A DNA stretch of 64,000 nt from Burkholderiales bacterium (GCA_038324085.1 JBBQHP010000001.1:68381-132380); one strand, 5' to 3'. Positions 1 through 64,000 are shown, numbered from the stretch's first letter. A program made the numbers and translations. The notes: generated from the letters alone by a model not told the origin.

Positions 1-197
1 GCCTGGCCGACTGGCCGCGCCCCGCCGGCACGATCACGCTGCTTGCCGGGCCCGAGGGCGGCCTCACGCGCGACGAAGCCGAACTCGCGTGGTCGCGCAG
101 CTTTCGCGGCGCTCGCCTGGGCCCGCGCGTCCTGCGCACGGAGACCGCCGCGCTCGCCGCCCTCGCCGCGATCCAGACACTGTGGGGAGATTTTTGA
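1..197 (+). CDS. rsmE: 16S rRNA (uracil1498-N3)-methyltransferase RsmE, C-terminal fragment (5' end outside window)
   Basis: Frame 3 reads LADWPRPAGTITLLAGPEGGLTRDEAELAWSRSFRGARLGPRVLRTETAALAALAAIQTLWGDF, then TGA at 195-197. The GPEGG and LRTETA motifs are typical of the RsmE C-terminus. It is absent from the ORF track because there is no start codon in the window. Confidence 0.55.
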   Translation, partial: LADWPRPAGTITLLAGPEGGLTRDEAELAWSRSFRGARLGPRVLRTETAALAALAAIQTLWGDF

Positions 198-272
198 GCC
201 CTCGCTCCGTATACTCCCGCGCACACCGCCGCAGCTTCAGTCGCCGGGGTTTGTCCACGTAGAAAGGCCTTC

Positions 273-1040
273 ATGCAGATCGAGAACAGCACCTTCATCG
301 TCACCGGCGGCAGCTCGGGCCTCGGCCAGGCCACGGTCGAGCTGATCGTTGCCGCGGGCGGCAACGCCGTGATCGCGGACGTCAACAAGACCGCGGGGGA
401 GGCGCTTGCTGCAACCCTCGGCGCGCGCACGCGCTTCGTCGAATGCGACGTGACCTCCGAAGAACACGCGAAACGCACGATCGCCGCCGCGCGCACAGCG
501 TTCGGCGGCTTGCAGGGCCTCGTCAACTGCGCGGGCGTCGGCATCCCCGCCAAGGTACTCGGCAAGGACGGGCCGCATCCGCTCGACCGCTTCACGAAAA
601 TCATCGGCATCAATCTGATCGGCACCTTCAACATGATTCGGCTCGCGGCCGAGGCCATGTCCGCCGGCACGCCCAACGCAGCCGGCGAGCGCGGCGTCAT
701 CGTCAATACCGCCTCGGTTGCGGCCTATGACGGACAGATCGGCCAACCCGCATACGCCGCATCCAAGGCCGGAGTGGTCGGCATGACGCTGCCCATCGCA
801 CGCGAACTCGCGCGTTTCGGCATCCGCGTCTGCACCATCGCGCCGGGGCTGTTCGAGACCCCGATGATGGCGGGTCTGCCGCCGGAGGCACAGGCCTCGC
901 TGGCGCAACAAGTCCCGTTTCCGTCGCGACTCGGGCGACCGTTCGAATTCGCGCAGTTGTTCCGCGCGATCGTGGAGAACGAGATGCTCAATGGCGAGAC
1001 CATCCGTCTCGACGGTGCCATCCGCATGGCACCGAAATAG
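273..1040 (+). CDS. Short-chain dehydrogenase/reductase, 3-hydroxyacyl-CoA dehydrogenase type-2-like
   Basis: 255 aa. Has the TGGSSGLG Rossmann motif (TGxxxGxG) and the YAASKAG catalytic YxxxK motif. Confidence 0.85.
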
Positions 1041-1078
1041 CTCGGTCCCGGCCGACGTCTCGAGGAGCGCCAGCGCTG

Positions 1079-2404
1079 ATGGACGAGCACGCGAATCAGC
1101 CGTTCGTGCCCTGGTTCCGGGCTGCGGCGCCCTATATCCACGCCTTCCGCGGCCGCACGTTCGTGGTCGGGTTCGGCGGCGAGGTCGTGGCCGACGGCAA
1201 GTTCGTGGCGCTCACGCACGACCTCAACCTGCTCGCGGCGCTCGGGGTCCGGCTGGTCCTCGTGCACGGTGCACGGCCGCAGATCGAGGAACGCCTGAAA
1301 CGTCGCAATGCCGGGATCCGCTACGTGCACGACATGCGCGTGACCGACGAAGCCGCCCTGGCCGACGTGAAGGAGGCGAGCGGTCGGCTGCACATGGAGA
1401 TCGAGGCACTGCTGTCGATGGGTCTGCCCGGATCGCCCATGGCGAATGCGACGATCCGCGTGAGCAGCGGCAACTTCGTTGTGGCACGCCCGGTCGGGGT
1501 GGTCGAAGGCGTGGACATGCAGTACACGGGCGAAGTGCGCAAGGTGCACGCCGAAGCGATCGAGCGCCGCCTCGCCGCGGGCGAAGTCGTGCTGCTCTCC
1601 TCGCTCGGCTACTCGCCCACGGGCGAGATCTTCAATCTGACCGTCGAGGACGTCGCCACGCAATCCGCAATCGCGCTCGGCGCCGACAAGCTCATCTTCC
1701 TCATGGACGAAGCGGGCGTGCCGTCGGGCAAGGGCGACCTGTTGCGCGAATTGACGGTGTCGGACGCCGATCGCCTGATGAAAGGCAAGCGCCGTCCGGG
1801 CGCGGACGCCGGACTGTATCTGCCGTTCGCCGCGCGTGCCTGCCGTGGCGGCGTCAAGCGGGCCCACCTGATCAGCCGCCACCACGACGGCGCGCTGCTG
1901 CTCGAGCTGTTCACGCACGGTGGCGTAGGCTCGATGGTGACGCAGGATCCGCTCGAGCAGGTGCGTCCCGCGGACATCGACGACGTCGGCGGCATCCTGC
2001 GCCTGATCGAGCCGCTCGAAGCCGAAGGCACGCTGGTCAAGCGCTCGCGCGAGCTGCTCGAGATCGAGATCGACCGCTTCATCGTCATCGAGCATGACGC
2101 ACTCATCGTCGGCTGCGCGGCGCTGTATCCGTTCAAGAGCGAGTCCGCAGCCGAGCTTGCGTGCCTGGCGGTGCACGCCGATTACCGGGGTAGCGGCGCG
2201 GGGGAACGCCTGCTCGAGGCAATCGAAGCGAAGGCGGCGAAAGCCCGCTTGAAACGATTGTTCGTCCTGACCACGCGTGCGTCCCACTGGTTCATCGAGC
2301 AGGGGTTCGCGGAAGCGCCCGTGGAGCTGCTTCCGCGCGCGCGCCAGGAGCTCTACAACTTTCAGCGCCGCTCGAAGGTGCTGGTGAAGAACCTGCAAAG
2401 GTGA
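1079..2404 (+). CDS. argA: Amino-acid N-acetyltransferase (N-acetylglutamate synthase)
   Basis: 441 aa. N-terminal amino-acid kinase fold (FVVGFGGEVV...LVLVHGARPQI) plus a C-terminal GNAT domain (LAVHADYRGSGAGERLL). Confidence 0.9.
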   Translation: MDEHANQPFVPWFRAAAPYIHAFRGRTFVVGFGGEVVADGKFVALTHDLNLLAALGVRLVLVHGARPQIEERLKRRNAGIRYVHDMRVTDEAALADVKEASGRLHMEIEALLSMGLPGSPMANATIRVSSGNFVVARPVGVVEGVDMQYTGEVRKVHAEAIERRLAAGEVVLLSSLGYSPTGEIFNLTVEDVATQSAIALGADKLIFLMDEAGVPSGKGDLLRELTVSDADRLMKGKRRPGADAGLYLPFAARACRGGVKRAHLISRHHDGALLLELFTHGGVGSMVTQDPLEQVRPADIDDVGGILRLIEPLEAEGTLVKRSRELLEIEIDRFIVIEHDALIVGCAALYPFKSESAAELACLAVHADYRGSGAGERLLEAIEAKAAKARLKRLFVLTTRASHWFIEQGFAEAPVELLPRARQELYNFQRRSKVLVKNLQR

Positions 2405-3276
2405 GGCTGGCGCGCCGATCGGTTGGCGCGGCACTCACCATCCTGGTTGGCGCGATGCCCACAGGAATGCCGCGGGCCGACCCGGACCCCGGCGCCTCGA
2501 AGCCGCTCGAATTCGCGCTGGCACCGTACATCTGCACGCGACCCTTGCTCGCCATGTTCCAGCCGCTCGCAGACTACCTCGAGCCGCGCATCGGCCGCGA
2601 AGTACTGTTGGTGACGGCCCCGTCGCTGCGCGAGTTCGATCGGCGCGCGCGCAACGGCGAATACGAGATCGCGATGATGTCGCCGCAAGTTGCCCGGTCT
2701 GCGCAGATGGCAGCGGGATACGTGCCCCTGTTGCGCGTCACGAACGACCTCTGCGGCGTTCTGGTCGTACCGGAAGCGAGCAACGTGCGCAGCGTGCGCG
2801 ACCTCGCGCAGCGTCGGATCGCGCTGCCCGATCGGCTCACGGTCACGGCCCGGTTGCGCAGGGAGCTGCTGAACGCCGCGGGGGTGGACGAGCGGAGTAT
2901 CGTCTACCCGCGCACGTTCCAGGACTCGATCCTGCTCTCCATGTTGCGCGGGGAAGTCGATGCCATGGTGATGAACAGCGCCGTGCTGTGCCAGATCCCG
3001 CCGGAGACGAGGAACATGATCCGCATCCTGGGGCAGACCCGGCACGTTGCCCACGTCGTCTTCCTCGCGCGCAGTACCATGACAACCGAGATGCGGCGCG
3101 CAATCCGCCGTGGCATCACCGAGTTCTTCGAATCCACACCGGAAGGGGAGCGGTTTTCGCGCCAGACCGGACTGCTCGGCGTGCGACCCGTCACGGAGGC
3201 GGAACTGAAAGCCCTCGACCACTACGCACCGGACCACCGTCGCCTGCTCGAGGGCGGCGCGTCATCGCGACCGTAG
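2401..3276 (+). CDS. PhnD-family (phosphate/phosphonate ABC-type) periplasmic substrate-binding protein
   Basis: 291 aa with an N-terminal signal-like segment. The GTG start overlaps the argA stop (GTGA). Overall resemblance to PhnD-like binding proteins. No cognate permease or ATPase is nearby. Confidence 0.6.
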   Translation: MRLARRSVGAALTILVGAMPTGMPRADPDPGASKPLEFALAPYICTRPLLAMFQPLADYLEPRIGREVLLVTAPSLREFDRRARNGEYEIAMMSPQVARSAQMAAGYVPLLRVTNDLCGVLVVPEASNVRSVRDLAQRRIALPDRLTVTARLRRELLNAAGVDERSIVYPRTFQDSILLSMLRGEVDAMVMNSAVLCQIPPETRNMIRILGQTRHVAHVVFLARSTMTTEMRRAIRRGITEFFESTPEGERFSRQTGLLGVRPVTEAELKALDHYAPDHRRLLEGGASSRP

Positions 3277-3281
3277 CGGCG

Positions 3282-6101
3282 ATGGCCCGGTCGCTGCGCT
3301 TCCGCTTCGTAGTGGCCAGCATCGCGGTCGAGCTCGTGATGCTGGCACTGCTCGTGGGCAACACGATGCGCATCAACCGGATGGCGCTGCTCGATCAGGC
3401 CGAGACATGGGTGAGCAATACCGGCCCGCTCCTCAATGCCGCCCTGGCGGCACCGCTCGCGCAGCGGGACTACGCGACGATCCGGCAGGTGCTCGCGGAG
3501 ATCCGGTCGGACCAGTCGCTGTCCTATCTGGTGCTCGCGGATCGCACCGGATCGGTGGTGGCAGCAGCAGGTTGGCCAGCCGCCATCGCGTTGCCGTCCG
3601 CGGATCCCGTCATCGACCTCGCCGATCACGACGCCCGCTTCGACACCCGCTTCCCCATCGTGCTGGCGGGCCAGACCTACGGCACGCTGCAGGTGGGACT
3701 CGATACCCGATCCATGACGAACGCCCGCCGCAAGCTGCTGGTGGAGAGCATCGTGATCGGCGCCGCCGAAGTGGCCCTGTCGGTGCTGTTGCTGTGGGGC
3801 ATCGGTTACTTCCTGACCCGCCACCTGAAGCGGCTGACCCAGGCCGGGGAAGCCATGGCGCGAGGCGATCTGGGCGTGCGTGTGGAAGTCCGCACCCGCG
3901 ACGAAGTCGGCCAACTCGCCAGCGTGTTCAACACGATGGCGCGCGCAGTGGAGGATCGCGTCGCGGAGATTCAGTTGAACGAGGCCAAGTTCCACGCGAT
4001 CGCCGACTACAGCACCGACTGCGAACTCTGGCTCTCGCCCGCCGGCCGACTGCTCTGGGTCAACCCCCGGGTGCTGAGCCTCACCGGGTACACCCCGGAG
4101 GAATGTCTCGACATGGCCCAGAATTTCCCGATTGCCATCGTCCTGTCGCAGGACGAGGCCGCGCTGAGGGTCCAGCTCGACCGCGCCTTCTCCGGCGCCT
4201 CGGCCGCAGACGTCACCTTCCGCATTCGCCGCAAGGACGACACGGCGTTCTGCGCCTCGGCCGACTGGCGCCCCATCTACGACGCAGCCGGCACCTACAT
4301 CGGCGTGCGCCTGTCGATCCACGACATCTCGGCGCGGAAGGAGGCCGAGGACAAGCTTTCGGACACGCTGCAGGAGCTGGAGAAGGCCTACGCGATCCAG
4401 CGCGAATACCTGAGCCTCGCCTCGGAGGAACGCGCCCGGTTGAACGCGCTGCTGGCGGCGATGCACATCGGGATCCTGTTCGTCGATCGCAACAGCAAGG
4501 TGATCTATTCCAACCCCGCCTTCGAGCAGATCTGGCTCGTCGCGGACAGCCGGACGCGTTTCGTCGGCATGGACGCCAATGCCTTCGTGAGCAGGGTCGG
4601 CGACCAGCTTGCACGCCCTGACCGCCTCGGCCGCGCGCTCATGCGCGCGCCGGAAGGGGACACCGGCTCCGGCAGCACCGAGATCGAGATGGCGGACGGC
4701 CGCCTGATCACCCAGATCTGCCATCCGGTCCGCGATGGCTCGGGGCAGCTGGCGGGCCACCTCTGGCTGTACGAGGACGTCACCCGCGAACGCCAGACCG
4801 CCGCGCAGTTGCTCTACCTCGCGGAGCGCGATGCCCTGACCGGACTCTACAACCGCCATCGGTTCCAGGACGAATTGACGCGCATGCTCTCGGACGGCGA
4901 CCGTCACAAGTTCGGCGTCGCGCTGCTGTTCTTCGACATCGACGAGTTCAAGCACATCAACGATACCTTCGGCCATCGCGCCGGTGACGCGTTGCTGGTG
5001 CGCGCCGCCGGCGAGGTGTCGGCCCAGGTACGACGCAACGAGATCTTCGCGCGCCTGGGTGGCGACGAGTTCGCGATCCTGGCCCCGGAGACGACCGAGC
5101 AGGAATCGACCATCTTCGCCGAGCGCATCGTGCGCACCCTGTCCGCCATCCCTTTCACATACGAAGGCCACAACCTGCGTCTCACATGCAGCCTCGGCGT
5201 CGCCCTTTATCCGACGCACGCCAACAACAGCGAGGACCTCGTCGCCTTCGCCGACCTCGCGATGTACCAGGCCAAGGAAGCCGGCAAGAACACCTGGCGC
5301 ATGTATCGCAAGGACCAGGGCGCCTCGAACGCGGTAATCACGCGGCTCAACTGGAACGACCGCATCCAGCACGCCCTCGAACACGACCTCTTCACGTTGC
5401 ATTTCCAGGGCGTGTTCGACTGCTCCGACGGTACGCTGCGACACCTGGAAGCGCTGGTGCGCATGCGCGACGCCACCGAGACCGGGCACCTCATCATGCC
5501 CGGCAACTTCATTCCCGTCGCCGAGAAGACCGGCAAGATTCTCGACATCGACCGCTGGGTGATCGCCGAGGTCGTGCGCACGCTGGGAACGAGCGCTGAC
5601 ATCCCTGCGATCGCGGTCAACATCTCGGGTCGAAGTTTCAACGAACCCCAGATGTCCCGCTTCATCGCGGATGAATTGAAACGCGCCGGGGTGCGACCGG
5701 AGCGCCTCATGGTTGAACTCACGGAGACCTCCGCGGTGGCAGATCTGCACGACGCGCAGCGTTTCATCGAGGCCTTGCGCGAGACCGGATGCCGCATCTG
5801 CCTCGACGATTTCGGTGCCGGCTTCTCGTCCTTTGCCTACCTCAAGCATATTGAGGCCGACATCCTAAAGATCGACGGCCAGTTCATCCGCGATCTCCCG
5901 AGCGATCACTCCAACCAGGTGTTCGTCAAGGCAATCGTCGATGTCGCGCGCGGACTGCGCAAGATCTCGATTGCGGAATGCGTCGAGGACCAGGCCACGC
6001 TCGACATGCTGAAGGCACTCGGCGTCGACTACGCGCAGGGCTACCATCTCGAGCGCCCCCTGGAATTCCATCCGGCACTGCAGACTGCGATCGCTCGGTG
6101 A
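3282..6101 (+). CDS. Membrane sensor diguanylate cyclase/phosphodiesterase (2TM sensor-HAMP-PAS-PAS-GGDEF-EAL)
   Basis: The ORF track starts at 2988, but MARSLRFRFVVASIAVELVMLALLV at 3282 follows the binding-protein stop by 5 nt. Has two hydrophobic segments, HAMP (RDEVGQLASVFNTM), PAS, RLGGDEFAIL and EAL (LEALVRM). Confidence 0.85.
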   Translation: MARSLRFRFVVASIAVELVMLALLVGNTMRINRMALLDQAETWVSNTGPLLNAALAAPLAQRDYATIRQVLAEIRSDQSLSYLVLADRTGSVVAAAGWPAAIALPSADPVIDLADHDARFDTRFPIVLAGQTYGTLQVGLDTRSMTNARRKLLVESIVIGAAEVALSVLLLWGIGYFLTRHLKRLTQAGEAMARGDLGVRVEVRTRDEVGQLASVFNTMARAVEDRVAEIQLNEAKFHAIADYSTDCELWLSPAGRLLWVNPRVLSLTGYTPEECLDMAQNFPIAIVLSQDEAALRVQLDRAFSGASAADVTFRIRRKDDTAFCASADWRPIYDAAGTYIGVRLSIHDISARKEAEDKLSDTLQELEKAYAIQREYLSLASEERARLNALLAAMHIGILFVDRNSKVIYSNPAFEQIWLVADSRTRFVGMDANAFVSRVGDQLARPDRLGRALMRAPEGDTGSGSTEIEMADGRLITQICHPVRDGSGQLAGHLWLYEDVTRERQTAAQLLYLAERDALTGLYNRHRFQDELTRMLSDGDRHKFGVALLFFDIDEFKHINDTFGHRAGDALLVRAAGEVSAQVRRNEIFARLGGDEFAILAPETTEQESTIFAERIVRTLSAIPFTYEGHNLRLTCSLGVALYPTHANNSEDLVAFADLAMYQAKEAGKNTWRMYRKDQGASNAVITRLNWNDRIQHALEHDLFTLHFQGVFDCSDGTLRHLEALVRMRDATETGHLIMPGNFIPVAEKTGKILDIDRWVIAEVVRTLGTSADIPAIAVNISGRSFNEPQMSRFIADELKRAGVRPERLMVELTETSAVADLHDAQRFIEALRETGCRICLDDFGAGFSSFAYLKHIEADILKIDGQFIRDLPSDHSNQVFVKAIVDVARGLRKISIAECVEDQATLDMLKALGVDYAQGYHLERPLEFHPALQTAIAR

Positions 6102-6223
6102 TCGTCGCCGCGCAGCGCCCGCGCCGCGAACGGGCAAACGCGTGAGCTGCGGGATAGACCGCCTCGCGGCGATTCGATCATAATCAACAGTCCTTGAAGC
6201 GCCCCACGGCGCCGGAGACCACG

Positions 6224-6496
6224 ATGGCCAGGATGATCCACTGCATCAAGTTGGGCCGCGAGGCGGAAGGGCTCGATTTTCCACCCTACCCGGGCCCGCT
6301 CGGGCAACGGCTGTACGAGTCGGTTTCGAAGGAAGCGTGGAAGGGCTGGCTCGAACACCAGAAGATGCTGGTGAACGAGAATCGCCTGAACCTGTCGGAC
6401 ATCAAGGCACGCAAGTACCTCGAGCAGCAGATGGAGAATCATTTCTTCGGCAGCGGCGCGGAAAGCGCTTCCGGCTACACGCCGACCGAGCGCTGA
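6224..6496 (+). CDS. yggX: Fe(2+)-trafficking protein YggX
   Basis: [57 protein letters not shown] aligns along its length with E. coli YggX. The start is chosen at 6224 rather than the ORF start 6194. Confidence 0.85.
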
Positions 6497-6500
6497 CGCG

Positions 6501-8738
6501 ATGAACAAGCCGAAGGGCGCGCCGCCGCGCGCGGTGGCGACCTCCGGCGCAGCCTCGACGACGAAGGGTGCGAAACCCGCGGCAACGTCGAAGAAGGCGG
6601 CACCCAAGAAGCTCCTCGGGAAGAAAGCCGCCCCCAAGAAGGCCGCCGAGGCGAAGGCCGGGAAACACGAAGTACTCGCGCAGCATTTCCTCAATCGCGA
6701 ACTCGGTCAGCTGGAGTTCAACCGCCGCGTGCTCGCCCAGTCCGAGGACACCGCGATGCCGCTGCTCGAGCGCCTGCGCTTCCTGTGCATCGTGAGCAGC
6801 AATCTCGACGAATTCTTCGAGATCCGGGTGGCCGGTCTCAAAGCGCAGATGCAGCTCGGTTCCGATGTCGCGGGTCCCGACGGGCTGTCGCCGTCCGAGG
6901 CCTTCGCGGAGATCTCGAAGCAGGCAAACGAGCTGGTGACCCGGCAGTACGCCACGTTGAACGACGACATCCTGCCCGCGCTCGCGCAGGAAGGCGTCCG
7001 ATTTCTGCGCCGACACGACTGGTCCGAGACGCAACGCGCCTGGATCCGCACGCACTTCATGAAGGAAGTGATGCCGGTGCTCACGCCCATCGGACTCGAT
7101 CCGGTTCACCCCTTTCCTCGCCTGCTCAACAAGAGCCTGAATTTCGCGGTGGAGCTCTCGGGCAAGGACGCGTTCGGCCGCAATTCGGGCATCGCCATCG
7201 TGCAGGCGCCGCGAGCGCTGCCGCGCTTCATCGCGCTGCCGTCCGAAGTCGCCGGCTGCGCATACGGTTTCGTGTTCCTGTCCTCGATCATGCACGCCTA
7301 CGTGAGCGAGCTGTTCGCGGGGATGGAGATCAAGGGCTGCTACCAGTTCCGCGTCACCCGCAACAGCGATCTGTTCGTGGACGAAGAGGAAGTGAAGAAC
7401 CTGCGCACCGCATTGCAGGGGGAACTGCCGCAGCGCCAGTTCGGTGACGCGGTTCGCCTCGAGGTGGCGGACCTGTGCCCGCCTCACATGTACGATTTCC
7501 TGCTGCAGCAGTTCGAGCTCACGCAGCAGGATCTCTATCAGGTCAACGGTCCGGTGAACCTCGTGCGCCTGATGCAGGTGCCCGACCATGTCCATCGGCC
7601 GGATCTCAAGTTCAAGCCGTTCACCCCCGGGACGCCGACCCAGATCACGAAACGCCAGGACATCTTCGCGGCCATCCGCAAGAGCGACATTCTGCTGCAT
7701 CACCCGTTTCAGTCGTTCCGTCCGGTCGTCAGCTTCATCGAGCAGGCCGCATCGGATCAGCGGGTGGTCGCGATCAAGCAGACCGTCTACCGGACCGGGA
7801 CGGATTCGGAATTGATGAAGCATCTCATCACCGCGGCCCGCAACGGCAAAGCCGTGACCGTGGTGGTGGAGCTGATGGCGCGCTTCGACGAAGAGGCCAA
7901 CATCAACTGGGCGTCCCGGCTCGAGGAGGTCGGCGCGCACGTCATCTACGGCGTCGTCGGCCACAAGACCCACGCGAAGATGTCCATGGTCGTTCGCCGG
8001 GAGGACAGCGGCCTGGTGCGCTATGTCCACCTGGGCACGGGCAACTACCATTCGCGCACGGCGACCCTCTACACCGATTTCGGCCTCTTCACCTGCGACG
8101 AAGACATGAGCGCGGACGTCAACGACGTCTTTCTCCAACTGACCGGCATGGGTCGGGCCGGCAAGCACAAGTACGTGTGGCAGTCGCCTTTCACCCTGCA
8201 CGCGAAGCTGACCGAAGCCATCGCGCGCGAAGCCGAGCACGCGCGCGCGGGCAAGCCCGCGGCCATCACGGCCAAGATGAACGCGCTGCTCGAACCGGAC
8301 ATCATCTACGCGCTCTACGAAGCGTCCCGGGCCGGGGTCAGGATCAACCTGATCGTGCGCGGCGTGTGCGCCCTGCGACCGGGCATCGCGGGCCTGTCGG
8401 AGAACATCCGCGTGCGCTCCGTCATCGGCCGCTTCCTCGAGCACAACCGGATCTTCCATTTCCGCGCGGGCGACCAAGTCTTCCTGTCCAGCGCGGACTG
8501 GATGGACCGCAACTTCTTCCGTCGCATCGAGCTGTGCTTTCCGGTTCTCGACCCGAAGCTGAAACGCCGCGTGATCACCGAAGGCTTGAAGCGTTACCTC
8601 GACGACAACATGCAGGCCTGGGAGATGGACGCCGACGGACGTTATCGACGCCTCAAGGCCGGCTCCGCCCACAAGACCCGCAGTGCCCAGCGCGAGCTGC
8701 TCGCCGAACTGGCGGCGATACCGGTACAACCGCTCTAG
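6501..8738 (+). CDS. ppk: Polyphosphate kinase 1 with a Lys/Ala/Pro-rich N-terminal extension
   Basis: 745 aa. The PPK1 core begins around FLNRELGQLEFNRRVL and extends to the PLD-like C-terminal domains. It is preceded by about 55 aa rich in K/A/P (KKAAPKK repeats). Confidence 0.9.
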   Translation: MNKPKGAPPRAVATSGAASTTKGAKPAATSKKAAPKKLLGKKAAPKKAAEAKAGKHEVLAQHFLNRELGQLEFNRRVLAQSEDTAMPLLERLRFLCIVSSNLDEFFEIRVAGLKAQMQLGSDVAGPDGLSPSEAFAEISKQANELVTRQYATLNDDILPALAQEGVRFLRRHDWSETQRAWIRTHFMKEVMPVLTPIGLDPVHPFPRLLNKSLNFAVELSGKDAFGRNSGIAIVQAPRALPRFIALPSEVAGCAYGFVFLSSIMHAYVSELFAGMEIKGCYQFRVTRNSDLFVDEEEVKNLRTALQGELPQRQFGDAVRLEVADLCPPHMYDFLLQQFELTQQDLYQVNGPVNLVRLMQVPDHVHRPDLKFKPFTPGTPTQITKRQDIFAAIRKSDILLHHPFQSFRPVVSFIEQAASDQRVVAIKQTVYRTGTDSELMKHLITAARNGKAVTVVVELMARFDEEANINWASRLEEVGAHVIYGVVGHKTHAKMSMVVRREDSGLVRYVHLGTGNYHSRTATLYTDFGLFTCDEDMSADVNDVFLQLTGMGRAGKHKYVWQSPFTLHAKLTEAIAREAEHARAGKPAAITAKMNALLEPDIIYALYEASRAGVRINLIVRGVCALRPGIAGLSENIRVRSVIGRFLEHNRIFHFRAGDQVFLSSADWMDRNFFRRIELCFPVLDPKLKRRVITEGLKRYLDDNMQAWEMDADGRYRRLKAGSAHKTRSAQRELLAELAAIPVQPL

Positions 8739-8774
8739 CGCCCGCGCTCCACGGTCCCCGCTTTCCGTGTCCTG

Positions 8775-9965
8775 TCAGTCGCCCACGGCTTCGAGCACCT
8801 GCCATTTGCCCCCCACGACCTGGTAGACGGTGATCGTGCCTTCGCGCAGATCGCCTTTGTCGTCGTAGGCGATATGGGCTGAAGTCACACCACTGCGCTC
8901 GGTTCTGGCGAGCTCTGGCAGATACTTCGACGGTTCCGCCGAATCCGCGCGCCTGATCGCATCGATCAAGGTCATGGCGCCGTCGTACGCATACGGCGAA
9001 TAGACCTCGACCTCGCTGCCGAATTTCGCCTTGTACCTGTCGGCATAGGCCTTGCCGCCCGGCATCCGCTCCAGCGGCAGCCCCGCGAGGGACGCGACGG
9101 TACCTTCGGCGGCACCGCCCGCGAGCTTGAGGAAATTCGGTGACTTGACCATCTCGCCGCCCAGCAGACGTGCCTTCAGGCCGAGCCGCTGCATCTGCTT
9201 CGACATCGGCGCGGCCTGCGCATCCGCGCCACCGAAGAAGATGGCGTCGGCGCGAACCTTCTTGATGTTGGTGAGAATGGCGGCGAAATCGGTGGCCTTG
9301 TCGTTGGTGAACTCGCGCCGCACGATCTGCGCGCCCGCGGCCTTGGCGGCGGCCTCGAACTCGTCGGCCAGCCCTTGGCCGTACGCGGTGCGGTCGTCGA
9401 CGACCGCGATCCGTTTCGCACCGAGCTTGTCGACCGCGAAGCGCCCGAGCACGCTGCCTTGCTGCACGTCGTTGGTCATCATCCGGAACGTCGTGCTGAA
9501 GCCGCTCGCGGTGTACGCGGGTGCCGTCGCCATCGCGATCTGCGGAATGCCCGCGTCCGCATAGATCTTCGATGCGGGAATGCTCGTGCCCGAATTGAAG
9601 TGGCCGAGCATGCCGCGAATGCCCGCATCGACCAGCTTCTGCGCCACGACGCTGCCGGTCGCGGGATCCGCCTGATCGTCCTCTGCCAGCAGTTCGAATC
9701 GTACCGGCCTGCCGCCGATCGTGGGTCGCGCCGCGTTCGCCTCCTCGATCGCCAGGACCAGGCCGTTCTTCATCTCGGCGCCGTAGTGGGATTGCGGCCC
9801 GGACAGCGGCGCGGCGAAGCCGAGCTTCACCACCTCTTCGTTGGCGGCCGCAGGCGCTGGAGCCACGGCAGGCGGCGCTTCTTCCTTGTTGCCGCATCCG
9901 CCCACGACCAGGGTCGCGCAGAACAGAGCCAGTGGCCAGCGTGCGATCGTCATCTCGAGCCTCAT
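8775..9965 (-). CDS. Branched-chain amino acid ABC-type substrate-binding lipoprotein (LivK/LivJ family)
   Basis: C-terminal 396 aa of the 848-aa ORF. Starts MRLEMTIARWPLALFCATLVVGGCGN (lipobox), followed by a type I periplasmic binding fold (KLGFAAPLSGPQSHYG). Confidence 0.8.
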   Translation of the reverse strand: MRLEMTIARWPLALFCATLVVGGCGNKEEAPPAVAPAPAAANEEVVKLGFAAPLSGPQSHYGAEMKNGLVLAIEEANAARPTIGGRPVRFELLAEDDQADPATGSVVAQKLVDAGIRGMLGHFNSGTSIPASKIYADAGIPQIAMATAPAYTASGFSTTFRMMTNDVQQGSVLGRFAVDKLGAKRIAVVDDRTAYGQGLADEFEAAAKAAGAQIVRREFTNDKATDFAAILTNIKKVRADAIFFGGADAQAAPMSKQMQRLGLKARLLGGEMVKSPNFLKLAGGAAEGTVASLAGLPLERMPGGKAYADRYKAKFGSEVEVYSPYAYDGAMTLIDAIRRADSAEPSKYLPELARTERSGVTSAHIAYDDKGDLREGTITVYQVVGGKWQVLEAVGD

Positions 9966-10088
9966 CAGGGGAAGGATTCGGGGCGATTGTAGTGCGGTAG
10001 TGCGCGCACCGGGTTTGCCGGTAACGTCCGCCGTGGTGCCCTCCGGTACACTCGACAACCGATCCATGAGCCACCGCGCCTGCGCCCC

Positions 10089-11618
10089 TTGGCCACCGAA
10101 ACCGAACTCAAGCTTGCCATTGCCCCCGAGGATATGGGCCGGTTCGCCAAATGCACGGCACTGGCCGCGACGACGCGGTCGAAGCCCGTCACGCGCACGG
10201 TCTACAGCGTGTACTACGACACGCCCGAGCGCGATCTCGTACGGCGCGGCATGGCGCTCCGGTTGCGCAAGGTGGCCGGGCGCTGGGTCCAGACGCTGAA
10301 GACCGCGGGTACCGCGCAGGCCGGCCTGCACCAGCGGGGTGAGTTCGAGGCACCCGCTGCCGCACAACTGCTCAATTTCGTCGCGCTCTCGACAACGCCG
10401 GCCGCCGCATTGTTCGCCGACGCGGAGCTGCGCGCGCGCCTGCGGCCGATGTTCGTCACGGAATTCAAACGAACCGCCCGGCTGGTCGAGATTCACCCCG
10501 GCGAGCTGGCGGAGTTGTGCTTGGATCGCGGCTCGATCACCGGCGGCGCGCACCGCGCTGCGATCAGCGAGATCGAGCTTGAACTGAAGACAGGAGCTGC
10601 GGAACACCTGTTCGATTTCGCCGATCTGCTGCTCGCAGAAATCCCGTTGCGGCTCGACAACGCGAGCAAAGCGGAGCGCGGTTACGCGCTGCTCGCACCG
10701 ACCGACGAGGCACCCGCGAAAGCCCGGCCGCCGATGGTCGACGCGGCGATGACGGCGTCGGACGCCTTTGTCGCGATCGCCGACGCCTGCGTGCGGCAAC
10801 TGCAGGCGAACGAGCGTGGGGTCGTGACGAGCGACGACGTCGAATACATCCATCAGGCTCGCGTCGCCATCCGGCGGCTGCGCTCCGCGTTCGATCTGTT
10901 CCGCTGGATCGTCCCGAAAGCGGGGGTTGCGCCGCTGGCAGCAGCGGTGAAACACTTGGGAACGGCCTTCGGTGGGGCGCGCGACTGGGATGTCTTCCTG
11001 ACCGAGACTCTCCCGCCCGTTGCCGAGGTCTTTGCCGAACACCCTGGCATCGCTTCGATCCGGACGTCCGCCGAACGATTGCGCGCGACTGCCCGCGCCG
11101 AAGCGCGCGCCACCGTGGCAGCGCCCCGGTACACGGGGCTGTTGCTCCGGTTGGGCGCGACATTGGTGGGACGATCCTGGCGCGCGGCGCTGAATGCGGA
11201 CGCACTGGCGCTCCAAGCCATGCCGATTCCCGAGTTCGCGACGATGCTGCTCGATCGGCAATGGAAGCGTGTGCGCCGTGCGGGCAAAGGGCACGACGAT
11301 CTCGCCGCGGAACAGCTGCACGCGTTGCGCATCGAGATCAAGAAGCTACGCTACGCGATCGAGTTCCTGCAGGCGCTCCATCCGCGCAAGGCGGTACGGG
11401 CATTTCTCGATCAAGCCACGGAACTGCAAGACATCCTGGGTCACCTGAATGATGCAACGGTCACCGCCGCTCTGCTCGGGCAACTCCCCCTGGCCGACGG
11501 CGATGCGAGGGAAGCCGCAGGCCTCGTTCGCGGCTGGACCGCCGCGCGTTCCCGGGAGGGCGTCGCGCGCCTCGATCGCGCCTGGGCGCAATTCAAAGCC
11601 GCGAAGCCCTATTGGTGA
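10089..11618 (+). CDS. CYTH (triphosphate tunnel metalloenzyme) plus CHAD domain protein
   Basis: 509 aa with a TTG start. Has the N-terminal ExExK signature (TETELKLAI). The C-terminal half is histidine- and arginine-rich and helical, typical of CHAD (IHQARVAIRRLRSA, LHALRIEIKKLRYAIEF). Confidence 0.8.
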   Translation: MATETELKLAIAPEDMGRFAKCTALAATTRSKPVTRTVYSVYYDTPERDLVRRGMALRLRKVAGRWVQTLKTAGTAQAGLHQRGEFEAPAAAQLLNFVALSTTPAAALFADAELRARLRPMFVTEFKRTARLVEIHPGELAELCLDRGSITGGAHRAAISEIELELKTGAAEHLFDFADLLLAEIPLRLDNASKAERGYALLAPTDEAPAKARPPMVDAAMTASDAFVAIADACVRQLQANERGVVTSDDVEYIHQARVAIRRLRSAFDLFRWIVPKAGVAPLAAAVKHLGTAFGGARDWDVFLTETLPPVAEVFAEHPGIASIRTSAERLRATARAEARATVAAPRYTGLLLRLGATLVGRSWRAALNADALALQAMPIPEFATMLLDRQWKRVRRAGKGHDDLAAEQLHALRIEIKKLRYAIEFLQALHPRKAVRAFLDQATELQDILGHLNDATVTAALLGQLPLADGDAREAAGLVRGWTAARSREGVARLDRAWAQFKAAKPYW

Positions 11619-11710
11619 ATGGAAGGACGACACGACATGGATCTCCTGCTCTGAGCCGCGAAGCCCTATGGGTGAATGGAAGGACGACACGACATGGATC
11701 TCCTGCTCTG
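11597..11710. repeat. Tandem direct duplication, 2 x 57 bp (56/57 identical)
   Basis: Copy 1 is 11597-11653 and copy 2 is 11654-11710. The single mismatch is T11613 versus G11670. The unit contains the CHAD stop codon, the sixA RBS (GGAAGGA) and the first 5 sixA codons. Confidence 0.95.
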
Positions 11711-12146
11711 GCGCCACGCCGAGGCATTCGACGGCAGCCCCGACATTGCCCGTCGCCTTACCCCGAAGGGCCACAAGCAGGCGGCCGCGATTGCCGCCTG
11801 GCTCTCGGAGCGACTGCCGAAGGAGGCGCGCATCATCGTCAGTCCCGCCGCGCGGGCGCAGGAAACCGCGCGGGCGCTCGGTCGAACCTTCGAAACGGTG
11901 GCCTCGATCGCGCCCGGCGCGGATCCCGAGTCGCTGCTCGCGGCGGCAGAATGGCCGGATGCCACGGGCGCGGTATTGATCGTCGGCCACCAACCGACCC
12001 TGGGAGAAGTCGCGGCGCAACTGCTCGCCGGCGAATCCCTGGACTTCAGCGTGAAGAAGGGCGGACTGTGGTGGCTTGCCCGACGGATGCGCAACGATCA
12101 GGAACAGGTGCTGCTGCGGGCGGTCGCGAACCCGGACCTCGTGTAA
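11694..12146 (+). CDS. sixA: Phosphohistidine phosphatase SixA family
   Basis: MDLLLWRHAEA... carries the histidine-phosphatase RH(A/G) motif at the N-terminus, and the length of about 150 aa is typical. The start is taken at the ATG in repeat copy 2. Confidence 0.75.
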   Translation: MDLLLWRHAEAFDGSPDIARRLTPKGHKQAAAIAAWLSERLPKEARIIVSPAARAQETARALGRTFETVASIAPGADPESLLAAAEWPDATGAVLIVGHQPTLGEVAAQLLAGESLDFSVKKGGLWWLARRMRNDQEQVLLRAVANPDLV

Positions 12147-12204
12147 CGGACCTTCGGACATTGCAGCCCCAGGCCGACATCCGAGCGAGAGGAACTCCGC
12201 CAGC

Positions 12205-12957
12205 ATGACGACACCCTCTCCCGCCAGCAAGGTGCCGGAGGTGACCCTTGTCTTCTGGATCATCAAGATCCTGGCGACGACTCTCGGGGAAACCGGCGGC
12301 GACGCCGTGTCCATGTCCATGGACCTGGGCTATCTGGTAGGCACCGGCATCTTCGCCGTCGTTTTCATCGTTGCAGTCGTGGCCCAGGTTTCCGCCCGTC
12401 GCTTTCATCCGCTGCTGTACTGGGCCACGATCATCGCCACGACGACCGTCGGAACCACGCTGGCGGATCTGGCCGATCGATCACTCGGCCTCGGCTACGC
12501 AGGCGGCACGTTCATCCTGGCAGCTTCGCTCGCCGCAGCGCTCTTCATCTGGCATCGCACGCAGGGCTCGATCGCCGTCGCCACGATCAACTCGCCCCGG
12601 GCCGAAGCGTTCTACTGGGTGACGATCATGTTCTCGCAGACGCTCGGCACGGCCCTCGGCGATTGGACGGCAGACACAGCCGGACTCGGGTATGGCGGCG
12701 GCGCGATCCTGTTTGCCGCGCTGCTGGCGGTCGTCGCTGCGGCGTATTTCCGCACCAGCATCTCGCGCACCGCATTGTTCTGGGCCGCGTTCATTCTCAC
12801 GCGACCGCTCGGCGCAGTCGTCGGCGACTTCCTCGACAAGCCGATGAGCGAAGGCGGGTTGGGCCTTGACCGCTATGCGGCGACGGCGGCGCTGAGCGCT
12901 CTGATCGTATTCGGCATCCTCCTCTGGCCGCAGAAACCGGCATCGCGCGCCCACTGA
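12205..12957 (+). CDS. DUF347-repeat (COG4705) integral membrane protein
   Basis: 250 aa. Has four internal repeats, each with two hydrophobic helices and an LGxxxGD motif (TTLGETGGD, GTTLADLAD, QTLGTALGD, RPLGAVVGD). Confidence 0.7.
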   Translation: MTTPSPASKVPEVTLVFWIIKILATTLGETGGDAVSMSMDLGYLVGTGIFAVVFIVAVVAQVSARRFHPLLYWATIIATTTVGTTLADLADRSLGLGYAGGTFILAASLAAALFIWHRTQGSIAVATINSPRAEAFYWVTIMFSQTLGTALGDWTADTAGLGYGGGAILFAALLAVVAAAYFRTSISRTALFWAAFILTRPLGAVVGDFLDKPMSEGGLGLDRYAATAALSALIVFGILLWPQKPASRAH

Positions 12958-13016
12958 GCGCGCCCACGCCCGGGACTTGCCTCCGACGAACGCCGCCCGA
13001 CCGCAAACGCGCCCGG

Positions 13017-14579
13017 CTACTCCGTCGCCGGATCGAAACTGCCTTCGATCTCTTCGAGGGCCGGGATATGCAGGTCGAATCCGATCGAGCGCCATTCCCT
13101 GATCTCGCTGCGCAGGGCGGCCGCGGTGAGCGGGTAGCGACCCAGCCATTCCGTCGGCAGATCGATCTCGAATGCGTGATCGCGAAACGCCGCCTCGATC
13201 GCGGGCAATTGCACGCTGCTTCGGCTGCGATGGAAGAGGCAGGCGAGGCGCAATGCCATGATCATGGGCCAGTCGTCGGGACTCGCGACCAGCGGCCGCA
13301 CCTTTTCCAGCGCGCCGCGGTGCGCGAGCACGAGCAAGGCGAGATGCTGCTGTTCCATCTTCGAGAATCCCGGCATGTCGGCGTTGCCGACGATGTAGGC
13401 AGAGTGCTTGTGATAGCCGGAATGCGCGACGGTGAGACCGATCTCGTGCAGCAGCGCGGCCCAGGCGAGCAGGTGAAGCGAGGCTTCGTCGCTGCGCGCA
13501 CTGCGGCCGGCGAGCGCGGTGTAGAACTGGAGCGCGAGGCTCTCCACACGGCGCGACTGGGCCACGTCCACGTGATAGCGCTTCTTGAACTGGCGCACGG
13601 TGGTGTCGCGCATGTCCTTCTGGTGGAAGCGCCCGAGCATGTCGTAGAGGATCCCCTGCCGCATCGCGCCGGTCGCGAGGATCATGTCCTTCACGTCGAG
13701 CTCCTCGAAGATCGCGAGCATGATCGCGAAGCCGCCGGGGAGCACCGCCGCGCGATCGGACTTGAGGCCCGGCATGTCGAGGCGGTCGACGTCACCGGCC
13801 TTCAGCAACAAAGATCGCATGCGGTCGATGCCTTCGCGGGTGATGCTGCCGTTGGCCCAGCCGTTTGCTGTGATCACGTCGCCGATGGTGCGGGCCGTGC
13901 CGGAGGACCCTACGGCGTGCCGCCAGTGTCCACGCGCGAATTCCTTCTCGATGGTCTGCAGCTCGATGCGGGCCGCCAGCTCGGCCTGCTTCAACGCGCT
14001 CTTGGTGATGCGCCCGCCCTCGAAGTAGCGCAGCGTATAGCTCACGCAGCCCATGTAGAGACTTTCCAGCTTCTGCGGTTTGTAGCCGGAGCCGATGATG
14101 AATTCGGTCGAGCCGCCGCCGATGTCCACGACCATCCGCTTCTCGGGAGTGGGTGGGAGACTGTGCGACACACCCAGGTAGATGAGCCGGGCTTCCTCCT
14201 TGCCGGCCACGACTTCGATGGGAAATCCGAGGGCGGCCTCGGCCCGCGCCAGGAAGTCCCTGGCGTTCTTCGCCACGCGCAGCGTATTGGTGCCGATGGC
14301 GCGCACGGCGCCTGGCTGGAAGCCGCGCAACCGTTCCCCGAAACGATGCAGCGCATCGAGCGCGCGCTGCTGCGATTGTTCGTCAAGGCGCTTGTCGGCC
14401 GACAGCCCGGCGGCCAGCCGGACGGCCTCGCGCAGCGAATCGAGCGGATAGATCTGGTCGTCGACCACCCGCCCGACCTGCAGGCGGAAGCTGTTCGATC
14501 CGAGGTCGACCGCCGCGACCACGGACTGCGGGGCCGCGTGGGCGGCAGCGCGGAGCTGGACGGCGGCGGGCTCGGGCAT
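13017..14579 (-). CDS. ppx: Exopolyphosphatase / guanosine pentaphosphate phosphohydrolase family
   Basis: 520 aa. N-terminal ASKHA fold (VAAVDLGSNSFRL, VVDIGGGSTEF) plus a C-terminal HD-like domain (LLHEIGLTVAHSGYHKHS). Confidence 0.9.
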   Translation of the reverse strand: MPEPAAVQLRAAAHAAPQSVVAAVDLGSNSFRLQVGRVVDDQIYPLDSLREAVRLAAGLSADKRLDEQSQQRALDALHRFGERLRGFQPGAVRAIGTNTLRVAKNARDFLARAEAALGFPIEVVAGKEEARLIYLGVSHSLPPTPEKRMVVDIGGGSTEFIIGSGYKPQKLESLYMGCVSYTLRYFEGGRITKSALKQAELAARIELQTIEKEFARGHWRHAVGSSGTARTIGDVITANGWANGSITREGIDRMRSLLLKAGDVDRLDMPGLKSDRAAVLPGGFAIMLAIFEELDVKDMILATGAMRQGILYDMLGRFHQKDMRDTTVRQFKKRYHVDVAQSRRVESLALQFYTALAGRSARSDEASLHLLAWAALLHEIGLTVAHSGYHKHSAYIVGNADMPGFSKMEQQHLALLVLAHRGALEKVRPLVASPDDWPMIMALRLACLFHRSRSSVQLPAIEAAFRDHAFEIDLPTEWLGRYPLTAAALRSEIREWRSIGFDLHIPALEEIEGSFDPATE

Positions 14580-14601
14580 GCGTGCTGGTTGCGCGCGCCG
14601 A

Positions 14602-15309
14602 TCAGCCCATGATCTCGCGTTCGATCTCTTCCACGCTTACATGGCGGACGTCCTTGCCCTTGACCATGTAGATCACGTATTCGGAGATGTTCTTCGCGTG
14701 ATCGCCGATGCGCTCGATCGCCTTGGCGATGAACAGGATCTCGATCGAGGCGCTGATGGTGCGCGGATCTTCCATCATGAACGTGATCAGCTGCCGGATC
14801 ATCGAGCGGAACTCGTCGTCCACGTGCTGATCCTGCCGCACCACTTCAGCGGAGGCCGACAGATCGAGGCGGGCAAAGGCGTCGAGGGACTTGTGGAGCA
14901 TGTCCGTGGCGATGCCCGCCATGCGCCGGATCTCGTTGAATCGCGGCGTCATCAACCGGTCGCCGGAGCCGATCAGCTTGGCCATGCGCGCGATCTTCGA
15001 AGCCTCGTCTCCGATGCGCTCGAGATCGGTGATGGTCTTCACCACGGTCATGATCATGCGCAGGTCGCCGGCGGTGGGCTGACGGCGCGCGATGATGGTG
15101 CTGCAATCCTCGTCGATCGCCACTTCGAGCCCGTTGACCTTGTGGTCGTTGTTGACCACGGAGCTGCACAGCTCGAAATCGCCCGACATGAGCGCCTCGA
15201 CTGCGAGCTTGATCTGTTCCTCGACCAGCCCTCCCATCTGCAGCACGCGCGAGCGCAGCGCTTCGAGCTCTGCGTCGAATTTCTTGGAGGTGTGTTCGGA
15301 CGAGGTCAT
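14602..15309 (-). CDS. phoU: Phosphate signalling complex protein PhoU
   Basis: 235 aa with a duplicated PhoU helical repeat and E/D-rich motifs (DLERIGDEA, AIERIGDHA). Confidence 0.9.
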   Translation of the reverse strand: MTSSEHTSKKFDAELEALRSRVLQMGGLVEEQIKLAVEALMSGDFELCSSVVNNDHKVNGLEVAIDEDCSTIIARRQPTAGDLRMIMTVVKTITDLERIGDEASKIARMAKLIGSGDRLMTPRFNEIRRMAGIATDMLHKSLDAFARLDLSASAEVVRQDQHVDDEFRSMIRQLITFMMEDPRTISASIEILFIAKAIERIGDHAKNISEYVIYMVKGKDVRHVSVEEIEREIMG

Positions 15310-15416
15310 GACGGAACTCCTTCTTCGATTGCCTCCACGGTGTCGCGCTGTCGCGCCGGGACGGCTCTAGTGTACTTGGGGTTGATGACAGGCTCGCGGC
15401 GATTTTGGCCACGCAC

Positions 15417-16079
15417 CTAGCGAACCAGCGTCTTCACGCCGTCCTCCAGTCCGAGCAAGAGCACGTCGGCGGAGCGACGGGCGAACAGCCCGACGGTCAC
15501 CACGCCCTCGATCTGGTTCAGCTCCGCTTCGAGCGCGGCCGGCTCGGCAATGGTGAGGCCGTGGATGTCCAGAATCACGTTGCCGTTGTCGGTGATGAAT
15601 CCGGAGCGCAGTTCCGGCTGACCGCCGGCGACCCTCACGATCTGCCGTGCAACGTGCGAGCGCGCCATCGGAATGACTTCCACCGGCAGTGGAAAGCGAC
15701 CGAGCGTGTCGACCAGCTTCGACGCATCGGCGATGCAGACGAACTTGCGGGCGACGCCGCCGACGATCTTCTCGCGCGTCAATGCGCCACCACCGCCCTT
15801 GATCATCGCGAGCTGCCGTGTGATCTCGTCGGCGCCGTCGACATAGACCGGGATCTCGTCCACGGCCGTCAATTCGAGCACCGGAATCCCGAGTGCCCTG
15901 AGGCGCGCGGCAGTGGCCTCGGAGCTCGCGACTGCTCCCGCCAGCCGGCCCTTGATGCTCTCGAGGGCCCGGATGAAGTGGTTGGCGGTGGAACCGCTGC
16001 CGACACCGAGCACCGAATCGTGGGGGACGTGGGCGAGGGCGGCTTCGGCCGCAGCCTGTTTCTGTTGTTCCTGGTTCAT
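15417..16079 (-). CDS. rpiA: Ribose-5-phosphate isomerase A
   Basis: [35 protein letters not shown]..., [11 protein letters not shown]. The start is trimmed from 16112 to the ATG at 16079. Confidence 0.9.
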
Positions 16080-16202
16080 TCCGTGTCGATGACAGCAAGA
16101 TTCGCGCCTCAAGAATAGCCGGATGCGCGCCGCGACTCAACGCGCGCGTTGGCGCCGGTGCAACGGCGCTGTTACCCTTTGACGTTTGCCGTGGCACCTT
16201 CG

Positions 16203-17711
16203 ATGAAAGACGATTACCTCACCCGCATTCTCACGGCCCGCGTCTACGACGTGGCCGTGGAGACGCCGCTCGAGCGCGCGGCGCTGCTGTCCACGCGTCT
16301 GGGCAACGATCTGTTGCTCAAGCGGGAAGACATGCAACCGGTGTTCTCGTTCAAGATTCGCGGGGCCTACAACAAGATGGCCCGGCTGCCGGCCGCGCAA
16401 CTGCGGCGCGGCGTGATTGCGGCTTCGGCCGGAAACCATGCGCAAGGGGTGGCACTGTCGGCGCAGCGGCTCGGCTGCAAGGCGGTGATCGTCATGCCCG
16501 TGACCACGCCGCGCATCAAGGTCGATGCCGTTGCCGCGCGCGGCGCCAAGGTCGAACTGGCCGGGGATTCGTACGATGAGGCCTACGCTCGCGCCCGGCA
16601 ACTGGCGGTCAAGGGAAAGCTCACCTTCGTGCACCCGTACGACGACCCGGACGTCATTGCCGGCCAGGGCACGATCGCCATGGAAATCCTGCACCAGCAT
16701 CCCGGGCCGATCCATGCCATCTTCATCGCCGTGGGCGGTGGCGGCCTGATCGCCGGCATCGGTGCCTACGTGAAGCGCCTGCGCCCCGATATCCGCATCA
16801 TCGGGGTGGAACCGGTCGATGCCGACTCGATGACCCGGTCGCTCGCGGCCGGACATCGCGTGAAGCTCGCCCAGGTGGGCCTGTTCGCCGACGGCGTGGC
16901 GGTCAAACAGGTGGGGGAGGAACCGTTTCGCATCGCGCGCGAAGTGGTGGACGACATGATCCTGGTCGACAACGACGCCATCTGCGCGGCCATCAAGGAT
17001 GTGTTCGAGGACACGAGGGTCATTCTCGAGCCCGCCGGTGCGCTGGCCGTCGCTGGCGCCAAGGCGTGGGTCGAACGCCACCGCGTCCGCAATCGGGCGC
17101 TCGTCGCCATCGCGTGCGGCGCCAACATGAACTTCGACCGGTTGCGCTTCGTGGCCGAGCAGGCCGAGCTCGGCGAGCGACGCGAAGCGGTGCTCGCCGT
17201 GACCATTCCCGAACGCCCTGGCAGCTTCAAGCGCTTCTGCCGCGTGATCGGGAACCGCAACGTGACGGAATTCAACTATCGCTACGCCGACCCCTCCGAG
17301 GCGCACGTTTTCGTCGGGTTGCAGGTCGAAGGCAAGGATCAGATTCGCGAGATGCTGAAGAACCTGCACACGGCGGGCCTCACCGCGCACGACTTCAGCG
17401 ACAATGAGATGGCGAAACTGCACGTACGCCACATGGTGGGCGGGCGGGCACCCGCGGTGGCCGATGAATTGCTCTATCGGTTTGAATTCCCCGAACGGCC
17501 CGGTGCCCTGATGAAGTTTCTCGACAGCATGAGCCCCGACTGGAACATCAGCCTGTTCCACTATCGCAATCACGGCGCGGATCATGGCCGGGTCCTGGTC
17601 GGCATCCAGGTGCCGGGGCGGACCCGTGCCGCATTCCGGCGTTTCCTGCGCGATCTCAACTATCGGCACTGGGACGAAACCGGCAATCCGGCGTTCCACA
17701 TGTTTCTCTGA
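16203..17711 (+). CDS. ilvA: Biosynthetic threonine ammonia-lyase (threonine dehydratase)
   Basis: MKDDYLTRILTARVYDVAVETPLE, PLP lysine motif SFKIRGA, and two C-terminal ACT-like regulatory repeats. Confidence 0.9.
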   Translation: MKDDYLTRILTARVYDVAVETPLERAALLSTRLGNDLLLKREDMQPVFSFKIRGAYNKMARLPAAQLRRGVIAASAGNHAQGVALSAQRLGCKAVIVMPVTTPRIKVDAVAARGAKVELAGDSYDEAYARARQLAVKGKLTFVHPYDDPDVIAGQGTIAMEILHQHPGPIHAIFIAVGGGGLIAGIGAYVKRLRPDIRIIGVEPVDADSMTRSLAAGHRVKLAQVGLFADGVAVKQVGEEPFRIAREVVDDMILVDNDAICAAIKDVFEDTRVILEPAGALAVAGAKAWVERHRVRNRALVAIACGANMNFDRLRFVAEQAELGERREAVLAVTIPERPGSFKRFCRVIGNRNVTEFNYRYADPSEAHVFVGLQVEGKDQIREMLKNLHTAGLTAHDFSDNEMAKLHVRHMVGGRAPAVADELLYRFEFPERPGALMKFLDSMSPDWNISLFHYRNHGADHGRVLVGIQVPGRTRAAFRRFLRDLNYRHWDETGNPAFHMFL

Positions 17712-19630
17712 TGCGCTTCCTGGTCCTCCTGCTGATCCTCTCGTGCCCGGCGCTGGCCGCTTCGAGCGATGCCGACTTCCTGGCCGCGCGCGACGCCTTC
17801 GCGAAGGGGCAGATCGCACGGCTCGACGAACTGGCGCCGGGACTGCGCAGCCATCCCTTGGCACTGTATGTCGAGTACTGGCAGTTGCGCTCGCATCTCA
17901 ACGAGGCGCCGAAGGCGGATATCAGGCGATTCCTCGAGGACAACAGCGGGCAGTTGCCCGCGAATCGGCTTCGCGCCGACTGGCTGCGCCTGCTCGCCCG
18001 TCAGAAAGACTGGCCCGAGTTCCTGCGCGAGTACTCGCCATTGGTCGACGCGGACCTGGACCTGCAATGCTCGTCCTTGCAGGCGCGGCTGGCGAACCGC
18101 GACTCCGGCGCGGTCAAGGACGCGAAAGCGCTCTGGTTCGCAGGCCGGGAGTTGCCTGAATCCTGCACACCGGTATTCGAATCGATGCTCGCGACGGGCA
18201 CACTCGGCGAGGACGATGTGTGGGCCCGGACCCGGCTTGCGTTCGAAGCGGGCAATACCACCCTGGCGAAAGCCGTGGCCAGCTATCTCCCCACCGGTCG
18301 CCGTCTCGATCCGAAGGCAGTGGACGGGGTTGCACGCAATCCGCAGCGTTTCCTCGAAGCGAAGTCGGTTGCGACGAAGACGAAGGCGCAGCGCGAGCTG
18401 CTCCTGTTCGCTCTCGGGCGCACCGCGGGGAACGTGCCGGGTGCGGCCGCAGACGCATGGCGGCGGGTCCAGCACCAGTTACCGGAGGACGATCGGGCGT
18501 ACGGCTGGGGCCTGATTGCAACCGCAGCCGCGCGGCGTCATCAGCCCGAGGCGCTTGACTGGTTTCGCGAAGCCGCCAAGGCGACGCTGACTGACGTCCA
18601 GCTGGGCTGGAAGGCCCGCGCGGGCATGCGGGCGGCCGATTGGGACATCGTGGTCGCCACGATCGAGGCCATGTCCGAGGAGGAGCGGGCACGTCCGGCA
18701 TGGCGCTATTGGCACGCGCGCGGACTGGCGGCGCAGGGGCGCCAGTTCGAAGCCAATGCGCTGTTCGCGATCCTCGCCAACGAACACGGTTTTCATGCAC
18801 TGCTCGCGGCGGAAGAGCTGGGTGTGTCGATGAGCGCGCCAAAACAGTCCTACACACCGCTCGAGGGCGAAGTGGGGACAATGGCGCGCCACCCCGGGTT
18901 GCAGCGCGCACTCGCGTTCTATCGCCTGGGCCTGCGCTACGAGGGCAACGTCGAATGGATCTGGTCGATCCGCGGCCTGAACGATACGTCGCTGATCGCC
19001 AGCGCCGAACTCGCACGCCGCGAAGGCTGGTATGAACGCGCCATCGCCACCGCGGACCGGGCTGACGGACTGGTCAATCTGGACCTGCGTTATCCGACGC
19101 CCTATTCGGAGTTGATCCGGTCCTCGGCGCGCGATGTCGACATCGACGAGGCCTGGGTCTACGGGCTGGTGCGGCAGGAAAGCCGCTTCGTGCCGACGGC
19201 CCGATCCGCGGTCGGCGCCGCCGGCCTTATGCAGGTGATGCCGGCAACGGCGAAGTGGATCGCGAACCGCCTCGGGATGAAGAACTGGCGCCCGCCGCTG
19301 GACGGCGCAATGGAATCGAACGTGAACTTCGGCACGTATTACCTGAAGGAGATGCTGACCAAGTTCGACGGCAGTCCGGTGCTGGCCTCGGCGGCCTACA
19401 ACGCAGGCCCGCGACGTGCCCAGGAATGGCGAGCCGCGAAACCGATGGAAGCCGCGGTGTACATCGACACCATTCCGTTCGCCGAAACGCGCGAATACGT
19501 GCGCAAGGTCATGGCCAACGCCACACAGTACGCACGCGTTCTCGGGCATCCGCAGGACAGCCTCAAGACGCGACTGGGTACGGTGCCAGCGATGAAGGCC
19601 GATCTCAAGGTCGGGCCACAGGAGCCGTGA
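17711..19630 (+). CDS. slt: Soluble lytic murein transglycosylase (Slt70 family)
   Basis: Signal peptide MRFLVLLLILSCPALAASS, superhelical U-domain, and catalytic motif RQESRFVPTARSAVGAAGLMQVMPATA. Confidence 0.85.
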   Translation: MRFLVLLLILSCPALAASSDADFLAARDAFAKGQIARLDELAPGLRSHPLALYVEYWQLRSHLNEAPKADIRRFLEDNSGQLPANRLRADWLRLLARQKDWPEFLREYSPLVDADLDLQCSSLQARLANRDSGAVKDAKALWFAGRELPESCTPVFESMLATGTLGEDDVWARTRLAFEAGNTTLAKAVASYLPTGRRLDPKAVDGVARNPQRFLEAKSVATKTKAQRELLLFALGRTAGNVPGAAADAWRRVQHQLPEDDRAYGWGLIATAAARRHQPEALDWFREAAKATLTDVQLGWKARAGMRAADWDIVVATIEAMSEEERARPAWRYWHARGLAAQGRQFEANALFAILANEHGFHALLAAEELGVSMSAPKQSYTPLEGEVGTMARHPGLQRALAFYRLGLRYEGNVEWIWSIRGLNDTSLIASAELARREGWYERAIATADRADGLVNLDLRYPTPYSELIRSSARDVDIDEAWVYGLVRQESRFVPTARSAVGAAGLMQVMPATAKWIANRLGMKNWRPPLDGAMESNVNFGTYYLKEMLTKFDGSPVLASAAYNAGPRRAQEWRAAKPMEAAVYIDTIPFAETREYVRKVMANATQYARVLGHPQDSLKTRLGTVPAMKADLKVGPQEP

Positions 19631-19712
19631 ACGGTAGCGATCCTCGTTCCCGCCCGCTTCCCTTAACATCCACAAGCCGCCACGAAGCCCCGTCGTTCCC
19701 CGATCCGACAGC

Positions 19713-20663
19713 ATGAAAATTCGCTCCGTCTGCGTCATCGGTGGCTCAGGATTCCTGGGCAGCCACATCGTCAATGTGCTGGCAACCCGCGGATTGCCGG
19801 TGCGCATACCCACGCGCAACCGCGACCGCGCGAAGCACGAGCTGATTCTCCTGCCCACGGCCGACGTCACCACGGCCGACGTCCACGACCCGGAGACGCT
19901 GAGGCGCCTGGTGGCAGGGGCCGACGCCGTGATCAGCCTCGTCGGTGTGCTGGACGGTCGCCATGACGGGTTCCGACGCAACCACGTCGAGCTGCCCCGG
20001 CGCATCGTGGCGGCCTGCCGCGACGAGGGCGTCAAACGTTTGGTGCATGTAAGTTCGCTCGGTGCGTCCGCAGACGCACCGAGCGAATACCAGCGCAGTA
20101 AAGCCGAAGGGGAATCCGAGATCGCCGCCGCCGCGCAGTACGACATCCGCACGACGATCTTCCGCCCCTCCGTGGTCTTCGGGCGAGGCGACCATTTCCT
20201 GAGCCTGTTCGCCCGACTCGCGCGAGCATTGCCGGTCATCCCGCTGGGATGCGCAGGCGCGAAGTTCCAGCCGATCCACGTGGAAGACGTTGCGCGCGCA
20301 CTGGTGACGAGCCTCGATAACCCCGATGCGTTCGGTCAGCGCTACGACCTGTGCGGGCCGAAGGTGTACACGCTGCGAGAATTGGTGGAGTACGCATGCG
20401 CGCTGCTGGGCCTGGAACGCGCCGTGGTTCCGCTGCCGGACAAGCTCGCGTGGCTGCAGGCGGCCGTGCTGGAGCATCTGCCCGGGCGGTTGATGACGCG
20501 CGACAACGTCCTGTCGATGCAGGTCGACAACGTGTGCGGATGCGATTTCCCAGCGGTCTTCGGCTTCGCGCCGGCAGCGCTCGAGGCGATCGCGCCGACC
20601 TACCTTGCCGAGCGTACCCCGCGCTCGCGCTACCGCGGGTTTCGCTACCGCGCCGGACGCTGA
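19713..20663 (+). CDS. NAD(P)H-binding epimerase/dehydratase-fold protein (complex I NDUFA9-like)
   Basis: 316 aa with an N-terminal VIGGSGFLGSHIV Rossmann motif. Confidence 0.7.
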   Translation: MKIRSVCVIGGSGFLGSHIVNVLATRGLPVRIPTRNRDRAKHELILLPTADVTTADVHDPETLRRLVAGADAVISLVGVLDGRHDGFRRNHVELPRRIVAACRDEGVKRLVHVSSLGASADAPSEYQRSKAEGESEIAAAAQYDIRTTIFRPSVVFGRGDHFLSLFARLARALPVIPLGCAGAKFQPIHVEDVARALVTSLDNPDAFGQRYDLCGPKVYTLRELVEYACALLGLERAVVPLPDKLAWLQAAVLEHLPGRLMTRDNVLSMQVDNVCGCDFPAVFGFAPAALEAIAPTYLAERTPRSRYRGFRYRAGR

Positions 20664-20674
20664 GGAAAACGCCC

Positions 20675-21328
20675 ATGGCCGGCTATACGCTCGTGATCGG
20701 CAACAAGAACTACTCCTCCTGGTCGCTGCGGCCCTGGCTGCTCATGCGTCATGCGGAGATACCTTTCGAGGAGATTCGCATACCCTTGAAGCAGCCGGAC
20801 AGCGCCGCTCGGGTGCGGCAATACTCCTCGGCCGGCAAGGTACCGATCCTGAAGGCGGGCGGCCTTACCGTATGGGATTCGCTTGCGATCGCGGAGTTTC
20901 TCGCCGAACGCCATCCCGAACGTCATTTGTGGCCGAAGGACGCCAACGCCCGCGCCATTGCGCGTGCCGCAAGCGCCGAGATGCATTCCGGGTTCCAGGC
21001 GCTGCGCAGTCGGATGCCGATGCACTGCCGCGCGCGGATGCCCGGTGTGGGTCGCAATCCCGAAGTATTGGCCGACGTTGCACGCATCACCTCGCTCTGG
21101 CGCGACTGTCGCGCACGCTATGGGGCCGGGGGCCCGTTCCTGTTCGGTGCCTTCTCGATCGCCGATGCCATGTTCGCGCCGGTGGTACTGCGCTTTTTGA
21201 CCTATGAGGTCGCGCTGGACGCCGTCTGCGGCTCCTACTGCGCGGCGACACTCGCACTGCCTGCGCTGAGGCAATGGCTCGACGAAGCGCTTGCCGAGAC
21301 GGAGGTCATCCCCGAGTACGAACCGTGA
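20675..21328 (+). CDS. Glutathione S-transferase family protein
   Basis: MAGYTLVIGNKNYSSWSLRPWLLM... has a GST N-terminal thioredoxin-like fold. The start is trimmed from 20351 to 20675. Confidence 0.7.
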   Translation: MAGYTLVIGNKNYSSWSLRPWLLMRHAEIPFEEIRIPLKQPDSAARVRQYSSAGKVPILKAGGLTVWDSLAIAEFLAERHPERHLWPKDANARAIARAASAEMHSGFQALRSRMPMHCRARMPGVGRNPEVLADVARITSLWRDCRARYGAGGPFLFGAFSIADAMFAPVVLRFLTYEVALDAVCGSYCAATLALPALRQWLDEALAETEVIPEYEP

Positions 21329-22506
21329 AGGTTTACCGGGTGGGCGGCGCGGTGCGCGACGAACTGCTCGGTCTGCCAGTGAGGGACCACGATCACGTCG
21401 TGGTCGGCGCCACGGCCGAGCACATGGAACACCTGGGCTATCGGCCGGTGGGGAAGGATTTCCCGGTGTTCCTCCACCCCGTGACCCATGAGGAGTACGC
21501 CCTCGCGCGCACCGAGCGCAAGACCGGCCGGGGCTACAAGGGCTTCACGATCCACGCCACGCCGGAGGTCACTCTCGAGGAAGATCTGGCGCGCCGCGAC
21601 CTGACGATCAACGCCATCGCGCGCGACGCTGCCGGCGCGCTCATCGATCCGTTCGACGGCACGAAGGACATCGAACGGCGCGTCCTGCGTCACGTGAGCC
21701 CGGCATTCGTGGAAGACCCGGTGCGAATCCTCCGGGTGGCCCGGTTTGCGGCGCGCTTCGGATTCGCGATCGCGCCCGAGACGATGGCGCTGATGCGCTC
21801 GATGGTACGCGATGGCGAAGCGGACCATCTCGTTGCAGAACGGGTCTGGCAGGAACTTGCGAAAGGATTGATGGAAGCGAAACCGTCACGCATGTTCGAA
21901 GTGTTGCGCGAGTGCGGCGCGCTGGAGCGCGTGTTCCCGGAGTTCGAACGGCTGCTCGAGGGTAGCGCCGCGAATGCACCGGGCGATCTCGAGACGAGTC
22001 ATCCCACGTTGCAGGTGCTCGACTATGGCGCGGCTCACGGTTTCGTGCTGGAGGCACGCTACGCGTTGCTGTTCCGCGACACCGATCGGGTTGCCTCCGG
22101 GGACACGTCGCTGGGTCTGGTTCGACAGGCCTCCGAACGCCTGCGGGCGCCGGCCGAGTGCCGAGATCTGGCCCTGCTGGCAGCTGGCCTGGTCGACAGA
22201 ATTCACGACGCTCCGACGCTCGATGCCAGCGCCATCGTGGACGTGCTGCAACTCGCCGATGCGTTCCGCCGCCCGGAGCGCTTCGCGCTGTTGCTGTCGA
22301 TTTGCGAAGCCGATGTCCGCGGCCGTCCCGGCGGTGCCGCGCTGGCTTATCCGCAGGCCGAACTGATGCTCGCGGCACTGGCGGCGACGCGGACCGTGGA
22401 TGCCGCTGCCATCGCTGCACGCGCCGATAAGACCGCCATTGCGGAACGCATTCGTGCGGCGCGCGTCCAAGCAGTGTATGCGGCACTGCGCGAGCGGCTT
22501 CCCTGA
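21325..22506 (+). CDS. cca: Multifunctional CCA-adding tRNA nucleotidyltransferase
   Basis: VKVYRVGGAVRDELLG... The GTG start forms a GTGA overlap with the upstream stop. An HD-domain C-terminal half is present. Confidence 0.85.
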   Translation: MKVYRVGGAVRDELLGLPVRDHDHVVVGATAEHMEHLGYRPVGKDFPVFLHPVTHEEYALARTERKTGRGYKGFTIHATPEVTLEEDLARRDLTINAIARDAAGALIDPFDGTKDIERRVLRHVSPAFVEDPVRILRVARFAARFGFAIAPETMALMRSMVRDGEADHLVAERVWQELAKGLMEAKPSRMFEVLRECGALERVFPEFERLLEGSAANAPGDLETSHPTLQVLDYGAAHGFVLEARYALLFRDTDRVASGDTSLGLVRQASERLRAPAECRDLALLAAGLVDRIHDAPTLDASAIVDVLQLADAFRRPERFALLLSICEADVRGRPGGAALAYPQAELMLAALAATRTVDAAAIAARADKTAIAERIRAARVQAVYAALRERLP

Positions 22507-22593
22507 CTGCACCTAAGGAGCGGGTACCCGAGGCCCCACGGGGCCAGCCAACGAGCCGCAAACAACTTCGATTCATATCCAAGGAGCACAGGC

Positions 22594-23052
22594 ATGAACA
22601 AGCTCGCAATCCTCGCGGCGTTCGGCGCCGCAATCTCGATCGGCGCCGCCAGCGTGGCGCTGGCCGACCACCACGGCGAAAGGCTCGAAGACGCTTTCAA
22701 GAAAGCCGACACCGATAACGACGGCACGCTCACCAAGGACGAAGCGAAAACCATGAGAGGTGTCTCCAAGCACTTCGATGAGATCGATTTCGACAAGAGC
22801 GGCACCGTATCCATGGCAGAGATCACCGCGCACCTCGAAAGCATGAAAAAGCACATGCACGCCAGGGGCGAGGCGAATTTCAGCCAGGCGGACAAGGACG
22901 GCGACGGCACGCTCGACAAGGAAGAAGCGAAGTCGATGCCGCGTGTCGAAAAGAACTTCGACGCGATCGACGCCGACAACGATGGCACCGTCTCGATGGA
23001 CGAGATCCACACGTTCATGAAATCCGGCATGGGCAAGATGCACGATCAGTGA
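22594..23052 (+). CDS. Secreted protein with four EF-hand calcium-binding loops
   Basis: Signal peptide MNKLAILAAFGAAISIGAASVALA. EF loops are DTDNDGTLTKDE, DFDKSGTVSMAE, DKDGDGTLDKEE and DADNDGTVSMDE. Confidence 0.85.
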   Translation: MNKLAILAAFGAAISIGAASVALADHHGERLEDAFKKADTDNDGTLTKDEAKTMRGVSKHFDEIDFDKSGTVSMAEITAHLESMKKHMHARGEANFSQADKDGDGTLDKEEAKSMPRVEKNFDAIDADNDGTVSMDEIHTFMKSGMGKMHDQ

Positions 23053-23072
23053 TGCCGTCGGGATCGGTGGCC

Positions 23073-23110
23073 GGGACGGGCAGGCGCAGACGCCTGCCCG
23101 TCCGTTTTTT
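23073..23110 (+). terminator. Rho-independent terminator
   Basis: GGGACGGGCAGGCG-CAGA-CGCCTGCCCGTCC followed by GTTTTTT, about 20 nt after the EF-hand gene stop. Confidence 0.85.
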
Positions 23111-23158
23111 CAGGTGTCCCGTAGAATCCGATGCGTCAATCACGCCACGGAGCACACG

Positions 23159-23782
23159 ATGATCGATCTGTACACCTGGGGCACCCCCAACGGCCGCAAG
23201 GTTTCCATCATGCTCGAAGAATGCGGTCTGCCCTATCGCGTCCATCCGGTCGACATCGGCAAGGACGAGCAGGCGCAACCGGCATTCGTCGCCATCAATC
23301 CGAACAGCAAGATTCCGGCGATCGTGGATCAGCAGGGGCCTGGCGGCGCACCGTTCACGCTGTTCGAATCGGGTGCGATCCTGTTGTACTTGGCCAAGAA
23401 GACCGGCCGCCTGCTTCCGCTCGATGAGCGCAGGCAGTTCGAGGCGCTCCAGTGGCTCATGTTCCAGATGGGCGGCGTCGGGCCCATGTTCGGGCAGGCG
23501 CACCACTTCCTGCGGAATGCGAAAGAGACCGTCCCGTACGCCGTCGATCGCTATGCCAAGGAGTCGCGGCGCCTCTACAGCGTGATGAACCAGCACCTCG
23601 CGACCCACGATTATCTGGCCGACGAGTATTCGGTCGCCGACATCGCGACCTATCCATGGGTCGCCCGCCATGAATGGCACAAAGTGGATCTGGCTGATTT
23701 CCCACATGTTCTGCGCTGGTTCAACGCGATCAAGGCGCGCCCCGCGGTGGAGCGGGGGATGAAGGTACCGTTCCTGAACTGA
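23159..23782 (+). CDS. yfcG: Glutathione-dependent disulfide-bond oxidoreductase, YfcG-like GST
   Basis: MIDLYTWGTPNGRKVSIMLEECGLPYRVHPVDIGKDEQ...NPNSKIPAIVD closely parallels the E. coli YfcG N-terminus. Confidence 0.75.
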   Translation: MIDLYTWGTPNGRKVSIMLEECGLPYRVHPVDIGKDEQAQPAFVAINPNSKIPAIVDQQGPGGAPFTLFESGAILLYLAKKTGRLLPLDERRQFEALQWLMFQMGGVGPMFGQAHHFLRNAKETVPYAVDRYAKESRRLYSVMNQHLATHDYLADEYSVADIATYPWVARHEWHKVDLADFPHVLRWFNAIKARPAVERGMKVPFLN

Positions 23783-23886
23783 GCCGCGCTCCGGGGACGC
23801 TCAAGTTCGGGCACGGAGAGCCGATAGTGGTCGGCTGAAGGGAACAGTGGGGGATGCGCTCCCGTTCCCTCGACCAGTGATCCCTG

Positions 23887-25197
23887 ATGAGCCAGCGCCT
23901 CCCCGACAAGATCGGCAAGTACCGCGTCCTCTCCGAACTCGGACGCGGTGCGACCAGCCGCGTTTTCCTGTGCGAGGACCCGTTTCTCGAGCGCAAGGTC
24001 GCCATCAAGGTCATCAAGGACGACGCGCCGACCGATACCTACATGCGGCGCCGTTTCCAGCGCGTGTTCATGAACGAGGCCGCCCTTACCGGCAAGCTCG
24101 CCCACCCGCACATCATCGCGATCTACGATGCGGTGACGGACGACGAGGACAGCTATCTGGTCATGGAGTACGTCGAAGGCCAGACCCTCGAGACCTTCTG
24201 CAATCCCGAAGCGCTGTTGCCGCTCGAACGCGTGGTGGAGATCATGTTCAAGGCGAGCCTCGCGCTGGACTATGCGTATCGCCACGGCGTGATCCACTGC
24301 GACATCAAGCCGGCCAACATCATGATCACCGGCGAAACCGACATCAAGGTGACCGACTTCGGTGCGGCGTTCTATGACGCAGCCGATCATACCTACCTCA
24401 CGGGTGTCGGCTCGCCCGCCTACATGTCGCCCGAACAGGTGCTCGAGAAGCAGCTGAACCATCAGACCGACATCTATTCACTCGGGGTAGTGCTCTATCA
24501 GCTGCTGACCGGCAAGCTGCCGTTCCAGGGATCGAACCGGGGCAGCCTGCTCTACCAGATCCTCAACATCGAAGCGGTACCGCCGTCCGTGCACCGCTGG
24601 GGCGTCCCACCCGAACTCGATCGCATCACCTTGCGGGCGGTATCGAAGAACCTGAAGGACCGCTACCCGACGTGGGTTGAACTGTCGCGGGACCTCGCCC
24701 ATGTGTTCAAGCACCTGACCCTGCCGGAAGAGTCGATCTCGGATACCGAGAAATTCACCGCCGTGCGCGCGCTGTCGTTCTTCCGCGATTTCCGCGACAT
24801 GGAGATCTGGGAGGCGTTGCGCCTGGGCCTCTGGCATCGTTTCGCCCCGGGCGAGATCGTCCTGAAGGAAGGCGAGCCGGGCGACGGCTTCTTCGTGCTG
24901 ACCGCGGGCGAAGTACGGGTGACTCGCTCGGGCAAGGTCCTCGACATGCTGAAGTCCGGTCACTGCTTCGGGGAGATCCTGTATTTCCAGGACACTCAGG
25001 CGACGCGCAGTACCACGATGATGACGCACACGGCGTGCATCGCGATCGAGATCAAGGCGCGCAGTCTGCGCGAGGCTTCGGACGCCCTGCAGATGCAGTT
25101 CAACCGCGCCTTCATGCGCGTGCTGGTCAATCGCCTCGAGCTGCGTGAGACCCATCTGGTCGCGCAGACTCCGGCCAGGACGCCCGAGAGCGCCTGA
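23887..25197 (+). CDS. Hanks-type Ser/Thr protein kinase fused to a C-terminal cyclic-nucleotide-binding domain (non-RD: HCD)
   Basis: GRGATSRV glycine loop, VAIKV, HCDIKPAN catalytic loop, DFG, SPAYMSPE. The C-terminal CAP_ED-like domain has FGEILYF...RSTT. Confidence 0.85.
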   Translation: MSQRLPDKIGKYRVLSELGRGATSRVFLCEDPFLERKVAIKVIKDDAPTDTYMRRRFQRVFMNEAALTGKLAHPHIIAIYDAVTDDEDSYLVMEYVEGQTLETFCNPEALLPLERVVEIMFKASLALDYAYRHGVIHCDIKPANIMITGETDIKVTDFGAAFYDAADHTYLTGVGSPAYMSPEQVLEKQLNHQTDIYSLGVVLYQLLTGKLPFQGSNRGSLLYQILNIEAVPPSVHRWGVPPELDRITLRAVSKNLKDRYPTWVELSRDLAHVFKHLTLPEESISDTEKFTAVRALSFFRDFRDMEIWEALRLGLWHRFAPGEIVLKEGEPGDGFFVLTAGEVRVTRSGKVLDMLKSGHCFGEILYFQDTQATRSTTMMTHTACIAIEIKARSLREASDALQMQFNRAFMRVLVNRLELRETHLVAQTPARTPESA

Positions 25198-25224
25198 GTA
25201 TCGCCCGGGCGGCACCGCGCGGCG

Positions 25225-25653
25225 CTATTTGAGCAGCAGCACTGGCACGTCGGCCAGCGCGATGACCCTGGTCGCGACCGAGCCCAGCATCATCCCCGCC
25301 ACAGAACCGCGCCCGCGCGTTCCCATGACGATCTGCGCGCACCCCTGATCCTTCGCCACGCGTACGATCGTCTGGGCCACGTCGCCCACGAGAATGCGGT
25401 GTTCGACGGGAATTCCCGCGGCCGCCAGCAGATCGCGTGCGCCCGCGAGGGCGGCTTCCCCCTGCTCCCGATAGTGGTGCTCGATCTGTTCGGCATTCAG
25501 AAACATTTTCACGGCACCCGACGCTACCGGCGGCTGAACGGTGATCAGAACGGCCGACAGGGGCTCGCGATAGACATCCTTCTCCGCGATCACGTGGCGA
25601 ACGGCGCGCAGCGAATTCTCGGACCCGTCGACTGCGATCAGGATCTTGCGCAT
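25225..25653 (-). CDS. Universal stress protein (UspA family)
   Basis: MRKILIAVDGSENSLRAV...IVMGTRGRGSVAGMMLGSVATRV. The start is trimmed to 25653. Confidence 0.85.
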   Translation of the reverse strand: MRKILIAVDGSENSLRAVRHVIAEKDVYREPLSAVLITVQPPVASGAVKMFLNAEQIEHHYREQGEAALAGARDLLAAAGIPVEHRILVGDVAQTIVRVAKDQGCAQIVMGTRGRGSVAGMMLGSVATRVIALADVPVLLLK

Positions 25654-25730
25654 GCTTGCGGCGGTTGGTACCGAGTCCTCACCGACCGCGCGCGGCCACT
25701 CAACAAACGAAGCGCCCGGCGGCCACCACT

Positions 25731-26612
25731 TCAGAGCACGCTCTTCAGCAACTTGCCCATCTCGGCCGGATTCTTGGTCACCGTGATGCCGCAAGCCGCC
25801 ATGATCTCGAGCTTCTCCTGCGCAGTACCCTTACCGCCGGAAATGATGGCGCCCGCGTGGCCCATGCGCTTCCCGGGTGGCGCGGTGACACCGGCAATGA
25901 ATCCCACCACGGGCTTGTTCATGTGCTCCTTCGCCCACAGTGCCGCAGTCTCCTCGTCGGAGCCGCCGATTTCGCCAATCATCACGACCGCATCCGTTCC
26001 GGGATCGTCGTTGAAGAGCTTGAGGATGTCGATGTGCTTGAGGCCGTTGACCGGATCGCCGCCGATGCCCACGGCGCTCGATTGGCCCAGACCCAGTTCG
26101 GTCAGCTGCCCGACCGCCTCGTAGGTGAGCGTGCCGGAACGGGATACCACGCCGATGCGGCCCTGCCGGTGGATGTGGCCGGGCATGATGCCGATCTTGA
26201 TTTCGTCCGGAGTGATCGTGCCCGGGCAGTTGGGACCGAGCAGCAACGTGCGACTGTTCAACTGGCGCATGCGATGCCGCACTTCGATCATGTCACGTAC
26301 CGGAATCCCCTCGGTGATGCAGATCACGAGATCGAGATCCGCTTCCACGGCCTCCCAGATCGCCGCGGCCGCACCGGGAGGCGGTACATAGATCACCGAC
26401 ACGTTGACGCCGGTCTTCTGCTTCGCTTCGCGCACTGAGCCGAAGATCGGTATGCCGTCGAAAGACTCGCCGGCCTTCTTGGGGTTCACACCGGCGACGA
26501 AACACGCCTTGCCGTTCGCGTACTCGCGACACATGCGGGTGTGGAACTGTCCGGTCTTGCCGGTGATGCCCTGAGTGACGACGCGGGTGTTGCGATCGAT
26601 GAGGATGGACAT
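25731..26612 (-). CDS. sucD: Succinyl-CoA synthetase alpha subunit
   Basis: [24 protein letters not shown]..., and [14 protein letters not shown] containing the phosphohistidine. Confidence 0.95.
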
Positions 26613-26693
26613 GTCAGGCGTCCTGCCGGATCGCATCGGAGGCGACGAGGATCGACCCGGAACGCAACGCAGCCCGCCTACGTGAAGGTGCCA

Positions 26694-27863
<1,170 letters not shown>

Positions 27864-28204
27864 TTCTGTCCGGGGCTGAATTGGGGCGATGCTGGGGCGC
27901 CAAGCCGCGCGAGTATATCGCAAGCTCGCGCAGACGCTCGAGGCAGACCCGGCAAAGAAGCCTCAAACGAACGCGAATTCAACCACTTGCCGCTCTCCGG
28001 CCAGACATGCCGGGCAGCGCGGAAAATCTCGGTGATCGCGGGTCCCCCGTTAGCGCAAAACTTGTTCTACAACCCAATGAATAATATGGAATCCATGCCA
28101 CGATCACCCGATTGGCATGGCTGATGCATCAAGTCAGGTCGTGATTCGGCGCCCTGCGCCGCGTTACTGCAGGTAGGTCTCCTCCCCCACCATGGGGAAC
28201 TCAC

Positions 28205-28246
28205 GGGCAGCCAGATTCTCCTCCCCCTTTGGCTGCCCATTTTTTT
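28205..28246 (+). terminator. Orphan intrinsic-terminator-like hairpin on the plus strand
   Basis: GGGCAGCC (28205-12), an 18-nt CU-rich loop, GGCTGCCC (28231-38), then A plus T7 (28240-46). No plus-strand CDS ends upstream of it. Confidence 0.4.
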
Positions 28247-28260
28247 GGGAAACCTGCCCG

Positions 28261-29811
28261 TCACTTCCACCCGAACGCTTCGCGCATGACGTGGAAGATC
28301 GCGTTCTGCTCCATGACGCCGCGCACCAGTTGCGCACCCGGACCGGTCGCGAAGATCGCGACGTCTTCGCCCCCGTGCGTTTCCGCCGGTGCGGGAACAG
28401 TGCTTTCCTGCAGATAGTCGGGGGCCGTGGTGTCGACGTTCGTCAGATCGGGGCGTCCGACGGCCGGATCGACCTTCGCGGGCATATGTTCGAAGCGCTT
28501 CGAGCCCGCGGGCTGCTTGTCGCTGGCACCGGTGTAACCCGGCCCGTTGGCATAGCCGAGCGTCGTGTACGGCCGTCCCGCGAGATCGCGCGCGTAGTCG
28601 CGGGCCTCGTGCCCGGGGGACACCACTTTGCCGAGGATCGGATTGCCGCGCTTCGGGTACCCCGCCATCGTGAACACGTGGCTGTGATCGGCAGTGACGA
28701 TGATGAGCGTGTCGTTGGCATCGGTCGCATCGACGGCGCGAGCAACGGCCTCGGAGAGTGCGATCGCATCGCTAAGGGCGCGATACGCGTTCGACGCGTG
28801 GTGCGCATGATCGATGCGCCCGCCCTCGACCATGAGAAAGTAGCCTTTCGGGTTCTTCGACAGGATCGCCACCGCCTTGGCGGTCATCTCCGCCAGCGAC
28901 GGTTCACCTGACGCGTCTTGCGCGCGGTCAGCCTCGTACTTCATGTGGGACGGCTCGAACAGACCGAGGAGGTGATCGGTGGTCCCAGGATCGACCGCAT
29001 CGAACTGTGCCTTGTTCCACACGTACACGCTGCGGGGATTGTTCGCCGTCCATTCGCGCCAGAGCCTGCGGCCATCCATACGTGAGCCTGCGCGACCCGG
29101 GTATTCCGGATCGGCTTCGTCGACGGTATAGAACTTCGCCCGTCCCCCGCCCAGCGCTACTTCCAGTCCATTGCCGTGCTGAAAATCGAGAAGTTGCCGG
29201 GCGATATCCGGTGTCGTTGCACCTGCCGGCAGATCGGCGTCGCCCTCCCAGTCGCGCTCGGCGCTGTGCGCGTAACATGCGGCCGGCGTCGCATGCGTGA
29301 TTCGGGTCGTCGTCACTACGCCCGTCGATAGCGCGCGGTCCTCCGCCCACTCGAGGATCGTGCGCAGCGCACCGGCACGTACGACTTCGCCGTGCGCTTC
29401 CCTGCGCGGCACGCGATCGGTAACGGAGATCAAGCCGTCGCCCGTCTTGACGCCCGTGACCATGGCCGTCATTGTCGGCGCCGAATCGGGCGTCTGTTGA
29501 TTTGCACTGTAGGTCTTGGACAGGGCCACATTCGGGAACGCCTCGAACGACAATGCGTTGTCTTCGCCCGATCCACCCTTGCGCTGACCGTCGAGGATCC
29601 GCGCTGCCGTGATCGTGGTGATACCCATGCCATCGCCGATAAACAGGATCACGTTTCGTGCGTGGCCGCTGACCGGTCGAATCTGCGCGTTACGTACGAC
29701 GGCGGCGGCCCCGGCGGCGTACCACTCCTCCGGGGACAGATCTGCCGCCAGGGCGGTGGTGGAGATGATCATCGCTCCGACCAACACCGGGACCGGATGA
29801 AAAGTAGTCAT
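28261..29811 (-). CDS. Alkaline phosphatase (PhoA family), secreted
   Basis: 516 aa. Signal peptide MTTFHPVPVLVGAMIISTTALAA, metal site FIGDGMG, and nucleophile motif TPDSAPTMTAM. Confidence 0.85.
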   Translation of the reverse strand: MTTFHPVPVLVGAMIISTTALAADLSPEEWYAAGAAAVVRNAQIRPVSGHARNVILFIGDGMGITTITAARILDGQRKGGSGEDNALSFEAFPNVALSKTYSANQQTPDSAPTMTAMVTGVKTGDGLISVTDRVPRREAHGEVVRAGALRTILEWAEDRALSTGVVTTTRITHATPAACYAHSAERDWEGDADLPAGATTPDIARQLLDFQHGNGLEVALGGGRAKFYTVDEADPEYPGRAGSRMDGRRLWREWTANNPRSVYVWNKAQFDAVDPGTTDHLLGLFEPSHMKYEADRAQDASGEPSLAEMTAKAVAILSKNPKGYFLMVEGGRIDHAHHASNAYRALSDAIALSEAVARAVDATDANDTLIIVTADHSHVFTMAGYPKRGNPILGKVVSPGHEARDYARDLAGRPYTTLGYANGPGYTGASDKQPAGSKRFEHMPAKVDPAVGRPDLTNVDTTAPDYLQESTVPAPAETHGGEDVAIFATGPGAQLVRGVMEQNAIFHVMREAFGWK

Positions 29812-29914
29812 GGCTCGCCTCTGCGGGTTTCGATGTGACGGCTACGTCCGAGACCGCAGTTTGCCAGCGAACGCTGATGGATGTTCGTTGCCCGGGCACC
29901 CGATCGAGAACCAC

Positions 29915-29946
29915 AAAAAAAAGCGGAACCGAAGTTCCGCTTTTTT
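29915..29946 (-). terminator. Bidirectional rho-independent terminator
   Basis: A8-GCGGAAC-CGAA-GTTCCGC-T6, located 17 nt after the stop of the 29963-30244 gene. Confidence 0.85.
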
Positions 29947-29962
29947 CTGATGCTACTTCCGC

Positions 29963-30244
29963 TTACATCTGGTCGTGCTTTTTCTTTGCGGCGTCCTGGC
30001 ATTGCTGCTTGTTGCTGGCCGAATCGCACTTCTTCAGTTCGGCCTGATAGTCCTGGTCCTTCTGTGCGTCGCCGCCGCGATCACGGGTGGTCACGTCGCC
30101 GGTGGCGCCGCCGTCCTTGACCGTATCGCTGGCGCCAGGCTGGTTGGCCGGGTTCTGGGTGCTGTCCTGCTTGTCCGCCGCGAAAGCGGCACCGGACATC
30201 GCAATTGCAAGCGCCGAGGCGCTGATGATCGAGATGAGTTTCAT
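29963..30244 (-). CDS. Small secreted hypothetical protein
   Basis: 93 aa. Signal peptide MKLISIISASALAIAMSGAAFA. The mature part is low-complexity D/K/Q/G-rich with two Cys (KKCDSASNKQQC). Followed by a strong terminator. Confidence 0.6.
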   Translation of the reverse strand: MKLISIISASALAIAMSGAAFAADKQDSTQNPANQPGASDTVKDGGATGDVTTRDRGGDAQKDQDYQAELKKCDSASNKQQCQDAAKKKHDQM

Positions 30245-30461
30245 GTTCTCTCCTTGTGGAATCGTTCGTCCAAGTGCACGCCGATGTCGGTAGGTGCGAT
30301 GCCATCATCTCCAATCCCGGGCGGCGACACTGTCGGCGATTACCGGAAATGATGTAGGCGACGGACTACCCGGCAGGTCTCCAATCGACGACGCCAGAAT
30401 GCAGTAAGCGGGGCCGCACGTTCGCGTCCTTGGTCGAGCGCAATCCGCCGCCGGGGTGTGC

Positions 30462-31925
30462 CTACCGTGCGCCCTGCGCGAGGCTGGCAGGCTGGGCTAC
30501 CGGCAAGGGGGCCGTGGTATCCATCGCCGATTTCTGCAGAACCGCGGACGCCTGCTTTCGATCTGGCGCGACGGTCACCTCGAGAATTCGCAGCGCCTCG
30601 TGAAGCTGCAGGTCAAGCGAGCCGTCGTCCGCATGCGTATTGTCGGAGCCAATCTGCGCGTCCGGCTCGATCCCGACCCCCTGGATCGCTCGCCCGCCCG
30701 GCGTGAGATAGCGGGCAACCGTCAGCTTGATAGCGGTGCCGTCGCCAAGTGGCAGGATCGATTGAACCAGTCCCTTGCCGAAGGTCCTGGTGCCGACCAG
30801 CAGTGCGCGCCGGTGATCCTGAAGAGCGCCGGCCAGAATCTCGGATGCGGACGCGGATCCACCATCGACCAGGACCACCAGCGGAACGGTCTTCGCAAAG
30901 GCACGTCTGGAGACCGGCGCACCGTTTGCGGCAGTCGCGTTGGCGTCTTCGGTGTGCGAATACAACTGCGAATCGGGACCGATGGATGGACCTTCCAGCG
31001 AGACGACGAGCGAATGCTCCGGCAGAAACTCCGCTGCCACTGCGACGGCGGCGCGCACCGAGCCGCCGGGGTTCCCGCGGAGATCCATGACCATCCCGGC
31101 AATCCTGGGACTTGCCGGATCTGCCAGGCGGTTCAGCGCTTTCGTCACCAGATAGCCGGTCGATTGATCGAAGTGCTCTATGTGGAGATACGCGAAGCCG
31201 CGGTCGAGCCGCCAATCACGAACGCTGGGTCGCGGTACCAGCGCGCGCCTCACGGTTATCGCCCGCGGCGAGTCTTCGCCCGACCGCGTCACGGTCAGGT
31301 GCAGGTTGCTGTCGACGTCTCCCCGGGCAAGATTGAGGGCCTGATCCAGGGTCAGTCCCGCCACGCTCACGCCATCGAGCATCGTGATGCGGTCTCCCGC
31401 GCGCAGGTCAGCTCGAAAAGCGGGCGTGTCTTCCATGCTGCTCAGAACCGTCAAGGCATTACTGTCCAGTGCCACCTCGAGCCCCAGGCCGACGTAGCTG
31501 CCGCGAACTTCCTGTTGCAGTGCGCGATAGGCGCTTTCGTCCAGGAACGTCGAATAGGGATCGAGGCCCATGAGCATGGATCGAATTGCGCGGTTCGCCA
31601 TGGCGTCCTGATCCACGGGGCCCGGGTATCGCGCCCGGATCTCGTCGAAGACGCGATGCACCTTTTCCCAAGACGCACCCGAAGGGTCGGCGGCATGTCC
31701 GGCCGTGGCGCCTACGAGCCCCGAGAGCGCGGCAAATGAGAAGGCCAGCGCGATCGATCGGGTCAACCGCCGGAACAGCAGCGCAATGCGCCTCGGGTGG
31801 TCCAGTTTGGTTCCGACCTGTGGGGCGGCACTGCACAGGTGCAATGACGGATGACCTTGCGCAAATCGGTCGCCCCGCGATTGCGCGGCGTTTTCGTTGG
31901 TCCTCGCAAATGCTTGCACATGCAT
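30462..31925 (-). CDS. S41 family C-terminal processing peptidase (PDZ-containing)
   Basis: PDZ segment (GDRITMLDGVSV), catalytic Ser (DGGSASASEILAGAL) and Lys (TFGKGLVQS). The start is uncertain. An in-frame TTG at 31766 would give a clean signal peptide MTRSIALAFSFAALSGLVGATAGHA. Confidence 0.75.
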   Translation of the reverse strand: MHVQAFARTNENAAQSRGDRFAQGHPSLHLCSAAPQVGTKLDHPRRIALLFRRLTRSIALAFSFAALSGLVGATAGHAADPSGASWEKVHRVFDEIRARYPGPVDQDAMANRAIRSMLMGLDPYSTFLDESAYRALQQEVRGSYVGLGLEVALDSNALTVLSSMEDTPAFRADLRAGDRITMLDGVSVAGLTLDQALNLARGDVDSNLHLTVTRSGEDSPRAITVRRALVPRPSVRDWRLDRGFAYLHIEHFDQSTGYLVTKALNRLADPASPRIAGMVMDLRGNPGGSVRAAVAVAAEFLPEHSLVVSLEGPSIGPDSQLYSHTEDANATAANGAPVSRRAFAKTVPLVVLVDGGSASASEILAGALQDHRRALLVGTRTFGKGLVQSILPLGDGTAIKLTVARYLTPGGRAIQGVGIEPDAQIGSDNTHADDGSLDLQLHEALRILEVTVAPDRKQASAVLQKSAMDTTAPLPVAQPASLAQGAR

Positions 31926-32260
31926 CTGAGTTCTCTACAGCTCCATGATTCACAACAGGATTGCGCGACCACCTCGGCTCATGCTCGTAACGATTCGCCA
32001 ACCGGAGTGGTGCACTTGTCAGTTCGCATTGCTCGAATGCAAGAGCCGCGCCCGAAGCTGGCCGATGGGCATCTTGAACGCGTGCTGGGCGTGAGAGGTC
32101 ATCAGTTCCGGACCAAGGTCGAGGCGCCCGTAAAAGCCTCGTCGCACGGACCTCGCCTGCTTCCCAAGGCGCCGGAACTTCTGCCGGATCCGTCCGATCC
32201 TGGACTGACCAGCCGACGCCGCAGCGTTCGGTCGGGCCGTTCGATCTGGATCCGGATCGT

Positions 32261-32851
32261 TCAGCCTACGAAGGCAGCAGGGACCGGATTGTCGCCCAGT
32301 GCCTGGCGCAACACGGCCCAGTGCATGGCGTCAGTCCCGAGAATGCTGGCAGCCGCTTTCGCCAGGTCGCTGTTGTCGAATGCGGGCACAGCCTTCAGGT
32401 ACGCCGATACGGCGGACTGCTCGAGCCCTGCGAAGAAGCGCAATACGTCGGTGGAGTTCTTCATCTGATCGACGGGAAAGTCGAACTTCTGCGGAGGCGC
32501 TTCGGGCGTCCCTCCGAGATGCTTCACGGAATTCATGAGCAGATCGACGTGTGCCTTGTGATGGCCGTGGAACTGTACCGCCATGTCCGTCAGCGATTTC
32601 GGCAACAAACCGCGCTCCGCTCCGATCTGGTACCCCGCGACGATCTGGTGTTCGCCCCGGAGAGCGCCATTGAGTATCTTCACGTCGTTCGCGGCACTTC
32701 CGGCGGCAGCCTTGATGGGATCAGCCGCATGACCCTCCCGACACCCGAGGAAAACCGCGACCGCGCCGGATATTGCGATAGCCGATCGCCCTAGGAACGT
32801 GCGCCGTCCGGCAACAGGCAATGGCGCGATGGCAGACTCGTAAGCAGTCAT
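32261..32851 (-). CDS. Tat-exported ferritin-like domain protein
   Basis: 196 aa. Twin-arginine signal (GRRTFLGRSAIAISGAVA). The helical body resembles the ferritin-like/DUF4439 type. Confidence 0.55.
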   Translation of the reverse strand: MTAYESAIAPLPVAGRRTFLGRSAIAISGAVAVFLGCREGHAADPIKAAAGSAANDVKILNGALRGEHQIVAGYQIGAERGLLPKSLTDMAVQFHGHHKAHVDLLMNSVKHLGGTPEAPPQKFDFPVDQMKNSTDVLRFFAGLEQSAVSAYLKAVPAFDNSDLAKAAASILGTDAMHWAVLRQALGDNPVPAAFVG

Positions 32852-32993
32852 GGAGGTCCCTCCGGTCTGGTGGATGAGTGGTCGAGCCGATCGGTGAACT
32901 TCGCCGACGAACGGCTTCGAGCGCGGAGCGCGGGTCTCAATGGTACCGCCGGCGAGGACGCATTGCCCGCGTGAGGTCGAGCAACATCGAATC

Positions 32994-33069
32994 TGGTGCC
33001 GGATACAGGAGTCGAACCCGTGACCTTCTGATTACAAATCAGCTGCTCTACCAACTGAGCTAATCCGGC
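32994..33069 (-). tRNA. tRNA-Thr (anticodon UGU)
   Basis: The reverse complement is GCCGGATTAGCTCAGTTGGTAGAGCAGCTGATTTGTAATCAGAAGGTCACGGGTTCGACTCCTGTATCCGGCACCA. It folds as a cloverleaf with anticodon loop TTTGTAA and encoded CCA, and is very similar to E. coli thrU. Confidence 0.9.
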
Positions 33070-33120
33070 GACGCGCGGCGAATTATAAGGTGCAGATCAC
33101 CAACACCTGCTTTCCGCCGG

Positions 33121-33543
33121 TTACTTCACGACCTGGAGTTTCGGTCGTCCGCCCGTGGGGGGGGGCGGTGTGTCATCCGGTCGGTCGTCGTTCTTCTCGA
33201 TGCTCGCCATCTCGCTCAATCCAGAGATGGTGGAGGGCTGCTGGAATGCGAGGCCCTGACCGGTCTCCTTCGCAAACACGCCGCTCACCGAGTCCACCGG
33301 CACCGAGAGCTCGCGGGAAACCCCGTTGAAGCGCGCGGAGAACTGGATCACTTCGTTGCCGATGGTCAGATCGCGTGTGGCGTCCGCACTCACGTTGAGG
33401 GTGATCTCGCCGTCGCGCACGTATTCGAGCGGCACTTTGGTGTGCTCGGTGACCTTGACCGCCAGGTAGGGGGTAAAGCCATTGTCGACGCACCACTCGT
33501 AGATCGCGCGGATCAGGTAGGGCGTCGTCGACGCCTGCTTCAC
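33121..33543 (-). CDS. sspB: ClpXP adaptor / stringent starvation protein B
   Basis: TPYLIRAIYEWCVDNGFTPYLAV..., and a C-terminal ClpX-binding tail ...GGRPKLQVVK. Confidence 0.9.
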   Translation of the reverse strand: MKQASTTPYLIRAIYEWCVDNGFTPYLAVKVTEHTKVPLEYVRDGEITLNVSADATRDLTIGNEVIQFSARFNGVSRELSVPVDSVSGVFAKETGQGLAFQQPSTISGLSEMASIEKNDDRPDDTPPPPTGGRPKLQVVK

Positions 33544-34139
33544 TTGCGCATCACCTTTTCTGCGGGCGTGAGCGCCTCGATGTAGGCCGGGCGGCTGAAC
33601 AGGCGCTCGGCGTACTTGAGCAGGGGCGCCGCCTGCTTGGGCACCTGGATGCCGTAATAGTCGATCCGCCAGAGCAGGGGCGCTATCGCAACGTCCAGCA
33701 TGGAGTATTCGTCGCCCAGCATGTACTTTTGTTTCACGAACACCGGAGCGATCTGCGTCAGACTGTCGCGCACCATCTGGCGCGCCTTGTCGGCGACCTT
33801 CTGGTTGCCCTTCTCCAGCGATTCGATGTGCGTGAACAGCTCGTTCTCGAAGCGGAACAGGAACAGTCGAGCGCGCGCGCGCATCACCGGATCCGCGGGC
33901 ATGAGCTGCGGATGCGGAAAACGATCGTCGATGTACTCGTTGATGATGTTCGACTCGTACAGGATCAGGTCACGTTCGACCAGCACAGGTGTGCGGTTGT
34001 ACGGATTCATCACCGCCAGGTCTTCGGGCTTGTTGAACAGATCGACATCGACGATCTGGAAATCCATCCCCTTTTCATAGAGCACGATGCGGCAGCGCTG
34101 GCTGAACGGGCAGGTGGTGCCGGAGTAAAGGGTCATCAT
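33540..34139 (-). CDS. sspA: Stringent starvation protein A (GST-like)
   Basis: MMTLYSGTTCPFSQRCRIVLYEKGMDF... Overlaps the sspB start by 4 nt. Confidence 0.9.
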   Translation of the reverse strand: MMTLYSGTTCPFSQRCRIVLYEKGMDFQIVDVDLFNKPEDLAVMNPYNRTPVLVERDLILYESNIINEYIDDRFPHPQLMPADPVMRARARLFLFRFENELFTHIESLEKGNQKVADKARQMVRDSLTQIAPVFVKQKYMLGDEYSMLDVAIAPLLWRIDYYGIQVPKQAAPLLKYAERLFSRPAYIEALTPAEKVMRK

Positions 34140-34172
34140 TTTTCTGGGTCTCCGGAGCCGGAGAACGGCCGG

Positions 34173-34922
34173 TTAGTGAACGTCCTTCCAGTACTCCTTC
34201 TTGAGGAGGTAGGCGACCACGAGCAGGACGCCGAGGAAGATGAGGGTGAGGATGCCGATCTGGACGCGATGCGTACGGGCGGGCTCGCCCATGAAAACGA
34301 GATAGTTGACGAGGTCTGCGACGAAGGCGTCGTATTGCTTCGGCGTCAGCGTCCCGGGCTGCACCAGCACGAGTTTCGGTCCCGCGTGGGCGCCGTGATG
34401 CTCGCCTTCGGCGGCTTCTTTGGGCACTTCGAGTTCCTGCTCGCCCTGCAACTGCCACAGCACGTGCGGCATGCCGACGCTGGGAAAGGCAAGGTTGTTC
34501 CACCCGGTCGGCCGGGAATCGTCCCGGTAGTACGTGCGCAGGTAGGTGTAGAGCCAATCAGCCCCGCGCGACCGGGCGATCACGGAGAGGTCCGGCGGCT
34601 GCGCGCCGAACCACTGCATTGCGTCCTTCGGTCGCATTGCCACCGTCATCGGATCGCCGACCTTGGCGTCCGCAGGCAGGAAGTTGTCCTTGATCTGCTG
34701 CTCGGTAAGCCCCAGGTCCATGAGCCGGTTGTAGCGCATGTACTGGGCCGAATGGCAGCTCAGGCAGTAACTCACGAAGTTGCGCGCGCCGCGCTGCAGC
34801 GAGGCCACGTCGTGATTGTCGATGGGCGCCGGGTCGGGCACGAAATGCCCGGCAGCGAGGACCACTGCGGGTGCGAGCAGGGCAAGGGCAACGAGACGTT
34901 GGACGATGCGCATCGTAGTCAT
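34173..34922 (-). CDS. petC: Ubiquinol-cytochrome c reductase cytochrome c1 subunit
   Basis: Signal peptide, CLSCH heme motif and a C-terminal membrane anchor. C-terminal 249 aa of the 589-aa ORF. Confidence 0.9.
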   Translation of the reverse strand: MTTMRIVQRLVALALLAPAVVLAAGHFVPDPAPIDNHDVASLQRGARNFVSYCLSCHSAQYMRYNRLMDLGLTEQQIKDNFLPADAKVGDPMTVAMRPKDAMQWFGAQPPDLSVIARSRGADWLYTYLRTYYRDDSRPTGWNNLAFPSVGMPHVLWQLQGEQELEVPKEAAEGEHHGAHAGPKLVLVQPGTLTPKQYDAFVADLVNYLVFMGEPARTHRVQIGILTLIFLGVLLVVAYLLKKEYWKDVH

Positions 34923-36193
34923 CCGGTCACCCGCTCGGGTTCCGGCTTCTCCTTGTCGTGGGAGGTGTACCAGGGCATGAGGACGAAGAACGCGAAGTAC
35001 ACGATCGTGAAGACGCGGGCGAGGACGGTTGCCATTTCCACGGTGCTGCCCGGGAATTTGCCGAGGAAGTCGGTGGGCTGCATGCCGAGCCAGGCGAGGA
35101 TCACGAAGCTCACCACGAACAGGGCAAGCGCCACCTTGTATTTCGGGCCGCGATAGCGGATCGACTTGACCTTGCCGAAATCGAGCCACGGCAACAGGAA
35201 GAAAACCAGCACGCCGGCGCCCATCACCACCACGCCGGCGAACTGCGACCCGAAGAGCGCGGGAACCGCGCGCAACATCGCGTAGTAGGGCGTGAAGTAC
35301 CAGACCGGAGCGATATGCGGCGGGGTCTTGAGCGGGTAGGCCTGTATGAAGTTGTTTTCCTCGAGGAAGTAGCCGCCGACCTCGGGCATGAAGAATACAA
35401 TGATCGTGAACACCATCAGGAAGACGACGACGCCGACGATGTCCTTCACCGTGTAGTACGGGTGGAAGGCGATGCCATCGAGCGGTATGCCGGTCTTGGG
35501 GTCCTTCTTCTTCTTGATCTCGATGCCGTCGGGGTTGTTGGACCCGACCTCGTGCAATGCGATTATGTGCGCCGCCACCAGACCCAGGAGCACCAGTGGA
35601 ACGGCGATCACGTGGAAGGCGAAGAAGCGGTTGAGCGTCGCATCCGACACGACGTAGTCGCCGCGAATCCAGACCGAAAGGTCCTCGCCGACGAAGGGCA
35701 CCGCGCTGAACAGGTTCACGATCACCTGGGCACCCCAATACGACATCTGGCCCCAGGGCAGCAGGTAGCCGAAGAATGCCTCCGCCATCAGGCACAGGTA
35801 GATCAGCATGCCGAATATCCAGATGAGTTCGCGCGGCTTGCGGAACGAGCCGTAGAGCAGCGCGCGCATCATGTGGAGGTAGACCACGATGAAGAACATC
35901 GACGCTCCGGTCGAATGGATGTACCGCACCAGCCAGCCCCACGGCACGTCGCGCATGATGTATTCGACGGAACCGAATGCCCGTGCGGCATCCGGCTTGT
36001 AGTGCATGGTGAGGAAGATCCCGGAGACGATCTGGATCACCAGCACCAGCATGGCCAGCGAACCGAAGTAGTACCAGAAGTTGAAGTTCTTCGGCGCGTA
36101 GTACTCGGAAAGGTGTGCTTTCCAGTTGGAAGTCAGGGGGAATCGATCATCGATCCACTGGGTGAGCGCGGCGATCTTGCTCATGGAACTCAT
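34919..36193 (-). CDS. petB: Ubiquinol-cytochrome c reductase cytochrome b subunit
   Basis: MSSMSKIAALTQWIDDRFPL...NFNFWYYFGSLA... The stop overlaps the petC start. Confidence 0.9.
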   Translation of the reverse strand: MSSMSKIAALTQWIDDRFPLTSNWKAHLSEYYAPKNFNFWYYFGSLAMLVLVIQIVSGIFLTMHYKPDAARAFGSVEYIMRDVPWGWLVRYIHSTGASMFFIVVYLHMMRALLYGSFRKPRELIWIFGMLIYLCLMAEAFFGYLLPWGQMSYWGAQVIVNLFSAVPFVGEDLSVWIRGDYVVSDATLNRFFAFHVIAVPLVLLGLVAAHIIALHEVGSNNPDGIEIKKKKDPKTGIPLDGIAFHPYYTVKDIVGVVVFLMVFTIIVFFMPEVGGYFLEENNFIQAYPLKTPPHIAPVWYFTPYYAMLRAVPALFGSQFAGVVVMGAGVLVFFLLPWLDFGKVKSIRYRGPKYKVALALFVVSFVILAWLGMQPTDFLGKFPGSTVEMATVLARVFTIVYFAFFVLMPWYTSHDKEKPEPERVTG

Positions 36194-36789
36194 GCTCCCT
36201 TGCTGTCCTGACCGACCATGATCCGGGTGTCGGTGAGATAGGTATAGGGCGGAACCCTCAGATTCACCGGCGCCGGCATGCCCATCAGTACGCGCCCGGA
36301 AACGTCGAACTTCGAGCCGTGGCAGGGGCAGTAGAAGCCGCCCAGCCAATCGTCACCCATCCCACTGTCGGCGCCGATCTGGAGCTTCGCCGTGGGCGAG
36401 CAGCCCAGGTGCGTACAGATGCCGACCAGCACGACATAAGCAGGCTTGATCGAGCGCGTTTCCTTGCCGACATAAGCCGGCTGCTGCGGCTGCTTCGATT
36501 CGGGGTCAGCCACGCGGTCGTCCATCTTGGGAAGGGTCGCCAGCATCGCTGGCGTTCGGTGGATGATCCACACTGGCTGGCCACGCCATTCGATCGTGAT
36601 CATCATGCCCGGCTCGACCTTCGAGATATCGACTTCGACCGGGGCACCAGCGGCCCGCGCGCGCGCGCTGGGGAGCATGGTGCTGAGGAATGGTACGGCG
36701 ACCGCGACAGCCCCGACGCCACCGACCACACTTGTTGCGGCCACAAGAAATCGCCGCTTGCCGACGTCCGGCGCTGACGTATTGCCCAT
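36190..36789 (-). CDS. petA: Ubiquinol-cytochrome c reductase Rieske iron-sulfur subunit
   Basis: Tat-like KRRFLVAATSVVGG, with Rieske motifs CTHLGC and CPCHGS. Confidence 0.9.
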   Translation of the reverse strand: MGNTSAPDVGKRRFLVAATSVVGGVGAVAVAVPFLSTMLPSARARAAGAPVEVDISKVEPGMMITIEWRGQPVWIIHRTPAMLATLPKMDDRVADPESKQPQQPAYVGKETRSIKPAYVVLVGICTHLGCSPTAKLQIGADSGMGDDWLGGFYCPCHGSKFDVSGRVLMGMPAPVNLRVPPYTYLTDTRIMVGQDSKGA

Positions 36790-37048
36790 GCCGAGATCCT
36801 TGCTCTGCGATAAAGACCGCGGAGTATATCGGGCTTTATCGGGAATGTCTCGATTTTGACCGCTAAGCCGCTGTTGCATTGGACAAAACTCCCTGGACAT
36901 CGGCCTCGCCCGCGGCGCTTCGGGGCACTTCACCGAGTCGACGACCTTGCGCCGCACAATAAGCCCCCCCCGCGGCTACGGGATCCTGGTGCCAAAGGCT
37001 ACAATCGGCCTCCGTTTTCCCTCAATCAAGCATCGGGAGCATCGGACC

Positions 37049-37492
37049 ATGAAAGTCCGCGTCAAATGGCTCGAAGGCGTCGCTTTCGTTGCCCAGACCG
37101 AAAGCAGCCACGCCTTCGTGATGGACGGAGCGCCGGAGGGTGGTGGTCGGAACCTGGGGCCGCGCCCCATGGAGACCGTGCTCGCCGGCACCGGGGGATG
37201 TACGGCCTACGACGTCGTGACGATCCTCAAGAAATCACGCCAGGACGTCACCGACGTCTCAGTCGATCTGGACGCCGAGCGCGCATCGACGGACCCGAAA
37301 GTCTTTACCCGCATCCATATGCACTTCGTCGTAACCGGGCGTGGCGTCAAGCGCGAGGCGGTCGAACGCGCGGTGCGCATGTCCGCGGAAAAATACTGCT
37401 CGGCCTCGGCCATGCTCGCCAAGACGGCGGAGATGACTCACGACTTCGAGATCGTCGAACTCGGCGACGCCCGGACCGTGCCTCAGACGTAA
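37049..37492 (+). CDS. OsmC family peroxiredoxin-like protein
   Basis: [33 protein letters not shown]...GGCTAYDV...[10 protein letters not shown], with the two conserved Cys. Confidence 0.8.
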
Positions 37493-38112
37493 TAGGTCGT
37501 TCCGGTCATCACCCGCGAAGTGAGCTTCATCGCGGACCTCACGGGATATGGAAGCTCGGCACCGCCGCTTTCCATGGCCGTGCGGGCATGCGTTGATTCA
37601 TCCTCGCGCATGCGCTCGACGACCGCGCGGCTTTTCGCATCCGCCTCCGGCAGCCGATCGAGATGGCCGGCGAGGTGGCCTTCGACCTGGCGCTCCGTCT
37701 CGGAGAGAAATCCCAGATTCCAGCGATCACCCGCCAGACCCGATAGCGCTCCCATGGCGAACGCGCCCGCATAGAACAGCGGGTCGAGACGACTTCTGCG
37801 TCCACCCAGAGCATCGATGCGCGACCGGGTCCACGCGAGGTGGTCGGTCTCCTCTTCGGCCGCCTGCTCGAGCACCTGGCGCACCGCCGGATCGCGCGCC
37901 GTCAGCATCTGGCCCTGGTAGAGAGCCTGCGCGCAAACCTCGCCGGTGTGGTTCACACGCATCAGGGCAGCAGCGAGGTGGCGCTCGGCGGGCGCGAGGT
38001 CTGCTTCGGGCAGATCGGCGCCCGGCTCGGCCCGACGCGCCTGCGGAAGCACGAACAGGGTCCGCAATCCCCGATCGAAGCCCACGATCAGGCGATCGAG
38101 ATCGAACATCAC
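37483..38112 (-). CDS. coq7: Demethoxyubiquinone hydroxylase (Coq7 family di-iron monooxygenase)
   Basis: Ferritin-like ExxH motifs (EEETDHL, EDESTHA) and [15 protein letters not shown]. The start is either GTG 38112 or ATG 38109, and both overlap the tusA stop. Confidence 0.85.
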
Positions 38113-38351
38113 TTCTTGCGCATCAGGAAGTTGAACTCGCCGCGGCTTTCATTCGCCGCGACCAGCGTATTGCCGGTCTGCTTGGCGAAGGCCTGGAAGT
38201 CGCGCACCGAACCGGGATCGGTCGCGGTCACTTTCAGGACCTGCCCGGAGTTCATGCCGTTCAAGGCCTTCTTGGTGCGCAGAATCGGCAGCGGGCAGTT
38301 CAGCCCGCGTGCGTCGAGCTCGAAATCGTGCAGTGTGATGGCAGTATTCAT
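38109..38351 (-). CDS. tusA: TusA-family sulfur carrier protein
   Basis: 80 aa. [19 protein letters not shown] contains the conserved CPxP cysteine motif. Confidence 0.85.
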
Positions 38352-38686
38352 GTGGGTTCCGATGAATCGGGCAGCGCAAGTTCTTCGCCCTCGCGAATCC
38401 AGGCCAGTACTCCGCCGCGCAGGTTGTAGACCCTTTGGAAACCTTGCGCGGCGAGGAAGTTCGCGGCCTGGAGGGATCGGCCGCCGGACTGGCATACCAT
38501 GACCAGCGGCGCTTCGCGCGACAGCTCATCGAAGCGATTCGGCAATGTTTGCAAAACGATATGACGGGCGCCGGCGATGACCCCGCGGGCCACTTCGGCG
38601 TCGGTGCGAACGTCCACCACGACCACCGCTTCGGCGGCGGCGAGGGCCTTGAACTGGGCCACGGAGATATCGGCGAAGTCGGTCAT
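38348..38686 (-). CDS. Single-domain rhodanese (sulfurtransferase)
   Basis: 112 aa with active-site loop CQSGGRS. ATGA overlaps occur at both ends. Confidence 0.85.
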   Translation of the reverse strand: MTDFADISVAQFKALAAAEAVVVVDVRTDAEVARGVIAGARHIVLQTLPNRFDELSREAPLVMVCQSGGRSLQAANFLAAQGFQRVYNLRGGVLAWIREGEELALPDSSEPT

Positions 38687-39978
38687 CGCAATCCTACGTT
38701 GCGGTCCAGAAGCAGTTGCGAAACCCGTATGTTCGCCGATTCCAGACGCGACACCAGCAGTTCCAGAAACGCCGCATTGAACCGGTTGCGGCACGACTCC
38801 GTGGACTCAGACAGCGCCTGGTCCGCAATCTCGATCATGGTGATGTCGGTCCCGGCGGTGACTGTCGCGGTGCGCTGGAAGTCCTTGGTGCCGAGATAGC
38901 TCATCTCGCCGAAACATTCGCCGGCTTTCAGCACGTTCAACAGCTTTTCACTCTTGGTGACGCGAACCTCTCCTGCCGCGAGAATGAAGAATGATCTGCC
39001 TGCCGCACCCTGACGGATGACCGTGGTGCCGGACGGGTGGCGGGACCAGGTGGAGATGCGCACAACCTGCCAGAGGTCGACGTCACTGAAGCCGCGGAAG
39101 AAGGTCAGTGCGCGCAGGGTGTTGAACTTCTCGGTCTCCGGCACGACCTCGGCGGTGTTCTGCAGGTCCACGAAGATGCTCGCAAGGTCGGATGAGAATT
39201 CCGCCCAGGTCTGGTAGCGCTTCTCCAGATTCTTCTGCAGCGACTTTTTGGCGATGATATCGACTGCGCTCGGGATGTCGGGCCGGTGCATCGATGGCGG
39301 TGGCGGGTCGACGTTGATGATCTGGTAGACCATGCTGAAGTTGTTGGTCGCCTTGAATGGCAATCGCCCGGTCAGCAATTGATAGAGCACCACGCCGAGC
39401 GAGAAGATGTCGGTCTGATGATTGAGTTGGTGGTCACGAACTTGTTCGGGCGACATGTACGCAGGCGATCCCACGCCGGTGACCTGAGTGGTCTCGGACA
39501 CGAGCGACAGTGCGGCGCCGAAATCGGAAATCTTGATGTCGCTGCCGCCGGTCATGAGGATGTTCGCGGGCTTGATGTCACGATGGATGATACCGTGGCG
39601 GTGGGCGAAATCGAGCGCCTTGCTGCACTTGAAGATGATCTCGATGATGCGCGCCACCGGCAACAGGTTGTCGACCTTGCAGAAGGGCTCGAGGGTTCCG
39701 CCTTCCACGTATTCCATGACGATGTAGCTGCCCTCGTCGCTCGCTTCCGCATCGAAGATCGCCACGATGTGCGGGTGCTGGAGCTTGCCGGCGAGGGAGG
39801 CCTCGGTCAGGAACAGCTTCTGGAAGCGCTTGCCGTGCTCCTTGTCGCCGAGCGCCTCCTGCTTCACGAGCTTGACGGCGACCTGGCGGGCTGCGAACGG
39901 ATCGTTCGCAAGATAGACGGCGCTCGTCGCACCCTTACCCAGCTCATGAAGGATCTCGTACTTGCCGATCTTCTGCAT
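38683..39978 (-). CDS. Hanks-type Ser/Thr protein kinase fused to a C-terminal cyclic-nucleotide-binding domain (canonical HRD)
   Basis: GKGATSAV, VAVKL, HRDIKPAN, DFG, SPAYMSPE. The C-terminal CAP_ED domain has FGEMSYL...RTATV. Paralog of 23887-25197. Confidence 0.85.
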   Translation of the reverse strand: MQKIGKYEILHELGKGATSAVYLANDPFAARQVAVKLVKQEALGDKEHGKRFQKLFLTEASLAGKLQHPHIVAIFDAEASDEGSYIVMEYVEGGTLEPFCKVDNLLPVARIIEIIFKCSKALDFAHRHGIIHRDIKPANILMTGGSDIKISDFGAALSLVSETTQVTGVGSPAYMSPEQVRDHQLNHQTDIFSLGVVLYQLLTGRLPFKATNNFSMVYQIINVDPPPPSMHRPDIPSAVDIIAKKSLQKNLEKRYQTWAEFSSDLASIFVDLQNTAEVVPETEKFNTLRALTFFRGFSDVDLWQVVRISTWSRHPSGTTVIRQGAAGRSFFILAAGEVRVTKSEKLLNVLKAGECFGEMSYLGTKDFQRTATVTAGTDITMIEIADQALSESTESCRNRFNAAFLELLVSRLESANIRVSQLLLDRNVGLR

Positions 39979-40077
39979 TGAACACGCGCTCGAGGGCGCG
40001 TACCTCGCGAAAAATGCCAGAATTCTAGCGAATTATCCCCTGCACACCACGGTCGCCGGGCGGCGACGCCACTCCGA

Positions 40078-41385
40078 ATGACACCGATCGACGTGACGGG
40101 GAGGCATCGGACACCGACGTTCGCGGAGGCCCTTCGGTTCTGGTCGCGGCTGGGATTCATCAGCTTCGGTGGCCCGGCCGGTCAGATCGCGATCATGCAC
40201 GAGGAGCTGGTCGTACGCCGGGGCTGGCTCGACGAACGGCATTTTCTGCATGCGCTCAACTATTGCATGTTGCTGCCGGGGCCGGAGGCCCAGCAGCTCG
40301 CGACCTACATCGGCTGGCTGCTCCACGGCCCGCTCGGCGGAATCGCCGCGGGGCTCCTTTTCATCCTGCCCTCGGTGGTGCTGCTGATCGGGGCTGCGTG
40401 GGGATATTGCGCGTTCGGACACGCCGCCTGGCTGATGGGTCTGCTCGCGGGCGCCAAGCCCGCTGTGGTCGCCATCATCATTGCCGCCGCGGTTCGCCTG
40501 GGACGACGCATTCTCGCGCGGCCCTGGGCCTGGACGGTGGCCGTCGCGGCGTTCGGAGCGATCTTCGGCAACGTGCCGTTCCCGTTGATCCTCGCCGCAG
40601 CCGCCGTCGTCGGATTCGCAGTCGGGCGGCGTCACCCCGGTTGGATCGCCGGCTTCGCGCCCGAGGGCGTCGAACCGATGTCGCGCCTGCAGCCAGGCCT
40701 GCGACCGGTCGCGACGCTCGCGCGGGTGGCCGCGGTGGGGTTGGGGCTGTGGTTGTTCGCCATGGCGCTTCTGGCCGTCACAGCGGGACGCGATGGCCTG
40801 CTCGTGCGCTTGGGGTGGTTCTTCACCAAGGCGGCGCTGCTCACCTTCGGCGGTGCATACGCCGTCCTCCCCTACGTGTTCCAGGGACTGGTGGACCACG
40901 AGCAATGGCTCACTGCCGGGCAGATGATGGATGGACTCGCTCTGGGGGAAACGACGCCGGGGCCGCTGATCATGGTGGTCGCATTCGTGGGCTTCGTGGC
41001 GGCGTGGAATCTGCCCCCGCTGTCCGCAGCCGCGACGCTCGGCGCCATCGCAGGCGGCCTCACCGCGGTCTTCTTCACGTTCCTGCCTTCATTCGTCTTC
41101 ATTCTCGGGGGCGCACCACTGGTGGAACAAACGCGCGGCAACCTGCGGCTGGCCGGGCCCCTCGCGGGCATCACGGCCGCCGTCGTGGGTGTGATCGCCA
41201 GTCTCGGGGTGTTCTTTGCCTGGCACGTGCTCTGGCCGACCGGGCTTGCCGGCGGCGTACGCGGCTTCGAACTGGTGCTGTCGGCCGCGGCTGTCTTTGC
41301 GCTTGTAGCGCTCGGATGGAGCGTGATCCGAATCGTCTGCCTGTGTGCCGCTGCCGGATTGCTCCACGCGAGCTTCGCGCCGTGA
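40078..41385 (+). CDS. chrA: Chromate ion transporter (CHR family, two-domain ChrA)
   Basis: 435 aa and polytopic. The duplicated CHR motif is visible (FISFGGPAGQIAIMHEE; LTFGGAYAVLPYV). Confidence 0.8.
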   Translation: MTPIDVTGRHRTPTFAEALRFWSRLGFISFGGPAGQIAIMHEELVVRRGWLDERHFLHALNYCMLLPGPEAQQLATYIGWLLHGPLGGIAAGLLFILPSVVLLIGAAWGYCAFGHAAWLMGLLAGAKPAVVAIIIAAAVRLGRRILARPWAWTVAVAAFGAIFGNVPFPLILAAAAVVGFAVGRRHPGWIAGFAPEGVEPMSRLQPGLRPVATLARVAAVGLGLWLFAMALLAVTAGRDGLLVRLGWFFTKAALLTFGGAYAVLPYVFQGLVDHEQWLTAGQMMDGLALGETTPGPLIMVVAFVGFVAAWNLPPLSAAATLGAIAGGLTAVFFTFLPSFVFILGGAPLVEQTRGNLRLAGPLAGITAAVVGVIASLGVFFAWHVLWPTGLAGGVRGFELVLSAAAVFALVALGWSVIRIVCLCAAAGLLHASFAP

Positions 41386-41401
41386 GCGGCGCCACCGGCG
41401 G

Positions 41402-42826
41402 CTATTTCTCCCGTCGGGCAACGACTCCCCGCAGCTCACGCAACCGCGCCTCGATGCTCGAATTCTCGTAGAAATCGCCGTTGCTCGCGCGTTGCGCGAG
41501 TTGCAACTGGTCGATCGCGCCGGTGATGTTACCGTTCGACAGGAAGCTCTCGGCGAGCGACATGTGCTGCTGCATCCTTTTCCCCAGGGCGCTGTAAGCC
41601 TTCGCCTGCAGTGCGTACAGGTGCCCGTCGTTCTGGTCCTTCAGCAATTGTGCGTCCAGTGCCACGAGAGCGCGATCGTTCCTGCCCGCGGCGATCAGCG
41701 CCTCCGCATAGTCGTAGCCAAGGCCGCGATTGCCGGGGAACGCCTTGACGCCTTGGGCGAAGATCTGCAGGGCCCCGTCGCGATCATTCTGTGCGAGTTT
41801 GAGCTTGCCTTCGAGCGCCGTGATCATCGGATTCGCCGGCGCGATCTTCCTGAGCGGCACCATCTCCTCGAGCGCCCGCTTGAGATTGTCGGCGCGCAGC
41901 AAGGCAAGAACGAGGCCGTAGCGCACCCCGATCTCGCTGTTGTACTTGCGATCGGCGAGTTGTTCGTCGAAGAACGTGATCGCGGTGCGCGGTTCGTCGA
42001 TCGTCGCCCGCAGCTTGGCACGCACCAGGTGAAAATCTACGCTGTCCGGAATCTGCACGTAGGGCAGGTTCATGGTGCGGTTCTGAACATCGGCGATGCG
42101 CTCGTACGTGATCGGGTGCGTGCGCATGTACGAAGGCACCGCACCCGAATCGTAAATGCGGGTCGCGCGCTGCAGGCGTTCCAGAAACACCGGCATCGCG
42201 TGCGGGTCGAAGCCGGATCGCTCGACGATCTGGAGGCCCACGCGGTCGGCTTCGCGTTCGTTGTCACGCGTGAAAGCGAGCTGCGTGCTCAGCGCCTGCG
42301 CCTGGGCCGCGGCGATCGCGCCCATCGCGGCCTCTGGATTCGAGCGCGCCGCCAGGATGGCGATGGCGATAGCGGCCAGCGAGGCCATACCCGAACGCTG
42401 TTGCTGGGCGACCATGCGCGCGATGTGCCGCTGCGTTACGTGCGCAATTTCGTGGCCGAGAACGCTGGCGAGCTCCGACTCGGTCTGCGCAGTCAGCAGC
42501 AGGCCCGAATGCACGCCGATGAACCCGCCCGGCAGGGCAAAGGCGTTGATCGTGGGGTCTTTCAGCGCGAAAAACGTGAAATCCATGCGCGTATCCGGAC
42601 TGAACGCCACGAGCCGGTAACCGATCCGGTTCAGGTAGTCCGTGACGTCCGGATCGTCGAGATAGTTCGGCGTCGCGTGGATCTGGCGCATGATCCCGAT
42701 CCCGATCGATCGCTCCTGGCCAACCGAAAGCGCCGACTCGGAGGCATCGCCCAGTTCGGGAAGGTCGTTTGCCCGCGCGGTAATCGCCAGGCAGAACGCT
42801 AGCAGGATCAAGACGAGCGCGCGCAT
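41402..42826 (-). CDS. bepA: Periplasmic M48 metalloprotease with TPR domain (BepA/YfgC-like)
   Basis: Signal peptide, HEIAHV zinc motif and C-terminal TPR repeats. Confidence 0.75.
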
Positions 42827-42835
42827 CGCAATGCT

Positions 42836-43387
42836 ATGATAACTTCAACGCTTCGGAGTTCTTCCTGCACAGGTGCGCGCAGCTATCCGCACCTCCCGCC
42901 CTTGAATTCGCTCACCCATTTCGACGCCCAAGGCCAGGCCCACATGGTCGACGTGGGCGAGAAGGCCGAAACGCAGCGCGTGGCGATCGCCACGGGGCGT
43001 ATCGCGATGCGCCCGGAGACGCTGACCCGAATTCTCGAGGGCACGGCCGCCAAGGGAGACGTGCTTGGGATCGCGCGCATCGCGGCCATCCAGGGCGCGA
43101 AACGCACCTCGGACCTGATCCCGCTGTGTCACCCGATCGGATTGACCCGGGTGGCAGTCGAGTTCACCGTCAACCGCGAGCATTCCACGATCGATTGCAC
43201 CGCGACCGCGGAGTGCCGCGGGCGCACAGGTGTGGAAATGGAAGCCCTGACCTCGGCGAGCGTCGGGCTGCTCACGATCTACGACATGTGCAAGGCGGTG
43301 GATCGCGGCATGCGCATCGAGTCGATCCGATTGCTGGAGAAACGTGGCGGCAAATCGGGCCACTGGCAGGCTTCGGACCCGGTTTGA
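42836..43387 (+). CDS. moaC: Cyclic pyranopterin monophosphate synthase MoaC
   Basis: [25 protein letters not shown]...LIPLCHPI... The start is uncertain. ATG 42836 lies only 9 nt from the divergent bepA start, and an in-frame TTG at 42902 is plausible. Confidence 0.85.
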
Positions 43388-43448
43388 CGGCCGTGCGAAC
43401 GGTTCCGGCCGCGGCCAGTCGAACCGGATCAGGTCACCAAACTTGTCG

Positions 43449-43802
43449 ATGACACCACCCGCCTCCATTGTCGCTTCGATGATCCTGCTTGCCGCGCTCG
43501 CTGCGGCGGCACCGGTGGGCGCTGACGAGCTTCCCGGGAGGGCCATTGCCCAGGACCAGGAGAAGGGCAATTGCCTTGCGTGCCACCGGATGCCGTCGGA
43601 TCCGGGCGCGGAAACCCTGGCGAATCTCGGTCCGGCGCTGGTCGACGTGAAACACCTCTACCCGGATCGTGCCGCCTTGCGTGCCCAGATCTGGGACGCT
43701 TCGGTAAAAAACCCCGATACCATCATGCCGCCCTACGGCCGCCACCACATCCTGACCGAAACCGAGATCGACCTGGTGACGGACTACATTCACGGCCTGT
43801 GA
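43449..43802 (+). CDS. soxX: Sulfur-oxidation c-type cytochrome SoxX
   Basis: Signal peptide, a single CLACH heme motif, 117 aa, and position directly upstream of soxYZA. Confidence 0.8.
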   Translation: MTPPASIVASMILLAALAAAAPVGADELPGRAIAQDQEKGNCLACHRMPSDPGAETLANLGPALVDVKHLYPDRAALRAQIWDASVKNPDTIMPPYGRHHILTETEIDLVTDYIHGL

Positions 43803-43806
43803 CCCC

Positions 43807-44262
43807 GTGACGCGCGCCGCCCGCAGAAGCTTCCTTGCCCGACTCGCCGGCGCGATATGCGCACTCGCGCTGGTCCCGCTGCGCGCGTTCGGCGCCGAGC
43901 GCAACGTCGAGGCCTTCGAATCCAAGGACGTCGCCAAGGCGCTGCGCCTCATCGGCGCGGCGGCCGCGATCGAGAGCGACGACGTGGTCCTGAAAGCGCC
44001 CGACATCGCCGAGAACAGTGCCCTCGTGCACATCGAGATCGAATCGAAGCTGCCCGGCACCGAAACGATCTGGGTGCTCGCGGACAAGAATCCGCAGCCG
44101 CTCATTGCGCAGTTCGATCTGCTCCCCGGCGTGGATCCGTTCGTGGCGGTGCGCATCAAGATGGCCGATTCGGCATTCATCCGCGCCGTGGTGAAGGCGA
44201 ACGGCAAGTACTGGTACGCGAAGAAGGACACCAAGGTCACGATCGGCGGCTGCGCCGGCTGA
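43807..44262 (+). CDS. soxY: Thiosulfate-oxidation carrier protein SoxY
   Basis: Tat signal (ARRSFLARLAG). The C-terminal swinging-arm cysteine is in ...KVTIGGCAG, a variant of the canonical GGCGG. Confidence 0.85.
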   Translation: MTRAARRSFLARLAGAICALALVPLRAFGAERNVEAFESKDVAKALRLIGAAAAIESDDVVLKAPDIAENSALVHIEIESKLPGTETIWVLADKNPQPLIAQFDLLPGVDPFVAVRIKMADSAFIRAVVKANGKYWYAKKDTKVTIGGCAG

Positions 44263-44290
44263 GCGCACGCCAACCCGCGAGGAATTCACG

Positions 44291-44605
44291 ATGCCCGAAG
44301 CGATCCGAATGCGTATCACGCTGAGCGGCCAGAAAGCCACGGTGAAAGTGCTGATGCCGCATCCGATGGAAAGCGGCCTGCGCATCGATCCACAGACCAA
44401 GGAACTGGTTCCCAAGCACTTCATCCATCACGTCGTGGCCACCCACAACGGTCGCACTGTGCTCGACGCGCAGTGGAGTCAGGCCGTCTCGAAGAATCCG
44501 TTCCTCGAATTTCGCCTGCAGGACGCGAAGGCCGGCGACAAGGTCGGCGTGGCGTGGGAGGACAATCACGGCGAAACGAACAGCTTCGAAACGGAGATCA
44601 AATGA
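44291..44605 (+). CDS. soxZ: Thiosulfate-oxidation carrier complex protein SoxZ
   Basis: 104 aa. The motif MRITLSGQKATVKVLMPHPMESG is typical of SoxZ. Confidence 0.85.
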   Translation: MPEAIRMRITLSGQKATVKVLMPHPMESGLRIDPQTKELVPKHFIHHVVATHNGRTVLDAQWSQAVSKNPFLEFRLQDAKAGDKVGVAWEDNHGETNSFETEIK

Positions 44606-45429
44606 GCGCTGCCCACGTTGCAGCCTGCGTGCTTCTCGTGCTGGCGTCCGTCGCGGCGGGCGCGACGCCTGAAGAGGATCGGACGGCCGTGGTGCGTACA
44701 CTGGAGCAGCGCTTCCCCGGCGTGCCGCTTGATGACTATGTGCTGGGCGGACTCATGCGGAACCCCGCGAGCCGCAGCCATTACGAAGACATCATGGCCT
44801 TCCCGCCTTTCATCGCCGACGTGGAACGTGGAAAGGTTCTCTGGGAAACGCCGTTCCGCAACGGCCGTACCTACGCCGAATGTCTGCCCGGCGGCGGGCG
44901 GATGATCGCCGGTAAATATCCGCTGTTCGATGCGCACGAAAGCCGGGTGATCACCTTCGAGATGGCGCTCAACCGGTGCCGGCACGACAACGGGGAGCCC
45001 GAGTATCGTTACGACGATCGCGCCACCATGGGTCTACTTACCGCTTATGCGCGTTCGCTGTCCGATGGCATGCGCATGGACATACGCGTGGAGGGCGACG
45101 CAGCCCGGGCGAAGTACGAGGATGGTCGGCGCCTGTTCTACCGCCGCATCGGTCAGATGAATTTTTCCTGCGCCAACTGTCACCTGGACAATGCCGGCAA
45201 GATCATGCGCATGGAAACAATATCGCCGGTTGTCGGGCAGCCCGCCCATTTTCCGATCTTCCGCGGCGGCGAGACGGTCTATACGCTGCACATGCGGTAT
45301 ACAAGGTGCATGGAGCAAGTCCGGGCGCAGCCGTTTCCGATGGGCAGCGAAGCGTTCAACAATCTCGAGTACTTCCATTCTTATCTGAGCAATGGCCTGC
45401 CCATGCAGGCGTCGGTCTACCGCCGCTAG
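44602..45429 (+). CDS. soxA: Sulfur-oxidation cytochrome SoxA (single heme-binding motif)
   Basis: ATGA overlap with soxZ. Only one CxxCH motif (CANCH) is present, and a candidate distal Cys ligand lies in RYTRCMEQV. Confidence 0.8.
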   Translation: MSAAHVAACVLLVLASVAAGATPEEDRTAVVRTLEQRFPGVPLDDYVLGGLMRNPASRSHYEDIMAFPPFIADVERGKVLWETPFRNGRTYAECLPGGGRMIAGKYPLFDAHESRVITFEMALNRCRHDNGEPEYRYDDRATMGLLTAYARSLSDGMRMDIRVEGDAARAKYEDGRRLFYRRIGQMNFSCANCHLDNAGKIMRMETISPVVGQPAHFPIFRGGETVYTLHMRYTRCMEQVRAQPFPMGSEAFNNLEYFHSYLSNGLPMQASVYRR

Positions 45430-45448
45430 TCTGCGGCCGGCCGCAGAC
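45429..45448 (+). other. Perfect 20-nt GC-rich palindrome (hairpin without a U-tract) immediately after soxA
   Basis: GTCTGCGGCC/GGCCGCAGAC begins at the last base of the soxA TAG stop codon. Confidence 0.6.
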
Positions 45449-45484
45449 GCTCCGATCGGTGTCGCCAAGACATTTCCGAACGTC

Positions 45485-47011
45485 ATGCAAGCACCGGTAC
45501 CGGATGTCGGCGACGACCCGCGGACGTTGACGGAAGCGGCGCGCGCCGCCTATCTGCGCAGCGATCTCGCTGCGGCTCGCATGCTCGCCGACCAGGTGCT
45601 GGCGCGCGCCCCCGGCCACGCGCCGGCGCTGAATCTGCTCGGCAACCTGCACCTCGCCGACGGGCTGCTCGACGACGCCGAGCGTTGCTATCGCGCAGCG
45701 CTCGCCGCGGACGCGAATCTCCGGTGCGCACGCTTCAATCTCGGCCTGGTCTGCCTGGAACGCGGCGATCGGGCCGGCGCCATTCGCGAGCTCGAGCCGG
45801 CGCTGGACGAAACCAGCGATGCCGAAGACTGGCTCTTGCTCGGCAACCTGCTCCACAGCGAGGGCCGCGCCGACGCAGCGCTTGCCCATTGGACGCGGGC
45901 CACGACCCGCAATCCGGCACTGGTCGAAGCCTGGTTCAATCTCGGCAGCGTCCAGCGCGCGCTCGGCCGGCGCCAGGATGCGCGCGCGGCGCTCGAACGC
46001 GCACAACAACTGCAGCCCGGCGCAGCGGCGATTCGCCTCGAACTCGGGCTGCTGGACCATGCCCAAGGACGATATTCCGCGGCCCTCGAGCAATTTCGCC
46101 ATGCGGTGGCTGCCGATCCTGCGAACGTCGATGCGCGCGTGAATCTGGCCGAGACTCTGCGCATCGTCGGTTCGAGCGCCGATGCGGCGACCTTGCTGGC
46201 CGAAGTGGTGAGCGATCACCCCGATGCCGGAAATGCGCACAAGGCCCTGGGCCTTATCGCCCTGTCCGAAGCGCGCCCAGCGGATGCAGCGGTGCACTTT
46301 CGGACCGCCCGCAAGTCACTGCCCGAAGATTCGGAGATCGCCCATCTGCTGGCCGCGGCCGAAGGACGTACCGCCGATGCGGCGCCGGCCGACTACGTGC
46401 GTTCCCTGTTCGACGGTTTTGCCGTGCGCTTCGACGAAGAACTGACACGGGATCTGGGCTATCGGACGCCAGGGGAGCTCGCCGCGGCGTTGCGCGAGTG
46501 CCTGCCCGAACCGCCGCCACCGCTCCGGGTCGCCGATCTGGGGTGCGGCACGGGCCTCGCCGGAGTCGCGCTGGGCACGATGTGCGCAAGCCTCGTCGGA
46601 GTCGATCTCTCCCCTCGAATGCTCGACGAAGCGCGCGCGCGCAATCTTTATTCAGAGCTCGTCTGCCAGGACCTGGTCGCATTCCTGAATCAGGGCGCAG
46701 AAGCGCGCTTCGACGCGCTGGTCGCCGCCGACGTCTTCATCTACGTGGGCGGGCTCGATGCCGTGTTCGCCGCGGCCCGACGGGCATTGGCGCACGGCGG
46801 GCACTTCGCGTTTTCCCTTGAACTTGCCGCGGAGGGCGGCGATGCTCAGGCCATCCTGCGCCCTTCGGGGCGCTTCGCCCACCGTCCGGATGCGGTGAGC
46901 GTGCTGGCAGAGACGACGGGGTTCGCCACGCTCGCCTGGCGCGAAACGATCCTGCGTCACGATCGCGCCGAACCTGTACGCGGTCTGATCGCAGTCCTGG
47001 CCGCGCACTGA
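45485..47011 (+). CDS. TPR-repeat protein fused to a class I SAM-dependent methyltransferase
   Basis: N-terminal 34-aa TPR periodicity (...AYLRSDLAAARMLADQVLARAPGHAPALNLLGNL...). The C-terminus has SAM motif I (VADLGCGTGLAG) and DALVAADVFIYVG. Confidence 0.8.
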   Translation: MQAPVPDVGDDPRTLTEAARAAYLRSDLAAARMLADQVLARAPGHAPALNLLGNLHLADGLLDDAERCYRAALAADANLRCARFNLGLVCLERGDRAGAIRELEPALDETSDAEDWLLLGNLLHSEGRADAALAHWTRATTRNPALVEAWFNLGSVQRALGRRQDARAALERAQQLQPGAAAIRLELGLLDHAQGRYSAALEQFRHAVAADPANVDARVNLAETLRIVGSSADAATLLAEVVSDHPDAGNAHKALGLIALSEARPADAAVHFRTARKSLPEDSEIAHLLAAAEGRTADAAPADYVRSLFDGFAVRFDEELTRDLGYRTPGELAAALRECLPEPPPPLRVADLGCGTGLAGVALGTMCASLVGVDLSPRMLDEARARNLYSELVCQDLVAFLNQGAEARFDALVAADVFIYVGGLDAVFAAARRALAHGGHFAFSLELAAEGGDAQAILRPSGRFAHRPDAVSVLAETTGFATLAWRETILRHDRAEPVRGLIAVLAAH

Positions 47012-47013
47012 GC

Positions 47014-49002
47014 ATGTTCGACTGGCTCAGGCGTGCCATCACCACGGCGCCCGTTGATCGGGGCAGCCTGGCCCAGGCCAATGCCGCGCTCGCCGAAGGA
47101 CGGGACGCGCAAGCAGTGGCGCTCCTCGATGCCTTCCTGCGCCAGCACGCTGCGGACGCAGAAGCGTTGCAGCTTCGCGCGATCGCGGCGTGCCGCGCGG
47201 GCGATTTCGTCCTGGGCGAGGACCTGCTCGGACGCGCGATCGCCGCGGACGCGACGCGGATCGAGCCGCATCTCACGCTCGCCGAAGTGCACCTGGAGCG
47301 GGAGCGCTTCCTCGACGCGATCGGGGAACTGCGTGCCGCGCTCGCGCTCGATCCGAACCGGCCCGCCACGCACCAACGGCTTCTGATGGCGCTCGGTGCC
47401 GCCGGACGCGACGACGACGCGCTCGAATACTGGCAATTGCTGCGCGGGCTCGACTGGCGGATCGATCCCGCGGACGATCCCGTCGCCGTGCTGCATGCGC
47501 AGGCGCGGCTGGTGGATGCGGAAGCCGCACTCGAAGGACGTGCACGGCACGCGCCGAACGACGCGACCACCCATCTGATGCTCGGCATCACGCGCCAGGC
47601 GCGCGGATTCATCGACGCGGCGATCGCCGCATTCCGCGATGCGGTTCGCGCCGATGATGGCTGCGCCCGAGCGCACGGCAAGCTCGCCTTCGCACTCGAC
47701 TCGCGTGGCGACGTGGCGGAATCGATCGCCCACTACCGGCGGGCTGCGGAGCTGGATCCCGGCTCGGCCCAGGCGCTGTCGGATCTTCTCGCTGCGCGCA
47801 TCTACGTCGGTCCCCACGACGCCCTGGAATCCGCGCGCGCCTACGGCCGCTATGAAGAACGCTTTGGTCGCCCGTTGCGCGACCACGCGCCGTTCACCCT
47901 GGCGCGCGATCCCCAGCGCAGACTGCGTGTCGCCTACGTCTCGAACGATCTCTCGGAGCACGTGATCAGCTATTTCCTCGAGCCGGTGCTCGCGTCGCAC
48001 GACCGATCGGAAATCGAAGTCTGGTGTTACGACCGCACCCGGCAGAGAGACGCGACCAGCGAACGCCTCGAACGGCTCGCGGACGTATGGCGCCGGGTAC
48101 CGGAGACGGATTTCGCGACCCTCGCGACCCAGGTTCGCGCCGATGCGATCGACGTGCTGGTGGATCTGAAAGGACACTTCGACGACAACAGCCTGCCGTT
48201 GTTCGCGCGCAAACCCGCGCCGGTACAGCTCACCTGGCTGGGCTACCCGGACACCACCGGGCTCGCCGCCATGGATGGATGGATCACGGACGGGCACATT
48301 GCCGCGGACCTGTCGGACCAGTACGCGACCGAGGAGATCATCGCACTCGACGATTTCTTCATGTGCTTTCGGCCCAAACCGGGCGCGCCGCCGCCGGCGA
48401 CCGTACCGTCGCTGTCGCGCGGGGCGATCACCTTCGGTTGTTTCAATGCCTACTCGAAGGTGAGCCCGGCGATGCGCGCGGCGCTGGCGGAGATTCTCCA
48501 GGCGCTCCCGCATTCACGACTGCTGATGACTGCCGTACCGCGCGGTGACGCGCGTACCCGCCTTCTCGCCGGGTTCGAGGCCGCCGGCATCGATCCTGAG
48601 CGGATCGAACTCCGCGGCCGCACGACGCACGCCCAGTTCCTGGCGTCCCACGACGAAGTCGATCTCGCGCTCGACAGTTTTCCGTACAACGGGACGACCA
48701 CAACCCTGCACGCGCTCTGGATGGGGGTACCGTTCGTGGCGCTCGCCGGAACCACGCACGTCGCGCGCGTCGGCGCCAGCATTCTCGCGAACGTCGGACT
48801 GGACGACTGGATCGCCCGCGACGTGGCCGGCTATGTGCGCATCGCGGTCGAACGGGCCGCGGATACGGCGCTCCTGGCCCGGTTGCGGCACTCGCTTCGG
48901 GGCCGACTCGCGGCCTCTCCGATCCTGGATGAAGCCGGCTTCACCCGGCGACTCGAGCGCGTCTACCGCGAGCGCTGGCGGCGCTGGTGCGCCGCCGATT
49001 GA
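47014..49002 (+). CDS. TPR-repeat protein fused to a GT41 (OGT/SPINDLY-like) glycosyltransferase domain
   Basis: TPR N-terminal half. The C-terminal half has LRVAYVSNDLSEHVISYF, APVQLTWLGYPDTTG, ITFGCFNAYSKV and LDSFPYNGTTTTLHALWMGVPFVALAG. Confidence 0.8.
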   Translation: MFDWLRRAITTAPVDRGSLAQANAALAEGRDAQAVALLDAFLRQHAADAEALQLRAIAACRAGDFVLGEDLLGRAIAADATRIEPHLTLAEVHLERERFLDAIGELRAALALDPNRPATHQRLLMALGAAGRDDDALEYWQLLRGLDWRIDPADDPVAVLHAQARLVDAEAALEGRARHAPNDATTHLMLGITRQARGFIDAAIAAFRDAVRADDGCARAHGKLAFALDSRGDVAESIAHYRRAAELDPGSAQALSDLLAARIYVGPHDALESARAYGRYEERFGRPLRDHAPFTLARDPQRRLRVAYVSNDLSEHVISYFLEPVLASHDRSEIEVWCYDRTRQRDATSERLERLADVWRRVPETDFATLATQVRADAIDVLVDLKGHFDDNSLPLFARKPAPVQLTWLGYPDTTGLAAMDGWITDGHIAADLSDQYATEEIIALDDFFMCFRPKPGAPPPATVPSLSRGAITFGCFNAYSKVSPAMRAALAEILQALPHSRLLMTAVPRGDARTRLLAGFEAAGIDPERIELRGRTTHAQFLASHDEVDLALDSFPYNGTTTTLHALWMGVPFVALAGTTHVARVGASILANVGLDDWIARDVAGYVRIAVERAADTALLARLRHSLRGRLAASPILDEAGFTRRLERVYRERWRRWCAAD

Positions 49003-49014
49003 GCGGGCGCGCCG

Positions 49015-49332
49015 TTACCGCTTCCGGGCGAGGCGGACCACCAGCCCCTTGGTCACGTTCTCGACGAAATTCTCACTGTAGCCCAGCTCCTTCAGCTGCC
49101 AGCGGAACACGTTGCCGAGCTTGGCCTTGCGAAACACGCCCAGTCGATTCTCCTGGTGAAAGCGCAGGGCGCGGGCATAGAGACCCTCGGTCACGACGGC
49201 GAGCTGATTTGCGGCACCTTTGTCGGTGCGGGCTTCCCCGGCGGGCGGGAACCTCCGCGCCAGGTCCTGCGCCAGGCTGCGCGCGAAATCGTCAACTTTC
49301 TTGGTATCGAAAAGACCTAACATGAATGGCAC
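49015..49332 (-). CDS. Hypothetical protein
   Basis: 105 aa with no recognisable motif and no signal peptide. It is the only opposite-strand ORF inside the TPR-GT array and does not overlap its neighbours. Confidence 0.45.
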   Translation of the reverse strand: MPFMLGLFDTKKVDDFARSLAQDLARRFPPAGEARTDKGAANQLAVVTEGLYARALRFHQENRLGVFRKAKLGNVFRWQLKELGYSENFVENVTKGLVVRLARKR

Positions 49333-49565
49333 TCCGTTTGCTTATGTCGATCGCCCCGTATCCAACAGCCCCAGCGCATCCACGCGCTCGGAGGACCGCA
49401 AGTGCTCTGTCGAGTTTCGCACGTGGCTCCGACACTGAAAAGCAATATCCGATCCACTGCGTCCGCGCCGGCGCATGCGCTCGGTCAGCCTCACGAGCTG
49501 CGCGCGGGCGCCGATTCCGCGGCTGGAATGCGGGGGCACGCTGTGCCACGAAAGGGCGGTCGCAC

Positions 49566-51788
49566 ATGCCTTTCCGGCTGAACGATCGCGGGTTGCGTCC
49601 CGAAGTGTCCGTCGCCCGCCTGATCGAGACGGGATTCGAGCACCATCGCGCAGGCAACAGCTCTCTCGCCCGTGCGGCGTATGCGGAGATCCTCGCGGCG
49701 CATCCGCAGCACGCGGACGCGAACTACCTGACGGGATTGCTCTGCGCGGCGGAAGGCGACCATGCCGTGGCGCTGTCGCATATCGAGCGCGCGATGAGCG
49801 CCGACGGCACCCAGGCTGCATATCCGCTATCGGCCGCGTCCAGCCTGCGCGCGCTCGGCCGCCACGACGAGGCCATCGAGCGCTATCGCGCGGCGCTGCG
49901 TCTCGATCCCGACGACACGCAGATCCTGGACGACCTCGGCACCGCGCTGGAGGAAGCCGGGGCGTACGCGGAAGCGATCCCGCTGCTCGAACGGGCGGTG
50001 GCGCGAGCGCCCGGGGAATGGCGGGTGCACTATCACCTCGGCAACGCGCTCCGCGGCGCCGGCCGAAACGTCGAAGCCGCCGAGCGCTACCGCCAGGCTG
50101 TCCTGATCAATCCGGATTCGGCCGAAGCGCACAACAATCTGGGCGTGGCGGCGCAGCAGACCGGAGCCCTCGCGCAAGCGCGCGCCAGCTTCGAAGCCGC
50201 CCTCGCGCTGGCACCAGACTACCCGGACGCGCACAACAATCTCGGGGCCTGCCTGCACGCTCTGGAACGCACCGAGCAGGCCGTCGACTGCTTCGAGCGC
50301 GCCCTGGCTCTCGACCCGATCCATCCGCTGGCCCGAGTCAACCGGGCACAGGCGCTGCAGGAGCTGGGTCGCTGGCGCGAGGCGATCACCGCCTACGAGG
50401 CAGCGCTCGGCGGGGGCGGACGACCTGGAGTTCAGGTGCGCCTCGCCACGGTGCTGCCGGTCGTTGCGCGCTCGAGCGCGGAGATAGTCGAGGCGCGAGA
50501 GCGCTTCGGCGCCGGGATTGACGCCCTCGCCGAGCAAGGCATCCGCCTCGCCCATCCCGAAAAGGAGGTGGCATCGTGCAATTTCCATCTGGCGTATCAC
50601 GGCTTCGGCAACCGCGTCCTGCAGCAGAAGATCGCAAACCTCTACCTCCAGGCCTGTCCGGAACTCGGCTGGCGCGCACCGCACGTCGATCGCGGACCCC
50701 GGCGCTCCGGCCCGATCCGCGTCGGACTAATCTCGCGTTTCCTCCGCAATCATTCCATCGGCAAGACGTCGCGGGGCCTGTTCGCCCAAATCACCCGACC
50801 GGATTTCGAGGTCATCGCCCTGTTCGCGCCGCCATTCGTGGATGACGGGATGTCGCGCTTCATTTCGCAGAATGCCGACCGGAACGTGATCCTGCCGGGC
50901 GAACTGGGCGCGGCCCGGGAGACCATCGCGGCGCTCGAGCTCGATGTGCTTTTCTATCAGGATATCGGGATGGACCCGTTCACCTACTATCTCGCCTTCG
51001 CCCGGCTGGCGCCGGTGCAGTGCGTCTCCTTCGGGCATCCCGACACCACCGGGATACCCAACATGGACTGGTGGGTGTCGACCGAGGATTTCGAGACTCC
51101 GGACGCACCGTCGCACTACAGCGAACGACTCTGGCGGGCGCAGGGCATCGGAACGCTCGCGTACTACTACCGTCCGCCGGTGCCGGCCGAGCCGAAGTCC
51201 CGCCGGGAACTCGGCCTGCCCGAGGGCCGTGCGATCTACTTCTGCCCGCATTCCCTGTTCCGCATCCACCCCGACTTCGACGCGATCTTCGGCGCCATCC
51301 TGGCGCGCGACCCCACGAGCGAGATCATCATGATCGAAGGGACGCAACCGCATTGGACCACGCTGTTCCGGGAGCGCCTCGGGCGCACGCTCGGGCCGGA
51401 CCTGGGGCGGGTGCGCATCCTCCCGCTCCAGCCGCACACGGCCTATCTGAACCTCATGCAGGTCGCCGATGCAATGCTCGATCCGATCTACTTCAACGGC
51501 ATGAACAACTCGCTCGACGCCTTCGCGGTGGGATTGCCGATCGTCACGCTGCCGCATGTCTTCCAGCGCGGGAGACACACCAACGGCATCTATCGGCACA
51601 TGGGCTGGACCGGCTGCGTCGCGGCAGATCCTGCCGATTACGCGAACATCGCGTGGAGACTCGCTCATGATCCCGATTTCCATGTCGAGGCCCGGCACGA
51701 GATCGCGCAACGGCGCGATACCCTGTTCGAGGATCCGCGAGTACCGCGCGAGTTCGAACGCTTCTTCCACGAAACGGTGGGTCGCTGA
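49566..51788 (+). CDS. TPR-repeat protein fused to a divergent GT41-like glycosyltransferase domain
   Basis: The start is chosen at MPFRLNDRGL (the ORF track starts at 49326). TPR half, then IRVGLISRFLRNHSIGK, APVQCVSFGHPDTTG and LDPIYFNGMNNSLDAFAVGLPIVTLP. Confidence 0.7.
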   Translation: MPFRLNDRGLRPEVSVARLIETGFEHHRAGNSSLARAAYAEILAAHPQHADANYLTGLLCAAEGDHAVALSHIERAMSADGTQAAYPLSAASSLRALGRHDEAIERYRAALRLDPDDTQILDDLGTALEEAGAYAEAIPLLERAVARAPGEWRVHYHLGNALRGAGRNVEAAERYRQAVLINPDSAEAHNNLGVAAQQTGALAQARASFEAALALAPDYPDAHNNLGACLHALERTEQAVDCFERALALDPIHPLARVNRAQALQELGRWREAITAYEAALGGGGRPGVQVRLATVLPVVARSSAEIVEARERFGAGIDALAEQGIRLAHPEKEVASCNFHLAYHGFGNRVLQQKIANLYLQACPELGWRAPHVDRGPRRSGPIRVGLISRFLRNHSIGKTSRGLFAQITRPDFEVIALFAPPFVDDGMSRFISQNADRNVILPGELGAARETIAALELDVLFYQDIGMDPFTYYLAFARLAPVQCVSFGHPDTTGIPNMDWWVSTEDFETPDAPSHYSERLWRAQGIGTLAYYYRPPVPAEPKSRRELGLPEGRAIYFCPHSLFRIHPDFDAIFGAILARDPTSEIIMIEGTQPHWTTLFRERLGRTLGPDLGRVRILPLQPHTAYLNLMQVADAMLDPIYFNGMNNSLDAFAVGLPIVTLPHVFQRGRHTNGIYRHMGWTGCVAADPADYANIAWRLAHDPDFHVEARHEIAQRRDTLFEDPRVPREFERFFHETVGR

Positions 51789-53323
51789 TGCTGGGCTGGT
51801 TGAAGCGGGCACCGCGCACGCAATCCCTGGACACCCCCGGCATTGACGAAGTGCTCACGCGATCCCGCCGGCTCCAGGAAGCCGGCGACGTGGACGGTGC
51901 CGCGGCGCTGGTGGATACGGTCCTCGCCGGCCATCCGCGCCATGCCCGGGCGCTCACACGGCTCGGCACCCTGCGCTTCATCCAGGGCCGCCTCGACGAT
52001 GCGCAATCGCTCTACGGCGCTGCGCTGGAACTCGAACCGGCGAACGCTGATCTGCACTTCAATCTCGCGCTGGTGCATGGCGGTCGCGGCGACGCCGGTC
52101 GATCCATCGCGAGCTATCGCACGGCGCTCGCGCTCAAGCCCGATTTTCACGAAGCGCATTTCAATCTCGCGACGGTGCTGCACGAGATCGACGAACTCGA
52201 GCCTGCCCTCGCCAGCTACGAGGCCGCGGAGCGATGCACTCCGGGTCGTCGCGAAGTGCTGATCGGCATGGGGCTGGCCCGGCTCGAGCTCGACCAGCTG
52301 GACCCGGCGATTGCCTGCTTCGATCGCATCCTGGCGAAGGATCCGGACTACCCCGAGGCGCATCTGTACAAGGCGATGGCCCAGCTGAAGCGCGGCGAGT
52401 ACGCCGAGGGCTGGGACAACTACGACCACCGCTTCGACACCGAGGAGATTCGCGGTGCGAGGCGCGACTATCCCGGCCCTCGCTGGCTCGGCGAGGATCT
52501 TCATGGGCGCACCATCCTGCTGATCGCCGAACAGGGTTTCGGCGACACCATCCAGTTCATTCGCTTTGCACCGCTGCTGGTCGAACGCGGAGCGCGCGTG
52601 ATCGTCGAGGCTCCCGCTCCGCTCGCGACGCTGTTGCGATCGATGGTCGGGATCGAGATCGTCATCGCGGGTGCGGCACTGCCGGCGTGCGATTTCCACA
52701 GCTACCTTATGTCGCTGCCGCGTTTCCTCTCGCGCAGCCTGGGCGCAATCCCGGCCGCAATCCCCTACCTCCAGCCGACGCCGGCGAAAGTAGCGAGGTG
52801 GCGCGAGCGACTGGCCGGAGACCCTGGCTTCAAAGTCGGACTCGTCTGGGCAGGAGATCCGCACAAGGAACACCCGAGCGGCTATCGCGCGGATCGCCGC
52901 CGCAGCAGCAGTCTCGAACAACTCGCCCGCTTCGGCGAGGTCGCGGGGGTCTCGTGGTACAGCGTCCAGAAGGGCGCCGCGGCGGCCCAGGCGCACGCCG
53001 CCGACGTGCCCTTCGTACTGGTTGACACCGGCCCCGAGCTGCATGACTTCGACGACACCGCGGCCCTCCTGCAGTCCCTGGATCTGGTGGTGACGGTGGA
53101 CACCGCTGTCGCGCACCTGGCAGGCGCGCTCGGCCGCCCGGTCTGGGTGATGCTGCGCTACGATTGTTGCTGGCGCTGGCTCAAGGATCGCAACGATTCG
53201 CCGTGGTATCCGACCGCACGCCTGTTCCGCCAGCCCCATCGCTTCGACTGGGCGGCGGTTGCCGCAGACGTGGTCCGCGACCTCGCGCCGCTGGCCGTCG
53301 CACAGACCACCTCCGTCCGGTGA
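51788..53323 (+). CDS. TPR-repeat protein fused to a GT9 (heptosyltransferase-like) domain
   Basis: TPR N-terminus. The C-terminus has AEQGFGDTIQFIRFAPLL and VTVDTAVAHLAGALGRPVWVML. The ATG overlaps the upstream TGA by 1 nt. Confidence 0.75.
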   Translation: MLGWLKRAPRTQSLDTPGIDEVLTRSRRLQEAGDVDGAAALVDTVLAGHPRHARALTRLGTLRFIQGRLDDAQSLYGAALELEPANADLHFNLALVHGGRGDAGRSIASYRTALALKPDFHEAHFNLATVLHEIDELEPALASYEAAERCTPGRREVLIGMGLARLELDQLDPAIACFDRILAKDPDYPEAHLYKAMAQLKRGEYAEGWDNYDHRFDTEEIRGARRDYPGPRWLGEDLHGRTILLIAEQGFGDTIQFIRFAPLLVERGARVIVEAPAPLATLLRSMVGIEIVIAGAALPACDFHSYLMSLPRFLSRSLGAIPAAIPYLQPTPAKVARWRERLAGDPGFKVGLVWAGDPHKEHPSGYRADRRRSSSLEQLARFGEVAGVSWYSVQKGAAAAQAHAADVPFVLVDTGPELHDFDDTAALLQSLDLVVTVDTAVAHLAGALGRPVWVMLRYDCCWRWLKDRNDSPWYPTARLFRQPHRFDWAAVAADVVRDLAPLAVAQTTSVR

Positions 53324-53330
53324 CGACCCG

Positions 53331-56045
53331 ATGCTGCGCTGGCTGAGAAACAAGACGGAAACGGTTGCTTCGACGGACCTCGGGGCGCTCGTCCAGGAGG
53401 GCTTGTCCCGCCAGCAGATGGGCGACCTGGCGGCGGCGCGCGCGTCCTACGAAGAGATACTGAAGATCGATCGTCGCAACCTCGACGCAAGCTACCTTCT
53501 CGGCACGGTGGAGCTCGCCAGCGGGGCCGTGGCGCTTGCGCTCGAACGCTTCGACCAAGTCCTGCGCGTCGATCCGGCCAATGCAGCCTGCCACTATTCC
53601 CGCGGCGAAGCGCTGCGCTTCGACAATCGCCTGCCCGAAGCCGTCGACGCATTCCGCGCGGCGCTCGTGCTGGAGGCCACCGATCCGGAATGGTGGAACG
53701 AGCTGGGCCGCACACTCGATGCGCTCGACCGCGTCGACGAAGCCGGCGACTGCTATGCCGAGGCCGCCCGTCTGGCGCCGGCATTTGCGCCGGGGGCATG
53801 CAATCTCGGCAACGCGCGGCTGCGTCAGGGGCGCCGCGACGAGGCGCGGGCAGCGTTCGAGCAGGCCGTTGCGCACGCCCCCGACTTCATGCCGGCGGTG
53901 TTCGGTCTCGGCTCGATCCTTCAGGCCGAAGGCCACCTCGCAGAAGCGGCGGCGCGCTACCAGCAAGCTTTGGCGCTCGCGCCGGGACAAGCGGAAGTGC
54001 TCACGAATCTCGGTGCGGTGTTGCTTGGCCAGGGCCGCCCCGAAGCCGCCGAACGGGCTCTGCGCGCAGCGCTCGAGAGCGAACCCCGGTCCACCGAGGC
54101 CTGGATCAATCTGGGCGCGGCGCTGCGTGCCCTCGACCGCCTGGACGAGGCACAGGTGGCGTACGCGCGCGCCATCGAGACCGCACCGGCGTTCGCCCCG
54201 GCGCGCCTCCAGCATGCGATCGCGCTCGAGTTGCTGGGCCGGGTTCACGATGCCGAGCGCGAACTGAACGAAGCCATCGCGATCGATCCGGGCCTGGCCG
54301 AAGCGCACTGCAGACTCGGAAACATTCTCGGACGCCAGGGGTTCCTCGACGAGGCAGAACAGGCCTGGCGCCGCGCCCTGGAGATCGAGCCGGAGCACAT
54401 TGAAGTGCTGATCAATCTCGGTGATTCGCTCAATCGCAACGGCCGGGTGGATGAAGCCGTGGCACTCACCGAACGGCTCGTGGCCGCGCATCCGGATCTC
54501 GCCGTAGGTCGGCTCAACCTGGGCGTATTCCTGCTCGGCACGCCGCGCCACCCGAAGGCCGAAGACTGTTTCCGCAAGGCGCTGGAACTCGATCCTGAAC
54601 TCGCGTCGGCCCATGTGATGCTCGCGGCGCTGTATCTCGGCCAGGCGCGTTTGTCCGAAGCGGAAGCCGAGGCCCGGGCCGCGCTCGATGCGCCCGGCCA
54701 GGCGCTGGGCGCGTGGGTCAACCTCGGCAACGCGCTGCAACATCAAGGACGTCTGTCCGAGGCGATCGAAGCGGCGCGCCGCGCGATCGCGATCGATCCG
54801 ACCCACGGCCAGGCGTGGAGCAACCTGCTGATGACGCTCCAATACCGCTGGGAGACGACGGACGCCGAATTGATGCAGGTACAGCGCGAATTCGGCGAGC
54901 GCTTCGATGCCCCGAACCCACCCGACTTCGCGGCGCACGATCGCGACCCCGGGCGCAAGCTGCGCATCGGCTACGTGTCGCCGGATTTCCGCCATCACGT
55001 CGTTTCGTTTTTCTTCGAGCCGGTGCTTGCTGCGCACGACCGCTCCCAGGTCGAGATCTTCTGTTACTACAATCACACGCTCGTTGATGCCACCACGCGA
55101 CGCTTGCGCGCCGCATCCGATTACTGGCGCGACATCGCCCCGCTGAACGACGAAGAAGTCGCGCGGATCATGCGCGCCGATCGGTTGGACGTCGCGATCG
55201 ACCTCGCCGGGCACACGGCGAAGAACCGGCTGCCGGTGTTCGGCCGGCGCGTGGCGCCGGTGCAGGCCACGTGGCTGGGTTTCCCGGGCGGAACCGGACT
55301 GGCGTCAATGGACTGGCGCGTCACCGATGCCCGCGCGGACCCGGAAGGTCCGGCGGAAGACCAGCACGTGGAGCGGCTGCTGCGCTTGCCGGAGACCTTC
55401 ATAGCGTACACGCCACCGCGCGACGCACCCGACGTGGCAGACCTGCGCACGGACGCCATGATCACATTTGGCGCATTCAACAATTTCTCCAAGGTTACCG
55501 ACCCCATGCTGGCGTTGTGGGCCCGCATCCTCGCCGCGGTACCCGAGGCGCACCTGTTGGTGAAGGCCGGTTCGCTCAAGGACCCTGGCACGCGCGAACG
55601 TGCCGCCGGGCGCCTCGCCCGATACGGCTGCGATCTCGCGCGCGTGACCCTCACCGGCACCATTCCTGCGTATCGCGATCACCTCGCATCCTGGGGTGCC
55701 GTCGACGTTGCGCTGGACACTTTTCCCTACCACGGCACCACCACGACCTGCGAAGCGCTCTGGATGGGGGTGCCGGTGGTGACCCTCGCGGGCGACCGTC
55801 ACGCCGCGCGCGTCGGCGTGAGCCTGCTCGAGGGTCTCGGGCTCGCAGATCTCGTCGCCGGCACCGCCGACGAATACGTTGCTGTCGCGGTGCGCCTCGC
55901 TCAGGACCGCAGGCGCCGCGAAGAACTGCGACGCACGTTGCGGGACACCATGGCCTCGGCACCGCTTCTGAACGTCGCACGCTTTACTCGCTCGCTCGAG
56001 ACCGGCTATCGCAGCATTTGGCAGGATTGGCTGGCGCGATGCTGA
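53331..56045 (+). CDS. Long TPR array (about 14 repeats) fused to a GT41 (OGT/SPINDLY-like) glycosyltransferase domain
   Basis: The start is chosen at MLRWLRNKT. The C-terminus has LRIGYVSPDFRHHVVSFF, APVQATWLGFPGGTG, ITFGAFNNFSKV and LDTFPYHGTTTTCEALWMGVPVVTLAG. Confidence 0.8.
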   Translation: MLRWLRNKTETVASTDLGALVQEGLSRQQMGDLAAARASYEEILKIDRRNLDASYLLGTVELASGAVALALERFDQVLRVDPANAACHYSRGEALRFDNRLPEAVDAFRAALVLEATDPEWWNELGRTLDALDRVDEAGDCYAEAARLAPAFAPGACNLGNARLRQGRRDEARAAFEQAVAHAPDFMPAVFGLGSILQAEGHLAEAAARYQQALALAPGQAEVLTNLGAVLLGQGRPEAAERALRAALESEPRSTEAWINLGAALRALDRLDEAQVAYARAIETAPAFAPARLQHAIALELLGRVHDAERELNEAIAIDPGLAEAHCRLGNILGRQGFLDEAEQAWRRALEIEPEHIEVLINLGDSLNRNGRVDEAVALTERLVAAHPDLAVGRLNLGVFLLGTPRHPKAEDCFRKALELDPELASAHVMLAALYLGQARLSEAEAEARAALDAPGQALGAWVNLGNALQHQGRLSEAIEAARRAIAIDPTHGQAWSNLLMTLQYRWETTDAELMQVQREFGERFDAPNPPDFAAHDRDPGRKLRIGYVSPDFRHHVVSFFFEPVLAAHDRSQVEIFCYYNHTLVDATTRRLRAASDYWRDIAPLNDEEVARIMRADRLDVAIDLAGHTAKNRLPVFGRRVAPVQATWLGFPGGTGLASMDWRVTDARADPEGPAEDQHVERLLRLPETFIAYTPPRDAPDVADLRTDAMITFGAFNNFSKVTDPMLALWARILAAVPEAHLLVKAGSLKDPGTRERAAGRLARYGCDLARVTLTGTIPAYRDHLASWGAVDVALDTFPYHGTTTTCEALWMGVPVVTLAGDRHAARVGVSLLEGLGLADLVAGTADEYVAVAVRLAQDRRRREELRRTLRDTMASAPLLNVARFTRSLETGYRSIWQDWLARC

Positions 56046-57829
56046 CGCGATTCCTGCGGCGCAGGGATCTGCCAGCGGCAACCGACGCAACGTCGCAGGT
56101 GCATGCAGGGTTCGCCCTGCATCGCATCGGCGACATCGAAGGCGCGCTGCGGTGTTATCGGTTGGCACTGGAACTGCAGCCGCGCAACGGCGACGCGCTC
56201 TATCTGTGCGGCATTGCCGAGACAAGCCGCGGCGAGACCGACGCGGCGCTGGATCTCCTCACCCGGGCGACCCAGCACGATGCGACCAATGCTCACGCCT
56301 GGTTCGCGCTCGGGGAGCTGCTCCGCGCGAGGGGTGATCCGGTGCGCGCCGCAGAAGCGCTGGAGGCGGGCCTCGCGCGCGACCCCAATGACCCTGCGCG
56401 GTACGATCAGCTGGCGGAACTGCGCATCGCGACGGGCGCCCCGTGCGGCGCCGAGGCCGCTGCGCGTACCGCGATCGAACTCGATCCGGCGCACGCGGAA
56501 GGTTGGATCGCCCTCGGGGCCGCTTTGCGCGCACAAGGTCTTTCGCGCCAGGCAACCGAGTGTTTCGAGCGCGCCTGCGAACTCGATCCGAACGCTGCAG
56601 CCGCCTGGCACAACCGCCTGCTGACCTTGAACTATGTGGATGATCTGCCCGCGGCCCACGTCGCCGCCGCGCATCTGGATTTCGGCGCGCGTTTCGAGCA
56701 GCGGCCCGGAGACATCTTCCGGACCGCTGCGCCCCCGGCCGACCGGCCGCTACGGGTGGGCTTCGTGTCGGCCGATTTCGGCCACCACGTGGTGTCGTTC
56801 TTCATCGAGCCGGTACTCGCTGCGCTCGATCGTTCGGCGATCGAGGCATTCTGCTATTTCAATGGTGCGCGCGAAGACGAACAGTCGCGGCGCCTGCGTG
56901 CGCTCGTGCCGCACTGGCGTTCCATCGCGAACCTGGATGATGCCTCGGCGCTGGCGCTGATCCGCGACGACCTTCTCGACATTGCCGTCGATCTCTCCGG
57001 GCATACCGCGGGCAATCGTCTGCCCTTGTTCGCGCAGCGAATCGCACCGGTACAAACCACCTGGCTCGGCTATCCGGCCACAACCGGCCTCGCGACCATG
57101 GACTACCGCCTTACCGATGCCCTGGCCGACCCTCCCGGCATGACCGAAGCATTCCACAGCGAACGTCTGATGCGGCTGCCGGACGGGTTCCTGTGCTTTC
57201 AACCGCGAGCGGACGCTCCCGCGGTCACGGCATTGCCGGCGGCGACATCGGGGCGGGTCACGTTCGCGTCGTTCAACAATCTCGCAAAGCTGACCGAGAC
57301 GGCGCTGGGTGCCTGGGGACGGATTCTCGAACAGGTCCCGGACTCGCGGCTGCTGCTCAAGGGACACGGACTGGAGGAAGCAAGTCTCTGCCGTGCCCTT
57401 GCAACGCGCTTTGCGAATGCCGGCGGCGACGCCGGACGACTCACGATGGAAGGGATCCGCGCGCCACACGAAGCCCATCTCGCGCGTTACGGCGAAGTCG
57501 ATGTCGCCCTCGACAGCATGCCCTACTGCGGCACGACGACCACCTGCGAAGCTCTGTGGATGGGCGTTCCGGTCGTGACCTTGGCAGGTGCCAGTCACGC
57601 AGCGCGGGTCGGCGCAAGCCTGCTCGACGGAATCGGCCACGGCGAGTGGATCGCCGAGGACCTGCAACAGTATGTCGACATAGCGGTGCGGCTCGCATCG
57701 GACACGGCCATGCTGGCGAAGCTGCGCGCGAGCCTTCGCGCCGAGTTTGCCGCCGCGTCGCTCGTGGATGCGCATCGCTTCGCGCGCGAGCTTGAATCGG
57801 CCTTGCGCGAGATGGTGCAGGCATGTTGA
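56039..57829 (+). CDS. TPR-repeat protein fused to a GT41 (OGT/SPINDLY-like) glycosyltransferase domain
   Basis: The start at MLTRFLRRR overlaps the upstream stop (ATGCTGA). Has LRVGFVSADFGHHVVSFF, APVQTTWLGYPATTG, VTFASFNNLAKL and LDSMPYCGTTTTCEALWMGVPVVTLAG. Confidence 0.8.
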   Translation: MLTRFLRRRDLPAATDATSQVHAGFALHRIGDIEGALRCYRLALELQPRNGDALYLCGIAETSRGETDAALDLLTRATQHDATNAHAWFALGELLRARGDPVRAAEALEAGLARDPNDPARYDQLAELRIATGAPCGAEAAARTAIELDPAHAEGWIALGAALRAQGLSRQATECFERACELDPNAAAAWHNRLLTLNYVDDLPAAHVAAAHLDFGARFEQRPGDIFRTAAPPADRPLRVGFVSADFGHHVVSFFIEPVLAALDRSAIEAFCYFNGAREDEQSRRLRALVPHWRSIANLDDASALALIRDDLLDIAVDLSGHTAGNRLPLFAQRIAPVQTTWLGYPATTGLATMDYRLTDALADPPGMTEAFHSERLMRLPDGFLCFQPRADAPAVTALPAATSGRVTFASFNNLAKLTETALGAWGRILEQVPDSRLLLKGHGLEEASLCRALATRFANAGGDAGRLTMEGIRAPHEAHLARYGEVDVALDSMPYCGTTTTCEALWMGVPVVTLAGASHAARVGASLLDGIGHGEWIAEDLQQYVDIAVRLASDTAMLAKLRASLRAEFAAASLVDAHRFARELESALREMVQAC

Positions 57830-59841
57830 ACTGGCTCAGGCGCCGCATACCGGGGAGCCGACCCGGCGCATTCGCATCGCTCATGGAGACCGGCCTTGCG
57901 CATCACCGCGCCGGCCGGTTCGAACAGGCGTGCGCGCACTACCTGCAGGCCGTGGCTTTGGACGGTGGCGACGCGCATGCCCTCCATCTGTACGCGCTCG
58001 CGCTGGCGGGCTGCGGGCGGCGCGAGGAGGCGCTCGCGAAACTCGAATCCGCGATCGGGATCGACGGCGGCAGCGCGCGGTACCGGACCGCAGCCGCCGA
58101 GTGTCTGCGGGCCATGCACCGGAACGACGAGGCGCTCGGGCAGGCGCAAGCGGCCATGGATCGCGATCCCGGGAGCGGTGCCGCACACAACGAACTGGGG
58201 CTATGCCTGGTCGCCGCGGGCCGCGTCGATGAAGCGATGGCCCTGTTCGAAGCAGCGACCCGGCTTGCGCCCGATTGGTTCGAAGGCTGGGGCAACGCGG
58301 GCAACGCGTTGCTCTCCCTGGGCCGCGCGGACGAAGCGCTGGTGCGGTATCGTGAAGCGCTGCGACTGGGTCTCTCCGATCGCGGCATCCGGCTGAACGC
58401 AGTCGCGGCGCTGCGCGCGGTCGGCCGGATCGACGAAGCGCTCGATCGTTGCCAGGAGATACTCGCCGAGGATCCGCGCTTTGTCCGCGCGTCCGTCCTC
58501 GCGGCGGAACTCCTCGAACGCAAAGGGGACACCGCGAACGCTCGCGCCCTGTTCGACAGTGCCGTCGATTTCGTACCCGACGACGCCCAACTCTGGACCG
58601 ACTACGGCTATTTCCTGCAACGCATGGAAGCGCTCGACGACGCCGCAACCGCCTACCGACGCGCGCTCGCGATCGCGCCAGAACACCCGGGGGCCCTCAA
58701 CAACCTGGGCATGGTGCTGTTCGAGGACAACCGCGTCGACGAAGCGGAGAGCCTGCTGGAGCGCGCGGTGGAACGGCCCGACGCCCGCCCGGAAGCATGG
58801 TCCAACCTCGGCAATCTGCGCGCCGCCCAGGGCCGCGTCGACGAAGCGCTCGCTTCGTTCGACCACGCCGCGCGGGCCGGGCTCGATACCGCGGATGCAC
58901 GCTTCGATCGCTCCCTTGCCCTGCTGCTTGCGGGCCGGTTCGCCGCGGGCTTCGCCGAGTACGAAGAACGGTTCCGCACGACCCCGTGGGCAGACGTGCG
59001 GCAGGATTGGCCGGCACCACGCTGGCGCGGCGAGGCGCTCGCCGGCCGCACGCTTCTGCTATGGGCCGAACAAGGCCTTGGCGATACGCTCCAGTTCGTT
59101 CGATATGCGCCGGGGCTGGCACAGCGCGGCGCCCGCATCGTCCTGCTGGTCCAGCCGGCATTGCGCAGACTGCTCACGGCTTCGATGGATGCCACCGTCC
59201 TGGTGCCCGGCGATCCGCTCCCCGCGATCGATTTTCAGTGTCCGTTGATGTCGCTGCCGCACGCGTTCGGAACCACGCTCGAAACCGTACCGTCGGCAGC
59301 GCGCTACCTCCGCGTTCCGACCGAGGCTGCCGCAGCCATGGCAGGCGTGTTCACCGGTACCAGCGCGCCGCGAATCGGCCTCGTCTGGGCCGGCAATCCG
59401 ACCCATCGCAACGATCGCAATCGATCGCTGCCGTTCGCTGCGTTGCGCCCATTGCTGGAAGCCACCCGGGCCACGTTCGTCCCCCTGCAAATTCCGGGCA
59501 CGGTGCCCGAACCCGAGGTTCCCGCACACACGCACTGGCTAAGTGTGATGCACCGGGTGCACGACTTCGCCGACACCGCGGCGCTCCTCGAGCAACTCGA
59601 TCTGCTGATCACGGTGGATACTTCCGTGGCCCATCTCGCCGGAGGCCTGGGTCGTCCGGCCTGGGTGCTGCTGCCGTTTGCGCCGGACTGGCGCTGGATG
59701 CTCGATCGACCCGACACGCCTTGGTACCCCGGGCTCACGCTGTTTCGCCAGCAGCGCGCCGGCGAGTGGGCGCCGGTGATCGAAGCGCTCACACGCGAAC
59801 TTCGCGTTGCCGTCGCGGACAAAGCAGCGTTGCCATGCTGA
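57823..59841 (+). CDS. TPR-repeat protein fused to a GT9 (heptosyltransferase-like) domain
   Basis: MLNWLRRRI start (ATGTTGA overlap). The C-terminus has AEQGLGDTLQFVRYAPGL and ITVDTSVAHLAGGLGRPAWVLL. Paralog of 51788-53323. Confidence 0.75.
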   Translation: MLNWLRRRIPGSRPGAFASLMETGLAHHRAGRFEQACAHYLQAVALDGGDAHALHLYALALAGCGRREEALAKLESAIGIDGGSARYRTAAAECLRAMHRNDEALGQAQAAMDRDPGSGAAHNELGLCLVAAGRVDEAMALFEAATRLAPDWFEGWGNAGNALLSLGRADEALVRYREALRLGLSDRGIRLNAVAALRAVGRIDEALDRCQEILAEDPRFVRASVLAAELLERKGDTANARALFDSAVDFVPDDAQLWTDYGYFLQRMEALDDAATAYRRALAIAPEHPGALNNLGMVLFEDNRVDEAESLLERAVERPDARPEAWSNLGNLRAAQGRVDEALASFDHAARAGLDTADARFDRSLALLLAGRFAAGFAEYEERFRTTPWADVRQDWPAPRWRGEALAGRTLLLWAEQGLGDTLQFVRYAPGLAQRGARIVLLVQPALRRLLTASMDATVLVPGDPLPAIDFQCPLMSLPHAFGTTLETVPSAARYLRVPTEAAAAMAGVFTGTSAPRIGLVWAGNPTHRNDRNRSLPFAALRPLLEATRATFVPLQIPGTVPEPEVPAHTHWLSVMHRVHDFADTAALLEQLDLLITVDTSVAHLAGGLGRPAWVLLPFAPDWRWMLDRPDTPWYPGLTLFRQQRAGEWAPVIEALTRELRVAVADKAALPC

Positions 59842-61502
59842 AATCATTCTTCGCGAGCAAGCGGCCACTGCGGGGAGAGCGCCGGTGCAAGTGCTGCGGT
59901 GCGACTGCGGCGTGGTTCGGTGCGGTGGACTTCTCCAAGAGCTGCGAGGATGCAAAGGCCAAGGTGCTGCCCGATTCGGGCCGGATGATCGATTACTTCC
60001 GGTGCAGCGACTGCGGGTTCCTCTTCACCGAGCTGATCGACGACTGGAGCAGCGCGCGGGTCGCTGCCGAGATCTACAACGCGGACTATGTCCGGGTCGA
60101 TCCGGACTTCGTCGCGACGCGGCCGCTCGCCAATGCGCAGCTGCTGGCCGCTGGCTTCCAGGGCATGGAGGCGGAGCTTTCCATTCTCGACTATGGCGGC
60201 GGCAACGGCGATCTGGCGCGCCATCTGCGAGCTGCACGATTCGTTCGAGCGACCTCGTACGATCCGTTCCACGACGGCGGCGCTGACAAACCCGCCGCGC
60301 CGAGCGATCTCGTTACGGCGTTCGAGGTGGTCGAACATGCGCCCGATCCCGTCGCCCTGTTCGAGGACGTGGCAAGGCTCGTCGCCGACGGCGGTGCGTT
60401 CCTGTTCACCACGCTTCTGCAGCCGTCCGACATCGCAACCGTCGGCCTCGGCTGGTGGTACGCAGCGCCACGCAACGGCCACGTTTCTCTCCATACGCGC
60501 GCAAGCCTCGAGGCCGCGTCGAAGCGTGGCGGCTGGCACGTGGAATCCTTCGATTCCCTGCTGCACGTCGCCTGGCGGACCCGCCCCGCGTGGCTGGATC
60601 GCTTCGAGGCGATGCTCGCGAAGCTCGGGGATGCGGCCCCGCCTTCGGTTCAGCCTGCACGCTTCGTCACCACGCGCGACGCCTCCATGAGCGCGGCGCC
60701 GATCGTTGCGGCGCGCCAGTGCCGCCACGGCCGGATGAGCTATTTTCCGCACGATGCCTACGTCGGGCGTTCGCTCGATCTGTATGGCGAATTCTCCGAG
60801 GGCGAAGTCGATCTGTTCCGGCAGTTGCTCCGGCCGGGCGACACTGTGCTCGAGGCCGGGGCCAATATCGGCGCTCACACGGTGTTCCTCGCGCAGGCGG
60901 TTGGACCCCAGGGTAGAGTGCTCGGCTACGAGCCGCAACGTGCGATCTTCGACCTGTTGCGAATCAACCTGGAGGCGAACGCGCTGCCATGGGCGGATGC
61001 TCGGCTTGCCGCGCTGGGCTCCACGGTCGGGACGATCCGGGTACCGCCGCTCGATTACAGCGCGGCCGACAATTTTGGCGGTGTGTCGATGGGCGGAACG
61101 GCGGGGGAACTGGTGGCGGTCGAGACCATAGACGGGCTTGATCTGCCGCGATTGAAGCTGCTCAAGATCGACGTCGAAGGCATGGAGACCGACGTCCTGC
61201 GCGGGGCAACCGCAACCATCTGGCGCACCCGTCCCTACTTGTACGTGGAGAACGACCGCGAGGAAAACTCGTCGCAGCTGATCGCAGTGATCCAGTCGCT
61301 CGGTTATCGACTCTGGTGGCACGCACCCGCATTGTTCAATCCCGGCAACTTTGCGGGCAACAGTGACAATGTCTTCGGCACCGTCGGGTCGATCAACCTG
61401 TTCTGCGTGCCGGAAGAAGTCGAAACCAGCGTGGGCGGGTTGCGCGGAGTGACGTCGCCTCGGGACCGGTTCACGAGCCAGGCGTTTTCGCGATCAGGTT
61501 AA
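59835..61502 (+). CDS. Fusion of a Cys4 zinc-ribbon plus class I SAM methyltransferase with an FkbM-family methyltransferase
   Basis: The start at MLKSFFASK overlaps the upstream stop (ATGCTGA). Has CKCCG...CSDCG, ILDYGGGNGDLA and FEVVEHAPDP. The second half has VLEAGANIGAHTVFLA...LKIDVEGMETDVLRGA, typical of FkbM. Confidence 0.75.
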   Translation: MLKSFFASKRPLRGERRCKCCGATAAWFGAVDFSKSCEDAKAKVLPDSGRMIDYFRCSDCGFLFTELIDDWSSARVAAEIYNADYVRVDPDFVATRPLANAQLLAAGFQGMEAELSILDYGGGNGDLARHLRAARFVRATSYDPFHDGGADKPAAPSDLVTAFEVVEHAPDPVALFEDVARLVADGGAFLFTTLLQPSDIATVGLGWWYAAPRNGHVSLHTRASLEAASKRGGWHVESFDSLLHVAWRTRPAWLDRFEAMLAKLGDAAPPSVQPARFVTTRDASMSAAPIVAARQCRHGRMSYFPHDAYVGRSLDLYGEFSEGEVDLFRQLLRPGDTVLEAGANIGAHTVFLAQAVGPQGRVLGYEPQRAIFDLLRINLEANALPWADARLAALGSTVGTIRVPPLDYSAADNFGGVSMGGTAGELVAVETIDGLDLPRLKLLKIDVEGMETDVLRGATATIWRTRPYLYVENDREENSSQLIAVIQSLGYRLWWHAPALFNPGNFAGNSDNVFGTVGSINLFCVPEEVETSVGGLRGVTSPRDRFTSQAFSRSG

Positions 61503-61998
61503 GGCTGATCGGAACGCCCTTGAACAGCATGTTGCTGGTGTCGTCGAACAGTCCGAAGCCCTGGACGCGCTGGATGTCGACGAAGCCCGCATGCGTCAGG
61601 AAGTGGGTGAGGAACTCTTCGTTCAATCCCGAGAGGTGGTAGTCGAACTTGTCCATGTGCCCGCCGAACATCATGCGCATCACCATCCAGCGGTCATCGC
61701 GCGTGAGCGATTCACGCAACAGGAACAGTTCGGCGAGCGTATCGAGGTCCGGCACGCTCACGTAGAGAGTGCCCCCGGTGACGAGCGTACGGCGCCAATC
61801 GGCGAGTGCCTCCTGCATTTCGTTCATGAAGTCGAAGTGCTCGACGACGTGCGACGCGTAGATCACGTCGAAGGTGCCATCGGCGAAACGTGAAAGGTCG
61901 CGGGCATCGCACACGTGATCCACGCCCCCACGCTCCATTGCATCGAGAATCTCCCAGCCGGGAGCCGGCTGCCTGCCGCCAATGTGAAGTCTGCGCAT
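61471..61998 (-). CDS. Class I SAM-dependent methyltransferase (Methyltransf_11-like)
   Basis: MRRLHIGGRQPAPGWEILD...FDVIYASHVVEHF. The start is trimmed to 61998 because the longer ORF would begin inside the pilin terminator. The 3' end overlaps the convergent gene by 32 nt. Confidence 0.7.
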   Translation of the reverse strand: MRRLHIGGRQPAPGWEILDAMERGGVDHVCDARDLSRFADGTFDVIYASHVVEHFDFMNEMQEALADWRRTLVTGGTLYVSVPDLDTLAELFLLRESLTRDDRWMVMRMMFGGHMDKFDYHLSGLNEEFLTHFLTHAGFVDIQRVQGFGLFDDTSNMLFKGVPISLNLIAKTPGS

Positions 61999-62020
61999 GA
62001 ACGAAAATCCCGGAGATCGC

Positions 62021-62050
62021 AAAAAAACGGGGAGGCTCGTCGCCTCCCCG
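62021..62050 (-). terminator. Rho-independent terminator downstream of the proximal pilin gene
   Basis: On the minus strand, CGGGGAGGC-GACGA-GCCTCCCCG is followed by T7. It lies about 37 nt after the pilin stop. Confidence 0.85.
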
Positions 62051-62086
62051 CAGCTACTTTTCCAGCCGGCTGTACCGGCCGATCGA

Positions 62087-62533
62087 TCAACCCTTCGGGT
62101 AGAACTTCGAGGGCACGGTGCCGCCGACGGACCAGGTGTTGCCGGCCGGGCCGCAGGTCGAAGCCCAGACCACGGTCTGACCAGCCGTGATGGCCGAACC
62201 GATCGCCTTCATCGTTGCGGTGATCGTGGCTGCCGTGGCGCTGCTGGAGGCCAGCGTGACGCCGTTGACATAATTGCCGGTGATGCTGGCATCGGTCGGG
62301 AGACCGGCGCTCGCGTTGTCCGTCACACCCGTGCCGCTCGCGCCCAGCGTCGCTTCGGAGCACGCTTGGCCCGCCGCCAGACGAACCGGCTCGCTCAGGC
62401 TGGTGGCTTCCTGCAGCTTGGCGCGGACGGTGTAATCCTGGTAGGCCGGCAGCGCAATCGCCGCCAGGATGCCGATGATCGCAACCACGATCATCAGTTC
62501 GATCAAGGTAAAGCCTTGTTGAATCCGTTTCAT
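62087..62533 (-). CDS. pilA: Type IVa major pilin (copy 1)
   Basis: Class III signal [34 protein letters not shown]. 148 aa with two Cys, and a GAGGGA RBS. Confidence 0.9.
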
Positions 62534-62658
62534 GATGTCCCTCTAGTTTTACGCCGTACGAGCAGGTTTGTCGCGTGAGCATCTGGGGCTCGGAAGAGAA
62601 CAGGGGCGCCCTGCTGGATCACCCCCGCTACCCGGGATCGCTCCCGGGAGAAATCTCG

Positions 62659-63105
62659 TTAGCCCTTCGGGTAGAACTTCGAGGGCACGGTGCCGCCGAC
62701 GGACCAGGTGTTGCCGGCCGGGCCGCAGGTCGAAGCCCACAACACGGTCTGACCAGCCGTGATGGCCGAACCGATCGTCTTCATCGTTGCGGTGATCGTG
62801 GCTGCCGTGGCGCTACTGGAGGCCAGCGTGACGCCGTTGACATAGTTGCCGGTGATGCTGGCATCGGCCGGGAGGCCGGCGCTCGCGTTGTCCGTCACAC
62901 CCGTGCCGCTCGCGCCCAGCGTCGCTTCGGAGCAGGCTTGGCCCGCCGCCAGACGAGCGGGTTCGCTCAAGCTGGTGGCTTCCTGCAGCTTTGCGCGGAC
63001 CGTGTAGTCCTGATAGGCCGGCAGCGCGATCGCCGCCAGGATGCCGATGATCGCCACGACGATCATCAATTCGATCAATGTGAAACCTTGTTGGATACGC
63101 TTCAT
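62659..63105 (-). CDS. pilA: Type IVa major pilin (copy 2)
   Basis: Same length as copy 1 and differs at 4 residues (V50A, T79A, A109T, V120L). Has an AGGAG RBS. Confidence 0.9.
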
Positions 63106-63167
63106 ATGAAACTCCTAAGACGGTTGGACGGGTGAAACACAATCGGGCGATGTGCGACCCTGTCAAA

Positions 63168-63183
63168 GGCAAACCGTGTGCCA
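63168..63183 (-). promoter_or_regulatory. Sigma-54 (-24/-12) promoter upstream of pilin copy 2
   Basis: The minus strand reads TGGCACACGGTTTGCC, matching TGGCAC-N5-TTGC. The -12 element lies about 64 nt upstream of the ATG. Confidence 0.7.
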
Positions 63184-63400
63184 GAGAGCGATGACGCCCG
63201 CAAGCGCTTGGTGTAGAGGGAGATTCTCGATTGGAACGGACTCGCTGCGGCACCCGATATGGCGTGCGAAGGGCAATTCACGGTCGCCACGCGCGGGATG
63301 GCGACGATGGCCGGCAGGTTCCGCGCGCCCTGGTTCCGGCAGCCGACCGGGCATGGGAGGCCGTGTCCCCGGCGCAGCGGGCAATTCCTGACGTTTTCCG

Positions 63401-64000
63401 TCAGTCGCCGGAGTAGCCCGGGATGCCGGTCACGTCGACATCGTCGATCTGTTCACGATCCAGAAACTGCTCCGCATAGCGCAGATACACGCGTTCGCGG
63501 ACGAAGATGTCGAACAGGTCGGGGTCCACGTGTCCGTTGAGCTTGAACTTGCCGAGGATCTGCAGCGATTCCGTGAGCGTCTTGCCCTTCTTGTACGGGC
63601 GGTCCTTGGCGGTCAGCGCCTCGAATATGTCGGCGATCCCCATGACCCGGGCCTGCACCGACATCTGATCGCGGACCAGCCCACGCGGATAGCCCTTGCC
63701 GTCCATGCGTTCGTGGTGGCCGCCTGCGTATTCCGGCACGTTCTTCAGATGGCGTGGCCAGGGCAGCGCCTCGAGCATCTTGATCGTCACCTCGATATGA
63801 TGATTGATGACCTGCCGCTCCCTGGCGGTGAGGGTGCCGGCGCGGATCGTGAGGTTCTCGAGTTCTTCTTCGGTCAGAAAATCGACGTCCTCGCCGCGCA
63901 CGTTGCGCCAGCGGTACTTGCGCGAAATCTCGTGCACCCGTTGCTGGTCCTCGGGGCGCATCGCTTCGCCCCCCACATTGCAGAATCGCAGGAACTGGCG
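63401..64000 (-). CDS. HD-GYP domain c-di-GMP phosphodiesterase, C-terminal part (5' end outside window)
   Basis: HHERMDGKGYPRGL and IADIFEALTAKDRPYK motifs. The frame stays open from 63976 to the window edge. Confidence 0.75.
   Translation of the reverse strand, partial: RQFLRFCNVGGEAMRPEDQQRVHEISRKYRWRNVRGEDVDFLTEEELENLTIRAGTLTARERQVINHHIEVTIKMLEALPWPRHLKNVPEYAGGHHERMDGKGYPRGLVRDQMSVQARVMGIADIFEALTAKDRPYKKGKTLTESLQILGKFKLNGHVDPDLFDIFVRERVYLRYAEQFLDREQIDDVDVTGIPGYSGD

Follow-up and report, generated by a model that had tools for sequence, protein, structure and literature searches.

Organization of the Locus

Within the 64,000-nt stretch of Burkholderiales DNA analysed here (hereafter, the window), the minus strand carries four tightly packed genes, read from the sequence in the order kinase, rhd, tusA and coq7 (Table 1). 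The products are a soluble Hanks-type Ser/Thr kinase with a C-terminal cyclic-nucleotide-binding domain, a single-domain rhodanese, a TusA-family sulfur carrier and the di-iron hydroxylase Coq7. Every one of these components belongs to a well-known family, and nothing in the set is categorically new. A preliminary description of this locus had named the four genes and the chaining of their stop and start codons, the motifs CQSGGRS in the rhodanese and CPLP in TusA, and soxXYZA and petABC within 6 kb. The domain calls and the junction sequence bear out the gene identities and the chaining, both motifs are present, and the coordinates agree with the stated distance.

Table 1. Features of the kinase-rhd-tusA-coq7 locus and its surroundings (positions in the window).
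Feature	Position	Strand	Details
petABC	34173-36957		
osmC-family gene, convergent on coq7	37049..37492	+	Pfam OsmC; NCBIfam NF008009, 156 bits vs. cutoff 138
coq7, di-iron demethoxyubiquinone (C6) hydroxylase	37483..38112 (GTG start) or 37483..38109 (ATG start)	-	208/209 aa
GTGATG junction, tusA stop/coq7 start	38107..38112	-	read from sequence
tusA, TusA-family sulfur carrier	38109..38351	-	80 aa; Pfam TusA 7.8e-25, 87 bits vs. 28.6
TusA Cys19 codon	38297-38295	-	CPLP motif
ATGA overlap, rhd stop/tusA start	38348..38351	-	read from sequence; kept in L174 and L175
rhd, single-domain rhodanese	38348..38686	-	112 aa; Pfam Rhodanese 1.2e-18
Rhodanese Cys65 codon	38494-38492	-	active-site loop
ATGA overlap, kinase stop/rhd start	38683..38686	-	read from sequence; kept in L174 and L175 only
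Kinase, Hanks-type (PknB-like) Ser/Thr kinase with C-terminal cNMP-binding domain	38683..39978	-	431 aa; Pfam
cNMP-binding domain of the kinase	38809..39039	-	aa 314-390; PF00027 2e-15, 57 bits vs. cutoff 27.5
Phosphate-binding cassette (PBC)	38866-38910	-	FGEMSYLGTKDFQRTA
Catalytic domain of the kinase	39211..39960	-	aa 7-256; Pfam and motifs
Intergenic region divergent from chrA, putative operon promoter	39979..40077	-	99 bp
Predicted -10-like hexamer	40027-40022	-	
chrA, chromate transporter, inserted between bepA and the kinase	40078..41385	+	Pfam Chromate_transp 2e-71
bepA-like M48/TPR protease, conserved upstream neighbour	41402..42826	-	Pfam Peptidase_M48 and TPR
soxXYZA	about 43344-45429		

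The four genes show the usual signs of an operon: they lie on the same strand, their spacers are minimal or negative, and a terminator scan found no terminator-like site between them. At the tusA-coq7 junction, the GTGATG can be read either as a GTGA overlap of 4 bp or as a TGATG overlap of 1 bp. A 6870-nt contig that Logan assembled independently from the source sample covers positions 37300-40100 with 0 differences and, therefore, the overlaps are not an assembly artefact. Since stop/start overlaps of 1-4 bp are common elsewhere in this genome (for example at sspA/sspB, 33540-33543, and at the junctions near 17711 and 51788), they point to an operon but are unremarkable in themselves. Only the 91%-identical relative retains the chain of three overlaps; in the other relatives, the kinase is followed by a gap of 2-111 bp with no overlap. 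Most relatives (L081, L083, L168, L170, L171, L173, L174, L182 and L092) have an overlap between tusA and coq7, the only junction at which it is widely conserved in the clade.

Downstream, the 3′ ends of coq7 and of the convergent osmC gene overlap by 10 bp (37483-37492). Upstream, bepA is found in every relative whose contig extends that far. The chrA insertion is confined to the window and to L174 and L175, and the other relatives have bepA and the kinase as immediate neighbours on one strand, with bepA upstream.

Promoter and Transcripts

The intergenic region upstream of the kinase contains a predicted -10-like box, GCTAGAAT, with its hexamer ~44 nt before the ATG of that gene. L174, L168 and L170 all have the motif TTCGCTAGAAT(T/C)C at this spacing from the start codon of the kinase, L176 and L182 have variants of it, and the recurrence is independent of the chrA insertion. 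A generic promoter scan did not call the box, and no convincing sigma-54 or FNR/CRP site was recognised by eye in the 99-bp region.

For a 90-93% relative of L092, a sediment metatranscriptome contains contigs that run across the rhd-tusA and the tusA-coq7 junctions, at a depth of 2-4 and in RNA libraries of a kind that can contain DNA; none of these contigs covers the kinase-rhd junction. No RNA run containing the sequence of the window itself was found. Metatranscriptome contigs that fall on the window at 80% likeness were rejected as transcript evidence, being only the cross-mapping of conserved motifs.

A Predicted Cyclic-Nucleotide-Gated Ser/Thr Kinase

The catalytic domain of the kinase matches Pkinase (PF00069) at 181 bits against a cutoff of 31.7 (3.7e-53), which places it in the Hanks-type family. 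Its motifs K36 (VAVK), H132-R133-D134, D152-F153-G154 and S176-P177-E178 and its activation-loop threonines (T163/T164) are invariant both in an alignment of 20 orthologs (alignment A1) and across the clade of kinases linked to coq7. Within the PBC of the C-terminal domain, residues G357, E358, R369 and A371 are likewise invariant in alignment A1 and in the linked clade; the pattern FGEM[SA]YLG…R[ST]A[ST]V is kept in all linked orthologs and carries the CAP/PKA-type signature (G-E…R-[ST]-A). The conservation of the catalytic residues, of the activation-loop Thr and of the cNMP cassette argues against a catalytically dead enzyme, and both cAMP/cGMP gating and phosphotransfer are predicted from these motifs. 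The kinase had been proposed to be soluble, and this holds because the protein has no hydrophobic segment (maximum KD19 = 1.15). More than 120 clusters are at least 69% identical to it, all of ~431 aa and of the same architecture. An AlphaFold2 model computed from an alignment of 20 sequences was too low in quality (mean pLDDT 57, pTM 0.38) to serve for domain docking or a fold search.

The best solved relative of the kinase is PknB of M. tuberculosis (186 bits, alignment over residues 6-270). It shares the Lys, HRD and DFG motifs with PknB and with StkP of S. pneumoniae, and its activation-loop threonines align with theirs. Unlike these proteins, the kinase has neither a transmembrane segment nor PASTA repeats, and its catalytic domain is followed by the cNMP-binding domain and then by a long helix. 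With eukaryotic PKG and PKA, it shares the joining of a protein kinase to a CAP/PKA-type cyclic-nucleotide-binding (CNB) domain with the PBC residues Gly-Glu…Arg-Thr/Ser-Ala, and PKG structures match its kinase domain at 139 bits. However, its single CNB domain lies C-terminal to the kinase, whereas those of PKG are N-terminal, and its kinase domain is nearer to PknB and StkP than to the AGC kinases, outside the PKA/PKG (AGC) family. The CNB domain itself matches CRP weakly (30 bits), as it does the CNB region of the mycobacterial acetyltransferase Pat (27.6 bits). These matches fit a broader pattern, seen in Pat and CRP/FNR, in which a CNB domain gates the effector joined to it; in this protein the effector is a Hanks kinase. 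None of the searches made returned a characterised bacterial kinase that combines a Hanks domain with a C-terminal CNB domain. The ~50 window genes scanned include neither a nucleotide cyclase nor a PP2C phosphatase nor an FHA protein; a PAS-GGDEF-EAL protein (c-di-GMP) is the only nucleotide-signalling gene among them.

Coq7 and Its Phospho-Regulation Elsewhere

Coq7 matches Pfam COQ7 (2.2e-45) and, at equivalog level, NCBIfam NF033656 (DMQ_monoox_COQ7; 298 bits against a cutoff of 180), and it aligns with human COQ7 (7SSP). The di-iron ligands E57, E87, H90, E139, E171 and H174 are invariant and follow the pattern E, ExxH, E, ExxH. The Coq7 sequences that are linked to the kinase cluster in one part of the Coq7 tree and carry two clade-specific substitutions, W112F and A123S, when compared to 76 unlinked Coq7 sequences. 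A screen of Coq7 for clade-specific Ser/Thr residues singled out S123 only, which is suggestive but weak.

The mapped phosphosites of yeast Coq7 lie in its N-terminal region. In yeast and in humans, COQ7 is controlled by phosphorylation and by dephosphorylation through Ptc7/PPTC7, and DMQ hydroxylation, the step catalysed by the enzyme encoded here, is a documented point of phospho-regulation in CoQ synthesis (PMC6506691). The comparison is an analogy only, and it differs in that no phosphatase is encoded among the window genes scanned.

Conservation of the Gene Order

The kinase-(rhd)-tusA-coq7 order was found around all nine kinase orthologs examined (69-91% identity) and, starting from TusA, with both of the two TusA queries, which cover seven places. 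In a random sample of 80 coq7 loci, tusA lay upstream in four, with the kinase in each of the four whose contig extends that far. Across the 15 related lineages examined (16 with the window), the order is kept in all, and the arrangement reported in the preliminary description is, hence, not peculiar to this genome. The linked kinases form a single monophyletic clade that extends to 57% identity; conservation is confined to this clade, one uncultured Burkholderiales/Betaproteobacteria group, and has no independent recurrence. All four genes are under purifying selection (dN/dS of 0.06-0.27 at dS ~1, a divergence that already separates the window from its nearest relative), with the tightest constraint on the kinase (dN/dS 0.06-0.2). 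In summary, kinase-(rhd)-tusA-coq7 is a genuine, apparently undescribed and lineage-restricted operon, which is conserved and abundant in the environment.

Since the surrounding ~12 kb (soxXYZA-moaC-bepA…osmC-petABC-sspAB) is equally syntenic, vertical inheritance could account for much of this conservation. The genes may then be housekeeping genes of unrelated function (global signalling by the kinase, general mobilisation of sulfur, and UQ synthesis) that have stayed side by side by descent in one family-level lineage, their co-transcription being incidental, a reading that we consider possible if somewhat unlikely. It would fit the monophyly of the linked kinases, the position of the linked Coq7 sequences in one part of their tree and the equal conservation of the moaC-bepA…petABC-sspAB block. 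It would also fit the coq7 loci without the kinase, which make up 76 of the 80 sampled and present a coq7-osmC pair with heterogeneous upstream genes; the pairing is older than the kinase linkage, since most of the 80 loci carry a convergent osmC closely downstream of coq7. Furthermore, paralogous and outgroup kinases have no fixed partner: the window holds a second kinase, 53% identical and 13.5 kb away, and the full-length homologs at 35-56% identity outside the clade have unrelated neighbours among the matches listed (ArgH, Mur ligase, FAA hydrolase, EAL, RidA and GST around the distant homologs and the in-window paralog).

However, kinase, tusA and coq7 are never separated despite a dS of ~1 and a kinase identity down to 57%, and insertions and losses do occur around and between other genes. 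The tusA-coq7 pair, in particular, has remained intact through chrA and DUF218 insertions, through the presence or absence of rhd and through that of sox. The retention of the tusA-coq7 start/stop overlap in most lineages and the strongest constraint of the four on the kinase also argue against descent as the only cause.

The Rhodanese and the TusA-Family Protein

The rhodanese passes the Pfam family model and keeps the six-residue C-QSGG-R loop, but it falls below the equivalog level of the GlpE model (62 bits against a cutoff of 102). The Cys of its active-site loop (C65-QSGGR-S) is kept in 7/7 aligned orthologs. Ten of the 16 lineages carry rhd, a gene that can be gained or lost between the kinase and tusA. 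For its distribution, patchy loss is preferred to a recent insertion in the window, which was rejected: two separate sub-clades of the kinase tree have the gene and others lack it, and its divergence tracks that of coq7.

TusA aligns with E. coli TusA (1DCJ, 3LVJ) with Cys19 in register, and its core is almost invariant, with core segments identical across 12 orthologs. It resembles the E. coli protein, a member of the IscS-TusA-TusBCD-TusE-MnmA relay with a link to Moco, in length, fold family and the aligned Cys19. In contrast to E. coli, tusBCDE, mnmA and iscS are not adjacent here, and the score against the E. coli equivalog NF001423 is 60 bits, below the cutoff of 78. Function beyond the family level is not assignable from the TusA sequence; the JGI annotation calls the family a tRNA 2-thiouridine protein. 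A moaC gene lies two genes away.

The TusA-family protein could be a dedicated accessory of Coq7 (e.g., a chaperone or a redox/thiol partner), loosely comparable to COQ9 for eukaryotic COQ7, rather than a general sulfur carrier, with the kinase and the rhodanese as secondary additions. That only the tusA-coq7 overlap is conserved across the clade would suit such a role, as would the almost invariant core of TusA and the W112F and A123S substitutions. We nevertheless hold it to be unlikely: a TusA-Coq7 interaction has no precedent, and no paper in the literature searched mentions the two proteins together, in line with the earlier claim that the arrangement had not been described. Moreover, tusA is absent from the vicinity of coq7 in 76/80 sampled loci, and Betaproteobacterial Coq7 orthologs function alone in E. 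coli (PMC10597321).

The preliminary description had assigned rhd-tusA to the dissimilatory cytoplasmic relay and had suggested that, through cNMP and phosphorylation, the operon ties sulfur oxidation to the synthesis of the quinone pool. In sulfur oxidisers of the Allochromatium vinosum type, rhd-tusA-dsrE2 forms a sulfur relay. The likeness is that a single-domain rhodanese gene lies directly upstream of tusA, both products with an intact active-site Cys, and soxXYZA and petABC adjoin the operon here and in most relatives. However, we consider the assignment improbable and unsupported, given that the third gene is coq7 and not dsrE2, that no DsrE/dsrE2, dsr or hdr family match was found among the window genes scanned or in the relatives, that rhd is dispensable (missing in 6/16 lineages), that sox is missing at this position in L173 and fragmentary in L083, and that TusA has the sub-equivalog score and the tRNA-thiolation label given above.

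A Model for the Operon and Its Implications

The reading that we favour, with a probability of roughly 0.55, is that this is a real operon that arose once and mostly adjoins sox, and that its kinase would be gated by a cyclic nucleotide and would most plausibly act on the products of the operon, with Coq7 as the first candidate. What is new is the association, in which a predicted cyclic-nucleotide-gated Ser/Thr kinase is encoded directly upstream of an apparently translationally coupled TusA-Coq7 pair; none of the literature searched describes it. The operon may have originated after duplication of a "Pkinase + C-terminal cNMP-binding" gene, when one of the copies was placed, with a TusA-family gene, upstream of the housekeeping coq7-osmC locus. 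Transcription from the conserved TAGAAT box upstream of the kinase would give one mRNA from the kinase onward, on which termination-reinitiation at the stop/start overlaps would set how much Rhd, TusA and Coq7 is made; the conserved core of this coupling is presumed to be the tusA-coq7 junction. The rhodanese would pass sulfane sulfur to Cys19 of TusA, and Coq7 would perform the last ring hydroxylation of ubiquinone; a functional link between TusA and Coq7 is conceivable. Binding of cAMP or cGMP to the C-terminal domain would gate the active kinase, leading to autophosphorylation at Thr163/164, and the most plausible substrates would be the products of its own operon, Coq7 before the others. 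That a cyclic nucleotide might, through phosphorylation, control the sulfur relay or quinone synthesis is purely what we infer from these parts, and it counts against the favoured reading that, to our knowledge, Coq7 chemistry has no need for sulfur.

A bolder form of the favoured reading, which we think has a low probability, would make the operon a bacterial counterpart of the phospho-control of eukaryotic COQ7. In that case, the cNMP-gated kinase would phosphorylate Coq7 (candidate site Ser123), the TusA-family protein as a dedicated partner of Coq7, or both, and the second messenger would set ubiquinone synthesis directly, in step with the availability of sulfane sulfur.

Without a functional link between these genes, the cluster would simply serve as a clean synteny marker of an uncultured lineage of Burkholderiales. 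With one, the "Pkinase + C-terminal cNMP" kinases of Proteobacteria, widespread but uncharacterised, would gain their first physiological role, together with candidate substrates. A functional link would also extend the post-translational control of the Coq7 step beyond mitochondria and would suggest an unexpected role of a TusA-family protein in quinone metabolism.

Operon structure and gene identities

The four genes were read from the ORF table and from the reverse complement of 37300-40200, and the three stop/start junctions given in the preliminary description proved exact (ATGA, ATGA and GTGATG). An independent 6870-nt Logan contig from the source sediment metagenome matched 37300-40100 with 0 differences, so the junctions are not assembly artefacts, and no terminator-like site was found between the four genes. 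The stop/start overlaps indicate an operon, yet they are ordinary in themselves, since overlaps of 1-4 bp are frequent across the window (65.5% GC), for example at sspA/sspB and at 17711 and 51788.

Features of the operon and its surroundings, in window positions
Feature	Position	Strand	Length	Remark
HAMP-PAS-GGDEF-EAL protein	2988-6101			
ppk1	6501-8738			
ppx	13017-14579			
phoU	14602-15309			
EF-hand protein	22594-23052			precedes paralog
GST	23114-23782			precedes paralog
Kinase paralog	23887-25197	+	436 aa	Pkinase+cNMP_binding
USP gene				convergent, follows paralog
Large alkaline phosphatase	28261-29811			
tRNA gene	32997-33069	-		
sspB-sspA-petCBA		-		1st in order
osmC		+		2nd
coq7-tusA-rhd-kinase		-		3rd
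coq7	37483-38112 (GTG start) or 37483-38109 (ATG start)	-		
Coq7 Ser123	~37741-37743	-		
Coq7 Phe112	~37774-37776	-		
tusA/coq7 junction	38112-38107	-		GTGATG
tusA	38109-38351	-	80 aa	
rhd/tusA junction	38351-38348	-		ATGA
rhd (rhodanese)	38348-38686	-	112 aa	
kinase/rhd junction	38686-38683	-		ATGA
kinase	38683-39978	-	431 aa	
-10-like box	40022-40027	-		
chrA	40078-41385	+		4th; chromate-transporter gene between kinase and bepA
bepA		-		5th
moaC-soxX-soxY-soxZ-soxA		+		6th
TPR/GT41 gene run	45392-59841	+		last, after soxA

Gene identities were assigned with Pfam and NCBIfam profiles. The kinase (Pfam Pkinase, 3.7e-53; best solved relative PknB, 186 bits) matches cNMP_binding in its C-terminal part (residues 314-390, 57 bits, cutoff 27.5), and it was rightly described as soluble, since no hydrophobic segment was detected. 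The rhodanese (Pfam Rhodanese, 1.2e-18) has the active-site loop C65-QSGGR-S, and TusA (Pfam TusA, 7.8e-25) carries Cys19 in CPLP, in register with Cys19 of E. coli TusA. Both score under the equivalog cutoffs of E. coli GlpE and TusA, respectively, and are, as judged by profile, family members without an assigned specific function. Coq7 (Pfam COQ7, 2.2e-45; NCBIfam equivalog, 298 bits, cutoff 180) aligns to human COQ7, and 6/6 of its di-iron ligands are conserved.

In a 20-ortholog alignment and across the whole clade, K36, HRD with Asp134, DFG (152-154), the activation-loop Thr163/164 and SPE (176-178) are invariant or nearly so, as is the phosphate-binding cassette FGEM[SA]YLG…R[ST]A. This invariance of catalytic and cassette residues argues that the kinase is no pseudokinase and that the nucleotide-contacting residues of its CNB domain are retained, so that the dead kinase considered in the preliminary description is not what the sequence predicts. 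Pairwise comparison with four relatives gave dN/dS values of 0.06-0.27 at dS ~1 for all four genes, with the kinase being the most constrained.

The window also encodes a paralog, 53% identical to the operon kinase, in which HCD replaces HRD in the catalytic loop, making it a non-RD kinase. It groups with homologs lacking the operon neighbourhood (hereafter unlinked), such as that of the compared locus L009, which also has a GST upstream. The linked kinase is thus placed in one of the branches of a duplicated family, whose other branch has a different genomic setting.

Conservation of the gene order

We then examined the gene order in relatives. More than 120 kinase database clusters at >=69% identity, all ~431 aa with the same architecture, come from uncultured Burkholderiales/Betaproteobacteria. 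In 9/9 kinase orthologs looked up (69-91% identity), the order kinase-(rhd)-tusA-coq7 was followed by convergent osmC, with bepA and moaC on the upstream side and petABC on the other, and the same operon order was found from the TusA side (2/2 homologs looked up, 7 places). An unbiased sample of 80 metagenome coq7 loci (54-69% identity) had convergent osmC close 3' of coq7 in most cases and tusA upstream in only 4/80, the kinase being present in each of these four whose contig extends far enough; the other upstream neighbours varied (GlcF-like, TrpC, CNP1, porin, SHMT, DctP). The three independent samplings, from the kinase, TusA and coq7, thus agree on the operon order, which is kept in all relatives examined; an order confined to this genome would have spoken against the proposed operon.

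All linked kinases fall in one clade of an NJ tree, down to 57% identity, and the linked Coq7 sequences also group together. Unlinked full-length kinase homologs (35-56% identity) occur in Azoarcus, Azonexus, Usitatibacter, Gallionellaceae and other genomes, and these have no tusA or rhd beside the kinase, the immediate neighbours being unrelated genes. In a distant Azoarcus MAG (L001, 1495-5877), the argH stop overlaps the start of an unlinked-type cNMP kinase, and coq7 is found ~2.5 kb upstream of that kinase. The proximity of coq7 looks coincidental, since the sister MAG L003 has argH-kinase with coq7 not nearby.

Several features vary within the clade. The chain of three overlaps is present in the window and its 91% relative (L174/L175), which also share the chrA insertion, and does not extend to the other relatives, where a spacer of 2-111 bp separates the kinase from the next gene. 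The overlap between tusA and coq7 (1 or 4 bp) is retained in most lineages, making this pair the tightest unit of the operon. The rhd gene is present in 10/16 lineages, spread over two separate sub-clades, for which patchy loss is the simplest reading. The soxXYZA genes upstream of moaC are absent in the relative L173 (contig_14321) and fragmentary in L083, both of which still keep the kinase-rhd-tusA-coq7 operon; hence, the operon also occurs without an intact sox cluster beside it.

The coq7 and osmC 3' ends share 10 bp (37483-37492), likewise in L174, which leaves no space for a terminator, so that the two transcripts must be mutually antisense. Among the relatives examined, chrA is inserted only in the window and L174/L175; in all others, bepA lies on the same strand directly upstream of the kinase. 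The large TPR-repeat genes directly 3' of soxXYZA, some fused to other domains, comprise one TPR-methyltransferase, three TPR-GT41 (O-GlcNAc-transferase-like), one TPR-GT9 and one TPR-only gene; a TPR-methyltransferase or TPR-GT41 also adjoins sox in L081, L168, L170, L171 and L176. Elsewhere in the window, 2988-16112 forms a phosphate and second-messenger neighbourhood, and the tRNA gene is the sole Rfam match in the 64 kb.

Transcription of the operon

No RNA run bearing the window was found. For the L092 relative, two sediment metatranscriptome contigs (~90-93% identity), of low depth and with DNA carry-over possible, were recovered: one of 456 nt covers the whole of rhd and extends into tusA, and one of 207 nt spans the tusA-coq7 overlap. 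The kinase-rhd junction was covered by no contig at this depth. The kinase ATG is preceded, ~44 nt upstream, by a -10-like box, GCTAGAAT, and a TTCGCTAGAAT(T/C)C motif occurs at the same distance in L174, L168 and L170, with variants in L176 and L182. A generic scan for promoters gave no call here, but the conserved box probably serves as the -10 element for the operon. The box is kept whether or not a relative has the chrA insertion, suggesting the kinase to be the first gene of the transcription unit.

Interpretation

The four genes probably form a genuine operon, which is under selection and restricted to one lineage. The main alternative is that a syntenic block was simply inherited, which is supported by the monophyly of the linked kinases and by the equal conservation of ~12 kb of flanking genes. 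As for how the selected operon works, it is most likely, with all biochemical steps inferred by us, that the TAGAAT promoter would give one mRNA, that translational coupling would set the TusA:Coq7 output, that Rhd would persulfurate TusA, that Coq7 would perform the C6 hydroxylation of ubiquinone, its standard betaproteobacterial role (PMC10597321), and that the kinase, gated by cAMP or cGMP, would act upon the operon products.

Since COQ7 of yeast and human is phospho-regulated (PMC6506691), Coq7 would, by analogy, be the best candidate kinase substrate. Compared with 76 unlinked Coq7 sequences, the linked ones have only two clade-specific positions, Ser123 (Ala in 71/76 unlinked) and Phe112 (Trp in 69/76), which may be a weak lead to Coq7 as the substrate. 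The earlier assignment of rhd-tusA to a dissimilatory rhd-tusA-dsrE2 relay is unsupported: no dsrE2, dsr or hdr genes were found among the ~50 scanned window genes, and the rhd of the operon is dispensable. The same genes included no nucleotide cyclase, PP2C or FHA gene.

In the literature searched, we found no paper naming TusA and Coq7 together or, for bacteria, pairing TusA with a Hanks kinase, and no description of a proteobacterial cNMP-binding Hanks kinase; genomic context is not taken up in a large survey of UQ hydroxylases. This agrees with the view that the arrangement had not been described. Every part belongs to a known family, so what is new is the association of the genes and not a new kind of gene. 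The cluster can be put to the test and is plentiful in environmental data, but the case for the operon rests for now on gene neighbourhood in uncultured organisms.

Follow-up and report, generated by a model that had tools for sequence, protein, structure and literature searches.

The window analysed here is a 64,000-nt stretch of Burkholderiales DNA (GCA_038324085.1, JBBQHP010000001.1:68381-132380) from a lineage known from uncultured MAGs only. Positions 45485-61998 hold ten genes (g1-g10), nine of them for enzymes and the other small and conserved, and the true right-hand neighbours of this island are two tandem type IVa pilin genes. The features, in order, are:

45485..47011, plus strand: g1, TPR array with a class I SAM methyltransferase domain (Pfam TPR, Methyltransf_25/11/12)
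47014..49002, plus strand: g2, TPR and GT41 (PF13844, 4.4e-45, 154 bits)
49015..49323, minus strand: g3, 102-aa all-helical protein, a module member in Betaproteobacteria (conservation, AF2)
49324..49565, no strand: divergent g3/g4 intergenic region, 242 bp by gene coordinates, likely promoter region
49566..51788, plus strand: g4, TPR and divergent GT41, XcOGT/NGT-like (PF13844, 1.8e-13, 50 bits)
51788..53323, plus strand: g5, TPR and GT9-like GT-B (PF01075, 7.6e-7, 29.1 bits against a cut-off of 22)
53331..56045, plus strand: g6, long TPR array and GT41 (PF13844, 2.3e-51, 175 bits; catalytic motifs retained)
56039..57829, plus strand: g7, TPR and SPINDLY-like GT41 (PF13844, 4e-54, 184 bits)
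57823..59841, plus strand: g8, TPR and GT9-like GT-B (AF2 model and Foldseek; catalytic domain 43% identical to that of g5)
59835..61502, plus strand: g9, Cys4 zinc ribbon and Methyltransf_23::FkbM fusion (PF13489, 1.6e-28; PF05050, 1.3e-12)
61471..61998, minus strand: g10, Methyltransf_11-type methyltransferase, 175 aa (Pfam)
62027..62051, minus strand: intrinsic-terminator-like hairpin 3' of pilA1 (10-bp stem, 8 G-C pairs, T7 tail)
62087..62533, minus strand: pilA1, type IVa major pilin, candidate substrate (N_methyl and Pilin, PF07963 and PF00114)
62659..63105, minus strand: pilA2, tandem paralogue of pilA1 (Pfam, nucleotide comparison)
63401..64000, minus strand: HD-GYP domain gene, truncated at the end of the window (PF13487), conserved right-hand context

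Seven of the enzymes are TPR fusions, rather than the six counted in an earlier, sequence-only reading of this DNA: four carry a GT41 domain, two a GT9-like GT-B domain and one a SAM methyltransferase (MT) domain (Pfam; models), and the remaining two enzymes are the zinc-ribbon-MT::FkbM fusion and the small MT. The domain content given in that reading (TPR with GT41, GT9-like and MT) otherwise agrees with Pfam, and for g8 with its identity to g5 and its structural model. Genes g4-g9 (49566-61502) are tightly packed, with successive overlaps or gaps of -1, +7, -7, -7 and -7 nt; a search of the g3/g4 intergenic region for a sigma-70 consensus found none. As the sequence-only reading had held, no array protein contains a TM helix or signal peptide-type hydrophobic segment (the KD19 hydropathy maximum is 1.8 and falls in Rossmann strands, whereas the pilin reaches 2.9), and the window lacks Wzx/Wzy/WaaL-type and lipid-carrier glycosyltransferase genes. 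Flippase, polymerase, ligase and OTase genes are likewise absent from both the window and the annotated homologous loci. The array has no sugar-nucleotide synthesis genes beside it; the remainder of the window consists of housekeeping genes, the sole sugar-related ORF outside the island being a generic NAD-epimerase-family gene (19638-20663) 25 kb away.

Sequence comparison strongly places g2, g4, g6 and g7 in the GT41 family, all four exceeding the curated PF13844 cut-off of 25 bits. To our knowledge, every characterised GT41 enzyme (OGT, SPY, HMW1C/NGT) is a protein glycosyltransferase. The sequence-only reading had named degenerate active sites as a point that would weigh against it; in alignments, g2, g6 and g7 retain intact FN..(A/S)K, conserved His, PY and GTTTT motifs (in g2 specifically SxD..H, FNxxSK and PY-GTTTT) together with the essential phosphate-binding Lys (hOGT K842/SPY K665), with g4 as the exception. 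Specifically, g7 matches SPINDLY (1.1e-115), TtOGT (1.6e-81), hOGT (8e-67) and XcOGT (2e-46) in the PDB; its alignment with plant SPY spans 566 residues, and SPY residues N661, K665, H728, Y744 and T748, whose roles in hOGT/SPY donor binding are described (PMC9715652), are all retained. In g4, the PF13844 match covers the C-terminal half only, the PDB sequence matches are XcOGT (3e-25) and HMW1C/NGT (1e-16), and the best NCBIfam match, NGTferase (6.9e-16), scores far below its cut-off. Given Arg at the catalytic Lys position and NGMNNS at the GTTTT position, the activity of g4 is uncertain. Its start at 49566 is consistent with the 744-aa length of its homologue in the close relative L002.

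For the GT9-like domains of g5 and g8, the PF01075 match of g5 is limited to profile positions 149-205, the C-terminal domain of g8 has no Pfam match, the domains reach 19-22 bits against NCBIfam heptosyltransferase I, far under its cut-off of 185, and PDB sequence searches return E=0.42 or no match. The AF2 model of g8 (pLDDT 90) nonetheless finds as its top Foldseek PDB matches GT9 3tov, TibC 4rap, WaaF 1psw and WaaC, with E values of 6e-7 to 5e-5, TM scores of 0.5-0.56 and probability 1.0, at only 11-13% identity in the structural alignments. The g8 C-domain is thus modelled as a GT-B fold whose nearest structures are GT9 enzymes and TibC, a heptosyltransferase acting on protein, in line with the fold proposed from sequence. 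Because no heptose-synthesis genes lie near g5 or g8 and one homologue of the TPR-GT9-like (TPR-GT9L) family adjoins dTDP-rhamnose genes (rmlBACD), together with GT1 and outer-membrane/T1SS genes, the donor may differ from ADP-heptose. The family is huge (>7,400 members, ~50% identity across phyla, mostly TPR-fused).

Among the methyltransferases, g9 is an FkbM family member with a predicted SAM-binding motif: TIGR01444 scores 82 bits against a cut-off of 37.7 and PF05050 48.6 bits against 22.7, its SAM motifs, including the glycine-rich motif, are conserved, and its zinc ribbon consists of four invariant Cys (C18, C21, C57 and C60). TPR-MT genes resembling g1 recur in six pilin-linked loci (L020, L026, L033, L039, L040 and L041). 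The g10 gene follows pilA on the same strand, and homologues with 62-64% identity hold the position between array and pilA in L002, L006 and L013. The small opposite-strand ORF g3, which the sequence-only reading had recognised and passed over as an interruption of the array, is a genuine conserved gene, previously unannotated: amino acid identity among relatives is 55-92%, homologues in distant loci (55-63%) are placed between array genes, the 144 close homologues are all ~103 aa and all 'hypothetical', and the family comprises 615 clusters at 50% identity (E<=1e-3). Its AF2 model (pLDDT 92) has five helices, and the protein matches neither a PDB fold nor a Pfam family.

Next to the array, pilA1 encodes a pilin with the leader MKRIQQG|FTLIELM, which is a class III leader (G|FTLIE) with an N-methylation motif, followed by a pilin globular domain; its nearest solved structures are Neisseria PilE (2e-20) and P. 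aeruginosa pilin (1e-15), and its Ser+Thr content is 21%. The pilA2 copy shares 94% nucleotide identity with pilA1, restricted to the coding region. The HD-GYP neighbour is also present in L002, where it is followed by a GAF-MshEN-T2SSE ATPase.

In relatives, the module core (TPR-GT9L, FkbM and zinc-ribbon MT) adjoins pilA in about 14 loci, which supplies the pilin co-occurrence that the sequence-only reading had proposed to look for, and it adjoins flagellin genes in three to four other lineages (L005, L069, L082 and, weakly, L037). Homologous arrays embedded in LPS or EPS loci would have spoken against that reading; the neighbours are pilin and flagellin genes instead, and Wzx/Wzy/WaaL-type genes never occur beside the module in annotated homologous loci. 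The order array, small MT, pilA is kept in the close relatives L002, L006, L008 and L013, and a TPR-GT41 gene is adjacent to pilA in the window and in L002, L006, L020, L025 and L041. In distant Burkholderiales MAGs (46-52% identity), pilA is followed co-directionally by one to three TPR-GT9L-FkbM genes, g3 and FkbM-MT23, with TPR-MT and TPR-GT41 genes near this pilA-linked module. A pilin is adjacent in all examined betaproteobacterial loci with enough flank; the pilin-linked ones share wider synteny (PP2C-FHA-pilA) and are not fully independent observations. Outside this group, a Geobacteraceae MAG carries pilB-pilT-pilC-pilS-pilR, then FkbM-TPR-GT9, MT23-TPR-GT9L and two pilins. In proteobacteria, pilA is accompanied most constantly by the GT9-like/FkbM/MT23 genes rather than by GT41. 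Fusions in relatives (TPR-GT9L-FkbM, FkbM-TPR-GT9, MT23-TPR-GT9L and MT23-FkbM) tie the predicted glycosyltransferase and MT activities to one pathway. Array gene content varies among close relatives, as is typical of surface-glycan islands.

The domain identities, the catalytic motifs intact in all but g4, the predicted solubility, the operon packing and the linkage to pilin and flagellin genes established by these comparisons lead us to favour, with some reserve, an OTase-independent island for glycosylation and methylation of filament subunits, here reserved for the neighbouring type IVa pilins. The core of the sequence-only reading, a soluble, TPR-guided protein glycosylation/methylation system rather than an LPS/EPS locus, is supported by the GT41 identity, the GT9-like fold and the gene context; pilin, which it treated only as something to test, is on the comparative data the leading candidate substrate. 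From the same data we infer the substrate, sugars, methyl acceptors, cell compartment and timing as follows. The soluble enzymes would dock by their N-terminal TPR arrays on pilin, or on one another around pilin, on the cytoplasmic side. The GT9-like (g5, g8) and GT41 (g2, g4, g6, g7) enzymes would move sugars straight from nucleotide donors to Ser/Thr, the NGT-like g4 possibly using Asn as acceptor, and would also extend earlier sugars. The FkbM, zinc-ribbon-MT23, TPR-MT and small MT domains would then add methyl groups to these sugars or, less probably, to the protein, and pilin would be inserted or assembled once modified. The g3 protein may be an accessory factor in the betaproteobacterial version.

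Several points count against this explanation. Type IV pilins have a periplasmic globular domain, and insertion of prepilins is generally held to be co-translational; how cytoplasmic enzymes would reach that domain is a difficulty, in the cyanobacterial precedent below as well. The strong terminator between pilA1 and g10, together with the convergent orientation of the array towards pilA, counts against an argument from co-transcription. The array's lack of sugar-nucleotide synthesis genes and the Arg-for-Lys change in g4 likewise argue against it. Many members of the wider TPR-GT9L family also occur in unrelated contexts, one in the rmlBACD setting described above and two among housekeeping genes. 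Homologues that stand alone among housekeeping genes also suit a different reading: a general intracellular OGT/SPY-type signalling system, or one with several exported targets, in which pilin adjacency would be inherited synteny. The SPINDLY likeness of g7 and the neighbourhoods rich in signalling genes (STK-cNMP, PP2C, FHA, HD-GYP and cyclases) are consistent with such a system, and Yersinia HmwC, a bacterial GT41 enzyme, is reported to O-GlcNAcylate many proteins (PMC11329713). However, the pilA linkage persists through inversion, a changed order of domains and differing numbers of genes, the module sits inside the Geobacteraceae pilR-pilA interval and is flagellin-linked elsewhere, and strain-variable content fits surface-glycan diversification better than conserved signalling; we therefore regard a general system as unlikely.

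Flagellin is the classic substrate of cytoplasmic O-glycosylation, and the array might modify flagellin here too, as the module appears to do in the flagellin-linked lineages, with the pilin genes as bystanders. TPR-GT-B flagellin transferases (FlmG) are established, but neither the 64-kb window nor any betaproteobacterial locus examined contains a flagellar gene, and pilin is the neighbour wherever those loci have enough flank, making this reading very improbable. Least probable is a role in building or trimming a lipid-linked or lipid A-core glycan (LPS/EPS/capsule), with the TPRs serving only complex assembly: GT9 relatives are LPS heptosyltransferases, FkbM enzymes commonly cap O-antigens and one TPR-GT9L homologue has the rmlBACD setting described above, yet the window and annotated homologous loci also lack initiating transferase and export genes, known GT41 enzymes act only on proteins, and all array proteins are predicted soluble.

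Compared with known systems, the island resembles the OTase-dependent ones (Neisseria PglL, P. aeruginosa TfpO/PilO, TfpW) in lying next to pilA and in its expected product, a glycosylated type IVa pilin. PglL, TfpO/PilO and TfpW are polytopic membrane proteins working on the periplasmic side with lipid-linked glycans, whereas no gene of this type is present at the island. HMW1C/NGT (GT41) and TibC/AAH (GT9-related BAHT) are cytoplasmic and glycosylate proteins before Sec-dependent export. They belong to the same two fold families as the island enzymes, with g4 matching NGT/HMW1C and the g8 model matching TibC, but they have no TPR arrays, their substrates are large repetitive adhesins, and TibC is an iron-containing dodecamer. 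Like plant SPINDLY and metazoan OGT, g7 combines a TPR superhelix with a GT41 domain; SPY and OGT add a single regulatory sugar to many nucleocytoplasmic proteins, whereas the island is a multi-enzyme set with MTs beside a surface-filament gene. In FlmG of Caulobacter/Brevundimonas, an N-terminal TPR domain (~310 aa) binds flagellin and a C-terminal GT-B domain (~290 aa) transfers the sugar in the cytoplasm (PMC7591256; bioRxiv 2022.03.25.485807). With respect to architecture and domain sizes g5 and g8 agree with FlmG, to which they are likened on these features and not by sequence, and the module shares its flagellin link in some lineages; FlmG transfers Pse/Leg and is accompanied by nonulosonate synthesis genes, which are absent from the island, where the candidate substrate is pilin.

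Another close parallel comes from cyanobacteria, where ogt and pilin genes are adjacent in 38% of 201 genomes and both PilA glycosylation and normal piliation require Ogt/OgtA (Synechococcus elongatus Synpcc7942_0051; Nostoc punctiforme) (PMC9306852). In this light, the earlier description of bacterial TPR-GT41 proteins as having a largely unknown role was too strong. The catalytic Lys of cyanobacterial Ogt is required, and the enzyme has no secretion signal, a cytoplasmic site being proposed (PMC9306852). As at the island, a soluble TPR-GT41 enzyme gene stands beside tandem pilA genes, and the island can be regarded as a much expanded relative of this arrangement: the cyanobacterial system has one enzyme, whereas the island has four GT41 enzymes, two GT9-like enzymes, four MT domains and a small protein. 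The two also differ in phylum, the island being betaproteobacterial, with a GT9L/FkbM/MT23 version in Geobacteraceae.

The glycosyltransferase (GT) and methyltransferase (MT) genes of the array, g1 to g10, occupy 45485-61998 of the window. Because G+C content is 62-69%, mechanical ORF lists for the window are crowded, and genes were recovered with a codon-position G+C filter combined with Pfam, which returned the gene set of the sequence-only reading. That reading counted six TPR fusions, whereas the array encodes seven TPR proteins, each with a catalytic domain, and it took the small opposite-strand ORF for a mere interruption, whereas this ORF is a real gene, g3, with conserved homologues. 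The features of the array and of the adjoining pilin genes are:

45485-47011, plus strand: g1, TPR and SAM-MT
47014-49002, plus strand: g2, TPR and GT41
49015-49323, minus strand: g3, small helical protein starting MLGLFDTKK
49566-51788, plus strand: g4, TPR and divergent GT41
51788-53323, plus strand: g5, TPR and GT9-like domain
53331-56045, plus strand: g6, TPR and GT41
56039-57829, plus strand: g7, TPR and GT41
57823-59841, plus strand: g8, TPR and a domain without a Pfam match
59835-61502, plus strand: g9, Methyltransf_23 (MT23) and FkbM
61471-61998, minus strand: g10, small Methyltransf_11 protein convergent to the array
62051-62027: strong terminator hairpin after pilA1
62087-62533, minus strand: pilA1, N_methyl and Pilin
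62659-63105, minus strand: pilA2, N_methyl and Pilin

As expected of one operon, g4 to g9 are overlapping or tightly packed, with spacings of -1, +7, -7, -7 and -7 nt. A sigma-70 scan of 44300-64000, a weak test at 67% GC, returned zero promoters. No array protein contains a hydrophobic stretch resembling a TM helix or signal peptide, and the pilin control scores far higher. The four Cys residues of the g9 zinc-ribbon are invariant in 14 homologues. Six array proteins, g2, g5, g6, g7, g8 and g9 (starts 47014, 51788, 53331, 56039, 57823 and 59835), share a basic/aromatic N-terminal peptide (MFDWLRR, MLGWLKR, MLRWLRN, MLTRFLRRR, MLNWLRRR and MLKSFFASKR, respectively). Close g9 relatives likewise start with MLxxLFRRR, and such a peptide occurs in 7/180 members of the wider TPR-GT9-like and TPR-FkbM families. 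The initial ML is partly forced by ATGCTGA start/stop overlaps; the remainder might be a tag for docking or targeting.

Directly to the right of the array lie two tandem type IVa major pilin genes, identified by their Pfam domains, of which the earlier reading had made too little use. The pilin leader is MKRIQQG/FTLIELM, and the nearest solved structure is Neisseria PilE (2e-20). At the DNA level pilA1 and pilA2 share 94% identity, which ends at the coding boundaries, the flanks being unrelated, a pattern that suggests gene conversion or selection on a tandem duplicate. The start of g10, at 61998, lies past the pilA1 terminator hairpin, and an HD-GYP gene follows the pilins at the window edge. 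Pilins of the window's clade (the two of the window and those of L002, L008 and L013 among the numbered homologous loci) have in common an N-x-S/T sequon near residue 72 (DNAS, NNAS, TNLT, DNST), located in an S/T-rich loop past the N-terminal helix and missing from more distant pilin-linked loci. The same clade has the NGT/XcOGT-like GT41 protein g4, a co-occurrence that may reflect shared ancestry, the sample being small and the sequences related.

Of the four GT41 proteins, g7 can be aligned to Arabidopsis SPINDLY (SPY) across 566 residues (E 1e-115), and it has further matches to Thermobaculum OGT, human OGT, XcOGT and, at a weak level, HMW1C. The key SPY residues known from structure and mutagenesis, N661, K665 (essential), H728, Y744 and T748 (PMC9715652), are all kept in g7 in the alignment, and g2 and g6 carry the same motifs. 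The proposed donor-size selector position, a Cys in human OGT (PMC9715652), is Tyr in g2, g6 and g7, so UDP-GlcNAc would not appear to be their obvious donor. In the divergent g4, Arg replaces the Lys and Phe occupies the selector position, and among solved structures its sequence comes closest to XcOGT (3e-25) and NGT/HMW1C (1e-16).

The C-domains of g5 and g8 are paralogues (43% identical), and the sequence evidence for their GT9 membership is thin. Specifically, the g8 catalytic domain has no match in a PDB sequence search or in Pfam and is placed solely through its paralogy to g5 and a structure-based search. An AlphaFold2 model of this domain, built on 39 homologues, has a pLDDT of 90, and its best PDB matches are 3tov (a GT9 enzyme), the autotransporter heptosyltransferase TibC, WaaF and WaaC. 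A GT9-like GT-B fold (GT9L) is thus supported, but this does not extend to placement in GT9 proper or to heptose as the transferred sugar. The GT9L family has >7,400 members in many phyla, about 50% identical and nearly always fused to TPR, and hundreds of TPR-FkbM fusions share 50-60% identity with the g9 FkbM domain. On a Caulobacteraceae metagenome contig (L089), a TPR-GT9L gene at 10001-11572, whose product shares 53% identity with the g8 domain, sits immediately after a set of rmlB/A/C/D-like genes. Close by are a GT1 gene and T1SS components, namely genes for an AprE/HlyD-type protein and for an outer-membrane efflux protein. This setting is a hint that part of the family takes dTDP-rhamnose as donor and perhaps acts on a protein exported by type I secretion.

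For the small protein g3 there are 144 close homologues from Burkholderiales or Betaproteobacteria MAGs, roughly 103 aa long and without exception annotated as hypothetical. An exhaustive profile search yields 615 clusters at 50% identity, consisting only of stand-alone proteins of about 100 aa. Its model comprises five helices (pLDDT 92) and finds no match in a PDB fold search (best E 0.47); g3 has no match in Pfam or NCBIfam, and distant members likewise belong to no Pfam family. A g3 homologue is present in all betaproteobacterial pilin-linked loci and absent from Geobacteraceae and flagellin-linked loci.

Homologous loci were compared with g9 as anchor, the window domains being mapped on 85 loci by tblastn. 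In L002/L003, L006, L008 and L013, which are Rhodocyclaceae or Burkholderiales MAGs with g9 56-59% identical, the arrangement of the window is kept: array, convergent small MT, then pilA, followed in L002 by HD-GYP, GAF-MshEN-T2SSE ATPase, FHA and PP2C genes. In betaproteobacterial MAGs at a greater distance (46-52% identity; L018, L020, L022, L025, L026, L028, L033, L039 and L041), PP2C, FHA and one or two pilA genes precede one to three same-strand TPR-GT9L genes, often fused to FkbM (TPR-GT9L-FkbM), then a g3 homologue, then FkbM and MT23, in the reverse of the domain order of g9; a reversed g1-like TPR-MT gene and usually a TPR-GT41 gene lie near these Burkholderiales type-2 arrays. Pilin or array genes in L018, L020, L028 and L039 appear frameshifted (truncated or run-on translations), probably through long-read MAG assembly errors rather than as pseudogenes, and were used for gene order only. 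In the Geobacteraceae MAG locus L038, pilB, pilT, pilC, pilS and pilR are followed by genes for FkbM-TPR-GT9 (908 aa) and MT23-TPR-GT9L (820 aa) and then by two short Geobacter-type pilin genes; this is an independent lineage with the enzymes inserted inside the pilus locus. Triple-domain fusions of the types TPR-GT9L-FkbM, FkbM-TPR-GT9 and MT23-TPR-GT9L lie at 3091-5655 and 8186-10636 of L026, 2962-5481 and 8132-10636 of L033, and 9959-12685 and 12717-15179 of L038.

The nearest relatives of the window, L086-L088, have g3 91% identical and share the sox/moaC/M48/kinase flank and g1-g2-g3, but differ from window 49566-59841 in the order and set of TPR-GT genes, which include a TPR protein of 455-475 aa in which no catalytic domain is recognised. 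Array content thus varies between strains, as is expected of surface-glycan islands. Stand-alone zinc-ribbon-MT23 genes of Caulobacterales, Phenylobacterium and Bradyrhizobium were considered as parts of flagellin-modification clusters and rejected, as their neighbours look housekeeping.

Taken together, the best-supported reading is that soluble TPR enzymes would glycosylate and methylate a filament subunit directly, independently of an oligosaccharyltransferase, with the TPR arrays supplying acceptor recognition. This reading draws on family biochemistry, in which GT41 enzymes transfer sugars to proteins and TibC adds heptose to a protein, on the fusions joining GT9L, FkbM and MT23, on the conserved proximity to pilin or flagellin genes, and on two published systems, cyanobacterial pilin and Caulobacter FlmG. 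In FlmG, the TPR domain binds flagellin and the GT-B domain provides the activity (PMC7591256, bioRxiv 2022.03.25.485807). More tentatively, and with considerable doubt on our part, we propose a cytoplasmic TPR-guided assembly line that would build a methylated oligosaccharide on pilin before it reaches the membrane, with SPINDLY/OGT-like, NGT-like and TibC-like GT9-type glycosyltransferases, three to four MTs and, as an adaptor or a factor that holds pilin, the previously unknown protein g3, the whole being an interchangeable module re-targeted between pilin and flagellin across phyla. HMW1C and TibC glycosylate their Sec substrates before export, a timing known for those substrates but not for pilins.

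An OGT-like regulatory system of general scope, directed at other targets, is an unlikely alternative explanation of the array beside pilA. MT23 genes, and several TPR-GT9L genes, also occur singly in unrelated contexts. Flagellin as the target appears highly improbable. In other loci the module does have flagellin genes as neighbours: in L005 (with a DegT aminotransferase), in L069 and in L082, with a weak case in L037; three extra flagellin queries added no new flagellin-linked locus. A lipid-linked LPS/EPS function, rejected as the main explanation and given only a very slim chance, meets no Wzx/Wzy/WaaL-type or lipid-carrier genes within the 64-kb window and no LPS/EPS genes in a gene-by-gene Pfam check of L026 (bounded by coaBC and radC). 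Donor-synthesis genes are not linked to the array, and the sole sugar-related gene of the window outside it is a generic epimerase-family ORF 25 kb off.

Modification of a filament protein in the cytoplasm by a TPR-GT encoded beside the filament gene is already known for cyanobacterial pilin and alphaproteobacterial flagellin. In the literature we found no description of an array with four GT41 GTs, two GT9-like GTs and four MT domains, of the recurrent trio of GT9L, FkbM and zinc-ribbon-MT beside pilA in Betaproteobacteria and Geobacteraceae, or of the g3 family. Bacterial OGT/SPINDLY homologues and the very large TPR-fused GT9L/FkbM family have almost no assigned substrates, and the island and its relatives, between pilR and pilA or by flagellin, offer a concrete, testable substrate hypothesis, the whole case being built on genomic evidence from uncultured carriers. 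Direct modification of pilin would extend oligosaccharyltransferase-independent pilin glycosylation, so far supported in cyanobacteria by a single enzyme only, to Proteobacteria and to a multi-enzyme, methyltransferase-rich pathway. It would also raise the question of how cytoplasmic enzymes glycosylate a membrane-inserted pilin whose globular domain ends up periplasmic, and would provide soluble modular protein glycosyltransferases for glycoengineering. If the assembly line itself held, thousands of unannotated 'TPR-glycosyltransferase' and 'TPR-FkbM' proteins would gain a physiological role.

The other 45 kb of the window consist of housekeeping genes: argA-like, GGDEF-EAL, ppk, ppx, phoU, rpiA, ilvA, slt, cca, sucCD, phoA-like, ctpA-like, cytochrome bc1 and sspA-like genes, two STK-cNMP kinases, a chromate transporter, an M48 protease, moaC and sox genes. 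A partial sox cluster (43344-45429), also including cytochrome c and a probable SoxZ, abuts the array at its left, a junction likewise found in L086-L088. Two of its members are:

43780-44262: SoxY
44473-45429: SoxA-like

Six ORFs with coding-like third-position G+C have no Pfam match (11346-12329, minus; 25198-26124, 31851-32468, 37548-38429 and 38366-38899, plus; 43434-44285, minus), and some may be shadow ORFs of opposite-strand genes. The two kinases, at 23881-25197 (plus) and 38683-39978 (minus), are paralogues that each join a Ser/Thr protein kinase to a cyclic-nucleotide-binding domain, and PP2C, FHA, CHASE2-cyclase and HD-GYP genes surround pilA in related loci; the pilin region therefore lies within a dense nucleotide- and phospho-signalling neighbourhood.
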